Shown piece by piece: positions 1 through 64,000 of a stretch of DNA of 64,000 nt (positions within the stretch are counted from its first letter, which is position 1; the number at the start of each line of letters is the position of its first letter). The notes beneath the pieces are model-generated. The model was given only the letters and a program-made list of their open reading frames with translations, had not been told where the DNA came from and ran no database searches. Made by a program: the position numbers and the translations under genes. The stretch is taken from the NCBI GenBank assembly GCA_039931165.1, contig JBDTSL010000001.1, forward strand, positions 2,214 through 66,213, written 5' to 3'. This DNA comes from Candidatus Doudnabacteria bacterium. Lineage in GTDB: Bacteria; Patescibacteriota; Doudnabacteria; UBA920; O2-02-FULL-48-8.

Positions 1-289
1 CGTCAATGGGCACTCCCAGCGCGTTAAACATCCGGCCCAGGGTTTCTTTGCCTACGCCGACAGTGATAGGAGCTCCGGTGTCAATCACGTCCAAATATCT
101 TTGCAGTCCGTCTGTGGCTCCCATAGCGATCGTGCGGACTTGCCCCGCGCCTATGTGCTGAGCGACTTCCAAAACCAAAACCTGGCCTTGATTCAACACT
201 TCCAAAGCATTGCGAATCGCCGGCAGGTCTTTCTCGAACTGCACATCCACCACCGCGCCCGTAACTTGTGTGACTTTTCCTTTGTTCAT
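1..289 (-). CDS. atpD: F1 ATP synthase beta subunit, N-terminal part (gene continues past window start)
   Basis: Minus-strand translation from the ATG at 289 reads [65 protein letters not shown]..., a typical beta-subunit N-terminal barrel. It directly follows atpG in operon order. There is no stop because of the window edge. Confidence 0.8.
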
Positions 290-306
290 AAGTTCCTTTC
301 TTGAAT

Positions 307-1218
307 TTAACTTTCCATGGCCAGCTTCGCCGCGCTAATTTCCGACAATTCTCTGGTAATTCCCGCCTGCCTGGCCTGGTTATAACTTAATGACAGGTCT
401 TCCAGCAGGTCGCCTGCGGCTTCATTGGCATTGCGCATGGCCACCATTCGGGCGGAGTGTTCTGAAGCCGACGCCTCGACCAATGCCTGATATACCGTAA
501 ACTCGATGGTTTTGGTAATTAAGCTCTCTAGGACTTGGTCAGCATCTGGTTCAAACAGAAACTCTGCGCGCTGAGCGCTCAGCGCTGAGCGCTCATTGGC
601 AAAGGGTAACAATTGAAGCATATTCGGCTTTTGAACCAATGTCGAAACAAAATCCGAATATATCAAAAGCACCTTTTCATATTTTCCGCCAGAGGCGGAC
701 CCGCCTACAGCGGGATTAACTCCTAAATATTCTTGCATGGCTATTTGTGAGATTGGCCGGGCATCCAGAGAGTTAACTTTATCTTTAGCAGAAAATGAAG
801 CGATGATGTTTAAGTTCAATCGGCGAACGGCATCCGCGGCTTTTTTCCCGACCGTTATGAAGTCAAATTTTTCGCTACCTTCCTCCTTCATCAGGTTAAC
901 GGTTTTATTTATGACATTAGTATTGAACGCGCCGGCTAATCCGCGGTCGGACGAGATCACAATCGCCAAGATCCGCTTAGGCGCCGCTTGCGGTTTAGAA
1001 AGCGGGCGATTCAGCAGCGGATGCTTGCCGGTGTCGGTAAATGCCGAGATATTGCTCAAAAGTTTGGAAGACAAAATTGCGTAAGGTCTGGATGCGGTGG
1101 CCAATATTTGAGCTTTGCGCATTTTTGCAGCCGAAACCAGCTCCATGGCCTTAGTGATCTGACCGATGTTAGTGATCGATTTTATACGCCGCTTGATTTC
1201 TCTGCTGTTCGATGCCAT
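307..1218 (-). CDS. atpG: F1 ATP synthase gamma subunit
   Basis: 303 aa beginning [37 protein letters not shown], a gamma-subunit N-terminal helix. It sits between alpha and beta in canonical operon order. Confidence 0.9.
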
Positions 1219-2744
1219 TAATTATACCCTTTCTTAAAATCCTCAATTGCTTTCTTGAGTTCAGCTTCTGTTTTTTCTTTCAACTCTTTTTCCGTCGCGA
1301 TTGCTTTCAGCAAATCTTTTTTCTGTATATCCAAAAACTTATGGAAATTATTTTCCCAGTCTTTGACCTTTTCAACAGCCACATCGTCCAGATAACCATT
1401 AATGGCGGCATACAATATTACCACTTGATGCTCCACAGCCATGGGCTCAAACTGATCTTGCTTGAGTATTTCCGTGATCCTAAGCCCCAGGTCAATGCGG
1501 GCTTTGGTCTGAGCATCCAGATCGGAAGCCAGCTGAGTAAAGGCGGCCAGAGCGCGGAACTGAGCCAGATCCAGACGCAATTTTCCGGCAACTTTTTTCA
1601 TAGCTTTTATCTGCGCCGCGGAGCCGACGCGGGAAACGGAAATACCGACGTTTAAAGCAGGCCTGATGCCCTGATAAAACAAATCGCTTTCCAGGAAGAT
1701 CTGTCCGTCGGTAATGGAAATGACATTGGTCGGAATGTAGGCGGACACGTCCCCGGCCTGCGTTTCAATTATGGGCAATGCGGTCAGAGAACCTGCGCCT
1801 TTTTCTTTATTCAATTTGGCCGCACGCTCGAGAAGCCGGGAATGCAGATAAAACACATCGCCGGGGTATGCTTCGCGTCCCGGTGGCCTTCTTAAGAGCA
1901 AAGAAATTTCACGATAAGAAACCGCGTGCCTGGACAGATCATCGTAAACTATCAAAGCGTGTTTGCCCTGGTCCATAAAATACTCGCCCATGGCGCATCC
2001 GGCAAATGGGGCGATATACGAGAGCGCTGCCGGGTCGGAGGCGCCCGCCACTACAATAATGGTGTTTTTCATGGCATCGCGCTGTTCCAGTTCCGCCACG
2101 ATGCGCGCGATCTTTGATTCCTTCTGTCCGATAGCGACATAGATGCTGATCACACCTTTGTCTTTTTGGTTGATGATAGTATCGATGGCGATTGCCGTTT
2201 TACCGGTTTGCCGGTCCCCAATGATCAGTTCGCGCTGGCCGCGGCCGATCGGGATCATGGCGTCAATTGCTTTAATGCCGGTTTGCAAAGGCTCATTCAC
2301 GGATTGTCTTTCAATAACTCCGGGAGCGATCTTTTCCACCGGGTAATACACCAAGGTGGATTTCCCGCCAGAGGCGGGTCCGCCTTCGGCGGATATCGGT
2401 CCTTTGTTATCCAGAGGCTCACCTAAAGGATTTACCACTCGTCCGATCAACCCCACCCCCACCGGAACCGATAAAATTTTGCCTGTTGCCGTGACCTTAT
2501 CTCCTTGCTTGATGTTCGTATCGTCACCCAGTAAAATGACGCCGATCGAATCCTGGTCCAAATTCAGGGCAACGCCGATCACTCCGCCTGCAAATTCCAA
2601 CATTTCCGAAGCTTTGACACTGGAAAGCCCGGCAACGCGGGCAATGCCGTCGCCTACGCTTAAGACAATCCCGACTGTTTCAAGTTTGGCGTTGGCCTGA
2701 AAATTATCGATCCGATTTTTGAGTTGTGTAAGTATGTCGGGCAT
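1218..2744 (-). CDS. atpA: F1 ATP synthase alpha subunit
   Basis: 508 aa with a Walker A GDRQTGKT, plus [10 protein letters not shown] and ALIVYDDLS motifs. Confidence 0.95.
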
Positions 2745-2752
2745 ATACGTTA

Positions 2753-3151
2753 TTAATTACTTAATTCCTTCTTTAATTGTTCCAAATTATTCTTAACCGA
2801 GGCATCGAGAATCTGATCGTCCATTCTTATTATCACTCCGCCGATCAATTGCTCATCGATTTGTTTTTTTACCTCGACTTTTCCGTTGACCAGCCTGTTA
2901 AGCTGATCCACGATTTCCTGTTCATTCTGTTTGTTCAAAGGATGCGCTGAAGTTATCTGAGCTTGTTTTATGCCCTTTCTCGCCAGGTCCAGTTTGTGAA
3001 ATTCTGAGCTTATCTCGTCAAATAATCGTAAATCGTTATTTTCCGCAAGGACTTTGACAAAATTATCCAAAACCGTGCTTTCATCCTGGGGTCTTGCGCT
3101 TTCAATCGCTTCTAACAGCGCCTGGGCATATTGTTTGGCGGCATACTTCAT
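2753..3151 (-). CDS. atpH: ATP synthase delta (OSCP) subunit, short form
   Basis: 132 aa with an OSCP-like C-terminus [18 protein letters not shown]. Its position between atpF and atpA fits the operon. Confidence 0.75.
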
Positions 3152-3642
3152 TTGATTTGCCTGACACTTTCGTTGATTAATTCATGGTCTGTCTTGGAAT
3201 CAAGCTTGCCTCGCAAAATCTTTTCGGACGTTGCCACTACCAGCGTGGCGATTTCCTGTTTTATTTCTTTCAGCATCCGGGTTTTTTCGTTTTCAACGCT
3301 TGATTTTGCCTGTTCCATAACTTTACGCGCCTGGTTCTGAGCCTCGACAATAGTCTCCTGTTTGATCTTGGTCGCGGTGTCCGCGGTCGTTCGCAAGATC
3401 TTGTCAGCCTCGGCGCGGACTTTTTTCATCTCCTGGGTTTTCCATGCATCAAATTTTTTCTTTTCTTCGTCCAGACGGTCGGCATTTTTCAAGCCTTCTT
3501 CAATCCTCTCGGTCCGCTTGGTCAAAGTCGCGCCCAAAGGCTTAACCACCCATTTCCAGAAAATAAACAAAATAATGCTGAAGTTGATCAGCTGTGCCAA
3601 AAACAATTTCCAATTGATTCCAAGTGTTCCTAAAACTTCCAT
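3148..3642 (-). CDS. atpF: ATP synthase Fo subunit b
   Basis: 164 aa with a single N-terminal TM helix and a long charged coiled coil, in operon position. Confidence 0.8.
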   Translation of the reverse strand: MEVLGTLGINWKLFLAQLINFSIILFIFWKWVVKPLGATLTKRTERIEEGLKNADRLDEEKKKFDAWKTQEMKKVRAEADKILRTTADTATKIKQETIVEAQNQARKVMEQAKSSVENEKTRMLKEIKQEIATLVVATSEKILRGKLDSKTDHELINESVRQIK

Positions 3643-3657
3643 AAAATTTAGTTAATT

Positions 3658-3718
3658 AGCGTACAGCGTATAGCGTAAAGCGTATAGATCTAAACCCTAT
3701 ACGCTAAACCCTAAACGC
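3658..3718 (+). repeat. Family-2 GCGTATAG-hairpin element, copy 1 (abuts atpE stop)
   Basis: AGCGTACAGCGTATAGCGTAAAGCGTATAG-ATCTAAACC-CTATACGC-TAAACCCTAAACGC. About 90 percent identical to the reverse complement of 17460-17520. Confidence 0.7.
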
Positions 3719-3719
3719 T

Positions 3720-3956
<237 letters not shown>

Positions 3957-4051
3957 TTAATCGACTGGTTTGTTATATTTAAAGTCGTTCGTAAGAGTTA
4001 AAAGTTCAGAAACAGAAACCTATCGACTGTAAGTCTCTGTAGCCTAAACTA

Positions 4052-4888
4052 TTACCCGCCCGACTGAACGACGTCAGTCGTTCGGGCGGGATGGCTGGTT
4101 TCGTGAACCGGTGCCGTGGCCATTGTCAGATAAACCAGGGTTAGCATGGAGAACACCAAGGCCTGGATCAATCCCACAATCAACTCCAAAAAAATAAACG
4201 GCAGCGGCAAAAAATACGCGAACAATCCGGCCATAATGGTCAGCAGTACTTCGCCTGCGAAAATATTCCCGAACAGCCGGAACGACAAAGAAACCAGCTT
4301 TGCAACCTCCGAAATAATCTCCAGAAAACCCACGCCAAACTCGATGATCGCTGTCATGATGCTTACTGGGCCTTTGCCGAAAGACTTAAACAAATCTCCT
4401 AGTTTGATAAATTTGTTGGCGTACCGAAAAAATCCAATTACGGCCACTCCCATAATGTGCGAAACCAACACAGCGAACACTGCCATGGCCAAAGTCAGAT
4501 TAAGGTCGCTGTTGGCTGAGCGCAGCAGCGGCACCAGTTCGGTTTTACCCTCAACCATCAGATACCTGCCGATTGAGCCTGTGCCCGGTAGCAGGCCCAG
4601 ATAGTTTGAAAATAAAATAAACAGAAACATTCCGCCGATTACCGGCAGGACTTGCAAAGATTTTTGCCTGTTATGGGTCACCTGGTCGATGTAGCCTAGC
4701 ATAAACTCCAAGATACTTTCGGCAAAGTTCTGGAAGCCTTTTGGGATCAGATCCGTCTTTTTGCGCAAAATAAAGCCAACGATCAGGAATACTACAACCG
4801 CAATAGATGAGTTAATGTAAGCATTCGTCACCGGAAATTGACCAATATGTAATATTGACTCTGCGACTAGTGGAGGTATAGCGGTCAT
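4052..4888 (-). CDS. atpB: ATP synthase Fo subunit a
   Basis: 278 aa polytopic membrane protein with a conserved Arg-containing helix (LSFRLFGNIFAGE) and the ELIVGLIQALVFSMLT motif. The last ~15 codons run through a GC-rich nested palindrome at 4056-4092. Confidence 0.85.
   Translation of the reverse strand: MTAIPPLVAESILHIGQFPVTNAYINSSIAVVVFLIVGFILRKKTDLIPKGFQNFAESILEFMLGYIDQVTHNRQKSLQVLPVIGGMFLFILFSNYLGLLPGTGSIGRYLMVEGKTELVPLLRSANSDLNLTLAMAVFAVLVSHIMGVAVIGFFRYANKFIKLGDLFKSFGKGPVSIMTAIIEFGVGFLEIISEVAKLVSLSFRLFGNIFAGEVLLTIMAGLFAYFLPLPFIFLELIVGLIQALVFSMLTLVYLTMATAPVHETSHPARTTDVVQSGG
4056..4092. other. GC-rich nested palindrome (cccgcccg...gaacgac-gtca-gtcgttc-gggcggg) inside the last codons of atpB
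   Basis: Two nested stems of 7-8 bp read directly from the sequence. Confidence 0.5.
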
Positions 4889-5154
4889 TTGATGTACTTT
4901 TTTAATCTATAAGTTAACCACGCCGTGGTACTCGCGATTGCCAAGACTATACCGATTAAAGTAACCCAGGGCAGCGTGTGATGCATGTTGTTGTCGATCC
5001 ATTTGCCCAAAAGCGCCAAAACCACGAGTGGAATCGCGATTATATAACCCAGCTCAAAGCTTAAGCTGATGAGAGCTGCTTTATCGAGTTTTTTGGGTTT
5101 TTGTAGAGGTGATTCCATATTGAAGCGCGTAAATTCTAACAAAAAAAGCCTCAT
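4885..5154 (-). CDS. Small two-TM membrane protein, possible ATP synthase protein I/AtpZ-like
   Basis: 89 aa hydrophobic protein immediately upstream of atpB, overlapping its start. Assignment is by position and size only. Confidence 0.4.
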   Translation of the reverse strand: MRLFLLEFTRFNMESPLQKPKKLDKAALISLSFELGYIIAIPLVVLALLGKWIDNNMHHTLPWVTLIGIVLAIASTTAWLTYRLKKYIK

Positions 5155-5200
5155 TTGGCAATAGCGAAAAAAAACAGCACCCTTGACTTTTAAGAAATCA

Positions 5201-6877
5201 TCATTGAATTAGATCCGAAAACACCACCAGCCGTTGAGGATAACTGTTGGTGATTTTATTAAAATCGCCGATGCAGGTAATAAGAATAAGACGGTTACCT
5301 CCGTTTGAAACAAAAATATCCGAAGCATCCGCTTTTGCTTCGTAGAAACGGCGCTCTCTGACCTCAAATACAAAAGAAACTCCCCTGTCGTCTACCACCG
5401 ACATCGTTTGGCCTACAGTTACATTTTTCAGATTATCAAAAATCGCGGTCTGTCCGCCCGACCAAATCCCGCTATGGCCGTCTATAACGGCATTGCCCGG
5501 CTGGCCAGGTCGAGGGCCCAAATTAAACCATCCGACATGGGCGCGGCCCGCGGCTGTATCCATGGCTCCGGCCGCTGTCAAACCGACTTGCTCGATCGCG
5601 GCATTGACCCTGATGCTGGGAATTTTCAAAAAAGCCGGCAGTCCGCTGGGAATTGGTTTCGGCACAGGGATAGGTTTGGGGGTGGTTGTATTTGGAAGCG
5701 TCGGAGTTGGAATAGGTACCGGAGTGGGAACCGGAGCGATTGGGACCGGCACAATCGCTACGGGGTTACTGAGCGAAGGACTGGGCAGAACTGAGAGAGG
5801 TTGACCGCTAAAATAACTGTTAACCAGAAAGTACGCGAGCAGGCAGATCAGGGATCCGACAACAATAATCACCATCAGTGTTTTTTGTTTTCTTAACCCT
5901 GCCCACAGCGCAAGCAAGCCGGATATTGCCGCAAACGAGATTACAATTGCCCAATTCGTGGGATTGCTTGAACCGGGATCGGTTGCCACACCGGCCGTAA
6001 TATCAAAAAGATTTGGCGGAGTCGGCAACAGATCCGTGCTCGGAAAATCCGGAGCCCGGACCATGCCCGGCACAGCCACTATAACATTTATGGAAACTTT
6101 ATCCATCGCGGCCAGACCATTGGCGATCCCTTCGGCAGTAGCGATACTCTTCGCGTTTGCGGTAAGTTTAACTGAGCAGGTGTATATCCAAGACTCGCCG
6201 GCGTTAAGCAGTTTGTCGCTGTTGGCATCACCCGTTGGTCCTATTACGGACTGGCATTGATCGTCAGAAACGCTGATTCTGCCAATCGGGGCAATTCCCG
6301 GGTTCGAAACCTTATAAGTATACGTTACAAGTCCGCCGCCGAAGGGCAGGACAAACTGATCGGGTTGCGCTACAAGATGAATCAAAGGAGGAATTATGGG
6401 TTCGCTGACCACCACCGTGGCACTGGAGATGGCTGTCGCTGTCAGACCGACAGAATTGCCTGTGGCGGTGGCTGTATTGGTTGTGGTCCGGCCGATCTGA
6501 GTCGTACACCGGTATAACCAAATTTCGTTTGTATCGAGAATCAGATTAAGATTGGGGTCGCCGGAAACAAAACTTACCGAAGCGCATCTGTCGTCAGCAA
6601 CCTTTAAATTATGCACGCCGACTGTTCCGGCATTGGCAACCTTAAAAGTATAAGTGACCAATCCTGGACCTGCGGGCAAAGTCAGCGGGTTTGGCACTTC
6701 CGTAAGGGAAATCAGCGGAGGAATAGCGATAATACTGGCTTGATCCACAGTAGGGTTTGTTTGTATTTGCGCATTTGCGTACATGGCGCCGCACAACACG
6801 ACGAACAAAATCGGCAGGACCAAAAATGCGAACTTGGCAAAAATTCTTTTAGCACGCATGTTCTCGATATGTTTCAT
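5201..6877 (-). CDS. Fusion protein: signal peptide + two DUF11-like repeat domains + sorting-signal-like segment (FPSTD, TM, RKQK) + Pro-rich linker + C-terminal sortase domain
   Basis: The N-terminal 330 aa parallel the C-terminal halves of the adhesins at 7959-11169, with LTLPAGPGLVTYTFKV...VADDRC and LVTYTYKVSNPG repeats. The C-terminal ~190 aa carry the sortase catalytic triad: His in AVIDGH, Cys in LILITC, Arg in QRLVVF. They align with the neighbouring sortase at 6909-7859. Confidence 0.7.
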   Translation of the reverse strand: MKHIENMRAKRIFAKFAFLVLPILFVVLCGAMYANAQIQTNPTVDQASIIAIPPLISLTEVPNPLTLPAGPGLVTYTFKVANAGTVGVHNLKVADDRCASVSFVSGDPNLNLILDTNEIWLYRCTTQIGRTTTNTATATGNSVGLTATAISSATVVVSEPIIPPLIHLVAQPDQFVLPFGGGLVTYTYKVSNPGIAPIGRISVSDDQCQSVIGPTGDANSDKLLNAGESWIYTCSVKLTANAKSIATAEGIANGLAAMDKVSINVIVAVPGMVRAPDFPSTDLLPTPPNLFDITAGVATDPGSSNPTNWAIVISFAAISGLLALWAGLRKQKTLMVIIVVGSLICLLAYFLVNSYFSGQPLSVLPSPSLSNPVAIVPVPIAPVPTPVPIPTPTLPNTTTPKPIPVPKPIPSGLPAFLKIPSIRVNAAIEQVGLTAAGAMDTAAGRAHVGWFNLGPRPGQPGNAVIDGHSGIWSGGQTAIFDNLKNVTVGQTMSVVDDRGVSFVFEVRERRFYEAKADASDIFVSNGGNRLILITCIGDFNKITNSYPQRLVVFSDLIQ

Positions 6878-6908
6878 GGTGTATATTATTAATGATCAGC
6901 TTTATTGC

Positions 6909-7859
6909 TTACAAGACTATATAAGAGTTAAGTATTTTTCTCGTGGCCGGGCCGACATTGCCTAAAACATCAAGACCGTTATCCTTCTGAAATTCTCTGA
7001 CCGCGCTCTGCGTTTCGGTTTGGAAAGAATCGGAGAGCGGCGAATTGAGAGGAATATATCCCAAACATTTAAGAAGACTCTGAAGCAATACCACTTGGGA
7101 GCCGCTACTGCCGATTTTCAATGGACCGGTGAAAGATTCAGCCAGACCACAAGGCCCAGTTTCGTTGGCCGCGGCAGGAAGAGAATATAGCCCGGCCGGT
7201 ATTGGAGGTCCTTCCGCTACTGCCGGCGCCTCGGTCCGGACTCCCGCCACTTCCCCATCCACAAGATCCGCGAATACCACAAACCGTTTAGAGTAGGTTT
7301 TTTTCGATTTATCCCAGACCCCGGCGCAAGTAACAAGATTAAGATGCGCGCCGCTGTCAGACGAATAAACTTCCGGGACCTTGGCGTCAAAATCATAAAA
7401 TCTGGTCTCCCGCACCGCAAAAGGCACGGATTCTCCGTTTTCCGTCAGGATCTGCACCATATCTCCTTTGACCAGCTTATTTAGATTATAAAATACGGCC
7501 GCCTTCCCGTTGGTCCAATCCAAATGGCCTGCGATGACCGAACTGCCCTCCTGACCCGGTTTGGGTCCTTGATCATACCACCCGACATCCTCGGGGCGCT
7601 TAGGCACGTCCATTGCGCCGCCCGCTGTTTCACCCACATTCTCTATGGCGGCGTCGACATTTAAACTCGGGATCACTAAACGCAACGGCTGTCCGTAATC
7701 CGCGGGTTGGTCTTTTATGCCCGCCAGCACAGGAGCGCTGGCTATCTGTTTAGCCGGAGTTTTATCATAATCAAGAGCATACCGTAAAAACAGCAGGAGG
7801 CATATCGCGAATCCGGCCACTAGGATCACGGAGAATTGTTTGCTAAAAAATGTTTTCAT
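6909..7859 (-). CDS. Sortase (transpeptidase) with C-terminal peptidoglycan-binding domain
   Basis: N-terminal TM anchor, His in SVIAGH, Cys in LNLVTC, Arg in KRFVVF. The C-terminal ~60 aa (LQSLLKCLGY...FQTETQSAVREFQKDNGLDVLGNVGPATRKIL) look like a PG_binding_1-type domain. Confidence 0.75.
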   Translation of the reverse strand: MKTFFSKQFSVILVAGFAICLLLFLRYALDYDKTPAKQIASAPVLAGIKDQPADYGQPLRLVIPSLNVDAAIENVGETAGGAMDVPKRPEDVGWYDQGPKPGQEGSSVIAGHLDWTNGKAAVFYNLNKLVKGDMVQILTENGESVPFAVRETRFYDFDAKVPEVYSSDSGAHLNLVTCAGVWDKSKKTYSKRFVVFADLVDGEVAGVRTEAPAVAEGPPIPAGLYSLPAAANETGPCGLAESFTGPLKIGSSGSQVVLLQSLLKCLGYIPLNSPLSDSFQTETQSAVREFQKDNGLDVLGNVGPATRKILNSYIVL

Positions 7860-7958
7860 TCCGAGAAAATATCTTCAAGGACATTATATCAGAAAAGCCG
7901 GACAACCTGACCTAAGACAGGTTCATCCGGCAATTTGGACTTGCAGTGTCTAACTCTA

Positions 7959-9548
7959 CTATTTTCCCGCACGAATTCGCTTTCGGTCAAATTTTCTTCG
8001 GTAAATATAAAGCAGGAACAAAGCTCCGATTATTCCGACCGGAAAAATAATTTTCCATGGGGTGCTATGATCCGCGCTCAGCCCTGTACTTGGAAACGCA
8101 GGAACTTCTGTGGCCGGCAACGCAGGCGGCGCAACCACCACAGTAGCGAACGCAAGATCAGTGGCAGTTATGCCATTGGCCGTGCCGGAGGCTGTGGCAG
8201 TGTTCAGGGTCGTGGCAGTGAGATTTGAGATACAGGTAAAGCTCCAGCTCTCGGTCGGTTCGAGCAGATTGTTTTGATTGATATCTCCCGGGTGTCCTAC
8301 AACTCTACCGGGTAAGCCTGTGCATTTGTTATCAGTAACAGTTACATCACTTAAAGCCACGGTACCCGGGTTGGTGACGGTATATCTGTAAGTAACCGCT
8401 CCGCCGCCTGCCGGCAGTGTGAAAGGATAAGGGATCTTTACCACATGGATCAAAGGAGGAACGACGGCAGCGCCGACGACAACTGTTGCGGTGGCTGTGT
8501 CGGTAGAGCTTAGTCCCAGAGAGAATCCTGTGGCTGTGACGGTATTTGTATGAGTGGCGGCTAGGGTCGTGGCGCAGTTGTATATCCAGACTTCAGTCAG
8601 ATCCAGCGCGCCGTTGGCATTGGTATCGCCGGAGACAAAGTTTACCGGGCCACAGCTGTCATCGGTCACTCTGACAGTGGACATCGGGACAGTTCCGATG
8701 TTACGGACAGAGTAAGTGTAGGTCACGAGCCCGGGACCGCTGGGCAATGATAATGGGCTGGGTACTTTTAGGACATCGATCAGCGGTGGGACCGGGACCG
8801 GGCCTCCGGGGCCGGCGGGCGGTGTGCCTGATGAACATGAGTCAGAAATAGCATTAGTCTGCAACGTTACTTCACCAACCAAAGCTAAGGCGCGGCCAAT
8901 CAAACTTGCGCCGGTGGCTAATGTAATATCGCCAGAGTTTGTGATAATGGTTCCCTTGATCTGTGAGCCGGTACCGATGTTCATAGCTATCGGAACCTGC
9001 CAATATACATCGCAGGCGCTAGCTCCATTGGTTACCGCAACAGTAGTACCTCCGCTATCAGTGATACTGGACGTACTGCTGAAAATGTAGACGCCGGCGC
9101 CATCAAGAGTAATGGTGCCGCCGGTCATAACTCCCGCGGCTACATCATAAACTCCTGGGGTGATCGTTACATTCCCTGACAAAGTTTGGGCTGGTCCAGG
9201 CCCTTGAGCCGCAAGTTGCCCATACGCAGTAAGCGCATCGGCTTCGGGAGTATTCACTGTAGGAGCAACATCATATCCTGCCGCGATTCCCGGACCCGCT
9301 GTATCAGCGAATCCTACGTTCGAGCTATCAGACCCGACACGTCCCGAAAGTACCGATAAGCCTGTATTTGTCACCCCCGCTTTACCAAGAGCCGAATAGG
9401 CAGCAGACGCTCCGAGGGTTGGCGCTACGCCTGTAACGGCATAAACAGTAGTGCCTTTCATTACAAACATTCCAGCCACCAAGGTCACTAAAAGAAATCC
9501 AACAAATAACGTTTTATTGTATTTTTTTGTTGTTCGTTTTTTTATCAC
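7959..9548 (-). CDS. Sortase-substrate surface protein A: signal peptide + ice-binding-like (DUF3494-type) beta-helix + two DUF11 repeats + C-terminal sorting signal (LPATE/FPSTG, TM, RRKFDRKRIRAGK)
   Basis: The N-terminal region has Gly/Thr/Ser-rich beta-solenoid repeats. Its C-terminal 240 aa are near-identical to the paralog at 9568-11169. It ends in a hydrophobic helix plus a basic tail. Confidence 0.65.
   Translation of the reverse strand: MIKKRTTKKYNKTLFVGFLLVTLVAGMFVMKGTTVYAVTGVAPTLGASAAYSALGKAGVTNTGLSVLSGRVGSDSSNVGFADTAGPGIAAGYDVAPTVNTPEADALTAYGQLAAQGPGPAQTLSGNVTITPGVYDVAAGVMTGGTITLDGAGVYIFSSTSSITDSGGTTVAVTNGASACDVYWQVPIAMNIGTGSQIKGTIITNSGDITLATGASLIGRALALVGEVTLQTNAISDSCSSGTPPAGPGGPVPVPPLIDVLKVPSPLSLPSGPGLVTYTYSVRNIGTVPMSTVRVTDDSCGPVNFVSGDTNANGALDLTEVWIYNCATTLAATHTNTVTATGFSLGLSSTDTATATVVVGAAVVPPLIHVVKIPYPFTLPAGGGAVTYRYTVTNPGTVALSDVTVTDNKCTGLPGRVVGHPGDINQNNLLEPTESWSFTCISNLTATTLNTATASGTANGITATDLAFATVVVAPPALPATEVPAFPSTGLSADHSTPWKIIFPVGIIGALFLLYIYRRKFDRKRIRAGK
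8136..8832. repeat. About 700-bp near-identical segment shared with 9725-10421 (the DUF11-repeat halves of adhesins A and B), offset 1589 bp
   Basis: Long identical runs were read directly, for example ccaccacagtagcgaacgcaagatcagtggcagttatgccattggccgtgccggaggctgtggcagtg. There is one short divergent patch near 8715-8760 versus 10318-10360. Confidence 0.85.
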
Positions 9549-9567
9549 GAATCCCAGTTTTATTTTA

Positions 9568-11169
9568 TTAAAACGCTCGTTTTTTTCGGGCCACGTAGAA
9601 CAGCAATAAGGCCGCGATCATTCCCGCCGGAAGGATGACATTCCACAAAGTATTTCTTCCCGCTGGCGCATATCCGGTAGCTGCCAAACCGATGCCTGGA
9701 GGCGGAGTTGGTGTTGCCGGCGGCGCTACCACCACAGTAGCGAACGCAAGATCAGTGGCAGTTATGCCATTGGCCGTGCCGGAGGCTGTGGCAGTGTTCA
9801 GGGTCGTGGCAGTGAGATTTGAGATACAGGTAAAGCTCCAGCTCTCGGTCGGTTCGAGCAGATTGTTTTGATTGATATCTCCCGGGTGTCCTACAACTCT
9901 ACCGGGTAAGCCTGTGCATTTGTTATCAGTAACAGTTACATCACTTAAAGCCACGGTACCCGGGTTGGTGACGGTATATCTGTAAGTAACCGCTCCGCCG
10001 CCTGCCGGCAGTGTGAAAGGATAAGGGATCTTTACCACATGGATCAAAGGAGGAACGACGGCAGCGCCGACGACAACTGTTGCGGTGGCTGTGTCGGTAG
10101 AGCTTAGTCCCAGAGAGAATCCTGTGGCTGTGACGGTATTTGTATGAGTGGCGGCTAGGGTCGTGGCGCAGTTGTATATCCAGACTTCAGTCAGATCCAG
10201 CGCGCCGTTGGCATTGGTATCGCCGGAGACAAAGTTTACCGGGCCACAGCTGTCATCGGTCACTCTGACAGTGGACATCGGGACAGTTCCGATGTTACGG
10301 ACAGAGTAAGTGTAGGTCACAGATCCGGGACCACCAGGCAAAGACAAAGGGCTGGGTACTTTTAGGACATCGATCAGCGGTGGGACCGGGACCGGGCCGC
10401 CGGGGCCGGCGGGCGGTGTGCCTGCACATGTCACCGGTGTGGCTATATTGGTCGTATTCCCCGTTGTAACTACTCCGCCAAATGACAAGGCCCTTCCTGT
10501 CCAGTTTACGTTAGCACCAGTTGTAATGCCCGAATCATCAATAACTGTTCCTAACATAGTCGTATTGTCTGCGAGTGATGTTGCAGAAGTGGCAGTCCAA
10601 AAAACGTCACACGGAGATGCCCCGGCCACTTGCACAATCGCCCCTGCCGACGAGGTTAGGGCGCCAAAAATCCTGAATATATATGTTCCAGCTCCATTAA
10701 GCGTAATTGTGCCTGTTATCTGCGCAGCACTACCGGCTGTAGTGCAATAAATTCCGGGCAGATAAACTCCAATACCACCAGGGTGAAGGGCTTCAGTGCC
10801 CAGATTAACCGCTCCGGCTGGGAAAGTGTAATCGCAAGGCAATTGAGCATTCAAATTAACAAGTGCGCTGCCCTGATCTGTGCCTGCGGTAGAATATGGA
10901 GCACCCGAGCCGTAGCGCAGCTGTGTGCCTAGCGGGTGAACTGCCGGTCCTGTAGTAAATCCGATATCGCCGTTAACCGTGGTTCCGGCGAAGGTATTAA
11001 TGAAAGAACTGGCAAGAATGGCATATGATGTGGCCGCTCCAAGGTTCGGAGTTGTAGCCGCACGAGCCATAAGGCCATTCATCATAGAAATCCCGGCCAT
11101 AAGCAGAATAACCAACAGAGATATAACAATCCGGCCTTTGTATTTTTTTGCGTTTCGTTTTTTTATCAT
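9568..11169 (-). CDS. Sortase-substrate surface protein B: ice-binding-like (DUF3494) N-domain + two DUF11 repeats + LAATG sorting signal
   Basis: After the signal peptide the protein reads LGAATSYAILASSFINTFAGTTVNGDIGFTTGPAV, matching the DUF3494 family opening. The C-terminus is GIGLAATGYAPAGRNTLWNVILPAGMIAALLLFYVARKKRAF. LAXTG is the class-E sortase motif. Confidence 0.7.
   Translation of the reverse strand: MIKKRNAKKYKGRIVISLLVILLMAGISMMNGLMARAATTPNLGAATSYAILASSFINTFAGTTVNGDIGFTTGPAVHPLGTQLRYGSGAPYSTAGTDQGSALVNLNAQLPCDYTFPAGAVNLGTEALHPGGIGVYLPGIYCTTAGSAAQITGTITLNGAGTYIFRIFGALTSSAGAIVQVAGASPCDVFWTATSATSLADNTTMLGTVIDDSGITTGANVNWTGRALSFGGVVTTGNTTNIATPVTCAGTPPAGPGGPVPVPPLIDVLKVPSPLSLPGGPGSVTYTYSVRNIGTVPMSTVRVTDDSCGPVNFVSGDTNANGALDLTEVWIYNCATTLAATHTNTVTATGFSLGLSSTDTATATVVVGAAVVPPLIHVVKIPYPFTLPAGGGAVTYRYTVTNPGTVALSDVTVTDNKCTGLPGRVVGHPGDINQNNLLEPTESWSFTCISNLTATTLNTATASGTANGITATDLAFATVVVAPPATPTPPPGIGLAATGYAPAGRNTLWNVILPAGMIAALLLFYVARKKRAF
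9725..10421. repeat. Second copy of the ~700-bp intragenic repeat
   Basis: See the feature at 8136-8832. Confidence 0.85.
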
Positions 11170-11347
11170 AATCTTCCTGACTTTCGTTAGGCGGGTTAAT
11201 TATTTAGTTTATTTGTATTTCGAACCATGCGGTCTGTGAATCTAGCTTTTTTAGTGTCTTTTTTATGAAAATAGCTTCTGTACATATTATGATATGCTTT
11301 ATGGTAAATGTCAAAACTAACGCTGTGGATAACAGCTTATACCAAAA

Positions 11348-11374
11348 CCACCTGCTGATGCAGGTGGTTTTTTA
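11348..11374. terminator. Intrinsic terminator-like hairpin (ccacctgc-tgat-gcaggtgg) followed by T6
   Basis: Perfect 8-bp stem with a T-run on the plus strand and an A/T-rich run on the other side. Lies between adhesin genes B and C. Confidence 0.5.
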
Positions 11375-11383
11375 TGATTCGGT

Positions 11384-11490
11384 TTTTGCGAGCGACCGCT
11401 TTTGAAGCTTGAGATCTGGCGGGAGCGAATCAATCTCATCTTTAATTGAGATTGCTTCGTCGTCCCGATAAATCGGGACTTCTCGCAAAA
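11384..11490 (+). repeat. Family-1 structured intergenic element, copy a
   Basis: Outer inverted repeat TTTTGCGAG/CTCGCAAAA. Inside it, CGAATCAATCTCA pairs with TGAGATTGCTTCG, then a hairpin TCCCGAT-AAA-TCGGGA, then CTTCTCGCAAAA. Confidence 0.6.
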
Positions 11491-11502
11491 TTGAGAGAAA
11501 AT

Positions 11503-12645
11503 TTAAAGCGCTTTTTTTCTTCGGGCAATGTAGAGCAGGAACAAAACCGCGACTATGCCAATTGGCAGGATCACATTCCAGGGAGTCGCTTTTTGCGCCG
11601 GATTAAATCCTGTAGCTGCCAGCCCGAGGCCGGGTGGCGGAGTAACTGCTACTGGCACAGGAGTGACCACATTTGCCGTATTTACGATGGTGCAGCCGGT
11701 CGTAAGGCCTGCTACAACCGTGATCGAGCCGCAAGTGGATGAATTTTGAGTCCAGCCGGACGGCACTACTTCCGTGGCTGAATAAACTCCTGGGGTAAGA
11801 CCGCTTTGGGTATGTGATCCGGTTCCTGCCGAGGTTGAAATGCTGAAACTAGAGAAGCCGGCGCCGGTGGTGTTAAAGTTGAATGTGCCATTGCCTCCGA
11901 CCGCTGTTTTATTTACGGTAATTGATCCTGTGGCCGGAAGTCCAGAAGCGCATACCGGTGTGGTAATCGTATTGAGAGAGGTGGTGACGGTTCCGCCAAA
12001 TGCCAGGACTCTCCCTGTCCAAGTAGCGAGGTTGCCGAGTGTAATGCCCGAAGCATCGATGTCCCGGCCTACGAAGGCAGAGTTTGCTCCAAGCGTTGTG
12101 GCAGCGCCCGGGGTCCACCAGACATCACAAGAGGTCGCGCCATTGGAGGCCGTGACCACGGAATTGGCCACAGTGGTAAGCGCTCCGGTCATCCGGAAAA
12201 TGTATACGCCGGCGCCATTCAGAGTAATTCCGCCGGTTCCTACGTCAGCCGCGCCCAGAACGCAATATACTCCCGGTGTGTAAACGCCGACCGGACCGTG
12301 TGTGGTATCGGCAGCGAGGTCAATTGCCCCGGGTGCGAATGTAAACGTACACGGCTGGCTGTTCAGGGCAGACAAAGCCGCTCCCTGATCTATGCCGGCC
12401 TGGGCATAAGTAGCATCAGCCGTATGGGTGACGCCAGTGACTGTGGGCGCTACAGCAGGCCCGGTGGTATATCCCAGATCGCCGTTAATGACGGTCCCGA
12501 CCAAAGTGTTGGTATAGGAACCGGAAAGAACGGTAAAGCTGTTGGCCGTCCCAAGGCCCGGTGACGTTGCCGCGTTGGCTGTGACCCCAACCATAAGAAC
12601 AGCGGCCAATAAAATGATAGTGAACAGGATATTAATCTTTTTCAT
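11503..12645 (-). CDS. Sortase-substrate surface protein C: ice-binding-like (DUF3494) domain + Thr/Gly-rich Ig-like segment + LAATG sorting signal
   Basis: Reads LGTANSFTVLSGSYTNTLVGTVINGDLGYTTGPAV after the signal peptide. C-terminus is PGLGLAATGFNPAQKATPWNVILPIGIVAVLFLLYIARRKKAL. Confidence 0.7.
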   Translation of the reverse strand: MKKINILFTIILLAAVLMVGVTANAATSPGLGTANSFTVLSGSYTNTLVGTVINGDLGYTTGPAVAPTVTGVTHTADATYAQAGIDQGAALSALNSQPCTFTFAPGAIDLAADTTHGPVGVYTPGVYCVLGAADVGTGGITLNGAGVYIFRMTGALTTVANSVVTASNGATSCDVWWTPGAATTLGANSAFVGRDIDASGITLGNLATWTGRVLAFGGTVTTSLNTITTPVCASGLPATGSITVNKTAVGGNGTFNFNTTGAGFSSFSISTSAGTGSHTQSGLTPGVYSATEVVPSGWTQNSSTCGSITVVAGLTTGCTIVNTANVVTPVPVAVTPPPGLGLAATGFNPAQKATPWNVILPIGIVAVLFLLYIARRKKAL

Positions 12646-12747
12646 AGTTTGTTTTTAATTATTATATTTTTTTCAAAAGTTACAACTTGTTTAAATTATA
12701 AATAAATCTCCTATAAAAAGCAAGCTCTCTGTGGATAACTGATCACA

Positions 12748-13041
12748 TTGAAAATTATTGCAAAAAATCCTGTGGCATGGTATATTTCAGGCATGGAGCT
12801 GCAAATTTTCGCCCAAACCTTTTTTTTTCTCACCGCTTCGGTTGCGATTATCGTATGCGGGGTGCTGTCCGCGATCGTAATGTACCAGCTGATCTTCATT
12901 ATGAAGCATCTGGAACATATTTCCGATAATCTCGACGATACGGCGGATGATTTAAAAAACCGGGTGAAAGACATGCTCGATAGACTAGAAGAGATCCCGT
13001 TGCTTTCTTATTTTTTTAAAAAAAGAAAAAAAAGGTCGTAA
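12748..13041 (+). CDS. Hypothetical small membrane protein
   Basis: 97 aa with one hydrophobic helix, an acidic coiled segment and a basic C-terminus. Divergent from the adhesin C promoter region. Confidence 0.4.
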   Translation: MKIIAKNPVAWYISGMELQIFAQTFFFLTASVAIIVCGVLSAIVMYQLIFIMKHLEHISDNLDDTADDLKNRVKDMLDRLEEIPLLSYFFKKRKKRS

Positions 13042-13063
13042 TATATTTAAAGGAAAAAACAAT

Positions 13064-13408
13064 ATGCCAAACAAGACGGGTGCGAAAAAATCTCATAAGG
13101 GTTTAATGTGGGTTTCGGGAGCGGTGATAGGTGCCGCGCTTGGAGCAGGCGCTGTGGTCCTGGCCGAATCGAAGATGGGCAAAGACATGTGGAAGCAGGC
13201 GAAACAACAAAGCAAGGATTTCGCCAAATACTTGGCCCCCAAGGTGAAAAAAATCAAACAAATGGGCGAATCCCAATATAAAAAGATGGCCAGCGAGGCT
13301 ATGCAATCGTACAAAAAAAATAAAAATCTTTCCCGCGCTGAAGCAGACCATCTTTTGAAAGCAGCTCGGGCATCCTGGAAACACATGGTAAAAAAAGCAA
13401 AGGTCTAA
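13064..13408 (+). CDS. Hypothetical membrane-anchored Lys-rich protein (YtxH-like architecture)
   Basis: 114 aa with an N-terminal TM helix (GLMWVSGAVIGAALGAGAVVLA) then a K/A/Q-rich helical region. Followed by a terminator. Confidence 0.4.
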   Translation: MPNKTGAKKSHKGLMWVSGAVIGAALGAGAVVLAESKMGKDMWKQAKQQSKDFAKYLAPKVKKIKQMGESQYKKMASEAMQSYKKNKNLSRAEADHLLKAARASWKHMVKKAKV

Positions 13409-13428
13409 TCGTTTCAATTGCTACAAAA

Positions 13429-13455
13429 AGAACTCCTAACTAGGAGTTCTTTTTT
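13429..13455 (+). terminator. Rho-independent terminator (agaactcct-aact-aggagttct + T5)
   Basis: Perfect 9-bp stem followed by a T-run, directly after the stop of the 13064-13408 ORF. Confidence 0.7.
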
Positions 13456-13565
13456 AATTATTCAGGAATTTCATTGGAGCCCCCGGGTAGAATCTCCCGC
13501 CTTTGGCGGGATCCCGCCGTCCTTTAAAATTAATTTCGGTGGCGGGAGAACTCACATTATTTATC

Positions 13566-13623
13566 TGGAGCCGAAGGTCGGGATCGAACCGACGACCTCT
13601 GCTTTACCCCCCAACACCAAATT
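13566..13623 (-). ncRNA. tRNA 3-prime-half-like sequence (ATTTGGTGTTGGGGGGT, then anticodon-stem 3-prime strand, variable loop, T-arm, acceptor 3-prime strand, CCA)
   Basis: Minus-strand ATTTGGTGTTGGGGGGT-A-AAGCAG-AGGTC-GTCGG-TTCGATC-CCGAC-CTTCGGC-T-CCA. Joined to the 5-prime half at 13711-13766 it gives a near-complete tRNA-Thr(CGT)-like cloverleaf with one C-U acceptor mismatch. Confidence 0.35.
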
Positions 13624-13634
13624 AAAATGCCTAA

Positions 13635-13710
13635 TGGAGCCGACGGTCGGGCTTGAACCGACAACCTGCGGTTTACGATACCGCTGCTCTACCAGTTGAG
13701 CTACGTCGGC
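13635..13710 (-). tRNA. tRNA-Thr (anticodon CGT), CCA encoded
   Basis: Minus-strand sequence GCCGACG-TA-GCTC-AACTGGTA-GAGC-A-GCGGT-ATCGTAA-ACCGC-AGGTT-GTCGG-TTCAAGC-CCGAC-CGTCGGC-T-CCA. All four stems pair perfectly. Confidence 0.9.
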
Positions 13711-13766
13711 ATGATTTGGTGTGGGGGTTTACGAAAGCATTGCTCTACCAACTGAGCTACGCCGGC
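13711..13766 (-). ncRNA. tRNA 5-prime-half-like sequence (acceptor, D-arm, anticodon stem-loop with CGT) ending in ACCCCCACACCAAATCAT
   Basis: Minus-strand GCCGGCG-TA-GCTC-AGTTGGTA-GAGC-A-ATGCT-TTCGTAA, then a C-rich tail that is the reverse complement of the start of the 3-prime-half element at 13607-13623. Confidence 0.35.
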
Positions 13767-13787
13767 ATAAGACAAATTATACCACAG

Positions 13788-14966
13788 CTAATTAAATGAC
13801 TGGGAGTCAGTATTGAAGCCGCCGCCGGACGACATGCACCATCGGATATACTCGCTATTTTTCAGCTCCGCGCAATCCGCGCTGAGCTTTGCCGGATCAG
13901 TGGTCCAGCTTTTTATATTGCTGCCCAAATTCTTAAAGCAAGCCTCCTGAAAATTGCTGTTCAGCTGGGCGCAAAAATCTCCGATCTTATTTGTTTGGCC
14001 GACATAGCGTCCTGACAATCCGTCCACTACTCCCAATTGGCAAATTTGAACATAGTTCGCGCTTGGCATCAAACTGCAGGAATTTTCCATTTTCGCGTAA
14101 TCTTGGGTCGAGCCGACCTGATTGGTGCCGATGATATGAAAACATCCCTCCCTGTAAATTTCGGGAACCTTCATGCACAAATCTGCGTTCTTCTTCCAGT
14201 CATATTTGCTTAACTCGGCAAAATACGAACTTTGATACTGGTAGCAAATATTCAAATAGCGGGTTGCCAGAGCATCACAGGGATACATGGGATCGGATGC
14301 CTTCAGAAATTCGGTCGGATGAGCGGTATTGGTTGAGCTTGAAGAATTTTCCATAAAAACCCCGCCATAACAAATCGTTGGTTGATTGCCTTCCAGCTTG
14401 TCGCACAATGCCAACGACTTATTTAGATCCGTATCCGTGATAAACATCATAGCATGCCCTATGCCGTGGACGCATTCGGAATAAAACCTCGGGCTGGTAT
14501 AATCAGAAATTTTCCCGCATGCGGTTTGAAGCGCTTCCGTGATCTTGGGACTGTCCGGATCTGTCAGAGACAAGTGTTTGTCCCAAAAATACGATTCCAT
14601 GACGCCGTGATAAAACCCGCCCCAGCAAACCGGGTTGGCCCTGGAATATACTTTGGACACGCTCCCCTCCTGTTCATATGCCTTCCTGCCGATGTAATGG
14701 GTCAGTTCGTGACAGCGGCTGAATATTTCGGGATACTGTTCGTTGTCTTTCAAAAGCTGAAGAATTTTTACATAATCCCATTTCGCCATTAAAGTCCCTG
14801 CGACTTGCATGTAACAATTGTCGCTCAATTGCTTTTCCCCGCAGGGTCTCATCTGCGAGCGCAGAAACTGGGAATCGGAAATGGTTTGATTTGGATGCGA
14901 CAAAACAAAAAACATGCCTCCGGCAATAAGCAATATCCCGGTTATATAAATTAAATTCCTGTTCAT
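13788..14966 (-). CDS. Membrane-anchored cysteine-rich extracytoplasmic protein with HExxH motif (putative metallopeptidase-like; function unknown)
   Basis: N-terminal TM (LIYITGILLIAGGMFFVL), more than 20 Cys, CHELTHYIG (HExxH) and ECVHGIGHAMMF. Start placed at MNRNLIY (14966), which overlaps the NUDIX stop as ATGA. The track ORF extends to 15008. Confidence 0.45.
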   Translation of the reverse strand: MNRNLIYITGILLIAGGMFFVLSHPNQTISDSQFLRSQMRPCGEKQLSDNCYMQVAGTLMAKWDYVKILQLLKDNEQYPEIFSRCHELTHYIGRKAYEQEGSVSKVYSRANPVCWGGFYHGVMESYFWDKHLSLTDPDSPKITEALQTACGKISDYTSPRFYSECVHGIGHAMMFITDTDLNKSLALCDKLEGNQPTICYGGVFMENSSSSTNTAHPTEFLKASDPMYPCDALATRYLNICYQYQSSYFAELSKYDWKKNADLCMKVPEIYREGCFHIIGTNQVGSTQDYAKMENSCSLMPSANYVQICQLGVVDGLSGRYVGQTNKIGDFCAQLNSNFQEACFKNLGSNIKSWTTDPAKLSADCAELKNSEYIRWCMSSGGGFNTDSQSFN

Positions 14967-15370
14967 TGCTTGAATTTCTTGTAATTCTCGATCGGTTGAT
15001 GAAGCCAATCCGGAAAATCTACTTTTGGATTATTCAGATCAACCCATTTATATTCAGTGTGTTCTTCCGAAAGTTCAACACGGTCCGACTTTGGCTTACA
15101 AAGAAACATCAGCAGAGTGATTTGTTGTCCATCGTCGCGGGTAAAGTAGTGAACATCCAGGGGCATAACAACCTCAATATCCAAATTCGTTTCTTCTTTC
15201 GTCTCTCTTAGCAAACCGGTAAAAGGATTTTCGCCCGGCTCCAGCCTGCCGCCCGGAATATCCCAGGCTCCGGGCTTATGGACGTCGTTAGGCCGCCTTT
15301 TCAAAAGCAAAACTTTTTCGTCTTTGACAATAAAAGCTTTCGCTGCATTGCGAAAATTATTTTCTGGCAT
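14963..15370 (-). CDS. NUDIX hydrolase
   Basis: Nudix box GGRLEPGENPFTGLLRETKEETNL (GX5EX7REUXEEXGU). Confidence 0.85.
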   Translation of the reverse strand: MPENNFRNAAKAFIVKDEKVLLLKRRPNDVHKPGAWDIPGGRLEPGENPFTGLLRETKEETNLDIEVVMPLDVHYFTRDDGQQITLLMFLCKPKSDRVELSEEHTEYKWVDLNNPKVDFPDWLHQPIENYKKFKQ

Positions 15371-15387
15371 TTTTTTAATTTTCCGAA

Positions 15388-15888
15388 CTAGTTGCTGCCT
15401 GGGCCAATCGTAATAGTACCGGCATAATTATAAAATGTGCCGCAATAATTCACTCCCGGGCTTGCCAGCGTGTTAAGGTTCTCAAGTTTATAGACGATCA
15501 TGTAAGCTCTGCCGCAAGAAAGATAAGCTATATTATAATACCCCGCTCCTGCCCAGCCGCCAGTTTGATTTAAAGGATCGAGTGGCAGTCTGGACATATA
15601 CGCGGACATAGCTGTCTGCAAAGTCGTCCAACTTGCGTCGCTACTATTGCTCCAATTAAAGTCCGGGTTGGCAGACCCTCCGGAAGAGGGATAGCCCGCA
15701 TGATCTGTGAAATATAATTCAAGTCCCGACATCATTTGTTTTACATCAGCTATCCTTTTTGCATCCCTCGCTTTTAGCCTGGCGCTGCTGAGAGACACCA
15801 AAACAATAGCGGCCAAAAGCCCGATGATCGCGATCACAACCAGAAGTTCGATTAGGGTAAACCCGTTTGATTTTTTTATTAATTGCAT
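15388..15888 (-). CDS. Type IV pilin-like protein (prepilin N-terminal methylation motif)
   Basis: N-terminus KKSNGFTLIELLVVIAIIGLLAAIVLV has the G/FTLIE class-III signal plus a hydrophobic helix. Confidence 0.8.
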   Translation of the reverse strand: MQLIKKSNGFTLIELLVVIAIIGLLAAIVLVSLSSARLKARDAKRIADVKQMMSGLELYFTDHAGYPSSGGSANPDFNWSNSSDASWTTLQTAMSAYMSRLPLDPLNQTGGWAGAGYYNIAYLSCGRAYMIVYKLENLNTLASPGVNYCGTFYNYAGTITIGPGSN

Positions 15889-15985
15889 TATTGTTTTGGT
15901 TGGTTTTGTATTTTGTCAGTTTAATAATTTCTTTGACAATCTATTTTAGGTCGCAAGAATAGTTAAAAATTTATCAAGCAATTTC

Positions 15986-16059
15986 TGGAGCAGGTAGCGA
16001 GAATCGAACTCGCGCTCTATCCTTGGGAAGGACATGTACTGCCATTATACCATACCTGC
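15986..16059 (-). tRNA. tRNA-Gly (anticodon CCC), CCA encoded
   Basis: Minus-strand GCAGGTA-TG-GTAT-AATGGCA-GTAC-A-TGTCC-TTCCCAA-GGATA-GAGC-GCGAG-TTCGATT-CTCGC-TACCTGC-T-CCA. Confidence 0.85.
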
Positions 16060-16139
16060 TCGTCGCAATGGGTAGACACTTCGCATTTTACTATGTAAAA
16101 ATACTGCGGTCTACCACTGCTCCTTTCGTAAAAAATATT

Positions 16140-16979
16140 CTATTTTATCCGCCAAACCCAAAACTTGTTCAGTTTCGATCTCAGCCAATTATCATAGCCT
16201 GAAGTTTGCACCAAAATGTGCTTGATGTGCCAAACTTTCTGGCCGTCCTGATCCGCAATTTCGACAGGATAAAGAATGTGATAACCCAAGCGGCTGACCA
16301 CAACATACTGCAATGTCTGTCCCAAAGGAGCGTTCAGAATGGCTTTTTCCAATTCAGGCAATAGCTGGCCTCGAGTCACAAATCCCAGATCTCCGCCTAA
16401 TTGTCCTGAGACTAAATCGCCGCTTTCTGTCTTTGCCAGTTGTTCAAAATTTCCGCCGTTGCTTAATTGCATCAATATACTCTGGGCTTTGGCGTACGCG
16501 ATTTCATTGGCGCTGAAATCCGAATTATATTTTATTCGGAGCAGAGTATCATAAACTTCCGGTTTGGCTACATATTCCCGAAACAATTCTTCATCGAAAT
16601 TAAAATATTTGTTAATAATATTTTGGAACTCCTTTTGTTTGCCGGTTTTGTAATACAGCAGTTCCTCATCAAAAATAGGGTTTAAATAAGAAACTTTCGT
16701 GATGGCCAGCAATTGTTCCTGTTGTTTGACTTTTATCAGCTGATCGGAAACTTTTTCCCGGCTTTCGTTGGGATCCAATTTTTCCGCCAATTCATGCCCC
16801 TTGTTCCAATAAGATATCGATATCATTCCCCTGCCGACGATAACTTGCGGATAAATATTTTTAAAAAAACCCGAGACCGGATCTGAAAAACCGGTTCCAT
16901 AAGACAAAGCCAGACTGATCAAAAAGACAGCGATAGCTGATGCCGAAAAATAGATAACTTTTTTACGCTTTTTTTTCAT
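16140..16979 (-). CDS. Membrane-anchored peptidyl-prolyl cis-trans isomerase (parvulin/PpiC-type, SurA/PrsA-like)
   Basis: N-terminal TM. Rotamase region reads GGDLGFVTRGQLLPELEKAILNAPLGQ...VVSRLGYHILYPVE. Confidence 0.7.
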   Translation of the reverse strand: MKKKRKKVIYFSASAIAVFLISLALSYGTGFSDPVSGFFKNIYPQVIVGRGMISISYWNKGHELAEKLDPNESREKVSDQLIKVKQQEQLLAITKVSYLNPIFDEELLYYKTGKQKEFQNIINKYFNFDEELFREYVAKPEVYDTLLRIKYNSDFSANEIAYAKAQSILMQLSNGGNFEQLAKTESGDLVSGQLGGDLGFVTRGQLLPELEKAILNAPLGQTLQYVVVSRLGYHILYPVEIADQDGQKVWHIKHILVQTSGYDNWLRSKLNKFWVWRIK

Positions 16980-17347
16980 TGGCCGGAGGGCTTGCTGAAA
17001 AAATAATTAAACCATTTTGTGAAATTGGACGGGCTGTTCACAATCGGATGGCTATCTGGCGCGGCGTCGCCCTGCAGAGGCAGGCCGATCACGACTTCCC
17101 CGTCCTTTTTCAGATTTAATTTCTCGCGCGCCGATTTATCCTGATAATCGGGGGTCTGGAAATATTGAATGAGGTAGCTCATCTGCTGATTGTCCGATTT
17201 GATCTTCTGAACCTGGCCCTGAAGTTTTGCGATCTCGTGGTCGATCCGGTATTTCTGGATCAAAATTTTGGCGGCGAAGCCCATGACGAAAAGCAGGGAA
17301 ATCCCCAAAATCCATGAGGCAATTCTTGATCTCAATAAATTCTGCAT
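16976..17347 (-). CDS. Septum formation initiator (FtsB/DivIC-like) cell division protein
   Basis: 123 aa with an N-terminal TM then a coiled coil (HEIAKLQGQVQKIKSDNQQMSYLIQYFQTPDYQDKSAREKLNLKKDGE). Confidence 0.6.
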   Translation of the reverse strand: MQNLLRSRIASWILGISLLFVMGFAAKILIQKYRIDHEIAKLQGQVQKIKSDNQQMSYLIQYFQTPDYQDKSAREKLNLKKDGEVVIGLPLQGDAAPDSHPIVNSPSNFTKWFNYFFSKPSGQ

Positions 17348-17459
17348 TTTATCTTGATGATAATAAAGGGATCAATGTGAACAGGAGCATGGCTCCGATC
17401 ATGAATACAGCGAACACGATAGATAATTTTTGGAGTAATTTTCTGTTTCGCATAAAATA

Positions 17460-17520
17460 GCGTTTAGCGGTTAGGGTTTAGCGTCTAGAGGTTTAGATCT
17501 ATACGCTCTACGCTATACCC
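17460..17520 (-). repeat. Family-2 element, copy 2 (abuts lepA stop)
   Basis: Minus strand GGGTATAGCGTAGAGCGTATAGATCTAAACCTCTAGACGCTAAACCCTAACCGCTAAACGC. Confidence 0.7.
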
Positions 17521-19292
17521 TACTTCTTAAGAATTGCCAGAAATGCTTCTTGCGGGATATCGACAGACCCGATCCTTTTCAGCCTCTTTTTACCTTTTTT
17601 CTGCTTTTCCAAATGTTTCATTTTGCGCGTGACGTCCCCTCCATACAATCCCTTGGTCACGTCTTTGCGCACCGCGGAAATCGTTTCGCGGGCGATGACT
17701 TTTCCGCCGATCACGGCCTGTATCGCGATCTCAAATTGCTGGCGGTGGATCAAGGACTTGAGTTTTCCCGCCAAAGACCGGCCTTCTTCTTCAGCCAGCT
17801 CCCTGTGGACTATCATTGACAGAGCATCGACTTTCTCCGAGGCCACCAGAATATCCAACTTCACCAGATCCCCGACCCGATAATCCAGCAATTCATAATT
17901 AAGCGAGGCGTAGCCTGACGAAACACTCTTAAGTTTATCATAAAAATCGATGATGATGTTGGCCAGCGGCATTTCGGCAGTGATCAAAACCCGTTCGTTG
18001 CTCAGGTACTCCATATTTTTGTATATTCCCCTCCGCCCGGTGATCAGTTCCAGGATCCCGCCGATGTATTTTTGCGGGACCAAAATTTCCACATCCACCC
18101 AAGGTTCTTCCAAACTTTCGAACAAAGACGGGTCCGGAAGCTCAGCCGGAGTGTGAATTATTTTCTTTTCCCCATTCCTAAGATTGATCTTATATTCAAC
18201 CGAAGGCGCGGTCAGCACCAGATCCAAGCCATACTCGCGCGTAAGCCGCTCCTGGACAATATCCATATGAAGGAGGCCCAAAAACCCGGTCCTGAAACCG
18301 AAGCCCAACGCCGGAATACTTTCCGGTTCAAATTCCAAAGCCGCATCATTTAACTTCAATTTATCAATGGCATCGCGAAGCAAAGGATAATCGTCACCGG
18401 ATGTGGGAAAAATACTGGCGTAAACCATCGGCTTCACTTGTTTATATCCCGGCAGCTGCTGGACCTTCGAATCCACAGTAGTCACCGTATCCCCGACTCT
18501 TGCTTTGCGCACATCCCGCAGGCCGGTGACTATGTAACCGACCTCTCCGGTCAGCAATTCTTTGGATGGAAAATATTTGGGATGGAAATACCCGACCTCC
18601 AAAGCATCAGCTCCGGTTTTGGTACCCATGATCACTATTTTTTGGTTTTTGGTCAGCTCGCCGTCCACCACCCGCACAAACGTCACAACTCCGCGATGAA
18701 TGTCGTAGGTGGAATCAAAGATCAGCGCCCTCAAAGGTTTATCTGAATCTCCCGTTGGCGCAGGCACTCTTGTGACCACTTCTTCCAGGATCTTTTCCAC
18801 TCCTTCGCCGGTTTTTCCGGACGCGTACAAAATCTCTTCGTCGGTAAAGCCAAACGCTTTTTTTATCTCTTCCGCGGTTTTTACCCGATCAGAGTTCGGC
18901 AGATCAATTTTGTTCACCACCGGAATTATTTTCAAATTATGGGCCTGGGCCAAATGAATATTGGCCAAAGTCTGCGCCTCGATCCCTTGCGTCGAGTCCA
19001 CGACCAAAATCGCGCCTTCACACGCTGCCAATGACCTGCTAACCTCATAAGTAAAATCCACATGCCCTGGAGTGTCAATTAAATTCAAAATATACCCTTT
19101 CCATTCCATGCGGACGGGCTGTAATTTGATCGTAATTCCACGCTCGCGTTCCAGATCCATGGTATCCAAAAGCTGATCCTTCATCTCGCGCTTGGATACT
19201 GTTGACGTCATTTCCAAAAGCCGGTCGGCCAAAGTGGACTTGCCGTGGTCAATGTGGGCGATGATGCAAAAATTACGAATTTTGTCTTGCAT
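17520..19292 (-). CDS. lepA: Elongation factor 4 (LepA)
   Basis: 590 aa with the G1 motif IAHIDHGKSTL, DTPGHVDF and NKIDL. The LepA-specific C-terminal domain is present. Confidence 0.95.
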   Translation of the reverse strand: MQDKIRNFCIIAHIDHGKSTLADRLLEMTSTVSKREMKDQLLDTMDLERERGITIKLQPVRMEWKGYILNLIDTPGHVDFTYEVSRSLAACEGAILVVDSTQGIEAQTLANIHLAQAHNLKIIPVVNKIDLPNSDRVKTAEEIKKAFGFTDEEILYASGKTGEGVEKILEEVVTRVPAPTGDSDKPLRALIFDSTYDIHRGVVTFVRVVDGELTKNQKIVIMGTKTGADALEVGYFHPKYFPSKELLTGEVGYIVTGLRDVRKARVGDTVTTVDSKVQQLPGYKQVKPMVYASIFPTSGDDYPLLRDAIDKLKLNDAALEFEPESIPALGFGFRTGFLGLLHMDIVQERLTREYGLDLVLTAPSVEYKINLRNGEKKIIHTPAELPDPSLFESLEEPWVDVEILVPQKYIGGILELITGRRGIYKNMEYLSNERVLITAEMPLANIIIDFYDKLKSVSSGYASLNYELLDYRVGDLVKLDILVASEKVDALSMIVHRELAEEEGRSLAGKLKSLIHRQQFEIAIQAVIGGKVIARETISAVRKDVTKGLYGGDVTRKMKHLEKQKKGKKRLKRIGSVDIPQEAFLAILKK

Positions 19293-19505
19293 AGTGAACT
19301 TATTCTACCATGCATTGACCAGAATGCCCATCAGTTACAGTAAGGTTGCTGCGCTCTTTTTTATTCCATTTTTTCTTCTCCAGCGAAGATGCGGCACAAA
19401 AAAGAATTTGAGGCCAAAGCGGCTTAGCCGCCGCGAGGCCGAAACTTAGGCAGAAATTTGCGTCCAGCACATTTCTGCCGTCTTTTTTTGCCGCATCCGA
19501 GCGAC

Positions 19506-21119
19506 CTAGCTCCACCAATTCCAAATAATATTGATAGGCCGGCCGATCTTATTGCCCGTCGTTCTCGCCAGCTGAACCAAATTATGAGTTTGATCCAAAC
19601 CTAATGTCCAACCGATCCCAAGGTATGCAACGGACCCGATAAGTCCGGCTGATACTCCTTGAATTAAAACTCCCCAGTAAGTGTGCATATTGACCAGGGG
19701 GGCTATGAAATATAATGAAACGTAAGCCGTAGCGCCGCCTATCAAAGCCGCGATAATTATCTTCAAACAATTTAGAATCAGGTATTCATCCTGAATATCT
19801 CCCAATTTACGATGCAGAACTACTAATAAAAGAATGAGATTAAGGATATTGGTTGCTGAATACGCCAGAGCCATGCCGGCAATTCCGAATCTGCCGGTCA
19901 GATAATAAGTGATCAGAACATTCGAAGCAATGGTGATAAATCCGATGACTACGGGAATGATCGTATTCTGAATGGCAAAAAAAGCTCTTGTAAACAGTGG
20001 GATCAGCGCTTGGGCGAACAATGAAATGCAAAACAGACCCAGGGATTCGGCCACTATTTTAACATTGTCAAAAGTAAAATGCGTGCCCTGCCCGATGCCC
20101 AACACCAGCCTCACCACTTGAGCTCGCAGAACCAGCAGCAAAATCGACAGCGGGATAATAAAAAACAGGATCTGGATCGTGGTTTTGGCCAGTACGTCTT
20201 TAAACCCCTGCTGGTCTTTTTTGTTGAACAGATCCGACAGCAAAGGGAAGACGACGATGGCGAAAGATACCGCGAATATTCCGAGGAACACGGATTGCAG
20301 ATTATTGGCGTAATAAAAAGCGGCCAGAGCGCCGGTGCCCAGGAACGACCCGAACACGCTGACGATCAGCGATGTGACCTGTTCCGTGCCCATGGAAAAA
20401 ATCCTGGGCCAATACAGCTTCCAAAATTTCCTGAAACCCGAATCCGCGCTGACAATTTTAAACGAATAACGGAATCCCAGAGAAATAATCTGCGGAACCT
20501 GGATCGCAAAATGCAAAAACGCACCAAGCACAACTCCGATCGCCAGCCCGGCAGGACCGAAGCGCGGATAAAGCCAAAGTACTCCCGCGATGATCGACAA
20601 GTTGTATACCACGGGCGCCACCGCCACCAGCGCAAACCTTTTATAAGTATTAAGCATGCTGGAGACGATCGACGACAGTGTCAGGAAAATGGGCGAAAGC
20701 AGAAAAATTTTGGTGAACAGTTTGGTCAGGTCAAAAGCCTCCCCGCTGAATCCGGGAGCAATCGCGTGAACCAGCGGATTTATGAATATATACGCGATAA
20801 CGGTCAGCGTCAGCATAAGGATCAGGGTGACATTGATAATGCTGGAGGCCAGGCGATTGGCGTCTTTTTCGTCCCGGATCAGGTATTCGGAAAACACGGG
20901 AATAAACGCGACCGAAAAAGTTCCGAGGATCAATAAGTTATAAATAAAATCCGGAATGCGAAACGCGGCAAAGTAGGCGTCAATAGTCAGTCCGGCCCCG
21001 AATTGATGGGAGAAAACCGCATCGCGGACCAGGCCAAGGATCTTGGCCAACAATGAAAAGACCGCGATGGTCACTGTTGCTTTTCCTATTTTATTGTCGG
21101 ACAAAGATTTTACATTCAT
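19506..21119 (-). CDS. murJ: Lipid II flippase MurJ (MviN)
   Basis: 537 aa with 14 predicted TM helices. Start reads TVTIAVFSLLAKILGLVRDAVFSHQFGAGLTIDAYFAAFRIPDF, typical of MurJ. Confidence 0.85.
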   Translation of the reverse strand: MNVKSLSDNKIGKATVTIAVFSLLAKILGLVRDAVFSHQFGAGLTIDAYFAAFRIPDFIYNLLILGTFSVAFIPVFSEYLIRDEKDANRLASSIINVTLILMLTLTVIAYIFINPLVHAIAPGFSGEAFDLTKLFTKIFLLSPIFLTLSSIVSSMLNTYKRFALVAVAPVVYNLSIIAGVLWLYPRFGPAGLAIGVVLGAFLHFAIQVPQIISLGFRYSFKIVSADSGFRKFWKLYWPRIFSMGTEQVTSLIVSVFGSFLGTGALAAFYYANNLQSVFLGIFAVSFAIVVFPLLSDLFNKKDQQGFKDVLAKTTIQILFFIIPLSILLLVLRAQVVRLVLGIGQGTHFTFDNVKIVAESLGLFCISLFAQALIPLFTRAFFAIQNTIIPVVIGFITIASNVLITYYLTGRFGIAGMALAYSATNILNLILLLVVLHRKLGDIQDEYLILNCLKIIIAALIGGATAYVSLYFIAPLVNMHTYWGVLIQGVSAGLIGSVAYLGIGWTLGLDQTHNLVQLARTTGNKIGRPINIIWNWWS

Positions 21120-21122
21120 AAT

Positions 21123-23192
21123 TTACTTGGCAATCACCATTGGCCAAAAATCATCGGTATTGGTTTCTGATTGAAAGCCAACACCGCCAATAGTTTCCAC
21201 AACTCCCGGCCCTTGCCATTTGAGTTTGAACTGCCCAAGACTCAAGCTACCGGCAAAATGATAAGGCTTGGATCCCGATTGTTTCTGAACCAACAGGCTA
21301 TACGACTGGGTGTTGCCGAAAGCGCTCGATTTGATCTTGAACGGCAGAATATAGGAAATGGTTACGCTTTTGCTTTGTCCGACGTCGGTATTAAGCCAGC
21401 CCGCGAACTCGGTTTTGCCTGCTTCGATCCGCGCAAAGACATTTGAATTCAGCTCTCCAATATCCCAGTTAGCCAGGTCCTTATCCGTGCGCATGCCTTC
21501 TGCGGCTGAATCTAAATATTGATAATCATCAAACCCTGAAGCCGAAATAAATTGGCTGCCCAGCGGCACCAGAACGCGAAGATAATTTTTATTGTCAGCT
21601 TCGGCGGAATTTTTTCGGATAATGGTCAGGGTGTTTATGACAGAGCCGTCCGATAAAACCTTGCTCAGTAAGTTGGCATCCTGATCAATGCTCAGGTCGG
21701 TTTTAGTGCCGCCCAGATTGGAATTGTTGATGGACAAATAATCATAATCCGCGGGCAAGATCTGACCGGCAAAACCCAAATCCGCAATTCGGACTTGCGT
21801 GTCGTGATCTTTGCTGTAGAGCAGAATGCTTCTCTGTCGCAGATTGTCCTCGAAAATCTGGAACAGTTCGAACCATTGGTTCTTATTCATCGCGGACAGG
21901 CGGTCCAGAAGCTCGGGCGTAAAATCAGCCAGGAATTTTTTCGGCTGGTTTAAAGTTTTGTCATAGTCTATTGAAGTTTTAAACTGCGTTTCCTGCTGGA
22001 AATTTTCCGGGGTCAAAGTCACGCCGTATTGGTCCATTTCTACAGGCCCGGTCAAGCGCAGGATATCTTCAAACAGCTTCGGAGTGACGGAGATCACTCC
22101 GTCCGCGGTCTGGCTGCCCTTTTCAAAAAAATACAAAAGCTTTTGGGCCGTGGTCGGGAAATCCGCGAACCAATTCGCATCACGGATAGCCCAGCGCTTA
22201 ATTTCAGGCTGCATTGGCCCCGGGGCCGCTATCTGCTCGTAGATCTGCCCGTCAAGCTGGTATATGCTTTCAATTTTCAGCTTAGATATCGATCCTTGAT
22301 TGGTTTGTAAAACCCCATATGTTCCGATAAAGCCGCCGGTAGCTCGGGCTTCGTCGGAATTCTGGAAGATCAACAGATAGGTTTTTTGTCCGCTGAAAAG
22401 TCCGAGATATAAATTCTCCAGGCCCACCAGCTTGTCTAAGATCGAACCAAGTCCCGCGACTTCCTGTTTGGCCTTATCCAAAGTTTGTGAATAATCAAGA
22501 GGCAGGCTACCCGCAAGATTGAATTCTATCGAAGCCTCGGCAATCAAGCTGCGGCTGGAAGCCAGCAGTCCGCGGTTGGCTGTAAGCCTTTCGTTAAAAT
22601 TCTCGGTTTGCACTCCTAGACTTGACACTTTCAGCTCATCGAACAAGTTCAGCGCCGCGGTCAATTGTTTTCCGGCCTCTGCCAGGGCTGCGGCACCCGA
22701 AAGCATATGATCGGCGGAATTTGCCTGAGGGGCAATCCATTTGAGAACCGGAAAACTATTAAGTTTGCTTTGCGCAAGATTGATATTGGACGTGGCCGCG
22801 TCGAACAACTGGCCGGCAGCCGCAAAATTTTGCGAACCGATATTTTCTTGCGCCGTATGCAGGTCGGTATATGCCGAGGTCGCGTCTCCTAATATTTCGC
22901 CGGTTGCGTTGCGGACGGCAGACAAATAAATCATCCCTTGAAGCAACACGATCAAAATAATGCCGGTAAGCGCGAACGAGCCGATTTGGACCAAATGCCT
23001 GCGGTAATCGCGGAGTTGGGGTTTAAAAGATAAAAGCTGCGGAACTTCCGCAAAGTTCTGTCTGCTTCTGATAACCGCGTACATCAGCTCGGAGCTCATG
23101 ACCTCGCGCTTGATGACATTTTTGATCTTTAAGGGCTTGGCCTTCCGCCTGGCTGATCCGATGTCAATTTTAGAAAATCTTTTTGAGTTCAT
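21123..23192 (-). CDS. DUF4012-like membrane-anchored envelope protein
   Basis: 689 aa with an N-terminal TM and the central motif LLIFQNSDEARATGGFIGTYGVL, resembling the DUF4012 AELRxTGGFIG signature. Sits where murG would be in a canonical dcw cluster. Confidence 0.5.
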   Translation of the reverse strand: MNSKRFSKIDIGSARRKAKPLKIKNVIKREVMSSELMYAVIRSRQNFAEVPQLLSFKPQLRDYRRHLVQIGSFALTGIILIVLLQGMIYLSAVRNATGEILGDATSAYTDLHTAQENIGSQNFAAAGQLFDAATSNINLAQSKLNSFPVLKWIAPQANSADHMLSGAAALAEAGKQLTAALNLFDELKVSSLGVQTENFNERLTANRGLLASSRSLIAEASIEFNLAGSLPLDYSQTLDKAKQEVAGLGSILDKLVGLENLYLGLFSGQKTYLLIFQNSDEARATGGFIGTYGVLQTNQGSISKLKIESIYQLDGQIYEQIAAPGPMQPEIKRWAIRDANWFADFPTTAQKLLYFFEKGSQTADGVISVTPKLFEDILRLTGPVEMDQYGVTLTPENFQQETQFKTSIDYDKTLNQPKKFLADFTPELLDRLSAMNKNQWFELFQIFEDNLRQRSILLYSKDHDTQVRIADLGFAGQILPADYDYLSINNSNLGGTKTDLSIDQDANLLSKVLSDGSVINTLTIIRKNSAEADNKNYLRVLVPLGSQFISASGFDDYQYLDSAAEGMRTDKDLANWDIGELNSNVFARIEAGKTEFAGWLNTDVGQSKSVTISYILPFKIKSSAFGNTQSYSLLVQKQSGSKPYHFAGSLSLGQFKLKWQGPGVVETIGGVGFQSETNTDDFWPMVIAK

Positions 23193-23195
23193 GTG

Positions 23196-24311
23196 TTAAT
23201 TTGCCTCCAAATTCGTGAATCGGGAGATGTTCAGCAAGATCCCTACGGCTGCCAGACTTATCAGCAGAGATGATGAACCGTTGGAAATAAAGGTCAAAGG
23301 AATGCCGGTCAAAGGAATCAACCCGGCTATCCCGCCGATATTGATCAGAGCCTGAAGTATCAGCCAGCTTACTATTCCCGCGGCCGTAAGTTTGCCGAAC
23401 ACATCCGGAGCTTCCCGCGCAACTTTAAATCCCCGATACGCCAAAAACAAGAACAGCAGCAAGATCGCGGAAATTCTTAGAAACCCCAGTTCCTCGGCCA
23501 TGATCGCGAAGATCGAATCACCGATCGGCTCAGGCAGATAGCTGTATTTCTGAAGCGATTGGCCAAATCCCAGGCCCCAGAGCCCGCCGGACCCTATGCC
23601 GATCACAGCCTGATTAACCTGGTAGGCTATTCCCTGAGAATCCGCGGTCGGGTCCATAAAAGCCAAAAATCTATGAGCCCGGTAAGGCTCGGCTTTGACC
23701 AGGATCCATAAGACCAATAATGCTACTGCCGCGGTCGCATAAATATACTTCATCCGCACTCCGCCGATAAAAAACATTACCGCGGCGATGGAGGCCAGAA
23801 CCAGCATTGTGCCGATATCAGGCTCGAGGATGATCAAGCCGGCAACCAGACCTACGATAGCCAGGCTCGGCAGAAACCCGTAATACAAATTATCCGAGTG
23901 CTGCTGCCTTTTGTCGAACCAGCTGGCCAGATACAATATTACCGCCAGCTTCACAAACTCCGTCGGCTGGAATTGAAAAGAGCCCAAATTGATCCAGCGT
24001 CTGGCTCCGCCGATTTTTAATCCGATGCCTGGTATCAAGACCACAACCAGCAGGGCAATGCCGCCCAGGATCAGCAAAGGGGCGAATTTTTGCCATTTAT
24101 GATAATCAATCCTTGAAAAAAAATACATCAAGATCAGGCCGGGCACGGCGCCCAACAGAAGCTGTCTTGAAAAATAATAATAATTATTGTGAAAATTTTG
24201 GAAAGAAAGAACGGTCGAAGCAGAGGACAAAATCAAAAGACCCATGGCCAGCAGGATCAGCACCGGCCATAAAATATATGGATCGACTTTCGGCAAGGTT
24301 TGTTTTTTCAT
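23196..24311 (-). CDS. ftsW: SEDS-family peptidoglycan glycosyltransferase (FtsW/RodA)
   Basis: 371 aa with 10 TM helices and SEDS motifs. Adjacent to murD. Confidence 0.85.
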   Translation of the reverse strand: MKKQTLPKVDPYILWPVLILLAMGLLILSSASTVLSFQNFHNNYYYFSRQLLLGAVPGLILMYFFSRIDYHKWQKFAPLLILGGIALLVVVLIPGIGLKIGGARRWINLGSFQFQPTEFVKLAVILYLASWFDKRQQHSDNLYYGFLPSLAIVGLVAGLIILEPDIGTMLVLASIAAVMFFIGGVRMKYIYATAAVALLVLWILVKAEPYRAHRFLAFMDPTADSQGIAYQVNQAVIGIGSGGLWGLGFGQSLQKYSYLPEPIGDSIFAIMAEELGFLRISAILLLFLFLAYRGFKVAREAPDVFGKLTAAGIVSWLILQALINIGGIAGLIPLTGIPLTFISNGSSSLLISLAAVGILLNISRFTNLEAN

Positions 24312-24321
24312 GCGATTGTTC

Positions 24322-25548
24322 TCATAAAGAATTTACCGCGTTCACAAACTGCTCTCCCCTGTCGGACTCGTTTTTAAACATATCAAAGCTTGAGGTTCCT
24401 GGTGAAAATAAAATCGTATCACCGGCCGATGCCAAAGATCTGGCTTGTCCGATAATTGTTTTCATATTTTCAGCTCCTGTCAGTATTTTTCCGGTGAATC
24501 CGTTGGCCGCTTCCAAAACTTTATTCGAGACCTCTCCGATCACGACCAGACCTTTGACGTTCGGGGCGGATTTAATTTTTTGGCCTACGGCCGAAAAATT
24601 CAGTCCTTTATCGAACCCGCCGATGATCAAGATCAAAGGTGATTTTATGGCTTCAATCGCGGCGATCACAGGGTCAATGTTCGTGCTGAACGCATCGTCA
24701 ATAAAACTGATGCCCGCTATTTCCCTGATCTTATTCAGCCTGTGCGGCAAGGGTTCAAACTCCGCAATGGCTTTGCGGATATCCGGCTCGCCGATCGCTA
24801 AAATTTGGGCAGCCGCGGCCGCGGCCGCGATATTCTCAAGATTATGGGTTCCCAATAACTTGGTCTCATATCTCCTGGCATCCTTCGGGTCAAAAAAAAT
24901 TTTCTTCCCTTTACCGAGATCCTTAAACCATCCTTCAATATCCGGGTGCAATACGGCAAAATCATTTTCACCCTGATAAGCCACAATTGAAGACTTGGCT
25001 TTCACGTATTCTTCCACAGACAAGTGGTGGTTCAAATGATCAGCCGTAATATTCAAAACTATGCCTATGTGCGGACTCTGATCCAGATCCTGCAGTTGAA
25101 AACTTGATAATTCCAATACCACAAAATCTTCAGGCTTGATCGATTCCAGAAATTCAAACGGATCGCGGCCCATATTCCCGCCAAGCCAAGTTTTCTTCCC
25201 TGAAGTCTGTAAAATTTTTGCCAGCAAACTGCTGGTAGTGCCTTTGCCTTTCGTTCCTGTAACCCCGATTATGGGTGCCGGGCAGAGCTTAAAAAACAGT
25301 TTGGTCTGGCTCGAAACCTCAACTCCTTTTTCCGACGCTTGCCGCACTGCCTTGGACAAAAACGGCAGCCCGGGAGTGCGGAAAATAATTTCATATTTAT
25401 CCAGCCGGCCGACCAGCTCAGCAGGATCTTTCCAGTTTTCGATGACGTCAAAGCTAAGTCCGTGGCCCGTCAGATATTCCGCCAGTTTTTTATTGTTCGT
25501 GCCCATGCCGACAACCGCAATTTTCTTGCCCTTCAAATTAGAAAGCAT
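24322..25548 (-). CDS. murD: UDP-N-acetylmuramoylalanine--D-glutamate ligase
   Basis: N-terminal Rossmann GMGTNN and Mur ligase P-loop GVTGTKGKGTT. Confidence 0.9.
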   Translation of the reverse strand: MLSNLKGKKIAVVGMGTNNKKLAEYLTGHGLSFDVIENWKDPAELVGRLDKYEIIFRTPGLPFLSKAVRQASEKGVEVSSQTKLFFKLCPAPIIGVTGTKGKGTTSSLLAKILQTSGKKTWLGGNMGRDPFEFLESIKPEDFVVLELSSFQLQDLDQSPHIGIVLNITADHLNHHLSVEEYVKAKSSIVAYQGENDFAVLHPDIEGWFKDLGKGKKIFFDPKDARRYETKLLGTHNLENIAAAAAAAQILAIGEPDIRKAIAEFEPLPHRLNKIREIAGISFIDDAFSTNIDPVIAAIEAIKSPLILIIGGFDKGLNFSAVGQKIKSAPNVKGLVVIGEVSNKVLEAANGFTGKILTGAENMKTIIGQARSLASAGDTILFSPGTSSFDMFKNESDRGEQFVNAVNSL

Positions 25549-25625
25549 AATTTTTTTAAAGCACCTGCCCGGTAGTGAAATTCGATTTTAATACTGCCGA
25601 GCAGTATCGAATTTCTACTACCGGG

Positions 25626-27182
25626 TTATCGTTTAACAACCGTTCCGTTGGTGCTCAGCACCTGATTGCCGGAAAAGCTTAGTTTGCCGTTGATCAGCAC
25701 CGTATCGATGCCTTCCGAGAACAGATCCGAGTTGGTATAGTCGGCCTTGTCGGAAATGGTCTGCGGGTCGAAGATCGCCACATCGCCCACGCTGTTTTCG
25801 GCAATTGTCCCCCGATCCTTGAGACCCAGTAAGTTTGCCGGCTCATATGTCAGCTTTTTTATAGCCTGCTCCCACTTCAGCAGTTTCTTTTCGCGGACCA
25901 TTTTCAAAAACCGGGGCATGGTGCCGAAACACCTCGGATGAACCAACCCCGCGGATCTTCGATTAAAGCCGGCGCCATCGGTGGCGATCATGGAAAGCGG
26001 CGATGAGCAGAACAATTCGACCTGCTCGGAAGATAAATTGTGGTCAAAGACGATGACCTGGGCGTTGGTGGCGGTGATCACATTCAGGATGGCTTCTTCC
26101 ACGGAAACAGCCTGGTTTTCGGCGATCTGGCCCAAAGTTCTTCCCACAAAATTGCTGTTGCTTGATGCCTCGGCCACTATGATGCTTTTAAAATCATGAC
26201 TCTGATCCCGCAGGTAATCCAAAATTTTCCGCCTCGAAAGAGGATCGGAAACCATTTTCAGGATCTGGGCTCTCCCCCCTTCATAAGCCCACTTCGGCAG
26301 ATACGTATAAAGCACTGACCACGATGTATCGTAAGGGTAGACGTCAAAACTGATCCGCAGTCCTTGGTGGTATGCCACTTCGAGTTTGTTCATCACCCGG
26401 TCAAACTGCGGCCAGTTCTTTTTGCCGCGGATCTTAAGATGAGAGATCTTTATCGGAATTTGACTGGAAGAGGCAAGATCGATCACTTCATCCAATGCTC
26501 CCAAGATATGGCTTGCTTCCGAACGCAAATGCACGCTTAAATATTTATTGTCAGGCTTGAGGTTGCTCACTACCTCCTGCAGTTCGGCGACGGATGAATT
26601 TACCTCGTGAGCATAGATCAAACCCATGGACAAGCCGAAAGCGCCGGCGGCTAAAGCATCGAGCAAAGTTTTGTCCATGATCTTGTTTTCGTCTTTCGTC
26701 AGTTCCCGGACCTTATCGCCGATCAATCCGCGCCGAAGAGTGGCATGTCCCACCAGCGTTCCGACATTCACGCCCAGCGGCATAGTGCCGAGCATCCGCA
26801 AAAATTCCTCCATGGTGGTCCAGTTCAAATTAATGCCCGATAAATTGTGCCACTTCTGGATAGTTTTTATGGACTCCGGGTTTAAGAGCGGCGCAAGCGA
26901 AGCGCCGCAGTTGCCGACAATGATAGTAGTGATCCCCTGAGACAAAAGGCTGGCCTGTTCCGGCTGGTCGAATAGCGTCCAGTAGGAATCTGAATGGTTT
27001 TGGATATCAATAAAACCCGGTGTCACAAATCGGCCCGTCGCGTCAATGGTTTGGAGGGCTTTAGCGGAAATTTCCGGGGCAAGACCCGCTATCTTTCCTT
27101 TTTCGACCGCGACATCCAGCTTTTTCCCAGGGCTACCCGTGCCGTCGATAACCGTGCCGTTTTTTATAAGAATATCGTACAT
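25626..27182 (-). CDS. Amidohydrolase of the N-acyl-D-amino-acid deacylase (D-aminoacylase) family
   Basis: 518 aa. The N-terminus ILIKNGTVIDGTG...GRFVTPGFIDIQNHSD has the amidohydrolase fold signature. Length and C-terminal beta-sandwich are typical of D-aminoacylases. Confidence 0.6.
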   Translation of the reverse strand: MYDILIKNGTVIDGTGSPGKKLDVAVEKGKIAGLAPEISAKALQTIDATGRFVTPGFIDIQNHSDSYWTLFDQPEQASLLSQGITTIIVGNCGASLAPLLNPESIKTIQKWHNLSGINLNWTTMEEFLRMLGTMPLGVNVGTLVGHATLRRGLIGDKVRELTKDENKIMDKTLLDALAAGAFGLSMGLIYAHEVNSSVAELQEVVSNLKPDNKYLSVHLRSEASHILGALDEVIDLASSSQIPIKISHLKIRGKKNWPQFDRVMNKLEVAYHQGLRISFDVYPYDTSWSVLYTYLPKWAYEGGRAQILKMVSDPLSRRKILDYLRDQSHDFKSIIVAEASSNSNFVGRTLGQIAENQAVSVEEAILNVITATNAQVIVFDHNLSSEQVELFCSSPLSMIATDGAGFNRRSAGLVHPRCFGTMPRFLKMVREKKLLKWEQAIKKLTYEPANLLGLKDRGTIAENSVGDVAIFDPQTISDKADYTNSDLFSEGIDTVLINGKLSFSGNQVLSTNGTVVKR

Positions 27183-27192
27183 AAGATCGTGC

Positions 27193-27256
27193 AGGTGTAA
27201 CGTATAGCCTGTAACGTTACAAGTTACAAGTTACGCGTTACACGATTAATTAGCGT
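27193..27256. repeat. Family-2-related GTAACG/CGTTAC palindromic repeat (abuts mraY stop)
   Basis: gtgtaacgtatagcctgtaacgttacaagttacaagttacgcgttacacgattaattagcg. Shares the CGTATAGC and TTAATTAGCG blocks with copy 1 and its flank. Confidence 0.4.
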
Positions 27257-28296
27257 CCTATCAAGTTTACTGCTACTCCTATAACCGCCCCAACTGCGGC
27301 AATAACCCAAAACCTCATGGTTACTTTTGTTTCCGGCCAGCCTTGGGCTTCGAAATGGTGATGCAAAGGAGACGATAAAAATATCTTCCGGCCGCGCAAT
27401 TTTTTTGACAATAACTGGAGAATTGTCGAGCCGGATTCGAGCACCAGCACCAGCCCGATCAGCGGCAATACCGCCACTGAATTGGTCAAAAAAGCAATTA
27501 CAGCCAGCACCGTACCCAAAGACATGGAACCTGTATCACCCATAAAAAACCTGGCTGGATAAATGTTAAACCAAAGAAAGGCCAATAAGCTGCCGGACAA
27601 TACCGATGATAGCGCGGCCAATTCAAACCGGCCTTGCATAAAAGCAATCAAGCCGTAAGCCAAAAACGCAATCGCCAAAACCCCGCCGGCCAAGCCATCC
27701 AAACCATCGGTCTGATTGACGGAAAAACTGGTCGCGATCACGACAAATATAAACAGCGGGATATACCACAATCCAATATTTAAATTGCCGAATCCCGGCA
27801 CATACAAAAGATCAAACTGCAACTTATAATAAAACCAATATGCTCCGACTACTGCCACTAAAGTATATAAAAGCAATTTATGCCGCACACGCAGGCCGCC
27901 TCCTTTGCCGCCGCCGCTGCCTTTGACGCCAAAATAGTCGTCAAACAAACCGAGCACCGCGCTTGCTCCCAGCGCTCCTAATGGCAATAAGGTTTGCTGT
28001 CTGGTCAAAAAATTAAGCCTGTGAAAAAACTCTATGTGCGCTGCCCTGTCCAAAAACCAAAAAATTATCGCTAACGCAAGAGTAGTGAACCAGATCAAAA
28101 CCCCGCCCATGGTCGGGGTGCCAGCCTTTTTTTCGTGCAGTTTACTGTAAATCGGCGTGTCGCCTTCGGCGCGGATCTTTTTGCCGAAATTGTGCTTGAA
28201 CACAAAATTGGTAAAAATCGGGGTCAAAGCCATGGCAATGGCGAAAGAAATCGTACCCAAACTGAAAATTTTAATTACAGCTTGAGAAATGTTCAT
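27250..28296 (-). CDS. mraY: Phospho-N-acetylmuramoyl-pentapeptide transferase
   Basis: 348 aa polytopic protein with GLDGLAGG and GDTGSMSLG motifs. Confidence 0.9.
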   Translation of the reverse strand: MNISQAVIKIFSLGTISFAIAMALTPIFTNFVFKHNFGKKIRAEGDTPIYSKLHEKKAGTPTMGGVLIWFTTLALAIIFWFLDRAAHIEFFHRLNFLTRQQTLLPLGALGASAVLGLFDDYFGVKGSGGGKGGGLRVRHKLLLYTLVAVVGAYWFYYKLQFDLLYVPGFGNLNIGLWYIPLFIFVVIATSFSVNQTDGLDGLAGGVLAIAFLAYGLIAFMQGRFELAALSSVLSGSLLAFLWFNIYPARFFMGDTGSMSLGTVLAVIAFLTNSVAVLPLIGLVLVLESGSTILQLLSKKLRGRKIFLSSPLHHHFEAQGWPETKVTMRFWVIAAVGAVIGVAVNLIGR

Positions 28297-28511
28297 TTTA
28301 TGTATGTTTCAGGCTTCATATTGTATGCTCCATAGTTAAAATTATACCACAAACAGCCTCTATTGACAAAGTAAGTAAAACAAAGTAAAATAGCTTGTTG
28401 GTAAAACTCCCCCACACAGGAGTCTACCCACACCTGGCTGGTTGGAAAAGTTGTATGCCGTCCAAAATATGGACGAATCTGCAATTATCCGATCAGTCAG
28501 GCTCTCTCAAA

Positions 28512-28542
28512 GAAAAAAACCCTACAAAGGGTTTTTATTTTT
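28512..28542. terminator. Bidirectional intrinsic terminator (aaaccct-acaa-agggttt flanked by A- and T-runs)
   Basis: Perfect 7-bp stem with T5aT4 on the plus side and T7 on the minus side. Immediately 3-prime of dacA. Confidence 0.6.
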
Positions 28543-28553
28543 TCGTAAATTAC

Positions 28554-29465
28554 CTACCACTTATACACCGCAAACACCCAGTCCAATAGATCTTGAGTAT
28601 CGGTTTCCCGGTTGTCACTGCCCAGCACTATTGTGACAATCTCGTGGCCTGAGTGATTTACAAGAACGATCAGATTACCCAGTGCCTTCGAGGTAAATCC
28701 GGTTTTAATGCCTGCGACTTGCGGATCATCCAGCAGTAGTTTGTTCGTAGAGTGAAGCTCGTGCGAATATTTACCGTCAGAAGAAGTGATCGAAGTTACC
28801 CTGGTGGCCACGATCTTCCGCAGGAAATCATACTTCAGAAATTCCTGGACGATTTTTATCAGATCCAGACTATTGGAATAATTTTCCTGCTTATCATACC
28901 TGTCCCAGCCGACGGGGTTGGAAAAATGCGTATTTGCCAGATTCAGGTTGGCCGCTTGCTGATTCATCATGGCAGCAAATTTTTCGGGCGAACCTGCCAC
29001 GAAATCCGCCAGAGCCAGCGCCGCATCGTTGCCCGAAGGAATGAGCATGGCCTTCAGCAGATCGGAGACTTTGATTTTCTCTCCCACCACCAAACCGATG
29101 GTACTGCCAATAGGGGTTTGATCTTCTTTCTGAACAGTGACCTCAGATCTTAAATCCACACTGCTGACCACGGTCAGAGCTGTCATGAGCTTGGTCAGGC
29201 TGGCAATCGGCAATTTTTCATCCAGATTGTTTGAATACAGAATAGCGCCTGAACTTAGGTCATAAGCAAGCGCGGCTTTCGCGGTCAGATCCGGAACGCT
29301 CCGGTTTACGGCCATTTCAGGTGCCGCCGTTATGTCGGCGGCAATTGAGGATACAGTTGAATTACCGGCAACAACAGGAGTTCTGGCCGAATCACGCGCC
29401 AGATGAGGAAAAAAAGCCACAGCCAGAGCTATCCCTAAAAGCGTATAAATGATTTTGTTCAGCAT
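28554..29465 (-). CDS. dacA: D-alanyl-D-alanine carboxypeptidase (low-MW PBP, peptidase S11)
   Basis: Signal/TM, SxxK in ASLTKLMTAL, SGN in IPSGNDAA, KTG in IKTGFT. Confidence 0.85.
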   Translation of the reverse strand: MLNKIIYTLLGIALAVAFFPHLARDSARTPVVAGNSTVSSIAADITAAPEMAVNRSVPDLTAKAALAYDLSSGAILYSNNLDEKLPIASLTKLMTALTVVSSVDLRSEVTVQKEDQTPIGSTIGLVVGEKIKVSDLLKAMLIPSGNDAALALADFVAGSPEKFAAMMNQQAANLNLANTHFSNPVGWDRYDKQENYSNSLDLIKIVQEFLKYDFLRKIVATRVTSITSSDGKYSHELHSTNKLLLDDPQVAGIKTGFTSKALGNLIVLVNHSGHEIVTIVLGSDNRETDTQDLLDWVFAVYKW

Positions 29466-29467
29466 TT

Positions 29468-29519
29468 ACCCCCTCACCAAATCTTGGTACGAGGGGTTTA
29501 TCCCCCTCACCAAATCATC
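29468..29519 (+). repeat. Direct repeat of ACCCCCTCACCAAATC separated by its imperfect inverse (TTGGTACGAGGGGT), 3 nt upstream of the dacA start codon
   Basis: ACCCCCTCACCAAATC-TTGGTACGAGGGGT-TTAT-CCCCCTCACCAAATCATC. The same motif (CCCCCACACCAAATCAT and its inverse) flanks tRNA-Thr at 13607-13727. Confidence 0.7.
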
Positions 29520-29829
29520 TAAAGAGTTATCTATTCGTTTCATAAGTTGAACGAATGCTCTACGACGAAATTTAAGATTACGTTCCCTGATTCAAGCATC
29601 TTTTTCTGATTTATAGGCTTCATAATAAATAAGTTCAAATGGAATTCGTGATTTTGTTGAGAAAACTCTCCCTTCATTGTGTAATTTAAAGCGTTTTTTT
29701 AAATCTTTCGTGGAACCGACGTATTTTTGGCCGTCTTTTTTGCTTTTTAGTATATAAACATAAAACATGCGATTTGGTGCGGGGGTTTAGTTTCAAGCGT
29801 TAACAGGTTTGGTGTAATTTTAGCACACT

Positions 29830-29858
29830 TTGACAAAGATTCCTTGCGTTTATATAAT
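29830..29858 (+). promoter_or_regulatory. Consensus sigma70-type promoter TTGACA-17 nt-TATAAT upstream of trxA
   Basis: TTGACA at 29830-29835 and TATAAT at 29853-29858 with an exact 17-nt spacer. An AGGA Shine-Dalgarno lies 7 nt before the ATG at 29891. Confidence 0.55.
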
Positions 29859-29890
29859 ATAAAGACGATTAAGGCGGATGAAAGGAAAAA

Positions 29891-30214
29891 ATGGAACTAA
29901 TTTTAACTGACGCGAACTTCGAGGCCGAGGTTTTAAAATCCGATAAACCGGTGCTTGTGGACTTTTGGGCCGAATGGTGCGGGCCGTGTAAAATGGTGTC
30001 GCCCGCCGTGTCCCAGCTTGCGGAAGAGATGAAGGACCTTCTGAAAGTCGGCAAACTGAATGTCGATGAAAATCCTAAAACGACCCAAACCTATCAGATT
30101 TTCAGCATCCCGTCGCTGAAAGTTTACAAGGACGGCAAAATCCTCGGCGAAATGGTAGGCGCCATGCCCAAAGCCGTGATTGAGATGAAATTAAAAAGCA
30201 TCCTCGGCATATAA
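29891..30214 (+). CDS. trxA: Thioredoxin
   Basis: 107 aa with the WCGPCK active site. Confidence 0.95.
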   Translation: MELILTDANFEAEVLKSDKPVLVDFWAEWCGPCKMVSPAVSQLAEEMKDLLKVGKLNVDENPKTTQTYQIFSIPSLKVYKDGKILGEMVGAMPKAVIEMKLKSILGI

Positions 30215-30264
30215 GGTTATAAAAGTCATGAGCATGCTCATGACTAAATAAAATAGAACATAAT

Positions 30265-30293
30265 AAAAAAACGGACCTTAGGTCCGTTTTTTT
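30265..30293. terminator. Bidirectional intrinsic terminator (aacggacc-tta-ggtccgtt + T7) between trxA and the P-type ATPase
   Basis: Perfect 8-bp stem, A7 upstream and T7 downstream. Confidence 0.7.
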
Positions 30294-32649
30294 ATGTATG
30301 CCTGATTTGCCGGGCTTTCAGCCAAAACCATTTCACGATACCGAATTGGACGGCGCAATAGGAAAAAATAACTATTAAGAATGAAGTGATGTTTATTCCG
30401 GCCGTGTAATTAAGATCAAAAAAATCAAGCATCAAAGGAACTTGGAAAATGAAATAAAGCAGAATCACGGCACACACGCAGAATCCCGCAAACATTATTT
30501 TTTGGGCTCGGGTCGTCATACCGATATACACGCTAGGCGCAAATATAAAAAATATAGTGTTGAAAACAATGAAAGCGAATATCACGTTTGAGTTCGATCC
30601 GCCGGTTTTTAAATACGCGGTGCTTTGAAAAAAAATGATAGCGGCGACAATTGCCTGAAAAAATCCGCTGACCACCGCGAAAGGCAGGACTCTGCGTAAA
30701 AAAGGCTGAACGCTCGGCAAGCGTGGTTTCTCTGTGGCATACACGGCCCAATAAAAAACCATCATGCTGGGAAATCCAATCCCGAAGTAATCGATCAGGG
30801 TGATGTTCAGTGGAGTCAGCGGAAAAGTGTGATTCAAAACGCTTAATATAATAAAGAAGAATAGTCCGCTCGCGACTTGATTAAAAAACAAACTGGCCAT
30901 GATCTCTATGTTGCCGATGATATTGTCGGCCAGCTTCACCCCGCCAGGAAGGGCCAGGAAACTATTATTGGTAAGAACCACCGCAGCCAGCCGCCTGGTT
31001 GCCTGCGCGCCGTCAAACATCGCGATCCCGAGATCGGCTTTCTTTATAGCCAACGCGTCATTCGCCCCGTCCCCGACCATGGCGGTAAACCCGATTTTTT
31101 TGAGCGCTGTGATAATTTTTTCTTTTTGCTCCGGATTTATCCGCGCGAAAATGTGATAATTCCCGGCCTTGGCGTTATACTCCTCCTGGGTCCAGGATTC
31201 CATTTCCTGCCCCAAAATTATTGCTTCGGAATTTTTTACTCCTGCGGACAAGGCCACGGCGCTGACGGTCTCCGGATTGTCGCCCGAAATAATCCTGATG
31301 ATCACGCCGCGTTTCTGAAAAAAATCGATCACGTCCCGGATGCCTTCGCGAAGATTATTATAAAATATAAAAACGGCAACAAGCAATAACTTGGTTTTTA
31401 TCAGGTCCTTCGGCAAACCGTAAGTTCTTGTTTTCACCACACACAGGATCCTTTTCCCGCCGCTTGTATTGTCTTTTAAGGTTTGTTGAAGCCACAGTTT
31501 GTCTTTTTCATCAGCCAAATGCGGCAGGACCACATCATCCGCTCCGACGATGACGCTTACGTCTCCTCCGGCATTCTTGGCCGTCACCGCTCCGAATCGT
31601 CTCTGGGAGGAAAACGGGACATACTCGTTTGTATTGGCCACACGCTTGAATGTAAAGAACTTGGTAAGCGCCTGAACCGATTCCGTGGAATCATTTGACC
31701 CGTTCAGGTAAGCTTTAGTGAGCTCTTCGGCCTCTGTTTTCTGGATCCAATCCGGGACAAGCATTTTTTCGACAACAAGTTTAATTTCCGTCAGCGTTCC
31801 GGTTTTGTCCAAACAAAGATTTTTAATCCGCCCCAATTTTTCGGTGGCGTTTATTTCCTGCAGAAGCACATGTTTGCGGAACAGGTTGACGGCCCCATAA
31901 GCAAACAGGATTGTGGTCACCAGCACCAGTCCTTGAGGCACCAGCAGACTGGTCAGAGCCGCAACGTTTTTTACCACGCTGACCACCGGCTGATGAACCA
32001 AGATACCGCGCCCGATGATGAACCCGAGCACGAATATCAGCAAGTAACCGGAATATTTTATCGCTCGATTGATCGAGATCTGGATCGGACTGAAATTCCA
32101 GGTGTATTTTTTGATATGTTTCGTTATTTGGGAGATCCTGCTGTCGGCAAACGGAGTCTCAACCTTGACCATGCCTTTGCCGGCGGTCACAATTCCCCCT
32201 GCTTGAACTTTTTCGCCTGTAAGCCTGAGCATTGAGTTCGATTCTCCGGTCAGAAGCGCGTTGCTGACCTCGATGCCTTCGGAACTGATGAGGGTACCGT
32301 CGCAAGGCACCTGGTCTCCCAGTTTTAATTTGACCCGGTCCCCTTTTTTTATTTCTTCGGCCAAGACCGATTCTTCGGTCCCGTTCTGATTAACGCGCGC
32401 TACCCTCAGAGCCGTCAGCATCTGCAGTTTTTCCAGCATAAGGCGGGCACGAATATCCTGAACCAGACCGATCACGATCGCGACTACGATAGCAATTAGC
32501 AGAAAAAACGCCACTTGTGTTTCGTGATAAATAAAAAGCATTATTATCACAAGATAAATAATGACGTTGGTGATCAGGACCACATTCCGGAAAACTATCG
32601 GGCCGATATCCTGAAAGGTCCTTTTATAATGCTCAAATGCGTGATCCAT
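30292..32649 (-). CDS. Cation-transporting P-type ATPase (P2-like)
   Basis: 785 aa with phosphorylation site CLDKTGTLT, hinge MVGDGANDALA, and TGES in the actuator domain. Confidence 0.85.
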   Translation of the reverse strand: MDHAFEHYKRTFQDIGPIVFRNVVLITNVIIYLVIIMLFIYHETQVAFFLLIAIVVAIVIGLVQDIRARLMLEKLQMLTALRVARVNQNGTEESVLAEEIKKGDRVKLKLGDQVPCDGTLISSEGIEVSNALLTGESNSMLRLTGEKVQAGGIVTAGKGMVKVETPFADSRISQITKHIKKYTWNFSPIQISINRAIKYSGYLLIFVLGFIIGRGILVHQPVVSVVKNVAALTSLLVPQGLVLVTTILFAYGAVNLFRKHVLLQEINATEKLGRIKNLCLDKTGTLTEIKLVVEKMLVPDWIQKTEAEELTKAYLNGSNDSTESVQALTKFFTFKRVANTNEYVPFSSQRRFGAVTAKNAGGDVSVIVGADDVVLPHLADEKDKLWLQQTLKDNTSGGKRILCVVKTRTYGLPKDLIKTKLLLVAVFIFYNNLREGIRDVIDFFQKRGVIIRIISGDNPETVSAVALSAGVKNSEAIILGQEMESWTQEEYNAKAGNYHIFARINPEQKEKIITALKKIGFTAMVGDGANDALAIKKADLGIAMFDGAQATRRLAAVVLTNNSFLALPGGVKLADNIIGNIEIMASLFFNQVASGLFFFIILSVLNHTFPLTPLNITLIDYFGIGFPSMMVFYWAVYATEKPRLPSVQPFLRRVLPFAVVSGFFQAIVAAIIFFQSTAYLKTGGSNSNVIFAFIVFNTIFFIFAPSVYIGMTTRAQKIMFAGFCVCAVILLYFIFQVPLMLDFFDLNYTAGINITSFLIVIFSYCAVQFGIVKWFWLKARQIRHT

Positions 32650-32767
32650 GAGAAAGTTTATTTTTATTTTTTTCAGTGTAAATATACTGATAATATATCA
32701 GATTTAAGACGATAAATATAGCGAGTATTGAGTAACTAAGCGATTTTTGATACAATTATCAGGCTTT

Positions 32768-32842
32768 TGGGGAGTAGCCAAGTGGTAAGGCAGGGGCCTT
32801 TGAAGCCCCCATCCGAAGGTCCGAATCCTTCCTCCCCAGCCA
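32768..32842 (+). tRNA. tRNA-Gln (anticodon TTG), CCA encoded
   Basis: TGGGGAG-TA-GCCA-AGTGGTA-AGGC-A-GGGGC-CTTTGAA-GCCCC-CATCC-GAAGG-TCCGAAT-CCTTC-CTCCCCA-G-CCA. Confidence 0.85.
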
Positions 32843-32982
32843 AAAAGAATGAACTAAGTTTTATAACGAAGGATTCGGACGGGCAGCAGTGAGACGAGGC
32901 CTAAGCCGAAGTCGAGCGCCGATGAAAGCGAGTGCACGCAGCTTTCAGCGCTGCCCCGTATTTGAGAGCTTAAGCGCGAATC

Positions 32983-33005
32983 CCGAATCCTTTTCGGTTT
33001 TTTTT
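32983..33005 (+). terminator. Weak intrinsic terminator (ccgaa-tcctt-ttcgg + T8) ending the tRNA-Gln downstream region
   Basis: 5-bp stem followed by eight T. Confidence 0.35.
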
Positions 33006-33022
33006 ATTTCTATTTACTTATT

Positions 33023-34594
33023 TCAGTTACTATTTTCTATCTCGCCGCCGAGGATTTTCAGTGCCGATTCTACGGTTTCATTTGGAGTATCAACTGCCGT
33101 ACTACCGGGCCAGTCTTTGGCCATAACCGGCTTGACCATCAGTTTAATGCCTGCGACTTCCTCAATCACCTGATCGACAATGATCCTGTTCTTGCGCGCT
33201 TCGATCGCGTCTTTGTGGAATTTATACGGAAAAGTCAGGATCAATTCTTTGCCGATCACTGCCTCGGGCTTGGATAATTTCAAACTGGAGATCAAAGAAT
33301 GATTGTAATCCTTGATTTTTTCCAGAATTTCCGGCCATTTTTCTATGATAGCTGCCAACTCCTCATTACCATCGCGAGCCTGCGAAGCAGGCGCGGCGAT
33401 CTTTTCTTTTGCTAAGATTGCTTCGTTGGCCGCAAAATCAGACCCTTTGGAAATCGGCCTCCTCGCAATGGTACTATTTTGTTCTGCATCAATCCGCGTT
33501 AAGTCTACATCTGTGAGTGTTGTTGTTGCCTCCACCGCGGCCAATTCCAAAGGCAAGCTTTGGACCACAGCCCATTTGATCTCGCTTTCGGCTTTTTGAA
33601 AGATCTGAATGATTTTCGTCAGCCTAGCCAGCGGCAGGCTGTCGGTCTGCTTTCTCAAATTTTCCTGCACGTCCTTGGTGAAGCCAAAGTCAGAAACGGC
33701 GCCGACTTTGAGCAATAAAATTTTGCGCAAATATTCCAGAAAGTCCTTTTCAAACTGGTACAGATCGCGTCCTCCGTACATCAGCTTGGAAATAAAGCCA
33801 ACCGCTTCCTGGGTTTGATTGCCGATGAGCAGATCTAAAAAATTACCCGTGGTTTTAATTCCGGTCAGTCCCAGGATCTGTTCCACCATCTCTTCAGTGA
33901 CCTGCTCTTCGGAGTAATTGATGACCTGGTCCAGAAGCGACAAACCGTCGCGGAAACTGCCGTCCGCCGCCGCGGCGATTTCCATCACAGCCCCGTCCGT
34001 AATGCTGACTTTATTGTCTTCGGCCACAAACTTCAAAAGTTTGGTCAGATCGGCGATGCTGACTTTTTTAAAATCAAACCGCTGAGTGCGGGATATGATC
34101 GTGGCCGGGACTTTATTTATCTCCGTCGTGGCAAGTATAAACACAGCGTGCTTCGGCGGCTCTTCCAAAGTTTTCAGAAGCGCGTTGAACGCGCCTTTCG
34201 AAAGCATATGGACCTCGTCGACGATGATGACCTTGTAGGTCGCCTTAGTCGGAGCAAACTGCAAATGCTCGATCAGTTCGCGGATATTGTCGACTCCGGT
34301 GTGGGATGCCGCGTCGATCTCCAGCAGATCCAGGCTGGTGGCCTCGAAAAACTGCCGGCAGACGTCGCATTCGTTGCATGGTTCCGATCCTTGTCTGTTG
34401 GTGCAATTGATCGCGCGCGCAAAAATCCGCGCCAGCGTGGTTTTGCCCACTCCTCTGGGGCCCGTGAACAAATACGCGTGGCCGACGCGATTATTGGCCA
34501 CGGCATTGGCTAAAGTGGTTTTGATATGTTCCTGATTGACCACGGAAGCGAAATTCAGCGGCCGGTATTTTCTGTATAGAACTAGATTGGACAT
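33023..34594 (-). CDS. dnaX: DNA polymerase III subunit gamma/tau
   Basis: Walker A GPRGVGKTT, a zinc-module cysteine cluster CTNRQGSEPCNECDVC, and the motif IIVDEVHML. Confidence 0.9.
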   Translation of the reverse strand: MSNLVLYRKYRPLNFASVVNQEHIKTTLANAVANNRVGHAYLFTGPRGVGKTTLARIFARAINCTNRQGSEPCNECDVCRQFFEATSLDLLEIDAASHTGVDNIRELIEHLQFAPTKATYKVIIVDEVHMLSKGAFNALLKTLEEPPKHAVFILATTEINKVPATIISRTQRFDFKKVSIADLTKLLKFVAEDNKVSITDGAVMEIAAAADGSFRDGLSLLDQVINYSEEQVTEEMVEQILGLTGIKTTGNFLDLLIGNQTQEAVGFISKLMYGGRDLYQFEKDFLEYLRKILLLKVGAVSDFGFTKDVQENLRKQTDSLPLARLTKIIQIFQKAESEIKWAVVQSLPLELAAVEATTTLTDVDLTRIDAEQNSTIARRPISKGSDFAANEAILAKEKIAAPASQARDGNEELAAIIEKWPEILEKIKDYNHSLISSLKLSKPEAVIGKELILTFPYKFHKDAIEARKNRIIVDQVIEEVAGIKLMVKPVMAKDWPGSTAVDTPNETVESALKILGGEIENSN

Positions 34595-34666
34595 AGATTT
34601 GGCTCTTTAGTCTAACATAAAAAATAAACGCCGGAAAGGCGTTATCTATAACCTGCCACCTATAAC

Positions 34667-35092
34667 CTATTTTTTAAAAACAATAACCTTATACCCTATA
34701 AAATTCCAGATCAGGCTTACTCCTGTAGCCACTAGCTTTGCCGCGATCAGCCAGGCTCGGGGCGGCAAGCCGAACATCGGCGAAACATGGGAAGTAATAA
34801 AAGTTACGATAGAGGTATTGATGGTCACGCCAATGATGCTGACGATCAAAAACAAACTGAATTTTTTGCCCTGTTCTCCGCTTTGATCGGCAAAAGCCCA
34901 GCGCCGGTTCAGAAAATAACTGTTGGTCGTGGCCACGCTGAACGAAATAATGTTCAGAGGAATTATTTTGGCTCCGCCGGTGATCCCCGTAATAGCTGAC
35001 AATATCAGCAAAATACCGTAATCGATCGCGGTATTGATGATACCGATTATGACGAAACGCCATAATTGGCTGAAAGTTTTTTTGTAGTCCAT
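34667..35092 (-). CDS. GtrA-family membrane protein
   Basis: 141 aa with four TM helices. The GtrA-like N-terminus reads LWRFVIIGIINTAIDYGILLIL. Confidence 0.65.
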   Translation of the reverse strand: MDYKKTFSQLWRFVIIGIINTAIDYGILLILSAITGITGGAKIIPLNIISFSVATTNSYFLNRRWAFADQSGEQGKKFSLFLIVSIIGVTINTSIVTFITSHVSPMFGLPPRAWLIAAKLVATGVSLIWNFIGYKVIVFKK

Positions 35093-35111
35093 CGCGGTCT
35101 ACTGTCTATTT

Positions 35112-35714
35112 TTATAATTCTTCCAGTTCTGTTTCGTCCGATGCTTGCGCGCGGGCGATAGGCGCTTGCTCCAAGCCTATCTGGTCTTTTTTGATGACAT
35201 TTTCCACGGCTCCCCAGTCGGCGTCTTTGTCTTTCGGAAGCACGATAGTGACCTGATCTCCCGGTTCGGCTTTGAAATAGGTCAAGCTCGCCAACAAAAC
35301 CTTGTGAGGCTTCCCTTCAGCGACAACTTTGTACTCGCCTTTTTCATCCGAGACCAGGATACCCAAAATCTTGCGCCGCTCGATCGGGCCGATCTGTTTA
35401 TAGATAAATGAACCGTCGTCGGCTATCGTCAGTTTCAAAACGTCGCCTTCGACCAGTTTGCTTTTTGACGCATAATTGGCAGGCACCGGATATTGCTTCC
35501 CGTCAGGCCCCATCATATTCTGGCCGTCGAACATTCCTTCGATGACCTTGCCGCCCTCGGACATATTCAAAACTTGGGCTCTTTTTATGAGCTCAGAAGA
35601 CGAGTCGGATTTTCCGCCCATCATTTCACGCAACAAAGCCTTGGCTGACTGGATATTTTTTTCAGCCGACTCGATCATTTGCGCGATTAAAGCGATGTTA
35701 GAAAGATTGTCCAT
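35112..35714 (-). CDS. Hypothetical protein
   Basis: 200 aa soluble protein with an acidic C-terminal tail. No recognisable motif. Confidence 0.4.
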   Translation of the reverse strand: MDNLSNIALIAQMIESAEKNIQSAKALLREMMGGKSDSSSELIKRAQVLNMSEGGKVIEGMFDGQNMMGPDGKQYPVPANYASKSKLVEGDVLKLTIADDGSFIYKQIGPIERRKILGILVSDEKGEYKVVAEGKPHKVLLASLTYFKAEPGDQVTIVLPKDKDADWGAVENVIKKDQIGLEQAPIARAQASDETELEEL

Positions 35715-35884
35715 AAATGAAGTTTATCCACAGAAAACAATAGTATTCTACCAATTATACGACTTAAAGTTGATTTTGGTTTCCAAAAGCTTATTTTAGC
35801 TTAAACATTATAGCAGAGTTCTTAAGGAACACGCAAGTCCTCCCTGCAGAGGAAGTTTGGTGAACATTAACAAATATAACGCAT

Positions 35885-36008
35885 CTGCGAGCGGCCGATT
35901 TCATTTAGCATTATGTTTAGCGGCCGCGTGGCAGTCTATACTAATGATTAGATTGCTTCGTCGCCCCGCCCTTGAAGAATCCGTAATTTAGCGGGTCTCC
36001 TCGCAAAT
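35885..36008 (+). repeat. Family-1 structured intergenic element, copy b
   Basis: TCTGCGAG...AGATTGCTTCGTCG-CCCCGCC...GCGGG-TCTCCTCGCAAA. It shares the AGATTGCTTCGTCG and CTCCTCGCAAA blocks. An internal GCGGCCG/CGGCCGC hairpin is present. Confidence 0.55.
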
Positions 36009-36226
36009 TCGATAGATTCAGCTTTATTCACTAAACTCGTGAAGCTGTTTCTAATCAATCAAACTTTTTACCCAAGCGACAAAGGTCTGCAGGCCAAGCG
36101 TGAAGCTGTCGTCCGGCGGGTTTTCCAAGATCTCCGCCCCCTTATAAAATTCTTCGTCTTTCAATTCGACCGCGTTTTCAGCCGGGGCTTCGCGGTTTTT
36201 TTCGGTTTCCAATTTTTCCGGTGAGT

Positions 36227-36655
36227 TCATAGTTTATTTTTCTCCAAAAATTGGCTGAATTGCGGAAACTCCTGGCGCAAAACGTCCTTGTTAATTTGGG
36301 CCTTGACCGCTTCCTGCAAAATCCGGAGGGCTGTATGAGTATCAACCGGCAAAATATCCTCAACAAATTCAAGGACTTCGCCTTCCAGTAATTTTCGTTC
36401 CGAGATATGGATGCTCATCTGGATCCGCTCCGTCAAGGGGAACAATTCGTCAAAATCTTTCGTCAGATCCATGATCAATTTCAAAAAAACCTGCTCATTG
36501 TCGATAAGATTGATGTTATCCACGACTTTCTGGGCAATTTCAGCCGCGCGCTGCAAACTGATATTCCTGACCCGCAGCTGCTCAGCCAGAAAATAACAGA
36601 CGGATTTGGCGTATTGGTCATTTGGCTTGCTCTTGTTCACGTTAGTTTCCTGCAT
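36227..36655 (-). CDS. Hypothetical protein
   Basis: 142 aa helical acidic protein. Its start overlaps the upstream pilin gene stop by 14 nt. Confidence 0.4.
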   Translation of the reverse strand: MQETNVNKSKPNDQYAKSVCYFLAEQLRVRNISLQRAAEIAQKVVDNINLIDNEQVFLKLIMDLTKDFDELFPLTERIQMSIHISERKLLEGEVLEFVEDILPVDTHTALRILQEAVKAQINKDVLRQEFPQFSQFLEKNKL

Positions 36656-37139
36656 AAAAATTTAAGCCAGTGTTATTCCAGGCGGCAAAAGTGGCCACTG
36701 CTGATGGGTTGGATTGATTCTCCAGTCTGGTTGCCAAAATGTAGTCCGTTGCCAGGTCGGTGAAGAGATAATCACAACATCCGTTTCTCTTAAAGCCGCG
36801 GGCATAGTAATAACCGTATTGGGCGTCGATGTTGATCGGGTCAATTGGAATCGAAGTCAAATACGCTGGGACTAACCCAAGTGTCTTGATGTCACCATAA
36901 AAAGGACTGGTCGAAGTGCATGCTGTAGTACTGGCGCCAGTACAAGTCGGATAAAAGCCATTATCGTTAATATACAGCGCTAGTGCGGCCTGCAATTGGT
37001 GCATGTCTGTCAGCCGCTTGGCGTCCCGAGATTTGGAGCGTGCGGTTCCCAACGCAACTATGACCACAGAGGCCAAAAGCCCGATGATGGCGATGACGAC
37101 GAGCAATTCAATTAAGGTAAAGCCTTTATTTTTAATCAT
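36642..37139 (-). CDS. Type IV pilin-like protein
   Basis: N-terminus MIKNKGFTLIELLVVIAIIGLLASVVIVAL is a prepilin motif. Has C-terminal Cys pairs. Confidence 0.8.
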   Translation of the reverse strand: MIKNKGFTLIELLVVIAIIGLLASVVIVALGTARSKSRDAKRLTDMHQLQAALALYINDNGFYPTCTGASTTACTSTSPFYGDIKTLGLVPAYLTSIPIDPINIDAQYGYYYARGFKRNGCCDYLFTDLATDYILATRLENQSNPSAVATFAAWNNTGLNFYAGN

Positions 37140-37183
37140 AATATTTTATTTAGCACCTCTAATTATTCGAATCTCTAAGTAAT

Positions 37184-39718
37184 CTAGCCAGATTTTTCCA
37201 CAATTGCCGGGCCGGCAGTCATCGGCGAGCCGAGCTTGGTGCGGTTTAGAATTTCTGTCTGGACTTCCAAACGGGATTTGCCGTGTTTCAGGCTCGAGAG
37301 ATTGCGGATGACTTTGCCCATTTCCGGATCGGCGCCTGGAGGTTTGGGATAAGTTTCCATATTGAAAGGGCGCGAACCGGTTCCTCTGATCATCAGTTTC
37401 ACATAGGCGTTATAACGGTCGATGTTGATGACGTCAAATTCATTGAATACCGGCGCGAATTCTTTGGCTATGATCTCCGCGTCTTCCACGCCGATCCTGA
37501 AGGCCACGATAGTGCCGGTATTGCCGAAAACCGCGTCTTTCATCCTTGTGTCGATGGCCGACGAGCCTTCTTTTTCCTGAGCCAGCTGAGAAATAAACTG
37601 ATGGGCCATGATCAGGTTCAGGCGATATTTACGGGCTTCGGATAAAATAGTGGCAAAACTGTCTGTAACGAAATTTTGGAACTCATCCACATATAAATAA
37701 AAATCGCGCCGCTTGTCTTCCGGAATATCGGCGCGGGAGAGCGCGGCCATTTGAAGCTTGGATACGATGATCAAGCCCAAAAGCTTGGCGTTGATCTCGC
37801 CGGTCTTGCCTTTCGACAGATTGATCAGGAGGATCTTGCCCTGGTCCATGACCTCGCGGAAATCGAAAGCGCTTTCCGGCTGGCCGATGATGTTGCGCAT
37901 CATTTCGTTTTCCACGAACCGTCCGACTTTAGAAACCAGATAGCCCAGCATTTCGGATTTATGGAAATCGGACGTTTTAGCCATCTCCTTTTCCCAGAAA
38001 CTGCGGACTATGGGATCTTTGACTTTTGAAACTTTATATTTCTGAAAATCCGTGTCCGTAAACATCCGCGGAATGTCGGCGAGAGTTCCCGGCGACTGCT
38101 TGTCTTCCATCAAGGTCAGCATGACGTTGCGCATATTGTGCTCAAACATCGGGCCGATCATCTCCGGCGGGAACAGCTTCATGAAAATCGCGATCATCTC
38201 CTGGACGGCAAAATCTTTTTGCTCCGGGCTTTTCACTTCCAGCATATTCAGGCCCAACGGCCGCTCCATGTCGAAAGGCTCGAACAGGATGACGTCATCG
38301 GCTCGCTCTTTGGGAATGTACTGCAGAACGTCTTCCACAAAATCGCCGTGCGGGTCCACTATACAGAGTCCTTCGCCGGACCTGATGTCCTGGATGGCCA
38401 TATTTTTTAGCAGTTCGGTTTTGCCGGTGCCGGTGCGACCGATTATATACTCATGCCGCCTGCGGTCGTCCCGCTCCAGATAAATTTTGGTTTCAATGCC
38501 GCGGTATGTATTTTTGCCGAGCAGGACTCCTGAGGTCGGGGTGTTTACCGGCGCCGGGGCTTTTTTCGCGGTCACCCATTTGATGTTCGGCGTTTCCATA
38601 TACCTGGTGGGCAGGTGCCAGATGCTTGCCAATTCTTCGGTATTTAAGATCTCCCGAGTATTTCTAAAAACCCGGAAAATGTAATCGGTCATGACCTGAG
38701 CCTGCTTTTTGCTCATAACCCTAAAACCATTGAACGGCGGCATGGTGTATTGCATGAATGACGCCAGAATATTGCGAAGACTCGCATCTGCCGATCTTTG
38801 GTCGGTTGATGAGCAAATGACCCGAAGATTAAATTTAAATCCGGTTTTGGACGCTTTTTCCTCGAATTTTTTGATCATCTCCTGCTGCATGGGAGTCAAC
38901 TGCAGCGGTTTTTTCATGCCGGAATTGTCCATATATCCCTGCTGTTGATGAGCCTGATTTTTTGGGGAAAATAATTGATTCAAAGCGCTCCCTATCAGGC
39001 CAAGTGTCCCATTGAGAGCCTTGCTGGCGGTTGAAGAGGTCACCACATCCGGGTTGCGACCCTGCTGGATCTGCAAGGCGTAATGCCTTGGCTTCGATTG
39101 CCAGTGATGTGTCGCCGGGCTGATCAAAAGCTGGATGGCGGCTCCCTCGTCCGTGGCCAGTTTCGACAGGCTGTTGGTCAGGGAATTAAGCGGGTCGGTC
39201 TCCATAACCTTGTAAGTGCGCAAGGGAAACGAATAGCTTTTTTGCAGCTGCAGCTCCGCTGCCGCAACCGCTGATTTCGGCGAAAAAATATTATACGCCT
39301 TTACCAGGTCTATCTGGGCATTCGGATACTGGGCATGAAGTTGTTTTTCCACCAAATTCTGGGAACGTTTCGGGACATTGATATAAAAAGATATCTTTTT
39401 TTTGTGGGCCGCGATCTCAAAGCTCATGTATTCGTTAATGCCCAAAAAATGTTTCAGGTCAGTGCCTTCGGTGGTACCGATGGTGGCAAAAAACTGTTCG
39501 GCAATGCCGATGATATCTTTTTCCTCTTTCTGCGGTTCCTGTTCCGGATTGGAATTTTCCTTGGAGATCGTGACTTCCAGGAAAACCGAATCCATGATCC
39601 TGGGCGCCCAGGTTTTTTTGCGCAATAGATCAATTGCCAAAAAATACAAAATCAGGCCTACCAGGCCCAGGATAGCTATTAGTATGAGTGAGAAAATAAT
39701 TAGCGAGCTGTTGATCAT
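37184..39718 (-). CDS. Membrane-anchored VirD4/TraG/TraD-like P-loop ATPase (type IV coupling-protein family) with a ~400-aa N-terminal extracytoplasmic domain
   Basis: N-terminal TM. Walker A IIGRTGTGKTELL followed by IVDPHGDF, Walker B FYLYVDEFQNF, and the C-terminal motif LIMAHQFISQL (TraG-D_C-like HQxxxQL). Confidence 0.55.
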   Translation of the reverse strand: MINSSLIIFSLILIAILGLVGLILYFLAIDLLRKKTWAPRIMDSVFLEVTISKENSNPEQEPQKEEKDIIGIAEQFFATIGTTEGTDLKHFLGINEYMSFEIAAHKKKISFYINVPKRSQNLVEKQLHAQYPNAQIDLVKAYNIFSPKSAVAAAELQLQKSYSFPLRTYKVMETDPLNSLTNSLSKLATDEGAAIQLLISPATHHWQSKPRHYALQIQQGRNPDVVTSSTASKALNGTLGLIGSALNQLFSPKNQAHQQQGYMDNSGMKKPLQLTPMQQEMIKKFEEKASKTGFKFNLRVICSSTDQRSADASLRNILASFMQYTMPPFNGFRVMSKKQAQVMTDYIFRVFRNTREILNTEELASIWHLPTRYMETPNIKWVTAKKAPAPVNTPTSGVLLGKNTYRGIETKIYLERDDRRRHEYIIGRTGTGKTELLKNMAIQDIRSGEGLCIVDPHGDFVEDVLQYIPKERADDVILFEPFDMERPLGLNMLEVKSPEQKDFAVQEMIAIFMKLFPPEMIGPMFEHNMRNVMLTLMEDKQSPGTLADIPRMFTDTDFQKYKVSKVKDPIVRSFWEKEMAKTSDFHKSEMLGYLVSKVGRFVENEMMRNIIGQPESAFDFREVMDQGKILLINLSKGKTGEINAKLLGLIIVSKLQMAALSRADIPEDKRRDFYLYVDEFQNFVTDSFATILSEARKYRLNLIMAHQFISQLAQEKEGSSAIDTRMKDAVFGNTGTIVAFRIGVEDAEIIAKEFAPVFNEFDVINIDRYNAYVKLMIRGTGSRPFNMETYPKPPGADPEMGKVIRNLSSLKHGKSRLEVQTEILNRTKLGSPMTAGPAIVEKSG

Positions 39719-39752
39719 TTTTTGTTTTGGTATCTAAACTTTAATCTCGGAT

Positions 39753-40127
39753 TTATGCCGATAGCGATTCTGGATGTTCTTTTACCTGGCCCAAAAGTTG
39801 GATCGCTTCATCGGGAGGTATTTCTTTTTTTTGCGCGGCGGCAATAACTTCATTCATGATCTTGGTTGCTTCCGCCTGATCTTTGGCTGCCTCAAACCTG
39901 TCAACGAATATTTGAGTAGCATCCGAAAATATTGCCTCCGGCTCCTTCTCGGCTCCCGCGGGTTTTTGGTACTCTAAAATTTTCTTTGTCTTGTCGGCAA
40001 GCTCTTCGCGTTCAGCCGCAGTACTAAAACCCCGGGTATTGGCCTCGGTTTGATTGGTTTGGGCTGCCTCGTAGAATTCGTTTCCGGCTTCCACTTCAGC
40101 CCCTGGTTTTCTGAGTATTTCTGCCAT
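39753..40127 (-). CDS. Hypothetical small acidic protein
   Basis: 124 aa, Glu/Ala-rich. First gene of the pilin/ATPase operon. Confidence 0.35.
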   Translation of the reverse strand: MAEILRKPGAEVEAGNEFYEAAQTNQTEANTRGFSTAAEREELADKTKKILEYQKPAGAEKEPEAIFSDATQIFVDRFEAAKDQAEATKIMNEVIAAAQKKEIPPDEAIQLLGQVKEHPESLSA

Positions 40128-40298
40128 ATTTATAAGTTAACTGCTAAGTTTATCACAAAATAGGGATTTTGGCAAGGGGTTTTGATTTCAAGAATCTGTC
40201 CCAAAAGTTATCTATATTATACCATAAATTCCAGGACTTTGACGAATAGCCGCTTAAATGGTAAAATTCAGGCAATATCGTCGCTCATCAGAAACAAA

Positions 40299-41216
40299 AT
40301 GTCCCTAAAAATCATACACACAAAAAATTTACGCTGGGTGGATATCGTCAATCCTGACGACAAAGATCTTAACTACCTGAAGGAAAATTTCAAATTCCAT
40401 CCGCTGGATTTTGAGGATATGGTCACTCCAGCCACACAGACAAAGATCGACGAATACGATCAGCACCATTTTGTAATTTTACTGTTCCCTATGGTTACGC
40501 GCGAAACCGGTGAAATCAAATCAACGGAAGTTGATTTTCTTATTGGTAAAAACTTTTTGATAACCGTTCATAACAGCACCATGCAGACACTAAGCAATCT
40601 CGTCAATAATGTCCAACGATACGACAACGTGCGTGGCGAATATATGACGGATGGACCGGGTAAACTGCTTTGCCTGATCCTTGAATTGTTGTTCAAGCGA
40701 AGCGCCCCGATTCTTGACCGGATGAACCAGGACATTTCAAATGCGGAAAAAAACACATATAACCTGAAAATTGAAGCTCTGGACCACTTGGCGGGAGTCA
40801 AAAAAAACATTATCATATTCCGCCGCATCATGAAAATGCACGGATATGTTTTGGAAAAACTCAACCGAAGCAAAAAAGAATATCTGAAATTCAAAGATTC
40901 CCAAATGTATTTTCAAAATCTGATCGAATACGAGGAAAATATCTGGAACATGCTTAATGCGGACAAAGAAATCGTAGAAAGCTTTGAAGAAACCAACCAG
41001 TCTTTGTCCGGCCACAAAATGAACGACATATTGCGCATACTTACGATTTTTTCGGTAATTATATTCCTGCTTACTTTATTGATAAACATTCTGTTGTTCG
41101 CGGAAAGCGTATCTAAAATTGATTCCTGGCCCTATCTATTACCCGTAACATTTTTGACTTTGTGCACCATCACTTTGGGCATGCTTATTTACTTCAGAAA
41201 AAGAAAATGGCTCTAA
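40299..41216 (+). CDS. CorA-like divalent cation transporter family protein (divergent, no canonical GMN motif)
   Basis: The N-terminal cytoplasmic domain (LNYLKENFKFHPLDFEDMV) and two C-terminal TM helices fit the CorA fold. Start chosen at MSLKIIH; the track ORF begins at 40182. Confidence 0.5.
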   Translation: MSLKIIHTKNLRWVDIVNPDDKDLNYLKENFKFHPLDFEDMVTPATQTKIDEYDQHHFVILLFPMVTRETGEIKSTEVDFLIGKNFLITVHNSTMQTLSNLVNNVQRYDNVRGEYMTDGPGKLLCLILELLFKRSAPILDRMNQDISNAEKNTYNLKIEALDHLAGVKKNIIIFRRIMKMHGYVLEKLNRSKKEYLKFKDSQMYFQNLIEYEENIWNMLNADKEIVESFEETNQSLSGHKMNDILRILTIFSVIIFLLTLLINILLFAESVSKIDSWPYLLPVTFLTLCTITLGMLIYFRKRKWL

Positions 41217-43858
41217 AACGCAAATGGCACAATTTGGAAACTGACGAAGCCCTCTCTCAAGCCAAAAGCTCTAAACACGGCCTTACGGAAGAAGAAGTTC
41301 TGAACAGGCTAAATAAGTTCGGACCGAATGAACTGCCACAACAAAAACCGTATTCCAAATTACGGCTGTTTTTTAACCAGTTCCGAAATCCGCTGATGTA
41401 CATTCTGCTTGGAACAGTGGCTATTTCTTTGTTCCTCAGACATTATTCCGATACAGTATTCATTGTCCTGGTCCTCATAAGCAATGTCGCGGTTTCTTAT
41501 TACCAGGAAAACAAGGCAGGGAACGCCATCCAAAGCCTGAAAAAGATGGTCCGGATCAACGCCAGAGTTATAAGAGATAATAACGAAAAAGAAATAAACA
41601 GCCGAGAACTGACTGTGGGCGATATTATAATCCTCCATTCCGGCGACAAAGTGCCGGCTGATGCCAGAATTCTGGAATCACGCGACTTGCAGGTAAATGA
41701 GGCCAGCCTGACCGGCGAGTCAAAGGCTGCGAAAAAAAAATCGCTCAAGCTCCCTGCCAACTCGGTAATTGCCGAGCAATCCAATATGCTGTTCATGGGG
41801 ACCATCGTGGAAGAAGGATGGTCAAAGGCGGTCGTGACGGGCATTGGCTTGAATACCCAAATGGGTGAAATTGTTCATATGCTCTCCGAAACCGAGGAAG
41901 CTTTAACTCCCCTGCAAATCCAGATATCGCGCCTGGCCAAATATACGACCGCGTTTATTTTATTCATAATCGCTGTTATCTTCATTATCGGTTCCCTCCG
42001 GCATCAAAGCACCAGCGAAATGCTTCTGGCCGCTCTTTCCCTGGCAGTTTCGGCTATTCCCACTGGTCTGATGCCGGCCATTACCATCATTTTGGTATTG
42101 GCCATGAGGAGAATATTGCGACAACACGGCCTGGTAAGAAAGCTGGTATCCAACGAAACTCTGGGCAGCGTCTCCGTGATCTGCACCGACAAGACCGGCA
42201 CGCTTACCGAAGGCAAAATGGAAGTGACTCACTTGTTAGGTGAAAGCCTGGAGCTTTCCGGAAAAAGCATGGCAACTTTAAATATAGACGATCCCGATCC
42301 TAAAACCGAGCCGATAAAGCAACTGGTAAAAATTTCCGTTCTCGATAACGACGCTTTTTTGGAAAATCCGCAGGCTAAGCCGGACAAATGGGTGATCCGG
42401 GGTAAAGTCACCGAGCAGGCTCTGTTGCGGAAAGCAACTCAGGTAGGATTTGATAAAAAATTACTTGAACAAGAGCATTTGCTGATCGATAAAATCTATT
42501 TTTCGTCGGAATTGAAATTCTCAGCCAGTTTGCGCGAAATGGACGCGACAGGACCGACAAGTCTTTTTGTTGTCGGCGCGCCTGAATTTGTTTTTTCCAA
42601 ATCAAACAAAAATTCAGACAAGTTCGAGGAAAAAATGCAGCGCCTGACAAATCAAGGCCTGCGGGTGGTAGCGGTGGCGATCAGAGAATTCGACCGTCAC
42701 CCCAAATACAAAAAATTGACTGAGCTGGTAGAGAATCTGACTCTGGTCGGACTAATTGGGCTGGAAGATCCTGTTCGCGGTGAAGTAATCGAGGCTATTA
42801 AACTTACAAAAAAAGCAGGCATCCGGACTATTATTGTCACAGGCGACCATAAAATTACAGCAGCCGTTGTGGCCAAAAAAATCGGATTGAAGGTGAATAA
42901 TAATGAGATCATGGAAGGAAAAGATCTCGATGCAATCACCGACGAAAAATTAAAAGAAAGAGTCAAATCGATCGGGATTTTTGCCCGAGTTTCGCCGAGC
43001 CACAAATTCCGGATTGTGGCCGCCTTGCGGGCCCATGGCGAAATTGTGGCCATGGTAGGAGACGGCGTCAATGACGCGCCGGCTCTTAAATCCGCGGATA
43101 TCGGCGTGGCTGTAAATTCCGGCACGGATGTAGCCAAAGAAGTGGCGGATTTGATTCTGCTTGACAACGGATTCCATACAATCGTCAAAGCCATAGAGCA
43201 AGGCCGGGTGATATTTTCAAACATCCGAAAAGTGTTCGTGTATTTGCTTGCGGACGACTTCCAGGAGATCTATATTTTCCTCGCCGCCATGATCATGGGC
43301 TTGCCTCTGCCGTTGCTGCCCGCGCAAATTCTTTGGATCAATCTGGTCGAAGACGGTTTGCCCGATATTGCTTTAACCACGGAACAGGAGACCTTATATG
43401 TCATGGACCAACCGCCCAGACCGAAAAACGAACCAGTAGTGAACCGGCCGCTCAAATTTTGGCTGGCTTCGGTATTTCTCGTTTCCGGCACTTCAGCCTT
43501 GGTTTTGTTCGCGTTCGGACTGCATCTGACAGGTGACCTGGAGCGGATCAGGACCATGGTATTCGTGCTCATGGGCTTGGATTCGCTGGTATTTTCTTTC
43601 TCTGTCAGATCATTCAATCAAATAATGTTCCGGAAGGATATTTTCAGCAATAAGTTCCTGGTCGGAGCGGTTACGATCAGCTTTATTCTGCTGATCACGG
43701 CGGTTTATCTCCCGGGGCTTCAAAAATTATTGTCCACCCAAAGTCTGACAATCTTTGACTGGATTGTGATCTTTGGGTTCAGTTTCGTTGAAATTATTTT
43801 TATCGAAATGTTTAAAACCACATTCTTGTTTAAACCCAAGAGTTCGGCTATGCTATAA
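41207..43858 (+). CDS. P2-type (Ca2+/cation) P-type ATPase
   Basis: Phosphorylation site ICTDKTGTLT, hinge MVGDGVNDAPALK, M6-like LWINLVEDGLPDIAL. Start chosen at MALKRKW, overlapping the CorA-like stop by 10 nt. Confidence 0.85.
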   Translation: MALKRKWHNLETDEALSQAKSSKHGLTEEEVLNRLNKFGPNELPQQKPYSKLRLFFNQFRNPLMYILLGTVAISLFLRHYSDTVFIVLVLISNVAVSYYQENKAGNAIQSLKKMVRINARVIRDNNEKEINSRELTVGDIIILHSGDKVPADARILESRDLQVNEASLTGESKAAKKKSLKLPANSVIAEQSNMLFMGTIVEEGWSKAVVTGIGLNTQMGEIVHMLSETEEALTPLQIQISRLAKYTTAFILFIIAVIFIIGSLRHQSTSEMLLAALSLAVSAIPTGLMPAITIILVLAMRRILRQHGLVRKLVSNETLGSVSVICTDKTGTLTEGKMEVTHLLGESLELSGKSMATLNIDDPDPKTEPIKQLVKISVLDNDAFLENPQAKPDKWVIRGKVTEQALLRKATQVGFDKKLLEQEHLLIDKIYFSSELKFSASLREMDATGPTSLFVVGAPEFVFSKSNKNSDKFEEKMQRLTNQGLRVVAVAIREFDRHPKYKKLTELVENLTLVGLIGLEDPVRGEVIEAIKLTKKAGIRTIIVTGDHKITAAVVAKKIGLKVNNNEIMEGKDLDAITDEKLKERVKSIGIFARVSPSHKFRIVAALRAHGEIVAMVGDGVNDAPALKSADIGVAVNSGTDVAKEVADLILLDNGFHTIVKAIEQGRVIFSNIRKVFVYLLADDFQEIYIFLAAMIMGLPLPLLPAQILWINLVEDGLPDIALTTEQETLYVMDQPPRPKNEPVVNRPLKFWLASVFLVSGTSALVLFAFGLHLTGDLERIRTMVFVLMGLDSLVFSFSVRSFNQIMFRKDIFSNKFLVGAVTISFILLITAVYLPGLQKLLSTQSLTIFDWIVIFGFSFVEIIFIEMFKTTFLFKPKSSAML

Positions 43859-43870
43859 TCGCTTAATAAT

Positions 43871-45253
43871 ATGTTCAAACTATATAATTCACTGTCCCGA
43901 AAAATCGAAGAATTCAAGCCTATCAAACCTGGCCGGGCCGGACTTTATATTTGCGGGCCAACGGTCTACAGCAATGCCCACATCGGCAACCTGCGGACCA
44001 TGATCATGGGCGATGTCCTGCGCCGGGTTTTGGAATACAACAGCTACAAGGTCAACCAGGTCATGAACATCACTGACGTTGGCCACTTAAGCAATGATGA
44101 GGATTTTGGCGAAGATAAAATGGAAAAAAACGCCAAGACCAAGGAAGAGTACTTGGCGCTGGCAAAAAAATACACGCAAAATTTTCTCGATGACCTAAAA
44201 TCTCTAAACATCGAACCGGCTTCAGTCATGCCGAAAGCTTCCGAACATGTGGCTGAACAGATCGAAATGATTGAAATGCTGATCGAAAAAGGATTTGCGT
44301 ATCAGTCGGACGAAGCGGTGTATTTCGATGTCGCAAAATTTCCCGAATACAACCAGCTGACCGGCCAACGCCTGGTGGATATGAAATTAGGGGCCCGGCA
44401 GGATGTGGTCATGGACCTGAAGAAAAAAAATCCTTACGACTTTGTGCTCTGGTTTAATACTACGGGGCGCTATGCCAACCATATCATGCGCTGGGACAGT
44501 CCGTGGGGGATCGGATTCCCTGGCTGGCATATCGAATGCTCGGCAATGAGCATCAAATATCTGGGTTCGACATTCGATATCCATGCCGGAGGGATTGATT
44601 TGAAATTCCCCCACCATTCCAACGAGATCGCGCAATCCGAAGCCTTCAGTGGCAAAAAATTCGTGAACTACTGGGTTCATGGGGAGCATCTGCTTTTGGA
44701 TAAAGCCAAAATGGCCAAATCCGAAGGCACGGACCTGATCTTACAAAATTTAACCGACAAAAGCTTCAATCCGCTGGCCTTCCGGTACTTAGCTCTAACC
44801 ACGCATTACCGCTCCAAACTTAATTTCACTTTCGAAAGCCTGCAGGCCGCACAAAACGCTTTAAATAATTTTTACGAAGAAATTTCAACTTTTGAGTCGC
44901 CAGATGGCGGAGCTTCCAAATTCGAAGAACAATTTGAAGAAGCGATCAATAACGATATGGAAACTCCACAGGCATTGGCCGTGGCTCATGACCTTCTGAA
45001 ATCCGAACAGCCAAGTTCCGCAAAACTGGCAAGTTTGATCAAGTTTGATCAAGTGTTGGGGCTTAAGATCAAAGAAGTCTGGGAAGAGAGCAGGGTCCTT
45101 CCCGAAACCGTGCGTCAATTGGTGAACGAACGGGAAATCGCCAGGAAAACCAAAGACTTCGCGCGGTCGGACGAGCTGAGACGCGAAATAGAGTCCAGCG
45201 GCTATACTCTAGAAGATACTATCGATGGTTTTCGGATCAAAAAGAAATTTTGA
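43871..45253 (+). CDS. cysS: Cysteinyl-tRNA synthetase
   Basis: HIGH-like [21 protein letters not shown]-like KMAKSEG, and a zinc-ligand Cys. Confidence 0.9.
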
Positions 45254-45278
45254 CAAAAAACCCGTTTGGGTGTATAAT
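45250..45278 (+). promoter_or_regulatory. Consensus promoter TTGACA-17 nt-(TG)TATAAT upstream of dnaB
   Basis: TTGACA at 45250-45255 overlaps the cysS stop. TATAAT at 45273-45278 is preceded by TG. A hairpin at 45305-45328 (gcggc-caaaga-gccgc + TTTTAT) lies in the leader. Confidence 0.5.
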
Positions 45279-45411
45279 ATAAGTAAGTTAATACTTTCAA
45301 ATCGGCGGCCAAAGAGCCGCTTTTATGTTATCCACTCTGTCCACACAATCCACAGGGTTGCCTGATTGATTTGTATAAATCTATAATAGATTACCCTATA
45401 AGACATAAATT

Positions 45412-46827
45412 ATGGCCAAAAAACAATCCGATCCCGAACCATCCCAAAACTTCATCAACCGCATCCCGCCGCAGAACCTGGAAGCCGAACAATCCGTGCT
45501 GGGTTCGCTCCTGCTTGACCGTGATGCGGTCATCAAAATTGCCGACCTGATCACTTCCGACGATTTTTATGATCAGCGACACCGGATCATTTATCTGGGG
45601 ATTCTCAGGCTCTACGACGAACGGGCTTCCATCGACATTCTCACGGTTTCAAACGTTCTGGAAGAAGGTCACAGTTTAGAGAAGATCGGCGGAGTCTCTT
45701 ATCTCACTACTCTGGTCAATGCCGTGCCGTCCGCGGCCCACATCGTGCACTACGCCAATATCGTCAGGCGAAAAGGCACGCTGCGGCGGCTGATCTCTTC
45801 CGCCACCGACATTGTCGGCTTGGGCTATCAGGAAGATGTGGATCTGGAAACTCTGCTCGACCAGGCCGAACAAAAATTGTTCGGGGTCTCGCAAAAATAT
45901 CTTAAGCAGAACTTCGTTGGGCTGTCGGAAATTTTGCACGAGACTTTTGACCGCATAGACGAACTGCACCGCGAAAAAGGAAAACTGCGCGGTGTTTCCA
46001 CCGGTTTTTCGGATCTGGACAACAAGCTTGGGGGCCTTCAAAAATCCGACCTGATAATTCTGGCCGCCCGCCCATCCATGGGAAAAACTTCTTTGGCTTT
46101 GGATTTCGTGCGCCATGTCGCCATGAACGAACACAAGGCTGTGGGAATTTTCTCGCTGGAAATGAGCAAAGACCAGCTGGTGGACAGGCTGCTGGCTGCG
46201 GAAGCCGACGTCGACCTGTGGAAAATGCGCACCGGCAAGCTCAATGACCTCGGGCCTGATAATGATTTCGAACGGATCGGGCACGCTCTGGGCCGCCTTT
46301 CCGAAGCGCCGATCTTCATTGACGACTCGGGCTCTGTCAACATTATGGAATTGCGCACAAAAGCGAGGCGCCTGCAATCCGAGCATGATCTGGACCTGAT
46401 CGTGGTGGACTACCTGCAGCTGATGCAGGGCCGCTCAACAGAAAACCGCGTGCAGGAAGTTTCCGAAATATCCCGCTCGCTGAAAATTTTGGCCAAAGAA
46501 TTAAACGTGCCGGTGCTGGCTCTGTCTCAGCTTTCCCGCGCCGTGGAACAGCGCGGCGGAGACAAAAAACCGCAGCTCTCCGACCTGCGCGAATCGGGTT
46601 CCATCGAGCAGGACGCGGATGTGGTGATGTTCATTTACCGCGACGAAATGTACACCGGCAAAGACTCGCGCAAGCCGCACATCGCCGAGATCCTCATCCG
46701 GAAGCACAGAAACGGCCCGACCGGCGACATCGAGCTGTTCTTTGACCAGGAAAAAACATCATTCAAGAACCTGGCCAAACAGCCGCCATCCATGGAAGAA
46801 GCGATGATGAATCAGATCATGGAATAA
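45412..46827 (+). CDS. dnaB: Replicative DNA helicase
   Basis: 471 aa with Walker A ARPSMGKTS and a RecA-like C-terminal domain. No intein. Confidence 0.9.
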   Translation: MAKKQSDPEPSQNFINRIPPQNLEAEQSVLGSLLLDRDAVIKIADLITSDDFYDQRHRIIYLGILRLYDERASIDILTVSNVLEEGHSLEKIGGVSYLTTLVNAVPSAAHIVHYANIVRRKGTLRRLISSATDIVGLGYQEDVDLETLLDQAEQKLFGVSQKYLKQNFVGLSEILHETFDRIDELHREKGKLRGVSTGFSDLDNKLGGLQKSDLIILAARPSMGKTSLALDFVRHVAMNEHKAVGIFSLEMSKDQLVDRLLAAEADVDLWKMRTGKLNDLGPDNDFERIGHALGRLSEAPIFIDDSGSVNIMELRTKARRLQSEHDLDLIVVDYLQLMQGRSTENRVQEVSEISRSLKILAKELNVPVLALSQLSRAVEQRGGDKKPQLSDLRESGSIEQDADVVMFIYRDEMYTGKDSRKPHIAEILIRKHRNGPTGDIELFFDQEKTSFKNLAKQPPSMEEAMMNQIME

Positions 46828-46890
46828 GTTTTCGATTCCACTTATCAGTTTGAGTTTGCTATAATCTATTTAATAATTAATCAAACAAAT

Positions 46891-47109
46891 ATGTTCTTGG
46901 GACTTTTTCTTGTAATCTTGGGCGGGTTGCTGCTCCTCAAAAACTTGGGCGTGATCGTGCTTCCGGCCTCGGTCTGGTCGGTTCTTTATCCGATAATCTT
47001 AATTGTGCTCGGGTTGTGGCTTATCTCGCTCGTCTCGCGCGGAAGGCAATACAAGCACTGGATGATGAACCGCTACTGGGGACGCAGAGACGATGACGAA
47101 GAAATATAA
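46891..47109 (+). CDS. Hypothetical two-TM small membrane protein
   Basis: 72 aa. It has its own TGcTATAAT -10 box at about 46852-46860. Confidence 0.4.
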   Translation: MFLGLFLVILGGLLLLKNLGVIVLPASVWSVLYPIILIVLGLWLISLVSRGRQYKHWMMNRYWGRRDDDEEI

Positions 47110-47110
47110 A

Positions 47111-49402
47111 CTATTTCACGCTGTGTCCGCCGAACTGCTCGCGCATGGAAGAAACCAGTTTCCCGACAAAACTCTTAGTTTTTTTTGATCTCACCCGGAA
47201 CCGGAACGACTGTTCGATGATGGCGGCCGGAATTCCCAGCTCTTTGGCGGTTTTGGCGGTCCATTCGCCTTCACCTGTATAACCCACGACCCCGGATATC
47301 CCTTTCAGATTCTGGCCTCGGGCCAAAAATGCATCCTTCAGCCAGCCGACCAATCGAGATTCCACCACGCTGCCGTGATTGTATATATCAGCAACGTCGA
47401 TCAGGTTTAATTTAAACGGCGAGGCTTTCATGATGCCGAACCCTTCCGCGATAGACTGCATCATGCCGTACTCAATGCCGTTATGGACCATTTTCACGAA
47501 ATGGCCGGCGCCGGCTTTACCGAAATATTTGTAGCCATCAGGAATGGACATGGCATCGAACAACGGCCTGAGTTTTTCAAACAGATTCTCTTTGCCGCCG
47601 ATCATCAGACAGCCGCCGCGGAGCGCTCCTCCTGGGCCGCCGGAAAAACCCACGTCCATAAAATCAATGCCTTTTTTCGCGAGCAATCCGCCGCGCCGGA
47701 TGGAATCCTTATAAAACGAATTACCGCTGTCTATCACAATATCGCCCCGTTCCAAATAATCGGCTAACCCGTCCCGGCTAAACAGGACCGCATCGACTTC
47801 AGCGTGCGGCACCATCAGCCAAAAAAGTCTTGGGCGCGGCAGGGAAGCCGCGAGTTCCTTCCAGTTATTTACCGGCTTAAAATTTTTAAATCGCGATAAT
47901 TCCTCGATTGCTTGTTTGGAATGCTGATTAGTCGCGATAATTTGCCAATTTTTTTCCAAAAGCTGTATTGCCAGGTTCTTGCCCATTTTACCCAAACCGA
48001 TCATGGCAAATTTTTTATGGGCAAAATGGGGTTTGGGCAATTGATCAAACATCTGCAAAATCTTCGTATTTTTTTTATATACAGCCAGCGGCGTTGATTT
48101 TTTCTTCCAGTCGGCGATAATCGGATCAATAAATCGCCAGGAAGCGATCGCTTCACGCGAGGAGACAAACAATGTCTGGTCGCCTTCCATGGCATCCCTG
48201 ATTAGCTTGCGGTATTCGGCCACATAGCGAAGTTTGGACTCGGATTCATAGTCAAACCGCAGCTGGCGCTTTTCTAAAACCATGTCCTGCCCTTGCTTAT
48301 TCCAAAATTCTATTTCAATTCCCGGGTTTGGCTGTATCCGAAAAATAATCCGGTTTTTGAATTCCACGCCCTTCAATGTCACAACGATTTCTTTTTTCGT
48401 TTCATGCAGGTTTTTCCCAGCTTCCAGGTAAATCGGCACGTTTTGCCACCTGGGACTGTTAATGTGAGCCAATAGCTTAAAGTATGTCTCAGTATTTGAT
48501 GTCCGGGACACTCCTGGCTCTTTCTTGTAACCCTGGTATTGTCCGCGCAAGGTCTGATTTTTGATTTCGTTTTCACCAAGCAGACGCAAATGGCCGATGA
48601 CCTCGGCGCGCTTGCTGCGAATGATATGCGGATCCGGCGAATTGGGATTATCCATAGTGATCAGAGCCATCATTTGCAGCAAATGATTCTGGCCCATATC
48701 CACCAAAGCGCCGGTGGCGTCATAAAACTCGCCGCGGCTCTCGACATCGATTTCCTCCAGGGTGCGGATCTCGATCTTTTCGATGAAATTATGGTTCCAG
48801 ACGTTCTCTAGCAAATTGTTGGCAAACCTGAACGCCATAATGTCCTGCAGGATATCCTTGGCTAAATAATGGTCTATCCTGTAAATTTGATCGTCGGTGA
48901 AAAGTTTGCCCAAGAGCAAATCGAGTTCTTCGGCGTGGCGAAGATCCTTGCCGAACGGTTTTTCCACGATTATCCTGGCCCACAGGCCGGATTTGGCGCG
49001 GGTCAAACCCGACTTTGCCAGTTCCCGCAGCAATCCGTCATAAAAAATCGGAGGCGTAGCCAGATAAAATAATTTATTCCCGGCGCCTTTAAGCTTGCCG
49101 ACAAGCGACTGAAACGCGTCTTTCTGATCGAACATTCCCTGATGATAAGAAAACAATCTCAAAAAAGGGCCAATATTACCCTGGATCTTTACTTTTTTAC
49201 GCAAAGATTTTTTTAAAAGTTGGCGAAACTGTTCGTCGGAAAAAGGCCGGCGGGCAAAACCAATCACCCGAAATTTCGCGGGCAACTGTTTTTCAAGATA
49301 CAAATGGTAAAGCGCGGGCAGTAATTTGCGCTCAACCAGATCACCTGTGGCGCCGAAGATCACCAAAACCGTCGGTTCTTTAATGCTCTTGCGTATTGCC
49401 AT
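47111..49402 (-). CDS. zwf-gnd: Fused glucose-6-phosphate 1-dehydrogenase (N-terminal ~470 aa) and 6-phosphogluconate dehydrogenase, decarboxylating, short form (C-terminal ~290 aa)
   Basis: The Zwf part has NADP site GATGDLVERKLLPAL, signature RIDHYLAKD and EKPFG. The Gnd part has Rossmann MIGLGKMGKNLA, VIDSGNS, DVGFSGG and GAGHFVKMVHNGIEYGMMQ. It is one uninterrupted ORF. Confidence 0.85.
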   Translation of the reverse strand: MAIRKSIKEPTVLVIFGATGDLVERKLLPALYHLYLEKQLPAKFRVIGFARRPFSDEQFRQLLKKSLRKKVKIQGNIGPFLRLFSYHQGMFDQKDAFQSLVGKLKGAGNKLFYLATPPIFYDGLLRELAKSGLTRAKSGLWARIIVEKPFGKDLRHAEELDLLLGKLFTDDQIYRIDHYLAKDILQDIMAFRFANNLLENVWNHNFIEKIEIRTLEEIDVESRGEFYDATGALVDMGQNHLLQMMALITMDNPNSPDPHIIRSKRAEVIGHLRLLGENEIKNQTLRGQYQGYKKEPGVSRTSNTETYFKLLAHINSPRWQNVPIYLEAGKNLHETKKEIVVTLKGVEFKNRIIFRIQPNPGIEIEFWNKQGQDMVLEKRQLRFDYESESKLRYVAEYRKLIRDAMEGDQTLFVSSREAIASWRFIDPIIADWKKKSTPLAVYKKNTKILQMFDQLPKPHFAHKKFAMIGLGKMGKNLAIQLLEKNWQIIATNQHSKQAIEELSRFKNFKPVNNWKELAASLPRPRLFWLMVPHAEVDAVLFSRDGLADYLERGDIVIDSGNSFYKDSIRRGGLLAKKGIDFMDVGFSGGPGGALRGGCLMIGGKENLFEKLRPLFDAMSIPDGYKYFGKAGAGHFVKMVHNGIEYGMMQSIAEGFGIMKASPFKLNLIDVADIYNHGSVVESRLVGWLKDAFLARGQNLKGISGVVGYTGEGEWTAKTAKELGIPAAIIEQSFRFRVRSKKTKSFVGKLVSSMREQFGGHSVK

Positions 49403-49437
49403 ATAAAGTATATTAGCATAAAATGTGTAAGTAATTC

Positions 49438-50046
49438 ATGTCTACACTGCCGAAATCGATCCAGAATCTGATCAACGAATTTTCCAAACTACCGGGCATC
49501 GGGCCGAAAACCGCTTCCCGCCTGGCTTTTTATTTGCTCAAAACCCCCAACATCGACCTTCAAAGTTTTGCCCAGGCCGTAGCGGAGTTGCAAAAAAATA
49601 TTATTTATTGCTCGACCTGCTTTAACATGGCCGAATCAGACCCCTGCAAAATTTGCGCCGATTCAAAGCGCGACCATGATCTGATCTGCGTGGTGGAAGA
49701 CCCGTTGGATGTGGTGGCCATGGATCAGATCTCCAATTTTAACGGCGTCTACCATGTCTTGGGCGGAGTTATCTCGCCGCTCGACGGCATGGGGCCGGAT
49801 AATCTTAAAATCACCGAGTTGCTGGCACGATTGTCGGCGCCGGGAGCAAAAGAAATTATCCTGACCACCAATCCTTCGCTGGAAGGCGAAGCCACAGCCA
49901 TGTACATTGCCAAGCAACTGCGGCAGGCGCAATTTTCGCATATAAAAGTCACTCGCATCGCCAGAGGCCTTCCTTCCGGCGCGGATCTGGAATACACAGA
50001 CGAATATACTTTGAGCAAAGCCATCGAAGGCCGCCGGGAATATTAG
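49438..50046 (+). CDS. recR: Recombination protein RecR
   Basis: HhH motif LPGIGPKTASRLAF, C4 zinc finger CSTCFNMAESDPCKICAD, and a Toprim domain. Confidence 0.9.
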   Translation: MSTLPKSIQNLINEFSKLPGIGPKTASRLAFYLLKTPNIDLQSFAQAVAELQKNIIYCSTCFNMAESDPCKICADSKRDHDLICVVEDPLDVVAMDQISNFNGVYHVLGGVISPLDGMGPDNLKITELLARLSAPGAKEIILTTNPSLEGEATAMYIAKQLRQAQFSHIKVTRIARGLPSGADLEYTDEYTLSKAIEGRREY

Positions 50047-50097
50047 AAATAAAAAAGAGGCTCTGGCTAAAGATAGCCAGGGCCGTGCCGAATCCGG

Positions 50098-50289
50098 TCA
50101 TGAGAAACCGAAAATTCGGGCGTATTTCGAGAGAAAAAACATAGTTGTGTTCAAACGACGGCGGATCGCTTCGATCGGGCCTTCAATGTCAAACAAATAA
50201 CAGAGGATCTCAACCGGTGCCAGCATTATCAGAAACACGTGCCTGGCCGAGGCAAAAGCCAATACAAGTAAGATCGCAAACAAGACCAT
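50098..50289 (-). CDS. Hypothetical small membrane protein
   Basis: 63 aa hydrophobic ORF in a compositionally GC-richer patch. Weak. Confidence 0.25.
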   Translation of the reverse strand: MVLFAILLVLAFASARHVFLIMLAPVEILCYLFDIEGPIEAIRRRLNTTMFFLSKYARIFGFS

Positions 50290-50319
50290 CGCACCTCAAT
50301 GTGTGATCCGGAAGTGATC

Positions 50320-50562
50320 TTACTCGTTCTTGTGGAAACCCTTGACGTGACGTGCGTGATGAGCACGACAATCCACTTCCGTGATTCGCCGCGTGGCAAA
50401 GTCCGTCGCTTCTGCCAATAACTTCCTGGCGTCCTCATCGGTGCGAGAACTAAGTTGCTGCGCACTAACCCCGCTGTTGCGCAAGTATTCTTCGAAGTAC
50501 TGGCGTCTCAGGGCACTGTGCGGATCTTCCATCGGATGCACATCATCAAGACGATCAACCAT
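50320..50562 (-). CDS. Hypothetical protein
   Basis: 80 aa, Arg/Asp-rich, in the same GC-richer patch directly downstream of rplU, where rpmA normally lies. Confidence 0.3.
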   Translation of the reverse strand: MVDRLDDVHPMEDPHSALRRQYFEEYLRNSGVSAQQLSSRTDEDARKLLAEATDFATRRITEVDCRAHHARHVKGFHKNE

Positions 50563-50641
50563 GAAACCCTCCTTGGTATCTGGCGTTAAATTCTGAAAAC
50601 AAAAAGAAACTGCAAAAAACCATTCGCAGTTTCCTTTTATT

Positions 50642-50950
50642 TTAAGTAATGGATTGTATTTCGACGATCGTCTGCGACTGCCTGTGTCCCTGTTTTCTGC
50701 GGTAGCGCGATTTGGCGCGGTATTTGAAGACGATCAGCTTCTCACCCCGGCCTTGGGACAAAACTTTGCCGGTAACTTTAGTGCCGGTTATATAAGGCTT
50801 GCCCAAATTCACTTTCGAATCATTGGCTACGAGCAAAACCTTATCAAAGGTAACAGAATCCCCTTCATTTGCTATTAGTTTTTCAACTATAACTTTGTCT
50901 TTCGGGGCAACCAGATACTGCTTGCCGCCTGTTTCTATTACTGCCTGCAT
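50642..50950 (-). CDS. rplU: 50S ribosomal protein L21
   Basis: 102 aa reading MQAVIETGGKQYLVAPKDKVIVEKL...KVLLV. Confidence 0.9.
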   Translation of the reverse strand: MQAVIETGGKQYLVAPKDKVIVEKLIANEGDSVTFDKVLLVANDSKVNLGKPYITGTKVTGKVLSQGRGEKLIVFKYRAKSRYRRKQGHRQSQTIVEIQSIT

Positions 50951-51073
50951 AGATTTTCTTTCATCTTATTCTCCCCTTTCAGGGAGATGTCCGCAAAGCG
51001 GACAGAGAGGTATATTCTGGGTCAGTTAATTACCAAAAAAGTTTAGCAAAAAACACTGAACTGGTCAAGGCGG

Positions 51074-51526
51074 TTATTTAAAAAATACCCAATCCCCGAC
51101 CTTGATCCCATTTTTCGCACTCCAGCCGGCGTTGACTTCGATTGTCGAATCAACCGGCACAGATGGCATATACCTTATCAGATCAGCGTCCGCGGCATCA
51201 GGTTGTGGCAAAACATTTGGGGTAATTTCAACCACTTTTCCATTGCGGACCCAGATGAAATCCAGAGGTATCATGGTATCCTTCATCCAGAAAGCTACTT
51301 GGCCCGGGGTTTGGAATATGAAAATCATGCCGTCATTTTCCGGCATCGAAGCGCGACCGCCCAGGCCTTGGGCCTGCTCTTGTGGTGTTCGCGCCACATC
51401 AACATTCAGCACATGACCCGCTATTGTTACATTTGGGGTAATTTGTTTGTTGCAGCTCGCTGCCAAAAAAACCAGAGGGATTAAAATTAAAACTATTTTA
51501 ATTTTACTAAAGCCAATTTTTTTCAT
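51074..51526 (-). CDS. DUF192-family protein with lipoprotein-like signal
   Basis: Motif MKDTMIPLDFIWV and a signal peptide ending LAASC. Start chosen at MKKIGF so the upstream repeat element is not translated; the track ORF extends to 51568. Confidence 0.55.
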   Translation of the reverse strand: MKKIGFSKIKIVLILIPLVFLAASCNKQITPNVTIAGHVLNVDVARTPQEQAQGLGGRASMPENDGMIFIFQTPGQVAFWMKDTMIPLDFIWVRNGKVVEITPNVLPQPDAADADLIRYMPSVPVDSTIEVNAGWSAKNGIKVGDWVFFK

Positions 51527-51539
51527 AATCTTATTTGTC

Positions 51540-51646
51540 TTTGCGAGGCTTCCAAAAGCATGAACCAAGGCCGAAGCAATCTCTTTCCCAAAGATTAGAT
51601 TGCTTCGTCGCCCTGTACCGAGCGCCGGTACAGGGCTCCTCGCAAA
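51540..51646 (+). repeat. Family-1 structured intergenic element, copy c
   Basis: Outer pair TTTGCGAGG/CCTCGCAAA. Inside it, CGAAGCAATCT pairs with AGATTGCTTCG, then a hairpin CCTGTACCG-AGCG-CCGGTACAGG, then GCTCCTCGCAAA. Confidence 0.6.
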
Positions 51647-51666
51647 GGCGACTTATTAAAAATTAT

Positions 51667-52737
51667 TTATTCAGAACGTTTATTTTTTTCTTTAAACGCG
51701 CTGTAAATCGAAGCGATGATCGCCAGCATGACCAGAATTAGAATGACCAGGGCTATGAGCTTGCCGCGGGACTGTAAAAATAATGCCGAAACTCCAAAAA
51801 TTCCGGTCAAAGCATAGAGAAACAGCACGGCCTGCGGTTCGGATAACCCTACCTCCAGCAGTTTAAAGTGCAAATGCTTGCGGTCTCCGGAAAACGGCGA
51901 TTGTCCGGCTCGCAATCTTTGGAACACCACCCAGACCATATCCAACAGAGGAATGCCCATGACCAGAAGCGCTGTGGCGATCTTGCCGCCGGAAACGATG
52001 GCCAATACTGCCAGCATAAAACCGGCAAAAGTGGATCCCGACTCGCCCAAAAATATTTTGGCCGGATAAAAATTAAGGATCAAAAACCCGGCCAAGCTGC
52101 CGGCAAAAGTGACTGCCAACAGAGCGGTCTGCGGCTGATTGACTTGGGGAGTGAGAGAAAGACCAAACAATATCAAAGCTGAGATGGCTGCAACTCCTGT
52201 GACCAGCCCGTCTATTCCGTCCAAAAGTTTGGTGGTATAAGTTATGGTCAATGTCCATACAAATACGACCAGACCCGACACCAGAGGCAGGCCAAACAGT
52301 TTTAAATTATCCAACAAGATGATGCCGTTATTGAAAGGATTATGCACGCTGACAGCCGTGACACCCGAAGTCACGATCGCTAAACCAGCCAAGGCTGGAA
52401 ATAAAATCGAGTATTTCGGCGGCAACCGGTAACGCTCGTCCAGATAGCCTCCAAACATCAGTATTGCCCCTCCTGCCCAGATCCCGGCCAAAACCTTCAG
52501 CGGAATATTGCCATGCAATAAATATCCGCCAAATATTCCCACTGCCAGCGTAACCAGGAAAAAACTTCCATATACCGCTATTCCGCCCAAAGTCGGAGTT
52601 GCCTGCTTATGAAACCGGCGCTCGGTGTCCGGAAAATCCAAAATTTTGCGCCGCACCGCCATGCGGAATACCAAAACCGTGCCGATGAAAGAAACGACAA
52701 ACGCCGAAGCAAACGAAGCAATATAAATAAAATTCAT
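51667..52737 (-). CDS. Polyprenyl-phosphate N-acetylhexosamine-1-phosphate transferase (WecA/TagO-like, MraY superfamily)
   Basis: Polytopic. Has the LLDGIDGLV motif and Asp-rich cytoplasmic loops. Start chosen at MNFIYIASF (52737), abutting the upstream GT2 stop. Confidence 0.7.
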   Translation of the reverse strand: MNFIYIASFASAFVVSFIGTVLVFRMAVRRKILDFPDTERRFHKQATPTLGGIAVYGSFFLVTLAVGIFGGYLLHGNIPLKVLAGIWAGGAILMFGGYLDERYRLPPKYSILFPALAGLAIVTSGVTAVSVHNPFNNGIILLDNLKLFGLPLVSGLVVFVWTLTITYTTKLLDGIDGLVTGVAAISALILFGLSLTPQVNQPQTALLAVTFAGSLAGFLILNFYPAKIFLGESGSTFAGFMLAVLAIVSGGKIATALLVMGIPLLDMVWVVFQRLRAGQSPFSGDRKHLHFKLLEVGLSEPQAVLFLYALTGIFGVSALFLQSRGKLIALVILILVMLAIIASIYSAFKEKNKRSE

Positions 52738-54389
52738 ATTTTCTCGGTTAATGGGACCTCGTGCTTGCGGACCTTTGGCGTGACAAAAAATTCCATATAT
52801 TTTCCGAGCATCATCCGGGTCTGGGCATCGATCGCGGGCAGGGACCCGAACAACGATGAAACGATCGGGCTTAGGATCCACTGCCAGACCATGGAAAAGG
52901 ATTTCCACCGGCTGTATTCTTTCGGCCTCGGGGGCAGCAGAACCAAACTGACATACATGGAAAAGATCAGAAAAAAAGTGGCTATGGTCATTATCCCACG
53001 GGTCAGCTGAGGCAAATTAAGCGCCAGCACCGTGGTCCCGAAACGCTCCCCGCCAAAGATCAGCGGCAGCCAGCCCAGCACTGCTATCATGATCGAGGCA
53101 GTGGCCCAAAAATAATGGCCTTCGACCAGCCTTTCGCCCCAGAGCAATTTTTTCCAAAGCGGAATTTTATGATTTTTTATGAATTCAGGAATGACCATGG
53201 GAATTTCCGTACAGCCCCATGCCCAGCGCCGCTTTTGTTTGTACAGGGCAAGCAAGGTGCCTGTGTACGTACTGGCGAGCACGGCGTCCATGGATACGGT
53301 GCTGAACAGAGGCTTGCTCCGGTAATCGCCATTAAAATGAAGGAAACACTGCCAGAAAATATGCGAGTCGTCGGGAATAATGTCAGTTCGCCAAAATCCC
53401 ACATCCACCAAAGTTTTGAAACTCATAGCGTGCGACGAAAAGGTGATCAACCTATCCGGCCTCGATGCTTCCACCAGCTGCCAGAACGAGGACGAACTGG
53501 CTATCACTCTTGCCACAGCCGGCGAATCCCAGATGTTGTTGTGGAACATAGGCATGGGTTGGTAGCTTGATTGCAGAGGTTTTGCCGCGGTCAGAAAATC
53601 ATAGGTCAAATGGGCGAAGTAATTTTTCGAGATCGTGGTATCGGAATCAAAAGCGGAAACTATGACATCTTCATAAGAAATATTCGTCTCATCGATGAAT
53701 TTTTGCCCGAGCTTGGCCGCATGAGTGATGTTGGCGCCTTTAACCTTGGCTTCCCCGACTACCCCGTCCGGGTGCTTGGAAATGACAAATTTATGAAAAC
53801 TGTTCTGATATTTCTCAAAAAGTTTTTTGGCTTTTTGTTCGGCTTCAGTGCCGGCCCGCTCCTCGGTGGCCAGAACAAAAATGATCTTCGAATGGTCATA
53901 CCGAGCCCCGGCGTATGAAGATATCGAGCTATCGAGCAGTTCAAAATTTTCATTAAAAGTCGCCAAAATAACCATATGGTAAATACGGGTAAAATCAAAG
54001 TTGCGATCTGAAGGCAAACCATCCAGGCATTCGATCTGTTGACGGTATAGTCCGCGAAGGCTATTTCTCGGATCGGTGATCAAAGCCTGGGACAAATAAG
54101 CCTTGAATGTCTCCGGATTTTTCAGCCTATTGATCCAGTCAAACCAGTCGATCTGGTTGTGAGTTTTCAGCTCATTATAAGAGTGCAACAAATGCAAGGC
54201 GACATTCGCGCCTTTCAGAAACCAAAAGAGGTCAAACAAAATAATATAAACGGATATCCAAACCGGATGGAAATAAGCCAGTACCGGAGCTCCAAGCAAA
54301 GTCGTCCAGGTCAGAACCCCGGGAAATATTTCCAAAAAACGGACCAAGGGCGTCTTTTTAATCGAAGTTGTATTACCGGGCATTTGCAT
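52734..54389 (-). CDS. Processive family-2 glycosyltransferase (polysaccharide synthase-like) with C-terminal TM domain
   Basis: DXD in VSAFDSDTT, a Q(K)RRW motif in KQKRRWAWG, and multiple C-terminal TM helices. Confidence 0.65.
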   Translation of the reverse strand: MQMPGNTTSIKKTPLVRFLEIFPGVLTWTTLLGAPVLAYFHPVWISVYIILFDLFWFLKGANVALHLLHSYNELKTHNQIDWFDWINRLKNPETFKAYLSQALITDPRNSLRGLYRQQIECLDGLPSDRNFDFTRIYHMVILATFNENFELLDSSISSYAGARYDHSKIIFVLATEERAGTEAEQKAKKLFEKYQNSFHKFVISKHPDGVVGEAKVKGANITHAAKLGQKFIDETNISYEDVIVSAFDSDTTISKNYFAHLTYDFLTAAKPLQSSYQPMPMFHNNIWDSPAVARVIASSSSFWQLVEASRPDRLITFSSHAMSFKTLVDVGFWRTDIIPDDSHIFWQCFLHFNGDYRSKPLFSTVSMDAVLASTYTGTLLALYKQKRRWAWGCTEIPMVIPEFIKNHKIPLWKKLLWGERLVEGHYFWATASIMIAVLGWLPLIFGGERFGTTVLALNLPQLTRGIMTIATFFLIFSMYVSLVLLPPRPKEYSRWKSFSMVWQWILSPIVSSLFGSLPAIDAQTRMMLGKYMEFFVTPKVRKHEVPLTEKI

Positions 54390-54792
54390 TTATCAAAACT
54401 ATGCTGGCGACGAGGAAAATCAACTGAATGGCGATAGAAGAAATTACCAGAAAATACGCGGCCAGTTTTTCTTTACGGTAAAAAACGGAAGCCGCGGCCA
54501 TATTGATCATAAGCAGGATCAGGGCAAGTAAAGGGATCCAGTAAATGTACAAGGCTTTTTGGACCAGATCAGTGCCATAAACCACGCTGTAATGCAACAG
54601 GATAGGGGCATCTGAGGTCTTTATCTTGCTCAGCAATATCAACCAATGTATAATATTTAAAAGGCCTGCTATCCCCAAACTGTAATAGTTCATAGGTTCA
54701 GCCAGGAATGATTTTATTGGGTCTGAGGACCTGCGAAAAACCGCATTCAATTTGCTCCTCAGCGCTTCGCCAGGTATCGCAAATCTGTTCAT
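54373..54792 (-). CDS. Hypothetical four-TM membrane protein
   Basis: 139 aa hydrophobic protein in an operon with the GT2 synthase. Confidence 0.4.
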   Translation of the reverse strand: MNRFAIPGEALRSKLNAVFRRSSDPIKSFLAEPMNYYSLGIAGLLNIIHWLILLSKIKTSDAPILLHYSVVYGTDLVQKALYIYWIPLLALILLMINMAAASVFYRKEKLAAYFLVISSIAIQLIFLVASIVLINANAR

Positions 54793-54877
54793 GATCTTGA
54801 TTAAATTACGCTTAAAATCACCGCGTTTTCAGCAACAAACATTAGGGTAATTATACCGCTTTTGCCGTAAACTTTCA

Positions 54878-56524
54878 ATGAAAAATTTCTTCAAATCAAA
54901 CTGGGTTTTGCTCTTGATTTTGGCTTTGGCTTTGTTCTTCCGTTTTTGGCAGATCGGACATCTGCCCGGTGGCCTGTTCCCGGATGAGGCGGCCAACGGT
55001 TTGGACGTCAATTCCATATTACACGGCCACCTCCAGCCTTTTTACGAACGCGGCAACGGACGGGAAGCGCTGTTTTTTTACTTTGAAGCGTTTTCGGTTT
55101 TACTCTTCGGCCCGGGGGTATGGCAATTCCATATAGTCTCCGCCGCGTTTGGCTTTGCCGCCGTTCTAGCGGCTTACTTTTTGGCCAAAAAAATGTTCGG
55201 AAAAAGGGTGGCTTTGCTGTCCGCATTGTTCATGGCAGTGTCAAGTTATGCTGTGATTATCTCGCGCACGGCTTTTAGGGCAAACGCGGTGCCGCTTTTC
55301 AGTACCCTGACCCTTCTGTTTCTGGTAAAATTTTTTTCCGCCCAAGGCGGACAAAACTCCAAAGAAAAATATTGGTCCGCGGCACTGGCCGGAATCTCTT
55401 TCGGGTTGGGTTTTTATACTTATATTTCGTTCAGAATGATGCTGCCTTTGGTGGTCGGTTTTCTGATTATATTGGCAATTGGATTTAGGAGCGAACTGCG
55501 CGAGAAATGGCGCGAGTATGCCAAATACAAAGCTGCGTTTATAGCCGCTTTCTTGCTGGCGATTTCCTGGATCGCGGTTTATTTCATCCAAAATCCTAAA
55601 AGTTTCGTCGGCCGAGCCGGCGGTGTTTCGGTCTTTAATGAAGAACTTAACCATGGAGATCTGATCGGCACAATAATTCTGGTTTTCAAAAAAACTTTTT
55701 TGAGCTTTTTTACCCATGGCGATATTATTTGGCGGCATAACGTCTCCGGATTTCCGTTCCTGTCTCCCCTGCTCAGCCCGTTCTTTGCCTTGGCTGTGAT
55801 CTGGTTTACGATCTCGCTTTTCCGCCTGCTCAAACAGGTCTGGGACCAAAAAATTCAGGAACAGACCGTTTATCAGGCTCTGCTGGCATGCTGGTTTTGG
55901 TTCATGCTGGTCCCCGAACTTGCTACCGCCGAAGGCATCCCCCACGGCTTGCGGCTTACGGGTGTCATACCTGTCATATTCATTCTGGCCGCTTGGGGTG
56001 TCAATTGGTTTTGGGAAAGAATGCCTCACAAGGATTATCTGAAAGCGGAAAAAACCCTAGTAGCCGTAATTTTTGTTTCGGGATTGATCATCTACAACTT
56101 CCTATTATATTTCGGCCTGGCCGCTTCATCTGCCGGATATTACTACGCGTTCCGCTCCGACCTGACCGATGTCAGCAACTATCTCAACCAAAGAAACATG
56201 AAAGACAGGACTTATCTGACCCTTGATACATTTTCAGTCCAGACCACGGATTATCTTACGACCGACTTTAACCAGCCGTATATTTTGGTGGATCCGGCCC
56301 ATGCCTTTGAAGTAAAACTAAAAACGGGCGACCAGGTCGTATTTACAATGAGCACGCTGTTTGACAGCAAGAAATTCTGTGAATCCCATCCGACCGCAAA
56401 ATTGGTGCAAAAAAACGTAAACCAGTTCGGATTGGTCTCCATGGCTGTTTATGAAGACAGGAATATTTCCGGCGATGTCTGCGAGCCTTCTGGCAATCCC
56501 GGATTTAACACCAACCCAAGCTAA
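54878..56524 (+). CDS. GT39/GT83-family (ArnT/PMT-like) membrane glycosyltransferase
   Basis: First-loop motif HLPGGLFPDEAAN (the DE motif of GT-C enzymes). 548 aa, polytopic. Confidence 0.6.
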   Translation: MKNFFKSNWVLLLILALALFFRFWQIGHLPGGLFPDEAANGLDVNSILHGHLQPFYERGNGREALFFYFEAFSVLLFGPGVWQFHIVSAAFGFAAVLAAYFLAKKMFGKRVALLSALFMAVSSYAVIISRTAFRANAVPLFSTLTLLFLVKFFSAQGGQNSKEKYWSAALAGISFGLGFYTYISFRMMLPLVVGFLIILAIGFRSELREKWREYAKYKAAFIAAFLLAISWIAVYFIQNPKSFVGRAGGVSVFNEELNHGDLIGTIILVFKKTFLSFFTHGDIIWRHNVSGFPFLSPLLSPFFALAVIWFTISLFRLLKQVWDQKIQEQTVYQALLACWFWFMLVPELATAEGIPHGLRLTGVIPVIFILAAWGVNWFWERMPHKDYLKAEKTLVAVIFVSGLIIYNFLLYFGLAASSAGYYYAFRSDLTDVSNYLNQRNMKDRTYLTLDTFSVQTTDYLTTDFNQPYILVDPAHAFEVKLKTGDQVVFTMSTLFDSKKFCESHPTAKLVQKNVNQFGLVSMAVYEDRNISGDVCEPSGNPGFNTNPS

Positions 56525-58041
56525 TGCCGGACATGAATAAAAAAACTTCCTCGATGTGGCTGTATCCAATAATTATTTTGGGCGGAGTTTTGCGCTACTA
56601 CAACAATACGGCGGTGGCGCTTTGGCATGACGAAGCCTTCTCCGCGCTGTATATCCGTTATCCAATTGGCGAAATGATGCACCGCATCACCCTGGATGTG
56701 CACCCGCCGCTTTACTATTGGGTCTTGAGGTTGTGGAGCTATGTTTTCGGCTCAGGCCTTCTGTCCCTGCGCTCGCTTTCGATATTATTCGGGATTCTGA
56801 CAATTTACGCCTGTTATCTGTTTGTGAAAGAAGCTTTCCAAAACGAAAAATTGGCAATTTTGGCAAGTTTTTTTCTGGCCATCAACCCGTTTCAGATCCA
56901 GTATTCGCTTGAGGCCAGAATGTACACTTTAGGAACCTTTCTTATCCTCTTTTCCTCTTATCTTCTGATCCGGGCCCTCAATTCAAATAAAACTTCGGTC
57001 TGGGCCGCCTATGCTGTTATTACCGCGGCTTGTTTTTATACGCACTACTTTTTATTTTTCTCAGTTGCCGCCCAAGGCCTTTATTTTCTTTATTGGCTTT
57101 GGCAGCAAAAAAGGTTCACTCTCAATTTTAAAAAAGATAATCTGACGCTGAAAGGATTGGGGAGTTATCTGTTGAGCCTGATAATTTTTTTGCCTTGGGT
57201 GCCGACTTTGCTGGCCCAGGTACAAAGGGTGGAAAAATCCTTCTGGATCCCGGCTCCGGACCGATGGTCGATTCCCTCAACGATTTGGAAAATGGCCTTC
57301 GGCGGCCAGGGCAATGACCATATAACTCTAGCCGTGATAACACTGGTCGCGATAGGGCTGATCATCTATTATTTCAGGGAATCAGCGCCTCCTGCCAGAT
57401 GGTTTATCATGCTCGGGGTTGCTGTGCCTTTTGTCATATCCCTCTTGCTTTCGTTCAGGCAGGCGATCTATCAGGACCGCTACTTCGTGTTCGCCTCTTT
57501 ATACTTCACTATCCTGATAGCGGGCACAATCTATGTGGTGCCGAAATACACCACCAGAAGAACGCTGACATTTTTGTTAGCCGCTTTCTCGATCGTGATA
57601 TTTTTTAAAAACTGGAACGACCTGGGCGTTAAAAATTTATTTATTAACCGCGAAATAAACCACAAGCCCGGCATGGCAGCCGCGGCTTTGGTGATCAACA
57701 GCGAAGCCAAGCTTGGGAACAAAATTTATATCGGTTCAAGCTTCGTTTACTTTACCTTCCGCTACTATAATAAAACCTCAATTCATCCCCTGCTTTATTC
57801 AAACGAACCGCTGAAAAACCTGCCGCACTTTTCCGGCACCGCGCTTCTCAACGACGACGACCTGATCATGGACTTCGGCCAGGCCAAGAAAAACGACACG
57901 GTCTGGCTTCTGTGGACCACCGGTTTCGGCGGATCGAAACCCAATGTCCCCGGCACATGGCTAAAAATTGACGAAAAAAGCTTCGGTGATACACCTGGTT
58001 TCAAGGGCGATATTTACGTGACCCAATACCGAGCAGGATAG
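56524..58041 (+). CDS. GT39/GT83-family (ArnT/PMT-like) membrane glycosyltransferase, paralog
   Basis: ALWHDEAFSALY DE motif, 505 aa, polytopic. Start overlaps the upstream stop. Confidence 0.6.
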   Translation: MPDMNKKTSSMWLYPIIILGGVLRYYNNTAVALWHDEAFSALYIRYPIGEMMHRITLDVHPPLYYWVLRLWSYVFGSGLLSLRSLSILFGILTIYACYLFVKEAFQNEKLAILASFFLAINPFQIQYSLEARMYTLGTFLILFSSYLLIRALNSNKTSVWAAYAVITAACFYTHYFLFFSVAAQGLYFLYWLWQQKRFTLNFKKDNLTLKGLGSYLLSLIIFLPWVPTLLAQVQRVEKSFWIPAPDRWSIPSTIWKMAFGGQGNDHITLAVITLVAIGLIIYYFRESAPPARWFIMLGVAVPFVISLLLSFRQAIYQDRYFVFASLYFTILIAGTIYVVPKYTTRRTLTFLLAAFSIVIFFKNWNDLGVKNLFINREINHKPGMAAAALVINSEAKLGNKIYIGSSFVYFTFRYYNKTSIHPLLYSNEPLKNLPHFSGTALLNDDDLIMDFGQAKKNDTVWLLWTTGFGGSKPNVPGTWLKIDEKSFGDTPGFKGDIYVTQYRAG

Positions 58042-58122
58042 CTGTAACTATTGCCTGAGTTCCTCGATTCATTATTATAGTATTCAAAAGGTCGATTAAA
58101 TAACCAGAAACCTCAATAATGT

Positions 58123-58551
58123 ATGAAGAAATTTATTATTTCCGCGGCAGTCGGAACCATGATGTTGGCGGCTCTTCCTGTTTTTGCTGAAAACTCCAAT
58201 TCCAGGACCCCAACCCAGCTAACTACGGTTGACTTAGCCTGCGCTCAGACTGCTGTAAACACCCGTGAAGCAGCTGTTATTGCAGCCGTATCGGCGCATT
58301 CCGGCTCCTGGACCGCGGCTTTGCAGGCACGCCAGACAGCGCTCAACACCGCCTGGGGCCTGTCGGACACCACCGCACGGAGAGCGGCGATCAATGCCGC
58401 ATTGAAGACATATAAGACAGCGCATAAAGCTACTCAAACCGCTTTCAACAAGGCTCAAAGAGATGCCTGGACTGCTTTCAAAACAGCGGCAAAAACTTGC
58501 CATATCAGCTCGAGGGACGACTCATCCGGTTTTAGCTTGGACAATCGGTAA
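58123..58551 (+). CDS. Secreted Ala/Thr-rich hypothetical protein
   Basis: Signal peptide MKKFIISAAVGTMMLAALPVFA, then repetitive helical A/T/Q-rich sequence. The ORF is GC-richer than its surroundings. Followed by a terminator. Confidence 0.45.
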   Translation: MKKFIISAAVGTMMLAALPVFAENSNSRTPTQLTTVDLACAQTAVNTREAAVIAAVSAHSGSWTAALQARQTALNTAWGLSDTTARRAAINAALKTYKTAHKATQTAFNKAQRDAWTAFKTAAKTCHISSRDDSSGFSLDNR

Positions 58552-58565
58552 TATCTGAAATAAAA

Positions 58566-58594
58566 AACCGTCCCGGTTAACGGGGCGGTTTTTT
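58566..58594 (+). terminator. Rho-independent terminator (ccgtcccg-gttaa-cggggcgg + T7)
   Basis: 8-bp GC-rich stem with one G-U pair, then a T-run. Confidence 0.7.
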
Positions 58595-58653
58595 AAATTT
58601 ACTGATCGATTTTGACGCCGAGATGTAATTGCTTTGAGCATAATTATTGGCTT

Positions 58654-59616
58654 TTATGGTTTGACCGCATCGGTATTGGATCCAGCCACATCGGGCTGGG
58701 GCTGTTGGCTGCAGGCGCTGGCCTGGAAGCAATAATAGGCCCATTTCGCCAGTCGAAGGTCTATGTAGGCCAGGCGAGGGCGGTCTTTGGGAGCTATCTG
58801 CTTATTTAGCAATACCGATAAATTATTCAGTTGTGTAACCACCGAACGGGTGGTATCAAACATCACTGACCAGCCTTCGGAGGAAATAAACTGCACATCG
58901 GTGCTTTTCTTCCCAGGAAATTTTATCTGAGTGATCGGCGTTGAGATCTTACCGTTCCATTGCCGGGTCATAGACAGCACGAATGCGGCCAGTTTGGAAT
59001 TAGCCAGAACCTCGCCGGACGCAAAGGCTTCGGTCAACTGGTCGTTGACCACTAGTTTGCTGCCCGGAGTATCTATCTGCGAAACTACGGTTCCGTCCTC
59101 ATCAACCAGAAAATATTTGCCGTTCGATTCGATCACAAACCCCGGCACTCGTTCTTTGATCTCGATTGCGATGCTATTCGGCCAGATCCTCCGATAACCC
59201 GTAACTTCTTTGATCGTCGGCAGTGCCTGGGTTAAAAGTTTATTCACGCGGCCCTTGGTTAAAAGAAAAAAAATGTTTTTTCGGATGAGCATTAAACGGG
59301 ATTGTCCGGCCTGGGAGATGACATCCGCGATTGCCTGTGAGGAAATCTGGACGTTTCCAGAAACAGAAACATTTGTAACGACAAAAGTGGAAGAAATACA
59401 TAAATAATAAATTATCGCAGCCAAACCAAGAAAGATTACAGCCTGCCATAATTTCGAACCAAGCCCTATTTTGGCCATAAACCTGTTGAAACGGCCCTGA
59501 GGATTTGGGGTAAAAACACGCTTGTAATTGGCCGCCTGTTTTATCTTATTCCGAAAACCCCGGCCGCCAAACCGCCGTTTCGGCTCCAATTTTCTTCTGT
59601 GGGTGGAAAAAATCAT
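58654..59616 (-). CDS. ftsQ: Cell division protein FtsQ/DivIB (POTRA domain)
   Basis: Basic N-terminus, single TM, a POTRA-like beta domain. Lies immediately downstream of ddl, as in dcw clusters. Confidence 0.6.
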   Translation of the reverse strand: MIFSTHRRKLEPKRRFGGRGFRNKIKQAANYKRVFTPNPQGRFNRFMAKIGLGSKLWQAVIFLGLAAIIYYLCISSTFVVTNVSVSGNVQISSQAIADVISQAGQSRLMLIRKNIFFLLTKGRVNKLLTQALPTIKEVTGYRRIWPNSIAIEIKERVPGFVIESNGKYFLVDEDGTVVSQIDTPGSKLVVNDQLTEAFASGEVLANSKLAAFVLSMTRQWNGKISTPITQIKFPGKKSTDVQFISSEGWSVMFDTTRSVVTQLNNLSVLLNKQIAPKDRPRLAYIDLRLAKWAYYCFQASACSQQPQPDVAGSNTDAVKP

Positions 59617-60644
59617 TCTTTATCCAATGCCAGGCCGATTAATTTATCCAAAAACTGCGGGTAAGAGATCCCAGCGGCTTTGGCAGACTTGGGAGTCAAT
59701 GAATTGGCGGTCATACCGGGAATGGTGTTGATCTCCAAAAAATAAATTTGCCCGTTGTCCTTGACAATAAAATCCGACCGGCTGACCCCGCGGCAACCCA
59801 GAAGTTTGTGTATCAAAACTGCCCGCTCTTGAAGATTCTTGGCCAATGATCGGGGAATATGCGCCGGGACTATTTCATCGGAATAATCCGGATTGTATTT
59901 TGCGCGAAAATCAAAAAACTCCGAGCCTCGCTTCGGCAAGATTTCAATTACAGGAAGTGCCTGCAATTTTTGGTTCCCCAACACCGGCACGGTCAATTCC
60001 CGGCCCGACAGATATTCCTCGATCAATATTTCACTGTCGTGTTCAAAAGCCCGCCGGATCCCTGCTTTAATTTCTTTTTTGCTTTTTGCGATGGTCACGC
60101 CCAGGGACGAACCGATGCGATTGGGCTTAATGACCAGTTTCCCGTGCAATTTGTTCAAATATTTTTTAGAGTTTTTCCGATATTCTTCGCTGTTCAAAAT
60201 AACATGCGGTGCTACCAAAATTCCTTCTGAAGCCACGACTCTTTTGGTTTTAGCTTTATCCATAGCCAGCGCTGAGGCCAAAATTCCTGAACCGGTGTAT
60301 TTTACCCCCAGAGACTGCAGAACTCCCTGAATGGTGCCGTCTTCGCCTCCTGGCCCGTGCAGGGCCAAGAAAGCGACATCGATCTTTCCCTGTGAATTTT
60401 TATCTATCGGCACAATTTCGCGGTTTGATGAGATTTTTTTCGTATACCCTAATTTCTCAATCTGCTTGATTGTCGGACTGCTGATCAACCATTGGCCTTT
60501 TTCTGAAATTTCAACCGGGGTCACGTCATATTTTTTTTTGCTGAGATTTTCGGCCACATTTTTTCCCGACTTCAAAGAAATCTCCCTCTCTTGAGAAGTC
60601 CCGCCAAAAATCAAGGCGATTCTAAGTTTTTTCTTATGTCTCAT
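59613..60644 (-). CDS. ddl: D-alanine--D-alanine ligase
   Basis: 343 aa with an ATP-grasp fold. N-terminus IALIFGGTSQEREISLKSG, C-terminus EINTIPGMT. Confidence 0.9.
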   Translation of the reverse strand: MRHKKKLRIALIFGGTSQEREISLKSGKNVAENLSKKKYDVTPVEISEKGQWLISSPTIKQIEKLGYTKKISSNREIVPIDKNSQGKIDVAFLALHGPGGEDGTIQGVLQSLGVKYTGSGILASALAMDKAKTKRVVASEGILVAPHVILNSEEYRKNSKKYLNKLHGKLVIKPNRIGSSLGVTIAKSKKEIKAGIRRAFEHDSEILIEEYLSGRELTVPVLGNQKLQALPVIEILPKRGSEFFDFRAKYNPDYSDEIVPAHIPRSLAKNLQERAVLIHKLLGCRGVSRSDFIVKDNGQIYFLEINTIPGMTANSLTPKSAKAAGISYPQFLDKLIGLALDKE

Positions 60645-61729
60645 TTCAAAATCCTAGGGATCAAGGGATTAATTCTAGCTACAACTTCGTAGTTTATCGT
60701 GTCTATTGTTTTAGCCAATTCGTCCGCGCTGATTTCGGCTCCGATCAACTCGACTTTGTCTCCTGCCCTAACTTTCTTGAGATCAGTAACATCAACCATG
60801 GTCAGATTCATGCAGACCCGGCCCAAAATTTTACAGCGTTTGCCGTTTATCAAAACTTGGCCGTTGTTGGAAAACCTCCGGTCAAAGCCGTCAAAATAGC
60901 CGATCGGCAAAACCGCAAGTTTGGTCGCGCGCCTGGTTTGATAAGTTAAATCATAGCCAACGAAAGCTCCTTTTGGCAATGCTTTCACTTGAATCACTTG
61001 GGTTTGCCATGACAGCACCGGCCTCACGGCAAATTTTGCTTTTTTGCGCGTAAAATCCGACGGCCATAGTCCGTACAAACCTATTCCCAGCCTTACCATA
61101 TCATGCCGGCCTGCTGCGCTGACAATTCCTGCGGCAGTACAGGCAATATGCTTGATCGGAACAATTCCCCGCCATTCCAATTCCTCGATCACCGTGTTAA
61201 ACCCGAGGTTTTGTTTGTGGGTAAATTCCAAATTTTCTTCGGATGCCGCAAAGTGAGAAAACACTCCTTCGATCTTTAAATTCGGCAATCGGAGCAGTTT
61301 GTCCGCAAAAAAAGCAACATCGGCCGGTAGTATTCCAAGCCTGGATGTGCCGGTATCGACTTTCAGATGAATTCTTGCAGTCTTTTTTAATTTTTTGGCC
61401 GCAGCCGAAATCAGCCTGGCTTGTTTTATATCGTAAACTGCTAGGGAAACGTTTCTTTTGATTAAATCCGGGATTTCAAACGGGTCATAAAAACTCAAAA
61501 CCAAGATAGGTTTTTTGATGCCGGTTTGGCGCAAAGACAAGGCCTCGAGGCCCGAAGCCACGCCAAACCAATCTGTTTCTCTTTCGATAGCCGAAGAAAC
61601 CAAGTCTATTCCGTGGCCATAAGCATTGCTTTTGACCACTGCCATGATCTGAGTATCACCAACAGCACGCCGATAGGCGCGCAGATTGTGAACCAAAGCG
61701 GATTTGCTGATTATAACTTTTGAGGACAT
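60641..61729 (-). CDS. alr: Alanine racemase
   Basis: PLP site AVVKSNAYGHG. 362 aa. Confidence 0.9.
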   Translation of the reverse strand: MSSKVIISKSALVHNLRAYRRAVGDTQIMAVVKSNAYGHGIDLVSSAIERETDWFGVASGLEALSLRQTGIKKPILVLSFYDPFEIPDLIKRNVSLAVYDIKQARLISAAAKKLKKTARIHLKVDTGTSRLGILPADVAFFADKLLRLPNLKIEGVFSHFAASEENLEFTHKQNLGFNTVIEELEWRGIVPIKHIACTAAGIVSAAGRHDMVRLGIGLYGLWPSDFTRKKAKFAVRPVLSWQTQVIQVKALPKGAFVGYDLTYQTRRATKLAVLPIGYFDGFDRRFSNNGQVLINGKRCKILGRVCMNLTMVDVTDLKKVRAGDKVELIGAEISADELAKTIDTINYEVVARINPLIPRILK

Positions 61730-61774
61730 GGATTAGATCACCACGCGACGGCAAATATCATACCTGCTTAACCG

Positions 61775-61850
61775 TCGCTCGCGAATTCGCATTTGCGAGG
61801 AGCCGCTTTTTTACCTAAAAGGTCAGCTTCGGCGGCAACGAAGCAATCTA
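61775..61850 (-). repeat. Family-1 element, copy d (inverted orientation, most divergent)
   Basis: Minus strand reads AGATTGCTTCGTTG-CCGCCGAAG...GCGG-CTCCTCGCAAA-TGCGAATTCGCGAG. It abuts the serS stop codon. Confidence 0.5.
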
Positions 61851-63155
61851 TTATTTTTTGATCACATCAAACCCCGTGTATTTCTGCAGCACTTCCGGAA
61901 CTTCCACCGACCCATCGGCTTGCTGGTAATTTTCCAGGATCGCGATCAAAACTCTGGGCATGGCCAGTGCAGTCGCGTCATTCGTATGCACCAGAACATT
62001 TTCTCCTTTTTCGGATTTTAGCTTGATGTTCAGCCGCCGGGACTGAAAATCAGTCATCATGTCGGCGGTATGAGTCTCCCGGTAGGTTTTTTGGCTTGGG
62101 ATCCAGACCTCCATATCAACCCCTCGGGCATTTGGCATGCCGATATCAGCCGTACACTTCAGCAATTTTCTGTACGGCAGATCCAGGGCCTGCAAAATAT
62201 GCTCTTCGATGGCGATCAGGAACAAGTGCTCTTTAAAAGAATCCGAAGCGGCGGTAAAAGATTCCATTTCCAGCTTGTCGAACTGGTGCACCCTTAGGAT
62301 TCCTTTCACATCCTTGCCATATGAGCCTGATTCCCGCCTGAAAGAGGTAGAATAGCCGATATATCGCAAAGGCAGATCTGAGGCCTTTAAAACCTCATCC
62401 ATATGCTTGGAAACCAAAGTATGCTCCGCGCTGCCGATCAAATACAGATCGTCCTTTTGCAGATAATATCTTTCATCTTTATCTTCCTCGCTCAGACGCG
62501 AAGTTTTTACGTATACTTCCGGTTTGATCATGAAAGGCGGGATGACCGGGATAAACGGCTTGGCGGGATATCCTTTTTCCACGGAATTTGCGAGTTTCTT
62601 AAGTTCGGTTTCGTTCAACAACAGGGTGAAGACATAGTTGATCAGGGCAAATTGCAACTGGACCAAGCCTCCGGTCAAATAACCAAATCTGCTCCCTGCG
62701 ACTTTGGCCGCGGACTCCGTGTCGATAAGGTTCAGGTCGTGCCCAAGCTGCATATGATCTTTGGGTTCAAAAGCAAATTTCCTAGGGGCACCCCAAGTAA
62801 AAACCGTTTGATTCTCTCTCTCGTCCTGGCCCACCGGCACGTCTTTCCACGGAATATTCGGGACTTTCAACATTTCGGCCATCCATTGCCTGTCAATCTC
62901 GATAAACTCCAGTTCAAACTTCCCTAGCTCGTCCTTTAAAGCTCTGCTCTGCTCGATCAGCTCGTCTGTTCTGGCTTGTTTCAGCAGCATATTGAGCTCA
63001 TTTCTTTTCGCGCGTAGGTCTTCGATCCTGACCAGCAATTTTCTCCTTTGCTCGTCCAAAGAAAGCAAGTGGTCGATATTAGCCGAAGCTTTTTTGTGTT
63101 CAACCGCTTGTTTTACCTTTTTCGCGTTATCGCGGATAAATTTAATATCGAGCAT
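61851..63155 (-). CDS. serS: Seryl-tRNA synthetase
   Basis: 434 aa with an N-terminal coiled-coil arm and class II motifs (FRRE, GLDMEVWIPSQ). Confidence 0.9.
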   Translation of the reverse strand: MLDIKFIRDNAKKVKQAVEHKKASANIDHLLSLDEQRRKLLVRIEDLRAKRNELNMLLKQARTDELIEQSRALKDELGKFELEFIEIDRQWMAEMLKVPNIPWKDVPVGQDERENQTVFTWGAPRKFAFEPKDHMQLGHDLNLIDTESAAKVAGSRFGYLTGGLVQLQFALINYVFTLLLNETELKKLANSVEKGYPAKPFIPVIPPFMIKPEVYVKTSRLSEEDKDERYYLQKDDLYLIGSAEHTLVSKHMDEVLKASDLPLRYIGYSTSFRRESGSYGKDVKGILRVHQFDKLEMESFTAASDSFKEHLFLIAIEEHILQALDLPYRKLLKCTADIGMPNARGVDMEVWIPSQKTYRETHTADMMTDFQSRRLNIKLKSEKGENVLVHTNDATALAMPRVLIAILENYQQADGSVEVPEVLQKYTGFDVIKK

Positions 63156-63156
63156 A

Positions 63157-63747
63157 TTATTTATTCAGATCCTTAAGAATATCGACTAATTTTTCCAATG
63201 CGTATTTCCGATGGTTTAAAATTTCTTCCTCTTCGTGTGTCAACTCCACCCAATATTTATTGTAATTCGGCAGAAACAGAACGCTGCGGTAAGGAAATTT
63301 ATCAAGTCTTTTGTCGGACGGTTTGGCCGGTATCATACCCACAACCTCGCTGTGCGACGTAAAGACTCCCAACGAACTCGAGAATGCGATTACTATCGAA
63401 TGCTTGGCGCTGCGGTCATACTTTCCTTCCAGCCTTTTGAAAACTTCGGCGATGTTTTGTTCGTCCGTCATCTTGCTTTCATCCCAATTCTTGGATCGGA
63501 TGCCGGGAGCGCCGCCCAGGGCTTCGATCTCGAACCCGCCGACTTCTACCAAACTGGGCAAGCCGGATTTTTCGGCATAATAATTGGCTTTCCTGACCGC
63601 TTCTTCCTCAAAAGAAGTGGCTCTTTCTTCAGGATCCGGAATTTTTAAATCTTGCGCTGAGACAACTTTCAGATCAAGGCCCTTTAGCAAATTGACGTAT
63701 TCGTTCAATTTGGTCTTATTCTCCATGCTGATCAGTATATTCTTCAT
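63157..63747 (-). CDS. Ham1/RdgB-family (non-canonical NTP pyrophosphatase) paralog, divergent
   Basis: The N-terminal half resembles Ham1 (ISMENKTKLNEY...EVGGFEIEALGGAPGIRS). The C-terminal motif NHRKYALEKL is retained, but the canonical PRGxxGFGYDPIF segment is replaced. Confidence 0.45.
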   Translation of the reverse strand: MKNILISMENKTKLNEYVNLLKGLDLKVVSAQDLKIPDPEERATSFEEEAVRKANYYAEKSGLPSLVEVGGFEIEALGGAPGIRSKNWDESKMTDEQNIAEVFKRLEGKYDRSAKHSIVIAFSSSLGVFTSHSEVVGMIPAKPSDKRLDKFPYRSVLFLPNYNKYWVELTHEEEEILNHRKYALEKLVDILKDLNK

Positions 63748-64000
63748 CGTAGCAAATATTCCTTTAATTTTTTAGCCGCGGCAGCCCTCATGGAAGTCGC
63801 GTATTTCTCATCTCTCTCCATCTCGCCATAAGTTTTGTCAGATCCTCTCGGCTGAAATATCGGACCCCAGCCGAAATCCTTGCCGCCTCGGGGTTCTACG
63901 ATCTCGCCGTCGTTTCTGCCTTCAAAAAACTCGATCTCATCCTTGCTTTTCGCGTAACCGAAAATTGTCAGACAGAAAGCTTTGGTGTTCCCCATTTTTT
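63744..64000 (-). CDS. Ham1/RdgB-family dITP/XTP pyrophosphatase, C-terminal part (start beyond window end)
   Basis: Canonical C-terminal segment EGRNDGEIVEPRGGKDFGWGPIFQPRGSDKTYGEMERDEKYATSMRAAAAKKL. The ORF runs off the window. Confidence 0.6.
   Translation of the reverse strand, partial: KMGNTKAFCLTIFGYAKSKDEIEFFEGRNDGEIVEPRGGKDFGWGPIFQPRGSDKTYGEMERDEKYATSMRAAAAKKLKEYLLR

Follow-up and report, generated by a model that had tools for sequence, protein, structure and literature searches.

The five consecutive open reading frames (A-E) that occupy positions 5201-12645 on the minus strand of the analysed window (the whole stretch of 64,000 nt) are, taken together, best explained as a sortase-dependent cell-surface display locus of Candidatus Doudnabacteria, with a probability of about 80%. 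They encode the secreted proteins A, B, and C and the sortases D and E, and the E-values and conserved features of the locus are far beyond chance. The mechanism is ordinary sortase display. According to it, A, B, and C would be exported by Sec, each having a signal peptide predicted to be cleaved at an AXA site, and would be retained in the membrane by a C-terminal signal in which LAATG or FPSTG is followed by a hydrophobic helix and a basic tail. Either D or E, as a class-F-like sortase, would then cut after the motif Thr, bind the protein as a thioester through its catalytic Cys, and pass it on to an amine group of peptidoglycan or lipid II. As a result, the heads would be linked covalently to the wall and exposed there, with a role as adhesins being the most probable. 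The core of this reading was already contained in the initial annotation, and it survives the HMM, catalytic-triad, C-terminus, fold, and CPR-locus checks.

Gene content and genomic setting

The genes and two putative regulatory sites are as follows.

11503..12645, minus strand: gene A, secreted surface protein, 380 aa (GenBank MEO8065238.1, "ice-binding family protein")
11344..11371, strand.: palindrome with a 12-bp stem and flanking A- and T-runs, bidirectional terminator-like, between A and B (consensus scan only; total site counts not above shuffles)
11286..11314, minus strand: sigma-70-like promoter match TTGACA-17-CATAAT upstream of B, 11/12 (consensus match; weak evidence)
9568..11169, minus strand: gene B, 533 aa (domain matches, sorting signal, AlphaFold2 model, Foldseek)
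7959..9548, minus strand: gene C, 529 aa, GTG start (domain matches, sorting-signal anatomy)
6909..7859, minus strand: gene D, class-F-like sortase, 316 aa (GenBank MEO8065235.1, "sortase")
5201..6877, minus strand: gene E, 558 aa, fusion of substrate and sortase (named "class F sortase" in GenBank, MEO8065234.1; identical in two Logan assemblies)

Both the arrangement of five consecutive minus-strand genes and the ATP synthase neighbourhood, as initially annotated, are borne out, with the frames at the claimed coordinates and ATP synthase genes directly downstream of the locus. The host genome is a Candidatus Doudnabacteria MAG (CPR/Patescibacteria), which supports the earlier view of a minimal, episymbiont-type organism. 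The same window also carries lipid II machinery, namely MurJ, FtsW, a Mur ligase, and MraY. GenBank annotation of the locus genes as "ice-binding family protein" and "sortase" was already in place.

Heads, stalks, and sorting signals of the secreted proteins

11941..12570, minus strand: head domain of A, IBP-1 fold (PF11999, 3.4e-21)
11506..11622, minus strand: cell-wall sorting signal of A, consisting of LAATG (342), a 10-residue spacer, the helix WNVILPIGIVAVLFLLYIA, and the tail RRKKAL (motif and hydropathy anatomy)
9716..10424, minus strand: B copy of the stalk repeat, i.e., linker and both CLIPPER_2 modules (alignment to 8122-8830)
8122..8830, minus strand: C copy of the stalk repeat (edges fall at the head/stalk and stalk/anchor linkers)

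Each secreted protein is predicted to carry a beta-helical head of the IBP-1/DUF3494 type, raised on a short Ig-like stalk that has one CnaB-like module in A and a pair of CLIPPER_2 modules in each of B and C. The DUF3494 heads proposed for all three are recovered by Pfam search, in which Ice_binding (PF11999) reports E-values of 3.4e-21, 3e-18, and 4.5e-31 for A, B, and C, respectively; full-length sequence matches between the heads and solved ice-binding proteins have E-values down to 4e-8. Structure prediction for B likewise gives the beta-helix that had been anticipated, of the IBP-1 fold: the AlphaFold2 model has a pLDDT of 85.8, its top 31 PDB matches by Foldseek are all ice-binding (IBP-1) proteins, and 7bwy aligns with a TM score of 0.88 and an rmsd of 1.8 A. 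The common opening motif LG(A/T)A(T/N)S...TVNGD(I/L)G(F/Y)TTGPAV, however, matches A and B, while C, with its divergent head (36% identity to B), does not show it.

As for overall layout, A comprises a signal peptide (residues 1-25, ANA↓A), the head (~26-235), the stalk (242-330), and the sorting signal (342-380). B has a signal peptide (1-37), an IBP-1 head (38-245), two CLIPPER_2/DUF7507 modules (259-368 and 369-485), and a sorting signal (495-533) that runs from LAATG at 495 to RKKRAF. C follows the same plan, with a signal peptide (1-37), a divergent IBP-1 head (38-240), B's two CLIPPER_2 modules (250-476), and a sorting signal (485-529) that extends from FPSTG at 485 to RRKFDRKRIRAGK and is preceded by LPATE at 477. 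Motif, hydrophobic helix, and basic tail are therefore present in A, B, and C, in agreement with the sorting signals first described; signals of the LAxTG type are rare in this protein family (~4/106).

The claim that all three proteins combine DUF3494 with DUF11 holds for B and C, which carry DUF11-type modules (DUF7507/CLIPPER_2), but not for A, which has SpaA_4 instead. Its stalk is a single prealbumin/CnaB-like SpaA_4 module with K246/E292/N322, a borderline match (27.4 bits vs a cut-off of 27.3), and the Pfam domain search found no DUF11/DUF7507 module in A. In B, C, and E, all DUF7507 (CLIPPER_2) matches exceed the Pfam gathering score and TIGR01451 is also above its own, while DUF11 (PF01345) falls slightly under. 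The B and C stalks are near-identical copies, having 13 mismatches in 709 nt and an identical run of 593 nt.

DUF7507 has been predicted to be an isopeptide domain (PMC12617251). In B, the candidate residues are K270/D305-306/N344 in module 1 and K380/D415/N458 in module 2, with K270, N344, K380, and N458 invariant among 40 homologues. At the level of sequence, the conserved Lys/Asp/Asn triads together with Cys pairs in B and C suggest isopeptide and disulfide reinforcement.

Regarding function, the heads are clearly homologous to experimentally proven ice-binding proteins and share their fold, and surface-anchored DUF3494 domains with Ig-like spacers occur in cold-adapted bacteria (e.g., Shewanella frigidimarina SfIBP_1, PDB 6bg8). 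They could thus be true antifreeze heads serving cold adaptation, by ice attachment or recrystallisation inhibition, rather than cell adhesion. This is very unlikely, given the distribution of the family. Homologues of the A head at 65-77% identity comprise >100 cluster representatives of ~290-aa CPR proteins and occur in >1000 proteins from CPR genomes of many sources, which according to record titles include peat, summer lakes, groundwater, and activated-sludge-type samples. The heads are, moreover, linked to a sortase cassette conserved across CPR classes. DUF3494 is in general widespread in organisms that never meet ice.

Sortases D and E and their cassette in CPR genomes

6930..7106, minus strand: PG_binding_1 domain of D (PF01471, 5.7e-14, 52.5 bits vs a cut-off of 23; PDB 5tv7 match)
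5204..5647, minus strand: class-F-like sortase catalytic domain of E, residues 411-558 (Foldseek TM 0.67-0.69 to class A sortases)

The two sortase domains with catalytic His, Cys, and Arg are confirmed by matches to Sortase PF04203 (2.9e-23 for D and 3.9e-19 for E) and by a 17-sequence alignment, in which H112/C178/R192 of D and H468/C535/R549 of E are invariant. D consists of a predicted N-terminal membrane anchor (residues 11-29), the catalytic domain (51-200), and a C-terminal PG_binding_1 domain (252-310), so that the peptidoglycan-binding domain previously ascribed to one of the sortases is that of D; it would keep the enzyme at the wall. According to NCBIfam, class F is the best match for both D and E (133.9 and 94.6 bits), although these scores are under the cut-off of 166. 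Class E, also considered, scores 31.8 and 15.9 bits vs a cut-off of 160. Consequently, of the proposed link between LAATG and class E, the motif part stands, LAATG being the class-E motif, but the enzymes themselves are not class E and resemble class F. In contrast to the LAATG of A and B, the motif preferred by the sole characterised class F enzyme is LPXTG (PMC8225981).

Comparison with other sortase-substrate loci of CPR supports the display reading. An IBP/CLIPPER gene lies immediately upstream on the same strand in 46 of the 73 CPR-type class-F sortase ORFs examined, compared with 0/8 Chloroflexota ORFs. Substrate and sortase are separated by a median gap of 25 nt, 17 pairs overlap, and the sorting signals of the cassette substrates are mostly LPNTG. 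An IBP-like substrate followed by a class-F sortase is therefore a conserved cassette in CPR. A separate sortase clade sits behind CLIPPER-only substrates bearing [LF]P[DEK][TA]G, which suggests, from these sequences, one motif per sortase.

The presence of two sortases in one locus also brings to mind a sortase-polymerised fibre, in which one sortase would link the CLIPPER-only module of E or the B/C stalks in head-to-tail order, with D and its PG-binding domain as the anchoring enzyme and the IBP heads as tip adhesins. The substrates are built of CnaA/CnaB-like isopeptide-type modules comparable to those of Gram-positive pilins, a "shaft-like" module-only protein stands alongside "tip-like" headed ones, and module 2 of B contains a near-invariant additional Lys (K417). 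Such a pilus is nevertheless very improbable: a class C sortase is absent (NCBIfam class C scores are 18.7 and 20.6 bits vs a cut-off of 160), no YPKN-type pilin motif was seen, and most CPR loci have a single sortase and a single headed substrate, so simple anchoring fits. The CPR-specific pili that have been described assemble by donor-strand exchange without sortases (bioRxiv 10.64898/2026.03.03.709456).

The substrate-sortase fusion in E

6062..6733, minus strand: two CLIPPER_2 modules, residues 49-160 and 161-272 (isopeptide Lys replaced by Glu and Ala, second Asn by Ser)
6032..6046, minus strand: FPSTD motif, residues 278-282, within a disordered linker and 24 residues ahead of membrane helix 1 (FPNTA is at the aligned position in the L016 fusion)
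5810..5959, minus strand: predicted membrane helical hairpin, with helix 307-327, loop LRKQKTL, and helix 332-356 (hydropathy and AlphaFold2 secondary structure)
5873..5886, minus strand: fusion junction, an A6 run (5881-5886) and then CAC TGATG, with TGATG at 5873-5877 (sequence)
5648..5809, minus strand: Pro-rich linker of 54 residues, 357-410 (sequence and AlphaFold2 model)

The most unusual part of the locus is E. Its signal peptide, two CLIPPER_2 modules, and FPSTD make up a cargo-like portion, which a two-helix membrane hairpin joins to a sortase. The FPSTD noted earlier on the sortase-fused frame is indeed found, at residue 278, with two hydrophobic helices after it. No description of natural substrate-sortase fusions was found in the literature.

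The fusion is real and recurrent. Its 558-aa product is present in two independent assemblies, GenBank and the Logan assembly of SRR26386588, and the Logan contig agrees with the window at 100% identity across 2,700 nt, including the junction. With one A fewer in the junction run, the frame would split into two genes, ending in ...KQKH-stop overlapping an ATG start (TGATG), and the unfused relatives L019 and L033 have the same type of stop/start overlap between substrate and sortase. Junctions in relatives are also poly-A rich. A single-base error or mutation in A6 could have merged two genes that the living cell keeps separate, in which case E would be artefactual or, like a pseudogene, a very recent accident; this is nonetheless highly unlikely in view of the agreement between assemblies and of related fusions. 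An 855-aa ORF from another CPR genome (L016), only 43% identical, is colinear with E through modules, motif, helix, basic loop, helix, and sortase, and the two are sisters in a neighbour-joining tree. Further hairpin fusions occur in other sortase clades and on up to 11 contigs, and the fused product of E conforms to the positive-inside rule. Among the best 150 representatives, ~10 are substrate-sortase fusions; some recurring fusions are without any membrane helices.

E probably arose when a "CLIPPER-only substrate" gene and the sortase gene behind it fused in frame. Since the helix of a sorting signal (out to in, with the basic tail inside) is complementary to the signal-anchor of a sortase (in to out), their fusion would yield a helical hairpin, which would leave the cargo-like modules and the catalytic domain both extracellular.

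The enzyme may then either cut at FPST↓D, releasing and anchoring its own N-terminal module, or retain this module as a permanent extracellular appendage. The latter alternative, which concerns E only, has somewhat less than even odds: FPSTD would be an uncleaved relic and E a two-helix membrane sortase with an Ig-like appendage, which might act as a spacer or provide a platform on which the A, B, and C stalks dock. The motif of E terminates in Asp rather than Gly and is unusually distant from the helix (24 residues vs 10 in A and B), and at its position the closest fused relatives have FPNTA (L016) and FPHFA (P0435), which looks like decay of the motif. Both E modules have another residue in place of the isopeptide Lys that all true substrates share, and one Asn is replaced as well; with this loss of the Lys, the N-terminal part may have ceased to be cargo. 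Against the relic reading, xP[PS]TD followed by a helix and an Arg-rich tail recurs as an apparently genuine sorting signal in other CLIPPER proteins (P0004, P0017, P0018, P0096, and P0102), and LPKTD is found on an IBP protein of L027. Canonical FPETG and FPDTG are retained in the hairpin fusions P0422 and P0440, respectively, and L016 has an extra LPSTG directly before its helix.

Architecture of the five-gene locus

The minus-strand region 5201-12645 contains five successive genes, as the initial annotation had stated, according to both the open reading frames (ORFs) and their Pfam matches. The overall reading given there, sortase-dependent surface display, also proves essentially right, and the finding is real. 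The genes, in order of transcription, are the following.

11503-12645, minus strand: gene A, ORF of 380 aa, secreted protein with an IBP-1/DUF3494 head
9568-11169, minus strand: gene B, ORF of 533 aa, secreted protein of the same kind
7959-9548, minus strand: gene C, ORF of 529 aa with a GTG start, secreted protein of the same kind
6909-7859, minus strand: gene D, ORF of 316 aa, sortase with a PG_binding_1 domain
5201-6877, minus strand: gene E, ORF of 558 aa, cargo-like part fused to a sortase

The intergenic gaps are 19, 99, and 31 nt (B-C, C-D, and D-E, respectively), and an AtpI-like gene followed by ATP synthase genes lies downstream of E. Between A and B, consensus scans report a palindromic terminator-like hairpin (11344-11371) and a promoter-like site (11314-11286, minus strand, 11/12 match). 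A may be a transcription unit of its own and B-C-D-E an operon; the evidence for these units is weak because the scan totals are not above those of shuffled sequences (12 vs 10.4 and 12 vs 10.1), and only the two strongest sites are kept. Rfam and tRNA scans give no match in 5201-12645, and all three tRNAs detected lie elsewhere in the window. The genes had been annotated singly before, since GenBank already names them: A (MEO8065238.1) and B (MEO8065237.1) are both listed as 'ice-binding family protein', D is identical to MEO8065235.1 ('MAG: sortase [Candidatus Doudnabacteria bacterium]') from a contig of 159,654 bp, and E is MEO8065234.1 ('class F sortase'). As for C, its exact translation has no match in the GenBank collection, perhaps because another start was chosen there.

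According to Pfam, the heads of A, B, and C belong to the Ice_binding/DUF3494 family (PF11999), in agreement with the initial annotation, with E-values of 3.4e-21, 3e-18, and 4.5e-31 and scores of 76.3, 66.7, and 108.6 bits, respectively, all above the gathering cut-off of 28.7 and covering about 200 of 208 profile positions. The opening motif that had been quoted for all three heads is, however, not shared by C. Pairwise head identities are 53% (A/B), 46% (A/C), and 36% (B/C). By sequence, the head of B matches solved ice-binding proteins over its full length (6eio at 4e-8). The AlphaFold2 model of B, built with 40 homologues (mean pLDDT 85.8), shows the head as beta-rich, both stalk modules as beta-sandwiches, the motif region as disordered, and the C-terminus as a helix. 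The head comprises strands within 49-243 and a long helix (92-108) at pLDDT >90, and the best 31 Foldseek matches of the model in the PDB all have the IBP-1 fold (top match 7bwy, TM 0.88, rmsd 1.8 Å), which bears out the beta-helix expected for these domains.

The same head fold is found in surface-anchored DUF3494 proteins such as SfIBP_1 of Shewanella frigidimarina (6bg8) and IBPv of Flavobacteriaceae (5uyt). SfIBP_1 combines an ice-binding head with Ig-like domains and a cell-surface anchor. In the window, in contrast, the anchor is a sortase signal, the heads form a very conserved family across the candidate phyla radiation (CPR), and there is no evidence of a cold habitat or of ice binding. 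Scores against the NCBIfam equivalog IBP_CFB are 19.9-43.6 vs a cut-off of 400, and the heads therefore do not belong to the characterised ice-binding subfamily. Although the shared fold would fit ice binding, it is unlikely as a general role. Adhesion is most plausibly the function, because the head family is CPR-wide, surface-displayed, and very conserved: homologues 65-77% identical to the A head occur in a very large family of about 290 aa that combines an IBP head with a sorting signal (1,103 matches among scored candidates). Thaumarchaeal (Nitrosotalea) proteins (P0245-P0249 and P0297) are 53-60% identical to the A head as well; they end in a PEF-CTERM-like 'VPEFG + helix + R' signal of archaeosortase type and not in LPXTG, so the same head is combined with different anchoring systems in CPR bacteria and archaea.

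Regarding the stalks, DUF7507 (PF24346) fits the modules better than the DUF11 named in the initial annotation. It is found in two stretches each of B, C, and E (48.8, 46.2, and 37.6 bits, respectively, vs a cut-off of 27); DUF11 stays just below its cut-off and TIGR01451 exceeds its own. A contains no DUF11-type module, and its stalk is one SpaA_4 prealbumin-like module (borderline Pfam match), in which K246, E292, and N322 follow the order expected for a CnaB-type triad, which serves as a consistency check only. DUF11 and DUF7507 were lately renamed CLIPPER and CLIPPER_2, respectively, and are CnaA-like stalk domains of fibrillar adhesins with a Lys-Asp-Asn intramolecular isopeptide bond (PMC12617251). 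Residues K270, N344, K380, D415, and N458 of B are invariant in 40 homologues, as are the Cys pairs 308/334 and 418/448, and the module 1 Asp (D305/D306, 'TDDSC') is present in both B and C. The isopeptide triad is thus found in the modules of B and C, the bond itself being predicted. In the modules of E it is incomplete, with Glu and Ala in place of the Lys and Ser in place of one Asn.

The stalks of B and C are nearly the same DNA: over their 709 positions, 8122-8830 and 9716-10424 show 13 differences, and one run of 593 nt is identical. The repeated block contains exactly the linker and both CLIPPER_2 modules, and the flanking heads and anchors are unrelated as DNA. This looks like a recent duplication or gene conversion in which the heads and the sorting signals (LAATG vs FPSTG) were kept distinct. 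Like the CLIPPER/CLIPPER_2 fibrillar adhesins described in Protein Sci 2025 (PMC12617251), the secreted proteins have a signal peptide, an N-terminal head, tandem CnaA-like Lys/Asp/Asn modules, and a C-terminal sorting domain. In contrast to them, the stalks in the window are very short (1-2 modules), the head is an IBP-1 beta-helix, the E modules lack the Lys, and the proteins belong to CPR bacteria, their genes being paired one to one with class F sortase genes.

Signal peptides with a basic and a hydrophobic segment and an AXA-type site are present in A (ANA/A), B (ARA/A), C (VYA/V), and E (ANA/Q). The predicted C-terminal sorting signals are confirmed by the tripartite ends of A, B, and C, where a pentapeptide motif (LAATG in A and B, FPSTG in C), a hydrophobic helix, and a basic tail occupy the extreme C-terminus. 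In E the motif (FPSTD), helix, and basic segment lie within the chain, ahead of a second helix and the sortase. Among the best 119 homologues of the A head, 106 have the helix and basic tail, 69 carry LPNTG, and only 4 carry LA[NSA][TS]G; LAATG is therefore a rare variant within this family. A also contains an internal canonical LPATG (11938-11952, residues 236-240) exactly at the head/stalk junction (VCASGLPATGSITVNK) with no hydrophobic helix after it, which may be due to chance or may be a site for head release or transfer. Other IBP/CLIPPER proteins (P0063, P0064, P0078, P0108, L016:11584-14451, and L019:522-2078) end in PG_binding_1 without a sorting signal, which suggests that some members of this family bind the wall non-covalently and do without sortase anchoring.

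Class-F-like sortases and their neighbours across CPR

The two sortases with His, Cys, and Arg proposed earlier are well supported. The Sortase family (PF04203) matches D at 2.9e-23 (82.4 bits) and E at 3.9e-19 (69.1 bits), above the cut-off of 26.6, and His, Cys (TLxTC-type), and Arg are invariant in an alignment of 17 sequences (columns H68/C134/R148), giving the triads H112/C178/R192 in D and H468/C535/R549 in E. The model of the E sortase (411-558) has pLDDT of about 90 and Foldseek TM values of 0.67-0.69 to S. pyogenes and S. aureus SrtA. In D an anchor helix lies at the N-terminus and, as also noted initially, a peptidoglycan-binding domain at the C-terminus (PG_binding_1, PF01471, residues 252-310; 5.7e-14, 52.5 bits vs a cut-off of 23), which matches the peptidoglycan-binding protein in PDB 5tv7. 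Class F sortases of relatives carry this domain either N-terminally (P0197, P0199, and L017) or C-terminally (L019 and L033).

As for the sortase class, NCBIfam class F (NF033748) is the best for both enzymes, with 133.9 bits for D and 94.6 for E, below the family cut-off of 166; NCBI gives the name class F to homologues of 40-57% identity. The class E model (NF033747) yields 31.8 and 15.9 bits, respectively, vs a cut-off of 160. The suggestion that LAATG is a class E motif thus holds for the motif, since LAXTG with Ala at position 2 is a class E-type signal (PMC8225981), but not for the enzymes. A and B share this Ala with the LAXTG substrates of class E systems (Streptomyces coelicolor SrtE1/SrtE2 and chaplins); D and E, however, are not class E, and LAxTG is rare in a mostly LPNTG family. 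With class F sortases (Cutibacterium/Propionibacterium acnes SrtF; NF033748, IPR042001) D and E have in common the best-scoring class, the His/Cys/Arg triad, and the N-terminal membrane anchor. The sole characterised class F enzyme (P. acnes) uses LPXTG (PMC8225981), whereas the substrates in the window carry LAATG and FPST[GD]; moreover, D is fused to PG_binding_1 and E to a cargo-like module. The physiological roles of class F sortases 'remain unknown' (PMC13251363) and were still so described in 2026, whereas here the cognate substrate is the adjacent gene.

One genome per species was scanned with an alignment of 6 sortase sequences, which gives 80 loci from Peribacteria, Saccharimonadia, Paceibacteria, Microgenomates, Doudnabacteria, and others, plus nine from Chloroflexota; all ORFs of these loci were translated and searched with the domains of the window. 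The initial annotation had pointed to loci of Saccharibacteria and Actinobacteria for comparison, and in the loci scanned an IBP and/or CLIPPER gene lies immediately upstream on the same strand in 46 of the 73 CPR-type sortase ORFs that have enough upstream sequence, vs none of the 8 Chloroflexota sortase ORFs. The substrate-sortase pairs have a median gap of 25 nt, and 17 overlap. Proteins upstream of the CPR sortases end mostly in LPNTG, a helix, and a basic tail. A second, distinct sortase clade (L019, L021, L033, L060, P0422, and P0440) follows CLIPPER-only substrates of about 320 aa with the motif [LF]P[DEK][TA]G, and because of this pairing the sequences suggest that every sortase acts on the motif of the protein encoded next to it. 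Within the window, likeness of motifs links C (FPSTG) to E (FPSTD), and gene order links C to D.

Sortases are frequent in CPR genomes (PMC6744442). The literature search found no paper tying DUF3494 to sortases or to CPR bacteria; papers retrieved for ice binding and Patescibacteria were unrelated, judged by their titles and abstracts, and those for sortases and CPR, Patescibacteria, or Saccharibacteria contain general mentions only.

Two further sortase architectures were seen. Relatives of D at 46-58% identity (P0124, P0128, P0136, and P0140) have a conserved N-terminal domain of about 190 aa before the anchor and sortase, apparently cytoplasmic and helical and without Pfam annotation. The second-cassette sortases of Saccharibacteria-type genomes (L019:5820-6893, L021:4664-5575, and L033:11396-12589) have a C-terminal hydrophobic helix besides the N-terminal anchor, and that of L033 carries LPNTG right before this helix and so looks like a sortase substrate in its own right.

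Fusion of substrate and sortase in E

From the N-terminus, E consists of a signal peptide, two CLIPPER_2 modules, a disordered linker with FPSTD (278-282), a helix (307-327), the loop LRKQKTL, a second helix (332-356), a Pro-rich linker of 54 residues, and the sortase (411-558). Its AlphaFold2 model has pLDDT 78.2 overall and >90 in the modules and the sortase. The first helix with the basic loop is a normal sorting-signal ending, and the second helix starts at Met like a normal sortase anchor, so that the two helices would form a membrane hairpin between cargo and enzyme. The DNA of the junction reads AGA AAA CAA AAA ACA CTG ATG GTG. Deleting one A from its A6 run (5881-5886) yields ...KQKH followed by a TGA that overlaps the ATG; unfused relatives overlap likewise, by 4 nt in L019 and by 1 nt in L033, both junctions being poly-A-rich. 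Judged from these sequences, E thus goes back to a substrate gene and a sortase gene that a one-base change joined.

A one-base change might also be an error of the assembly, which is unlikely. Two Logan contigs, L002 (SRR26386588) and L001 (SRR26386599), are 100% identical to the window, and L002 spans the junction; the 558-aa product is found both in GenBank and in the Logan assembly of a separate run. Orthologous fusions also exist elsewhere: an 855-aa ORF of another Patescibacteria genome (L016), the nearest neighbour of E in a neighbour-joining tree, aligns with E in the same order (43% identity) across the modules, the motif position, both helices with a basic loop (RKKKKKK) between them, and the sortase. 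The fusion is thus probably not a sequence error. Programmed frameshifting at the A6 run, giving fused and separate products, was also considered and rejected, as no canonical X XXY YYZ heptamer lies in frame.

Residues 301-558 of E were also used in an exhaustive HMMER search, which reports 9,998 relatives at E <= 1e-3; among the best 150 cluster representatives, about 10 are substrate-sortase fusions. Three of these are of the hairpin type (P0422, P0440, and P0435); in the direct type (e.g., P0394, P0455, P0470, P0474, P0486, P0499, and P0507) the sortase begins 12-45 residues after the motif without a membrane helix. Further fusions are P0009, P0010, P0012, P0016, and P0101, of which P0009 and P0010 are solitary, lacking a separate sortase within 6 kb, and a high-GC family of 958 aa (LPNTS, helix, RRRR, helix, sortase) is present on 11 contigs. 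A cargo-like part, a motif, and a class-F-like sortase repeatedly share one polypeptide in CPR, either in the hairpin form (E, L016, P0422, P0435, and P0440) or with the motif directly before the enzyme and no membrane segment (P0010, P0012, P0486, and others). In the searchable literature no natural substrate-sortase fusion was found, only engineered self-cleaving ones. Like the engineered sortase-LPXTG-target tags (BISOP, PMC2901362), the fusions hold motif and sortase in one polypeptide, and self-processing is possible in principle. The tags, however, were made in the laboratory and have the sortase N-terminal to the motif, whereas the natural proteins run cargo, motif, sortase, and E has a two-helix membrane hairpin between motif and enzyme.

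Two fates are conceivable for E. It could be cut at FPST/D by itself or by D, and the two-module fragment would then be anchored. Alternatively, the motif may be a relic and the modules a permanent appendage, which is a serious possibility that falls somewhat short of even odds. The last motif residue of E is Asp, its motif-helix spacer is longer, the isopeptide Lys is lost from its modules, and the same position reads FPNTA in L016 and FPHFA in P0435, all of which would fit a relic. However, xP[PS]TD-type signals recur in other CLIPPER proteins, an IBP substrate carries LPKTD, and other hairpin fusions keep a canonical FP[ED]TG. If the motif is cleaved, every molecule would bring its own enzyme and fasten its cargo to the wall of the cell that made it; secreted forms without a helix might conceivably act on another surface, e.g., the wall of a host cell.

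Proposed display mechanism and cell-wall context

By analogy with established sortase biology, A, B, and C would be exported by Sec and held in the membrane by their C-terminal helix, and the sortase Cys would attack the Thr-Gly bond and transfer the protein to an amine of lipid II or peptidoglycan. The heads would thereby be displayed covalently on short reinforced stalks, and PG_binding_1 would keep D at the wall. The lines of support are the domain identities, folds, catalytic residues, tripartite signals, the predicted hairpin with its basic loop, the conserved pairing, and the lipid II genes. SpaA-type pili of Gram-positive bacteria (class C plus housekeeping sortase) similarly have several substrates with isopeptide-type Ig modules beside two sortase genes. 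In contrast to them, the locus has no class C sortase (18.7 and 20.6 bits for the two enzymes vs a cut-off of 160) and no sign of polymerisation, and no YPKN-type pilin motif, whose Lys would act as the nucleophile, was noticed in it.

Sortase-mediated display is already known as a mechanism class, and the genes are named in GenBank. New in degree are the class-F-like sortases that have, across CPR, an obvious and conserved substrate family next to them, which offers class F enzymes a natural substrate, as well as the unusual LAATG/FPSTG motif pair with two sortases and the modular homogenisation of the stalks. New above all is the natural substrate-sortase fusion via a membrane hairpin, one of a recurrent set. 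The most far-reaching reading, in which natural 'self-sorting' proteins and the conserved cassette represent the first physiological class F substrates and a CPR-wide attachment device, is given a probability of roughly 0.35. Apart from type IV pili and the recently described Pam pili, little is known of how CPR/Patescibacteria attach to their hosts. The locus and the 46 related cassettes indicate a very conserved family of sortase-anchored beta-helical heads, with 65-77% identity across CPR classes, and such heads are candidate surface adhesins testable in the cultivable, genetically tractable Saccharibacteria. The recurrent fusions indicate that a sorting signal and a sortase anchor can merge into a membrane hairpin with unbroken topology; they raise the idea of self-processing surface proteins and may prompt the design of compact self-ligating tags in protein engineering.

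MurJ, FtsW, a Mur ligase, and MraY are encoded in the same window, and lipid II, the usual sortase acceptor, should therefore be made. Their cluster (19506-28296, minus strand) has the order MurJ, a 689-aa DUF4012 protein, FtsW, Mur ligase, a 518-aa amidohydrolase, and MraY, the DUF4012 and amidohydrolase genes being unusual inserts. Among the other genes of the window, a 406-aa Cys-rich ORF with an N-terminal hydrophobic segment (13788-15008, minus strand) has no Pfam match at E <= 1e-5, and an 844-aa protein (37184-39718, minus strand) has domains of TrwB/VirD4-type type IV secretion coupling proteins. Two tandem membrane glycosyltransferases of PMT_2 type (dolichyl-phosphate-mannose-protein mannosyltransferase-like; 54878-58041, plus strand) and a nearby GT2 gene (52734-54389) are possible surface protein or glycan modification genes. 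A 763-aa ORF (47111-49402, minus strand) is a fused Zwf-Gnd, which joins the N- and C-terminal domains of glucose-6-phosphate dehydrogenase to 6-phosphogluconate dehydrogenase domains.

Follow-up and report, generated by a model that had tools for sequence, protein, structure and literature searches.

Textbooks present the sortase and its substrate as separate proteins that encounter each other in the membrane. In the housekeeping systems, which comprise the class A, E and F enzymes and their LPXTG or LAXTG substrates, the sortase combines the sortase fold and a His-Cys-Arg triad with an N-terminal membrane anchor, the substrate carries a pentapeptide followed by a hydrophobic segment and a basic tail, and the genes for enzymes and substrates are clustered. 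The pilus loci of Gram-positive bacteria, which rely on class C sortases, encode several sorting-signal proteins with isopeptide domains (CnaA/CnaB-like) together with more than one sortase; to our knowledge, no pilus sortase is fused to its pilin. Enzyme and motif have been placed on one chain by engineering, in the self-cleaving sortase-LPXTG tags (PMC2901362), which are artificial, soluble and arranged as enzyme, motif and cargo. As for natural fusions of a substrate to a sortase, none was found described in the searchable open-access literature, which is weak evidence of absence. Sortases are widespread in the candidate phyla radiation (PMC6744442), class F sortases are without an established physiological role (PMC13251363), and a molecular-dynamics study has proposed a contact between the transmembrane (TM) segments of SrtA and M protein in S. 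pyogenes (PMC12746448).

The locus described here lies in a window of 64 kb (the whole stretch of DNA that was analysed) and contains a fused open reading frame, hereafter FUS, in which a substrate-like region and a sortase domain share one chain (Table 1). On the minus strand the gene order is adhesin 3, adhesin 2, adhesin 1, a stand-alone sortase (srt2), FUS and then ATP synthase genes. The three adjacent adhesins (FPSTG, LAATG and LAATG) are the only other sorting-signal proteins in the window, which holds only two sortase domains; a scan for promoters and terminators returned background level. The signal of adhesins 2 and 3, LAATG, is of the class E type (PMC8225981). The locus resembles the housekeeping systems in fold, triad, membrane anchor, tripartite signal and gene clustering, but in FUS the enzyme and the substrate-like module occupy a single chain, joined by a TM hairpin made of a tail helix and an anchor helix, and in the internal signal Gly is replaced by Asp. 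Like the engineered tags, FUS carries enzyme and motif on one chain; unlike them, it is natural and ordered as cargo, motif, TM hairpin and enzyme, and self-cleavage is known for the tags only. With the pilus loci it shares the several sorting-signal proteins and the presence of more than one sortase, but no pilin motif or lid was identified at the FUS locus, and this resemblance is best regarded as a lead.

Table 1. Features of the fused gene and of its neighbours, in positions of the 64-kb window
Feature	Position	Strand	Basis or remark
FUS, whole fused ORF, 558 aa, ATG start	5201..6877	-	ORF call and Pfam
FUS Sec-type signal peptide, aa 1-36	6770..6877	-	Basic N-region, hydrophobic core, cleavage-type site between ANA and Q
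FUS CLIPPER_2/DUF7507 repeat 1	6398..6724	-	Pfam and AlphaFold2; near-invariant Lys of PLIxVxKxP replaced by Glu
FUS CLIPPER_2/DUF7507 repeat 2	6068..6397	-	Pfam and AlphaFold2; near-invariant Lys of PLIxVxKxP replaced by Ala
FUS motif 1, FPSTD, aa 278-282	6032..6046	-	Counterpart of FPSTG in the adhesin at 7959-9548
FUS TM1, aa 307-328, former hydrophobic segment of the sorting signal	5894..5959	-	Hydropathy and AlphaFold2
FUS basic cytoplasmic loop RKQKT, aa 329-333, former charged tail	5879..5893	-	Contains the A6 run, 5881-5886
FUS TM2, aa 334-356, equivalent of the N-terminal membrane anchor of a stand-alone sortase	5810..5878	-	Hydropathy and AlphaFold2
FUS Pro-rich linker, predicted disordered	5645..5809	-	Contains motif 2, LPNTT, at 5684-5698
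FUS sortase catalytic domain	5204..5644	-	H468, C535, R549
srt2, stand-alone sortase with C-terminal PG_binding_1	6909..7859	-	31 nt upstream of FUS
Adhesin 1: Ice_binding, 2 x CLIPPER_2, FPSTG-TM-basic tail	7959..9548	-	Pfam, motif scan
Adhesin 2: Ice_binding, 2 x CLIPPER_2, LAATG-TM-basic tail	9568..11169	-	Pfam, motif scan
Adhesin 3: Ice_binding, SpaA_4, LAATG-TM-basic tail	11503..12645	-	Pfam, motif scan

FUS corresponds to NCBI entry MEO8065234.1 ('class F sortase', Candidatus Doudnabacteria bacterium) from a Doudnabacteria MAG, in which the PGAP annotation treats it as an intact gene. From the N- to the C-terminus it consists of a signal peptide, two CLIPPER_2/DUF7507 repeats, FPSTD, TM1, RKQK, TM2, a Pro-rich linker and the sortase domain. 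In the Pfam search, DUF7507/CLIPPER_2 (PF24346) passed its threshold in two stretches (37.6 bits against a cut-off of 27), and DUF11 scored below its own cut-off. Hydropathy analysis identified three hydrophobic segments (aa 12-30, 310-328 and 334-352), the first of which coincides with a signal peptide that is probably cleaved between ANA and Q. The AlphaFold2 model (mean pLDDT 81.9) comprises a helix at aa 3-35, in the signal-peptide region, two β-sandwich domains at aa 56-267 (pLDDT >93), TM helices at aa 307-328 and 332-356, and disorder at aa 276-305 and 358-411, the two linkers that hold the motifs, both of which come out of the prediction as flexible and exposed.

FUS qualifies as a sortase by its sequence, its catalytic residues and its fold. 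The Sortase superfamily model (PF04203) matched aa 417-556 with 69.1 bits against a cut-off of 26.6, and the catalytic triad is intact: H468 in DGHSG, C535 in LILITC (a TLxTC-type motif) and R549 in QRLVVF, all three in columns that are invariant in the alignments with the other hairpin-fusion proteins described below. The model places an eight-stranded β-barrel at aa 415-556 (pLDDT >90), for which the top Foldseek matches were S. pyogenes SrtA (TM-score 0.68-0.70), B. anthracis SrtD and S. aureus SrtA, so that solved class A and class D sortases are the closest structures. A phmmer search of PDB sequences with the sortase domain gave no match, and a sequence profile reached class C sortases in the PDB weakly (best 8t28_A, E 7e-9). 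Among the class models, the NCBIfam class F model (NF033748) scored highest, at 94.6 bits, yet under its cut-off of 166; the domain is thus class F-like but below the NCBIfam class F threshold. The PGAP name 'class F sortase' was given despite this sub-cut-off score. Judged from these residues and from the model, the enzyme part looks fully competent.

The likeness of FUS to the neighbouring adhesin and sortase is far beyond chance. Residues 31-330 align with residues 222-519 of adhesin 1 (41.5% identity over 316 aa, E 1.8e-58), an alignment that spans the sorting signal and the TM helix, and residues 407-557 align with residues 51-200 of the srt2 product (43% identity, E 7e-39). A first-pass annotation of this DNA, made from the sequence, had described a sortase domain paralogous to the product of 6909-7859, fused in frame to a region that mirrors the C-terminal halves of the neighbouring adhesins and carries its own degenerate sorting signal. 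Both likenesses are borne out by these alignments, the signal is indeed degenerate (Asp replaces Gly in FPSTD), and the observed architecture was confirmed in every particular, that is, for the ORF, the domains, the motif, the helices and the paralogy. At the DNA level, blastn detected no similarity at all between FUS and the neighbouring adhesin and sortase genes, whereas adhesins 1 and 2 have 709 bp in common at 98% identity. The paralogy of FUS therefore appears to be old, and a recent duplication is not supported.

Two proteins from other genomes share the fused arrangement. P0190 (MEO8637573.1, 834 aa) comes from a Taylorbacteria MAG, and its sequence was recovered identically by a second assembler; L008 is an 855-aa ORF on JBDSJN010000005.1, from another Patescibacteria MAG ('Patescibacteria group'). 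The two source MAGs are labelled as different candidate phyla. Residues 26-557 of FUS align with residues 220-715 of P0190 in one colinear segment (42% identity, E 9e-123), and the alignment with the L008 ORF likewise runs through the junction as one colinear segment (43% identity, E 7e-130). Colinearity of the three proteins begins at the first CLIPPER_2 repeat, continues through the signal region, TM1, the basic loop, TM2 and the linker, and ends where the sortase domain ends. The L008 locus also has the gene order of the FUS locus, namely an adhesin with a sorting signal, a stand-alone sortase and the fusion. We refer to P0190 and L008 as orthologs on the strength of this colinearity and synteny, at an identity of only 42-43%. 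Both carry Ice_binding at the N-terminus and PG_binding_1 at the C-terminus, two domains that FUS lacks, and their junctions contain no Met and no out-of-frame stop or start. Single-protein scans of genome contigs and of metagenome contigs with aa 301-558 of FUS returned no close relatives, and there was consequently no relative above 50% identity in which a split version could be inspected.

The first-pass annotation had left two explanations side by side, a genuine enzyme-substrate fusion or a recent deletion or frameshift, and had proposed that orthologous loci be compared for the fused or split state. The comparison gave the fused state in both P0190 and L008, at 42-43% identity, and together with the colinearity through the junction and the synteny of L008 it supports the first explanation. 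A fusion common to two relatives as distant as these points to an old and maintained design and not to a sequencing error, and a fused junction in both orthologs indicates that the fusion is older than the divergence of these lineages. That the fusion is genuine and ancient is a conclusion in which we have high confidence.

For a survey of how often such fusions recur, the 150 representatives nearest to the sortase domain of FUS were combined with the earlier matches. This set consisted mostly of ordinary one-anchor sortases of about 200 aa, and about 30 of its members had long N-terminal regions. The hairpin layout (surface module, pentapeptide, TM1, basic loop, TM2 and sortase) was found in three groups: (i) FUS, P0190 and L008; (ii) a Patescibacteria group composed of P0177, P0195, P0192, L027-L029, L053 and L061; and (iii) a high-GC soil lineage of proteins of about 958 aa with LPNTS, in which the exact 958-aa protein occurred on 11 contigs from different samples. 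In a further type of fusion, without TM helices, an Ice_binding, SpaA or CLIPPER module is followed by LPNTG, FPNTG, LPKTG or FPNAG, with the sortase domain starting 6-51 residues further on. Hairpin fusions were present at 6 of 80 loci in a scan of species-representative genomes. A profile scan of JGI metagenomes yielded no hairpin fusion (81 of 83 sortase ORFs were stand-alone), and an alignment profile of the junction and the sortase, run against a set of 5.8 billion proteins, returned almost only stand-alone sortases. In a neighbour-joining tree, which is crude and carries no support values, the fusions were scattered, a distribution that fits repeated origin from the conserved gene order in which an adhesin precedes a sortase.

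The pentapeptide itself is enriched in these proteins. Of 29 long proteins, 17 had the pattern [LF]P.[TA][GAS] in the 60 aa that precede the sortase domain, compared with 1.07 expected from composition-preserving shuffles, and in the same 60-aa region of ordinary short sortases it occurred in 3 of 122, as expected by the same procedure (3.05). At the position of motif 1, before TM1, a canonical motif is present in most other hairpin fusions (L008, P0177, P0195, P0192, L028, L029, L061 and the LPNTS group); compared with the FPSTD of FUS, the forms seen elsewhere include FPSTG, LPSTG and FPETG. This suggests that hairpin fusions with a canonical motif before TM1 are precursors cut at that site, and that cleavage is the normal fate of the architecture.

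In FUS and its closest relatives this position has diverged, with FPSTD in FUS, FANND in P0190, where the motif is lost, and LPSTG kept in L008. Taking as a sorting signal a C-terminal pentapeptide that ends in Gly (or in Ala or Asn in known variants) and is followed by a hydrophobic segment and a basic tail, FUS retains the last two elements (TM1 at 307-328, then RKQK), but FPSTD has Asp at P1' and the chain runs 226 residues past RKQK. The Asp codon, GAT, is one transition from GGT (Gly), and motif 1 lies 27 aa from TM1, compared to 8 aa in the adjacent adhesin. Non-Gly residues at P1' are tolerated by some sortases, and FPxTD may be a bona fide variant motif; L008 also has an FPNTD immediately before TM1, and the PxTD tails of other homologs are part of a different, longer conserved C-terminal domain. 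A second sign of divergence is found in the CLIPPER_2 stalk. In homologous free adhesins the Lys of PLIxVxKxP is kept 157 times out of 161, compared with Glu and Ala in the two FUS repeats. By analogy with the position of K715 in a solved CLIPPER domain (PMC12617251), it is probably the isopeptide Lys of CLIPPER-type domains.

Motif 2, in the Pro-rich linker, is kept in position in all five aligned Patescibacteria hairpin proteins (LPNTT in FUS, and LPSTG, FPMTG, FPSTG and FPEVG). In the two orthologs LPNTT aligns with LPSTG and LPNAG, the latter in L008. Since the ortholog motifs are only 3-9 residues away from the first sortase strand, we judge from geometry that the tether would be too short to reach the enzyme's own active site, and cleavage at this motif would need action in trans.

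The explanation that we put forward as a whole, with middling confidence, is that FUS is an old and maintained fusion with a probable working sortase and a passenger that has decayed as a substrate. Its origin would have been the loss of a stop codon and a spacer, by which the basic tail of an adhesin was joined to the cytoplasmic N-terminus of a sortase; such a joining would turn the helix of the substrate signal and the anchor of the enzyme into a TM hairpin. A topology is suggested by the model together with the signal peptide and the positive-inside rule: the CLIPPER_2 pair would be outside, TM1 would lead inwards to RKQK on the cytoplasmic side, and TM2 would lead back out to the Pro-rich tether and the sortase domain, both again outside. 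To judge from its residues and predicted fold, the FUS sortase most likely is active and, together with srt2, processes the three adhesins next to it. Within the FUS lineage, the passenger would have decayed as a substrate: Ice_binding is absent, the Gly of the scissile site has become Asp, and the stalk Lys has been lost twice. These changes, together with the loss of the motif in P0190, suggest that cleavage of the module is now inefficient or no longer takes place. We regard a largely uncleaved FUS as a balanced proposition, in which case the CLIPPER_2 module would stay tethered beside the enzyme and might conceivably act as an accessory, docking or acceptor domain. Two observations speak against an uncleaved FUS, namely that FPST is fully retained, P1' alone being different, and that a canonical motif precedes TM1 in most other hairpin fusions.

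The alternative that survives best, to which we assign a tentative but appreciable probability, is a polyprotein that is its own substrate: FUS would be cut after the Thr of FPSTD, and perhaps after the Thr of the LPNT in LPNTT, by its own sortase acting in trans or by the neighbouring one. The outcome, equally tentative, would be the transfer of a CLIPPER_2 stub to the wall or to another protein, leaving behind a two-TM or a released sortase. The survey bears on this alternative in several ways, as canonical motifs occupy the same place in most other hairpin fusions, a motif stands directly upstream of the sortase domain in the fusions without TM helices, and the enrichment noted above (17 of 29) concerns the same region. 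Further support comes from FUS itself, where both motif regions are flexible and exposed by prediction and FPST equals the first four residues of the FPSTG of adhesin 1, and from the self-cleavage of engineered sortase-LPXTG fusions (PMC2901362). It is, however, opposed by the absence of Gly from both FUS motifs, which end in Asp and Thr, by the complete loss of motif 1 in P0190, by the disappearance of the stalk Lys from both repeats, by the increased distance between motif 1 and TM1, and by the closeness of the ortholog motif 2 to the first strand, judged too tight for attack in cis. A broader version of the same idea is in our opinion doubtful; here FUS would belong to a so far undescribed class of sortase polyproteins, present in Patescibacteria and in certain other bacteria, with modules separated by pentapeptides, cut in trans and with the passenger transferred to the wall.

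It is very unlikely that FUS has lost its function and survives as a relic that is gradually disappearing. The absence from FUS of the Ice_binding and PG_binding_1 domains of its orthologs and the loss of the motif Gly and of the stalk Lys residues could be read in this way, but the frame is open over 558 codons, every domain is modelled at pLDDT >90, conservation extends to the catalytic triad and to the signature motifs of sortases, and the alignments with the orthologs run from end to end without disruptions.

The remaining alternatives concern the junction, where the codons read GGG TTA AGA AAA CAA AAA ACA CTG ATG GTG. With one A less in the A6 run the frame would end as RKQKH followed by a TGA that overlaps the ATG of M335 (TGATG). 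This exact geometry, a stop overlapping an in-frame ATG directly before TM2, would suit a switch in which slippage in the A6 run, at the level of DNA or of transcription, toggles between the fused protein and an adhesin-like protein plus a stand-alone sortase. Such a switch is very unlikely, given that six A are short for efficient slippage, that the A6/TGATG feature is missing in both orthologs, and that the adhesin product left after the split would still end its motif in Asp (FPSTD). As an origin of the fusion, a two-gene state restored through TGATG and A6 was considered separately and ruled out, because the feature is absent from both orthologs.

Least credible of all is an artefact or a very recent accident, in which an adhesin gene and a sortase gene were fused by one A too many in the run, introduced by a sequencing or assembly error or by a new mutation: the restored stop/start overlap and the fact that this run is one of only two homopolymers of at least 6 in the ORF speak for it, but in the independent Logan assembly of SRR26386588 a stretch of 2,700 bp that includes the junction matches the window at 100% identity, the +1 frame of FUS is rich in stops (29 per 558 codons), the A run is accounted for by Lys codons, DNA similarity to the neighbours is absent, and the junction is common to two proteins at 42-43% identity that contain no Met and no out-of-frame stop or start at this point. 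The same assembly speaks against an indel that would restore a stop codon after the basic tail, and in combination with the missing DNA similarity and the ortholog junctions without a vestigial stop or start it contradicts the recent deletion or frameshift that had been offered as the second explanation.

For the FUS locus the evolutionary question is thereby answered in favour of an ancestral fusion and not of a recent accident. A natural fusion that is conserved across candidate phyla and has several origins would mean that the signal helix of a substrate and the anchor of its enzyme can function next to each other, a contact of the type proposed for SrtA and M protein. Fusions of this kind could also reveal the pairing of enzyme and substrate straight from the sequence for the class F-like sortases of Patescibacteria, which are poorly understood. 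If the internal motifs are cleaved, they would represent natural self-sorting or self-cleaving modules, with a possible use in protein engineering. In some relatives an FPxTG follows the anchor and the protein itself ends in a complete LPxTG-TM-basic signal; if the polyprotein class is real, such proteins would release their sortase from the membrane and attach it to the wall.

Free adhesin homologs and the fusions in which a surface module is joined to a sortase domain with no transmembrane (TM) segment between motif and domain (no-TM fusions) carry a strand PLIxVxKxP in their stalk, of which the Lys was found to be K at 157 of 161 occurrences. Hairpin fusions, in which two TM segments and a basic loop link the surface module to the sortase, have another residue at this position: E and A in repeats 1 and 2 of FUS (the 558-aa fusion of CLIPPER_2 repeats and sortase), Q in repeat 1 of its ortholog P0190, and S in the homologous proteins P0177 and P0195.

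Sixteen proteins were identified as no-TM fusions (P0009, P0010, P0012, P0016, P0101, P0120, P0148, P0206, P0210, P0225, P0229, P0242, P0250, P0255, P0264, P0348). Their surface modules (Ice_binding, SpaA_2 and CLIPPER_2) are linked to the sortase domain by LPNTG, FPNTG, LPKTG or FPNAG followed by 6-51 residues, and no TM segment lies between modules and domain. At the P0010 locus no separate sortase or adhesin was found adjoining the gene, which stands alone.

One subfamily, comprising 23 of the 101 sortase ORFs of the Patescibacteria loci (at L017, L020, L030, L033, L036, L041, L043, L044, L046, L054, L056, L058, L061, L065 and L084; also P0211), has a TM anchor followed by the conserved segment FGWK[FY]P..KFPx[TV]G....AYSDIRDPGG.PQGLPVRL, and a PG_binding_1 domain is present. 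Most members end, at the very C-terminus, in LPx[T][AG], a hydrophobic stretch and a basic tail, so that, judging from sequence, the sortase itself looks to bear its own sorting signal. In P0192 the segment preceding the domain is predicted to be disordered, and at this site a sister group carries [FL]PSGQV. Among CLIPPER/DUF11 proteins of other bacteria, nine (P0004, P0011, P0017, P0018, P0048, P0096, P0099, P0100, P0102) share a conserved C-terminal tail, '..ET..P..PPTD..(about 15 aa)..GSLP[LI]LLIVLGIIGFGAVLLTP.R.RR', a sorting domain which differs from LPXTG signals.

The cytoplasmic loop of FUS contains an A6 run. Removal of one A would give RKQKH-TGA, the stop overlapping the ATG of M335 (TGATG), and this A5 version of the junction would give two complete genes. 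The run could act as a slippage switch; since the feature was found in neither ortholog (P0190, and L008 from another Patescibacteria MAG), its geometry is probably a coincidence. At L008 the stand-alone sortase is preceded by an adhesin that is divided into two overlapping ORFs (85-828 and 825-1532 of that locus), a split probably due to a frameshift or assembly error; the 3′ end of this adhesin also overlaps the longest ORF of the sortase.

Features at and around the FUS locus (window positions)
Feature	Position	Strand	Remarks
F-type ATP synthase gene cluster	307-5154	minus	directly downstream of FUS
Region of the A6 run in cytoplasmic loop of FUS	5870-5886	minus	
PLIxVxKxP strand, FUS repeat 2	6362-6388	minus	aa 164-172
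PLIxVxKxP strand, FUS repeat 1	6692-6718	minus	aa 54-62
Near-identical stretch, adhesin 1	8122-8830		709 bp
Near-identical stretch, adhesin 2	9716-10424		709 bp
Best promoter-like match	11314-11286		11/12; after the stem-loop
Stem-loop	11344-11371		perfect 12-bp stem, then T run; between adhesins 3 and 2
tRNA-Thr (CGT) gene	13635-13710	minus	just upstream of adhesin cluster region

The ATP synthase cluster, which as judged by reading the translations includes an AtpI-like small protein and subunits a, b, delta, alpha and gamma, lies on the same strand as FUS and is separated from its stop codon by 46 nt, a gap in which a terminator scan found no convincing terminator. Between adhesins 3 and 2, the stem-loop is terminator-like read in both directions and, together with the promoter-like match, suggests that adhesin 3 is transcribed separately from the genes for adhesins 2 and 1, the sortase and FUS.

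Adhesins 1 and 2 are 98.2% identical over the stretch that spans their CLIPPER_2 repeats, while their Ice_binding heads are unlike each other, as are their sorting signals (FPSTG versus LAATG). Such a pattern has the look of a recent gene conversion or of a mosaic, pairing identical stalks with two different sorting signals.

Follow-up and report, generated by a model that had tools for sequence, protein, structure and literature searches.

What are the short structured elements that recur between genes in a Candidatus Doudnabacteria genome of the candidate phyla radiation (CPR)? In the window, i.e. the whole 64-kb stretch of DNA that was analysed, an initial annotation had described four elements of ~100 nt, and all four are found where it had placed them (a, 11384-11490; b, 35885-36008; c, 51540-51646; d, 61775-61850), between co-directional minus-strand genes. 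The elements had been likened either to a MITE-like mobile element or to a structured RNA that sequesters or presents an RBS, and further copies, compensatory stem changes and target-site duplications (TSDs) had been suggested as checks. The evidence described here points to DNA repeats, which are made of pairs of a hairpin unit and are probably the ORF-less form of a GIY-YIG-bearing element that may spread with Ssn-like cleavage of single-stranded DNA (ssDNA).

Copies in the window

The ~100-nt elements exist but are not the basic unit. Nine copies of a unit of ~50 nt (~40-60 nt) occupy five places (Table 1); four of these (a, b, c and e) hold head-to-head dimers with the tags outward, and d is a monomer. 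The fifth locus, e (33367-33473), is new and lies within a 523-aa dnaX ORF whose frame stays open. The 14-mer AGATTGCTTCGTCG has six matches in the window with ≤2 mismatches versus 0.53 expected, a count reached in 0 of 100 shuffles, and CTCCTCGCAAA has five matches with ≤1 mismatch versus 1.62 expected. A relaxed scan of the window (51 matches versus 38 in shuffles) yielded no units above background beyond the nine. The internal inverted repeat reported earlier (CGAAGCAATCTC/GAGATTGCTTCG) is present and corresponds to the junction where two units meet with their inner ends. In a, b and e the left arm is degenerate, and in b and e it carries compensatory stem changes.

Table 1. Hairpin units and a GIY-YIG ORF in the window
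Feature	Position	Strand	Composition and remarks
a-left, degenerate	11383..11437	+	TTTTGCGAG - CCGC..GCGG hairpin - GAGCGAATCAATCTC; tag lost
a-right	11448..11490	-	Read on minus strand: TTTTGCGAGAAG - TCCCGA tttA TCGGGA - CGACGAAGCAATCTC; distal hairpin shared almost unchanged with Chloroflexota loci and a second Doudnabacteria genome (L102)
GIY-YIG ORF, single-domain (Ssn-like)	29466..29786	-	Interrupted by in-frame TGA; own inverted repeat CCCCCTCACCAAATC / GATTTGGTGCGGGGG on both sides
e-left, in dnaX	33367..33403	+	TACC-ATCGCGAG - CCTGC gaag CAGG - CGCGGCGATCTT; basal stem ATCGC..GCGAT via compensatory substitutions
e-right, in dnaX	33414..33473	-	In-frame translation ..IARRPISKGSDFAANEAILA.. 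in variable DnaX linker
b-left, degenerate	35880..35938	+	CGCAT-CTGCGAG - CGGCCG..CGGCCG - CGTGGCAGTCTA; compensatory basal stem CTGC..GCAG
b-right	35950..36009	-	TTTGCGAGGAG - ACCCGC..GCGGGG - CGACGAAGCAATCTA
c-left	51537..51583	+	t-GTC-T-TTGCGAGG .. CCGAAGCAATCTC; sole window unit with intact tag
c-right	51597..51649	-	GCC-T-TTGCGAGGAG - CCCTGTACCG gcgc TCGGTACAGGG - CGACGAAGCAATCTA; tag differs from GTCT at one position; partner of c-left in the best-preserved head-to-head dimer (fold z about −7.5)
d, monomer	61788..61851	+	CGCAT-TTGCGAGGAG - CCGC..GCGG - CAACGAAGCAATCTA; adjoins stop codon of gene 61851..63155(-)

Structure of the unit

Read on one strand, the unit is composed of an optional (C/T)GTC-W tag, a basal stem, purine-rich blocks, a distal hairpin and a tail. 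The basal stem has 4-5 bp, (A)TTGC...GCAA(T); the conserved blocks GAGGAG and CGACGAA lie opposite each other and form an internal loop; the distal hairpin differs from copy to copy and is followed by an unpaired CTC/CTA tail. The exact GTC tag is kept in one of the nine window units versus 154 of 167 units elsewhere. Among the 167 distal regions, 158 sequences are distinct, ~60% lack a strong hairpin, and 66 have a border stem of ≥5 bp, versus 18 of 167 in shuffles. In single-strand folding, composites a and c are, on either strand, far more stable than their shuffled versions (z −4.9 to −7.6), b and e fold weakly (z −1.2 to −1.9), and monomer d folds no better than shuffles (z −0.9).

Compensatory changes are borne out by the basal stem, which covaries among loci of a single GIY-YIG protein clade (see below): the variants ATTGC, ATTCT, ATTCC, ATCCT, ATTAC, ACTGC, ATCCC and ATCGC occur, and 74% of tags have their own stem partner, versus 11% for stems of a different type. 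Variant units include the canonical Neisseria NTS core (L170, L189 and L193).

Distribution across bacteria

The pattern AGATTGCTTCGTYG-N15-45-CTCGCAA matches at least 119 genome loci, and 26 viral contigs also match. About 18 phylum-level groups are represented among the matches listed, including Chloroflexota, Bacteroidota, Patescibacteria, Omnitrophota, Proteobacteria, Planctomycetota, Gemmatimonadota and Ignavibacteriota. Single units and tandem arrays occur besides dimers, and a uvrC-like ORF in L102 contains a unit.

This distribution bears on the proposal of a structured cis-regulatory or small RNA, either transcribed with its minus-strand neighbours and sequestering or presenting the Shine-Dalgarno sequence GAGGAG, or forming a trans-acting sRNA family. 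Copies a-d all lie in transcribed-looking spacers immediately 3' of stop codons, the folds of a and c are very stable (z −5 to −7.6), and transcription has been noted for many REPs, which can stabilise the 3' ends of mRNAs (PMC3733652), all of which would suit an RNA. Such a role is nevertheless highly unlikely. The next start codon is 68-310 nt from GAGGAG (~310 nt in a, 283 nt in b, at least 68-109 nt in c), and GAGGAG is conserved within the unit in any context: the same blocks stand beside unrelated genes in all those groups among the matches listed, and also inside ORFs (dnaX in the window, the uvrC-like ORF in L102). Each dimer holds units in both orientations, and the two strands fold equally well. 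No terminator-like site was found inside a or c, and no Rfam family matches, even at E≤10, in agreement with the initial annotation, which could name no RNA family. The characterised partner protein, moreover, is without RNA binding (PMC11893778).

Association with GIY-YIG genes

All-against-all clustering of 3325 ORFs near units in the pattern-matching loci left one recurrent small protein among the neighbours in the loci listed, a GIY-YIG protein of ~97 aa (PF01541, E=4e-18), which has a single domain and lacks the DNA-binding domain of homing enzymes. Its gene lies exactly between two inverted units in 4/4 cases, with the ORF in either orientation. The reverse test used 80 metagenome loci picked solely by similarity to the GIY-YIG protein: strict units flank the gene on both sides in 14 loci and on one side in 24 more, units number 1.95/kb up to 250 nt from the gene versus 0.08/kb farther away (24-fold), and 58 of 72 units around the genes are oriented tags-out. 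Tagged head-to-head elements (n=84) are of two sizes: one class measures 79-200 nt, and the class with the ORF 340-540 nt. ORF-less dimers are much commoner than ORF-containing ones, both forms occur in one Chitinophaga genome, and two loci (L035 and L116) hint that the inner spacers of ORF-containing and ORF-less alleles share element-derived sequence. An inverted pair thus brackets the ~97-aa GIY-YIG gene elsewhere, and the window copies are therefore taken as the ORF-less (non-autonomous, REPIN- or MITE-like) form.

The same arrangement could be read differently, with the dimers as empty homing sites in which the palindromic junction ..GCAATCT|AGATTGC.. is the insertion target of a free-standing GIY-YIG homing-endonuclease gene, so that the window dimers would be unoccupied, not decayed. 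GIY-YIG enzymes are classic homing endonucleases, and the constant position of the ORF between the inner ends, in either orientation, would fit, as would the large excess of ORF-less dimers. This account is unlikely: it leaves the multiplication of the dimers themselves unexplained, single units and tandem arrays also occur, the proteins lack the homing-enzyme DNA-binding domain, and ssDNA cleavage by the characterised family occurs upstream of the tag, on the unit's outer side rather than at the inner junction (PMC11893778).

The MITE-like claim of the initial annotation holds in that the elements are non-coding, ORF-less, inverted-repeat-bounded derivatives of a GIY-YIG element; they are not classical MITEs. 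TSDs are absent from the 84 tagged elements: 74 have no abutting duplication, and none exceeds 3 nt. Movement by a DDE transposase, with TTTGCGAG/CTCGCAAA as terminal inverted repeats, or by a RAYT (HUH Y1) acting on REP hairpins has only a very slight chance of being correct. The 8-12-bp terminal inverted repeats, small size, multiple copies and intergenic sites agree with it, and the overall logic is common to the REP/RAYT system, but besides the TSD result no recurrent transposase appears among the 3325 neighbouring ORFs, and the tag is GTC versus the GTAG of RAYT-associated REPs (PMC3733652). Classical MITEs (Nezha, RUP, ERIC) are likewise small, ORF-less, multicopy and intergenic with inverted-repeat ends; the elements studied lack a DDE-transposase parent and end in structured hairpin modules instead of simple TIRs.

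Relation to known hairpin repeats

The elements belong to the REP-like hairpin repeat superfamily (PMC3733652, PMC11893778), of which CGTC-tagged REPs and the Ssn-related motifs (SRM; the Neisseria NTS among them) with their Ssn nucleases are already known. Ssn nucleases cut ssDNA beside tagged hairpins, which also flank the Ssn genes, and the tag is reported to be crucial for Ssn binding (PMC11893778). Like the unit studied here, the hairpins of the SRM/NTS and Ssn (SsnA) system (Chenal et al. 2025, Nat Commun 16:2388, PMC11893778) are oriented repeats, with GTC in a 5' tag and a 3' tail left unpaired; they are numerous in each genome and phylogenetically widespread, and two of them in inverted orientation flank a single-domain GIY-YIG gene of ~94-97 aa. 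In some loci, proteins of the TTGCGAG clade are flanked by the canonical NTS core. The TTGCGAG...CGAAGCAAT unit, however, fails the published degenerate SRM pattern, which has 0 matches in the window and none on the subtype consensus. Its stem-loop design also differs: a basal stem of 4-5 bp leads into a conserved purine-rich internal loop and then a hypervariable distal insert of 15-45 nt, versus a single 8-bp stem and a 4-5-nt loop. The window copies, in addition, are mostly untagged and adjoin no nuclease gene. The TTGCGAG subtype is a divergent relative of the repeats recognised by small GIY-YIG ssDNA nucleases.

CGTC-tagged REPs combine a tag with a stem whose first two pairs are A-T and with an unpaired tail, form head-to-head dimers, lie downstream of genes and inside replication/repair genes, and have no known transposase (PMC3733652). 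Families CGTC-1 to -4, which include Neisseria dRS3 and Rickettsia RPE-4/RPE-6 (Di Nocera et al. 2013, BMC Genomics 14:522, PMC3733652), resemble the unit in the CGTC or TGTC tag, the A-T start of the stem, the short unpaired tail, the mostly head-to-head dimers, and the sites just 3' of coding regions with occasional copies in replication/repair genes (dnaX in the window). They differ in dimensions (8-9-bp stem, 4-5-nt loop) and in tail (CCA versus CTC/CTA); in that paper their distribution covers five phyla, mainly Alphaproteobacteria, without CPR, and no dedicated enzyme was identified (PMC3733652). REPs or REPINs with RAYT (TnpA-REP, HUH Y1) also combine tagged hairpins, inverted dimers that replicate and a nuclease gene amid its own repeats, but with a GTAG tag and an HUH instead of a GIY-YIG fold; REPINs are lineage-specific and vertically inherited, whereas the unit studied holds 14+7 identical bases across phyla.

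Possible mechanism and state of the window copies

The mechanism proposed is drawn by analogy with the characterised Ssn/NTS system (Chenal et al. 2025, PMC11893778). When DNA becomes single-stranded, in replication, transformation or conjugation, each unit would fold into a hairpin; a cognate Ssn-type nuclease would bind it on the tagged strand only and nick the ssDNA directly upstream of the tag. Such cleavage would be the likely basis of repeat spread, of control of incoming ssDNA, or of both. For the TTGCGAG subtype, ssDNA cleavage, the mechanism of mobility and any present activity in the Doudnabacteria genome are what we infer.

The window copies look like resident, partly decayed passengers: eight of nine have lost the exact tag, and the 64 kb contain no cognate nuclease gene, whether between the copies, next to them or elsewhere. 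The GIY-YIG ORF of Table 1 was considered as a partner and rejected by its flanks, which carry different inverted repeats; it is also interrupted, and it is missing at the syntenic site of a relative (L226, DnaX identity 78%). Element b is missing from the syntenic spacer of the same relative. None of the window copies yielded a clean empty site whose boundaries are exact, and the nearest relative shares only 78% identity in DnaX.

The insertion in dnaX recalls the Rickettsia palindromic elements (RPE), which also place palindromic repeats in frame within essential genes. The sequences belong to different families, even if RPE-4 and RPE-6 count among the CGTC REPs, and the window insertion is in a variable, probably disordered linker, where dimer e is tolerated in frame. 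Several Doudnabacteria have translated units of different subtypes in their DnaX linkers.

Anatomy of the repeats in the window

The window, which its DnaX assigns to a Candidatus Doudnabacteria MAG, holds nine units of a hairpin-forming DNA repeat of about 50 nt, here called the TTGCGAG subtype, at five loci, a to e. The four copies described in the initial annotation (a to d) are all present where it placed them, and motif scans added the fifth, e, which lies within a coding region. The core AGATTGCTTCGTCG, with up to two mismatches, is matched six times in the window against 0.53 expected, a number reached in none of 100 shuffles, and CTCCTCGCAAA, with at most one mismatch, is matched five times against 1.62 expected; a relaxed motif scan of the window yielded no unit above background beyond the known nine. 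Read on the TTGCGAG strand, every copy fits one order of parts: tag position, (A/T)TTGC, GAG(GAG), copy-specific hairpin, CGACGAA, GCAAT, and CT(C/A). Elements a, b, c, and e are head-to-head pairs of units with the GCAATCT ends facing inward, 10-15 nt apart, and d is a lone unit. The coordinates of these and other features are collected in the table.

The copies differ in their state of preservation. In a, b, and e the left arm is degenerate, and the basal stem is kept by two-sided changes in e-left (ATCGC..GCGAT) and b-left (CTGC..GCAG). An exact tag is found in the window only in c-left (tGTCT); c-right is one mismatch off and the other seven units are without it, while the inner blocks remain perfect in several copies despite loss of the tag. 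As single-stranded DNA, both strands of a and c fold much better than shuffled sequences (z -4.9 to -7.6), b and e fold weakly, and d folds no better than its shuffles; the three-way structure seen in a and c results from the two units pairing together. Elements a, c, and d begin 1-18 nt past a stop codon; for b the distance is about 40 nt. The window copies are most simply read as non-autonomous, partly decayed elements.

Positions of the repeat elements and other features in the window
Feature	Position	Strand	Description
Element a	11384-11490		Dimer
Element b	35885-36008		Dimer
Element c	51540-51646		Dimer
Element d	61775-61850		Lone unit
Element e	33367-33473		Dimer within 523-aa dnaX ORF, frame open throughout
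CTTATT hexamers	51530-51535; 51652-51657		On either side of element c
Hairpin	11344-11371		Follows element a, separate from it
GTCTTTGCGCGGATCGAAGCAGGCAAA	21414-21440	minus	Within 689-aa ORF 21123..23192
GIY-YIG ORF	29466-29768; 29466-29786	minus	Ssn-like over full length (hhalign probability 95%, including C-terminal NPxYxDL); PF01541, E=1.6e-16
Palindrome AGTCATGAGCATGCTCATGACT	30225-30244		Perfect, 20 nt
tRNA-Thr(CGT)	13635-13710	minus	Complete
tRNA-Thr-like gene	13560-13800		Region with apparent 5' and 3' halves
Paralogous neighbours	7959..9548; 9568..11169		
Stretch shared by the paralogues	8658-8713; 10252-10307		Identical, ~60 nt

Two minor observations concern the same sequence. The hexamer CTTATT occurs 1-2 nt beyond each end of element c. 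This is one isolated occurrence in AT-rich sequence, and 84 elements elsewhere show no duplication of this kind. The string GTCTTTGCGCGGATCGAAGCAGGCAAA, inside a long ORF, resembles a short tagged unit; it may be the relic of an old intragenic unit or may match by chance.

Spread across bacteria

The pattern AGATTGCTTCGTYG-N15-45-CTCGCAA specifies about 22 bases, for which a few to about 17 matches would be estimated by chance in 596 Gb. At least 119 stretches in species-representative genomes matched it, as did 26 contigs of IMG/VR. The matches listed come from at least about 18 phylum-level groups including CPR, namely Chloroflexota, Bacteroidota, several Patescibacteria lineages (another Doudnabacteria among them), Omnitrophota, Zixibacteria, Ignavibacteriota, Fibrobacterota, Planctomycetota, Gemmatimonadota, Alpha- and Gammaproteobacteria, Desulfobacterota, Campylobacterota, a clostridial MAG, Margulisiibacteriota, Melainabacteria, and others. 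The TTGCGAG subtype is kept almost base for base between very distant phyla. Among the matches listed, the second block extends to CTCGCAA-N-GAC in 154 of the 167 units outside the window, so that the opposite strand of the unit opens with a GTC tag, of sequence GTC(A/T). The segment between the blocks is distinct in 158 of these 167 units, and in 66 of them it forms a border stem of 5 bp or more, compared with 18 of 167 after shuffling.

The locus of the other Doudnabacteria (Candidatus Doudnabacteria RIFCSPHIGHO2_12_FULL_48_16) carries a well-tagged head-to-head dimer, GTCTTTGCAAG...CTCGCAAAGAC, at about 3395-3480, apparently in frame with the uvrC-like ORF around it. The right-hand distal hairpin of this dimer and that of a-right are nearly identical. 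No synteny was found between this locus and the window. A primer used to clone a resistance gene from a soil metagenome (GAGATTGCTTCGTCGCTCTG, '150 bp upstream'; PMC8066302, Table 5) falls within a repeat unit, which indicates that such units are common beside genes in environmental DNA. Literature searches with the peptide and DNA strings of the unit returned no description of it, the sole match being this accidental one in a functional-metagenomics paper.

Association with a GIY-YIG nuclease gene

When every ORF of 60 aa or more in the 119 listed loci was clustered, giving 3325 neighbouring ORFs, the sole recurrent small neighbour among these loci was a protein of about 97 aa with a single GIY-YIG domain (PF01541, E=4e-18). 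In all four of the listed loci that have both, its gene occupies exactly the space between two inverted units, whichever its orientation. The reverse test started from 80 metagenome loci chosen solely by similarity to this protein: strict units were found on both sides of the gene in 14 and on one side in 24 more, and 38 of the 80 have strict units in the expected orientation. Unit density was 1.95/kb within 250 nt of the GIY-YIG gene and 0.08/kb farther out, a 24-fold difference, and 58 of the 72 units around these genes were oriented with their tags outward. Over all fetched loci, tagged head-to-head elements fall into size classes of 79-200 nt and 340-540 nt, the latter with an ORF, and one Chitinophaga genome holds both ORF-containing and ORF-less forms. 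In the sampled genomes and metagenomes, one Ssn-like clade has the TTGCGAG subtype as its most frequent partner, Ssn being the small GIY-YIG ssDNA nucleases. Inverted copies flanking a single-domain GIY-YIG gene were found in related loci; in the 64 kb of the window, the units have no GIY-YIG gene between them or next to them. The literature on GIY-YIG proteins in connection with COG2827/YhbQ/UPF0213 or mobile elements offered nothing useful.

GIY-YIG loci without a strict unit harbour units of like design whose stems differ, for example GTCATTCTGAGC..GAAGAATCTC, GTCATTCCCGCGAAGGCGGGAATCC, GTCATCCCGAG..GGGATCTC, and GTCATTACGAGG..GTAATCT. The five bases after GTC that have their complement nearby are most often ATTGC (169), followed by ATTCT (48), ATTCC (37), ATCCT (24), ATTAC (14), ACTGC (11), ATCCC (11), and ATCGC (10), against 0-2 in shuffled controls for each stem type. 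In an unbiased test, 166 of 225 tags had their own partner downstream, and the partner of another stem type was present in 11%. This excess of own partners indicates that the hairpin is conserved and not the sequence alone. The initial annotation had raised the matter of compensatory changes in the stems, and such changes were indeed found, the basal stem covarying in the GIY-YIG loci.

Relation to known repeat systems

The closest described repeats are the 'CGTC-tagged REPs' defined by Di Nocera et al. (2013; PMC3733652), which carry a CGTC, TGTC, or CCTC tag, a stem opening with A,T, a short loop, and an unpaired tail, and which mostly form head-to-head dimers. Many are located downstream of genes and some within replication and repair genes; examples are Neisseria dRS3 and Rickettsia RPE-4 and RPE-6. 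The authors concluded that these repeats 'apparently lack a dedicated transposase', and in 2013 they were without a dedicated enzyme (PMC3733652). The window elements resemble them in that four of the five loci are head-to-head dimers, a to d lie 3' of coding regions, and e is within dnaX. In contrast, families 1-4 of the CGTC-tagged REPs have a stem of 8-9 bp (A,T as its first two bases) and a loop of 4-5 nt, dimensions that the TTGCGAG subtype is without; it has a basal stem of 4-5 bp, (A)TTGC/GCAA(T), then a conserved purine-rich internal loop, and then a variable insert of 15-45 nt with the distal hairpin.

The second related system is that of the Ssn nucleases, which were described in 2025 in a small number of Proteobacteria (Chenal et al. 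2025, PMC11893778). SsnA is a single-domain GIY-YIG protein of about 94 aa that binds the hairpin of the Neisseria repeat NTS, CGTCATTCCCGCGMAVGCGGGAATCYRG, as ssDNA only and on one strand only, and cuts upstream of it; 'Ssn-related motifs' (SRMs) flank ssn genes, and the authors likened the NTS-ssnA-NTS layout to an insertion sequence (PMC11893778). The proteins associated with the present units, candidate members of the Ssn clade (CDD cd10448), have PF01541 only, as a single domain, in about 97 aa; the nearest PDB sequences are the UPF0213 proteins 1zg2 and 1ywl. SRMs carry a conserved (C/T)GTC tag 5' of the hairpin, from which the motif takes its orientation; among the matches listed, the tag is present in 154 of the 167 units outside the window, and in the window it is exact in c-left, one mismatch off in c-right, and absent from seven units. 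At three metagenome loci (L170, L189, and L193), the exact NTS core is found on the flanks of GIY-YIG clade members with 56-58% identity, which suggests a tie between the clade and the Ssn system. The published SRM pattern (HGTCWY N0-2 YYVSBRH N0-5 WNVSBRG N0-2 RNCYNB), run as a regular expression that found the NTS positive control, gave no match in the window, failed on the TTGCGAG consensus too, and matched in only 5 of the 80 GIY-YIG loci. The TTGCGAG subtype escapes this search pattern, and its putative nuclease is a candidate enzyme for the orphan CGTC-type REPs.

Two further classes were considered. REP/REPIN-RAYT systems combine a GTAG tag with the gene of a Y1 (HUH) transposase, whereas the unit tag is GTC(A/T), and no recurrent transposase was found near units among the 3325 clustered neighbouring ORFs of the listed loci. 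Classical MITEs have terminal inverted repeats and a target-site duplication; the units have the former and not the latter. The duplications that might have been sought beside a MITE-like copy, as the initial annotation proposed, did not materialize: 74 of 84 tagged elements had no abutting direct repeat, and the longest was 3 nt. Retron, CRISPR repeat, attC site, ribozyme, and tRNA-like cloverleaf were dropped as candidates, there being no reverse transcriptase, cas, or integrase context and no Rfam match.

RNA or regulatory function

The elements had also been viewed as possible RBS-sequestering or RBS-presenting structures, on account of the Shine-Dalgarno-like GAGGAG. Wherever the conserved module is found, this motif belongs to it; its distance to the next start codon is about 310, 283, and 68-109 nt for a, b, and c; it occurs in both orientations within each dimer; and units are found inside ORFs as well. 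Of the initial interpretation, the mobile-element-like repeat stands and the RBS device does not. The initial annotation's failure to match the elements to a named RNA family was borne out, since an Rfam gathering scan of the window returned three tRNAs only, and Rfam covariance models gave only noise for element c (E<=10) and for seven loci (E<=1). A terminator role for a and c was rejected, no terminator-like site lying within either; element a is followed by a separate hairpin and a promoter-like site. The elements may also act in a secondary way on the 3' ends of mRNAs, as has been suggested for REPs in general, and this would not be what defines them. In practical terms, the window elements are to be treated as selfish or relic DNA repeats and not as regulators of the adjoining genes.

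Proposed mechanism

By analogy with the Ssn work, a unit would fold once the DNA becomes single-stranded, and a cognate Ssn-type enzyme would recognize it on the tagged strand and nick upstream. Such nicking could drive the spread of the repeat, as in IS200/IS605 and REP/RAYT systems, or could control incoming ssDNA. GIY-YIG nucleases are not known, as a catalytic class, to mobilize prokaryotic insertion elements. A tentative and rather doubtful reading is that the TTGCGAG...CGAAGCAAT module and the ~97-aa GIY-YIG gene together might form a pan-bacterial, horizontally moving ssDNA element, in effect a GIY-YIG-driven transposon or homing element, whose bipartite recognition would tolerate an arbitrary hairpin insert and whose ORF-less dimers would colonize intergenic spacers and even linkers in essential genes of replication and repair (dnaX, uvrC). 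The defined enzyme/site pairs provide a way to test whether GIY-YIG ssDNA nucleases mobilize repeats.

Units in the DnaX linker

In several Doudnabacteria (alignment A2: P0003, P0004, P0005, P0009, and P0013), the variable linker of DnaX contains translated units of different subtypes. The peptides include VIPAKAGIQ, of NTS type, in P0003, IASEAKQS in P0005, VASEAKQSH in P0013, and IARRP..NEAILA in the window, and EIASS.. is a further unit-derived peptide among the Doudnabacteria relatives in this alignment. The presence of different subtypes marks the linker as a recurrent landing or retention site, and suggests repeated insertion or retention at one spot. Such units account for 'junk' peptides that recur in MAG annotations and for unusual inserts in the linkers of DnaX or UvrC.

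A possible second cassette family and other features of the window

The GIY-YIG ORF at 29.5 kb has an in-frame TGA after codon 58, and its C-terminal codons (DLVRG, twice) are supplied by its own flanking repeat; the inverted repeat that brackets it differs from TTGCGAG units. The closest relative (GCA_037200925.1, with 78% DnaX identity) is without this ORF and without element b at the syntenic sites, the whole GIY-YIG insert being missing between its thioredoxin and peptidase S11 genes. Exact empty sites for the window copies could not be defined in this relative, the spacers being too diverged; elsewhere it carries its own short units.

A complete tRNA-Thr(CGT) gene lies between the apparent halves of another tRNA-Thr-like gene and is bracketed by the inverted repeats ACCCCCACACCAAATC / AATTTGGTGTTGGGGG, of the same family as those around the 29.5-kb GIY-YIG ORF. 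The arrangement looks like a second family of cassettes bounded by inverted repeats, one that lands in the anticodon loop of a tRNA. When introns were allowed, ARAGORN called the inner tRNA at 13.6 kb and not the split one. A perfect palindrome stands directly 3' of the thioredoxin gene of the window. Finally, two paralogous neighbouring genes share an identical stretch, which points to recent tandem duplication or gene conversion.
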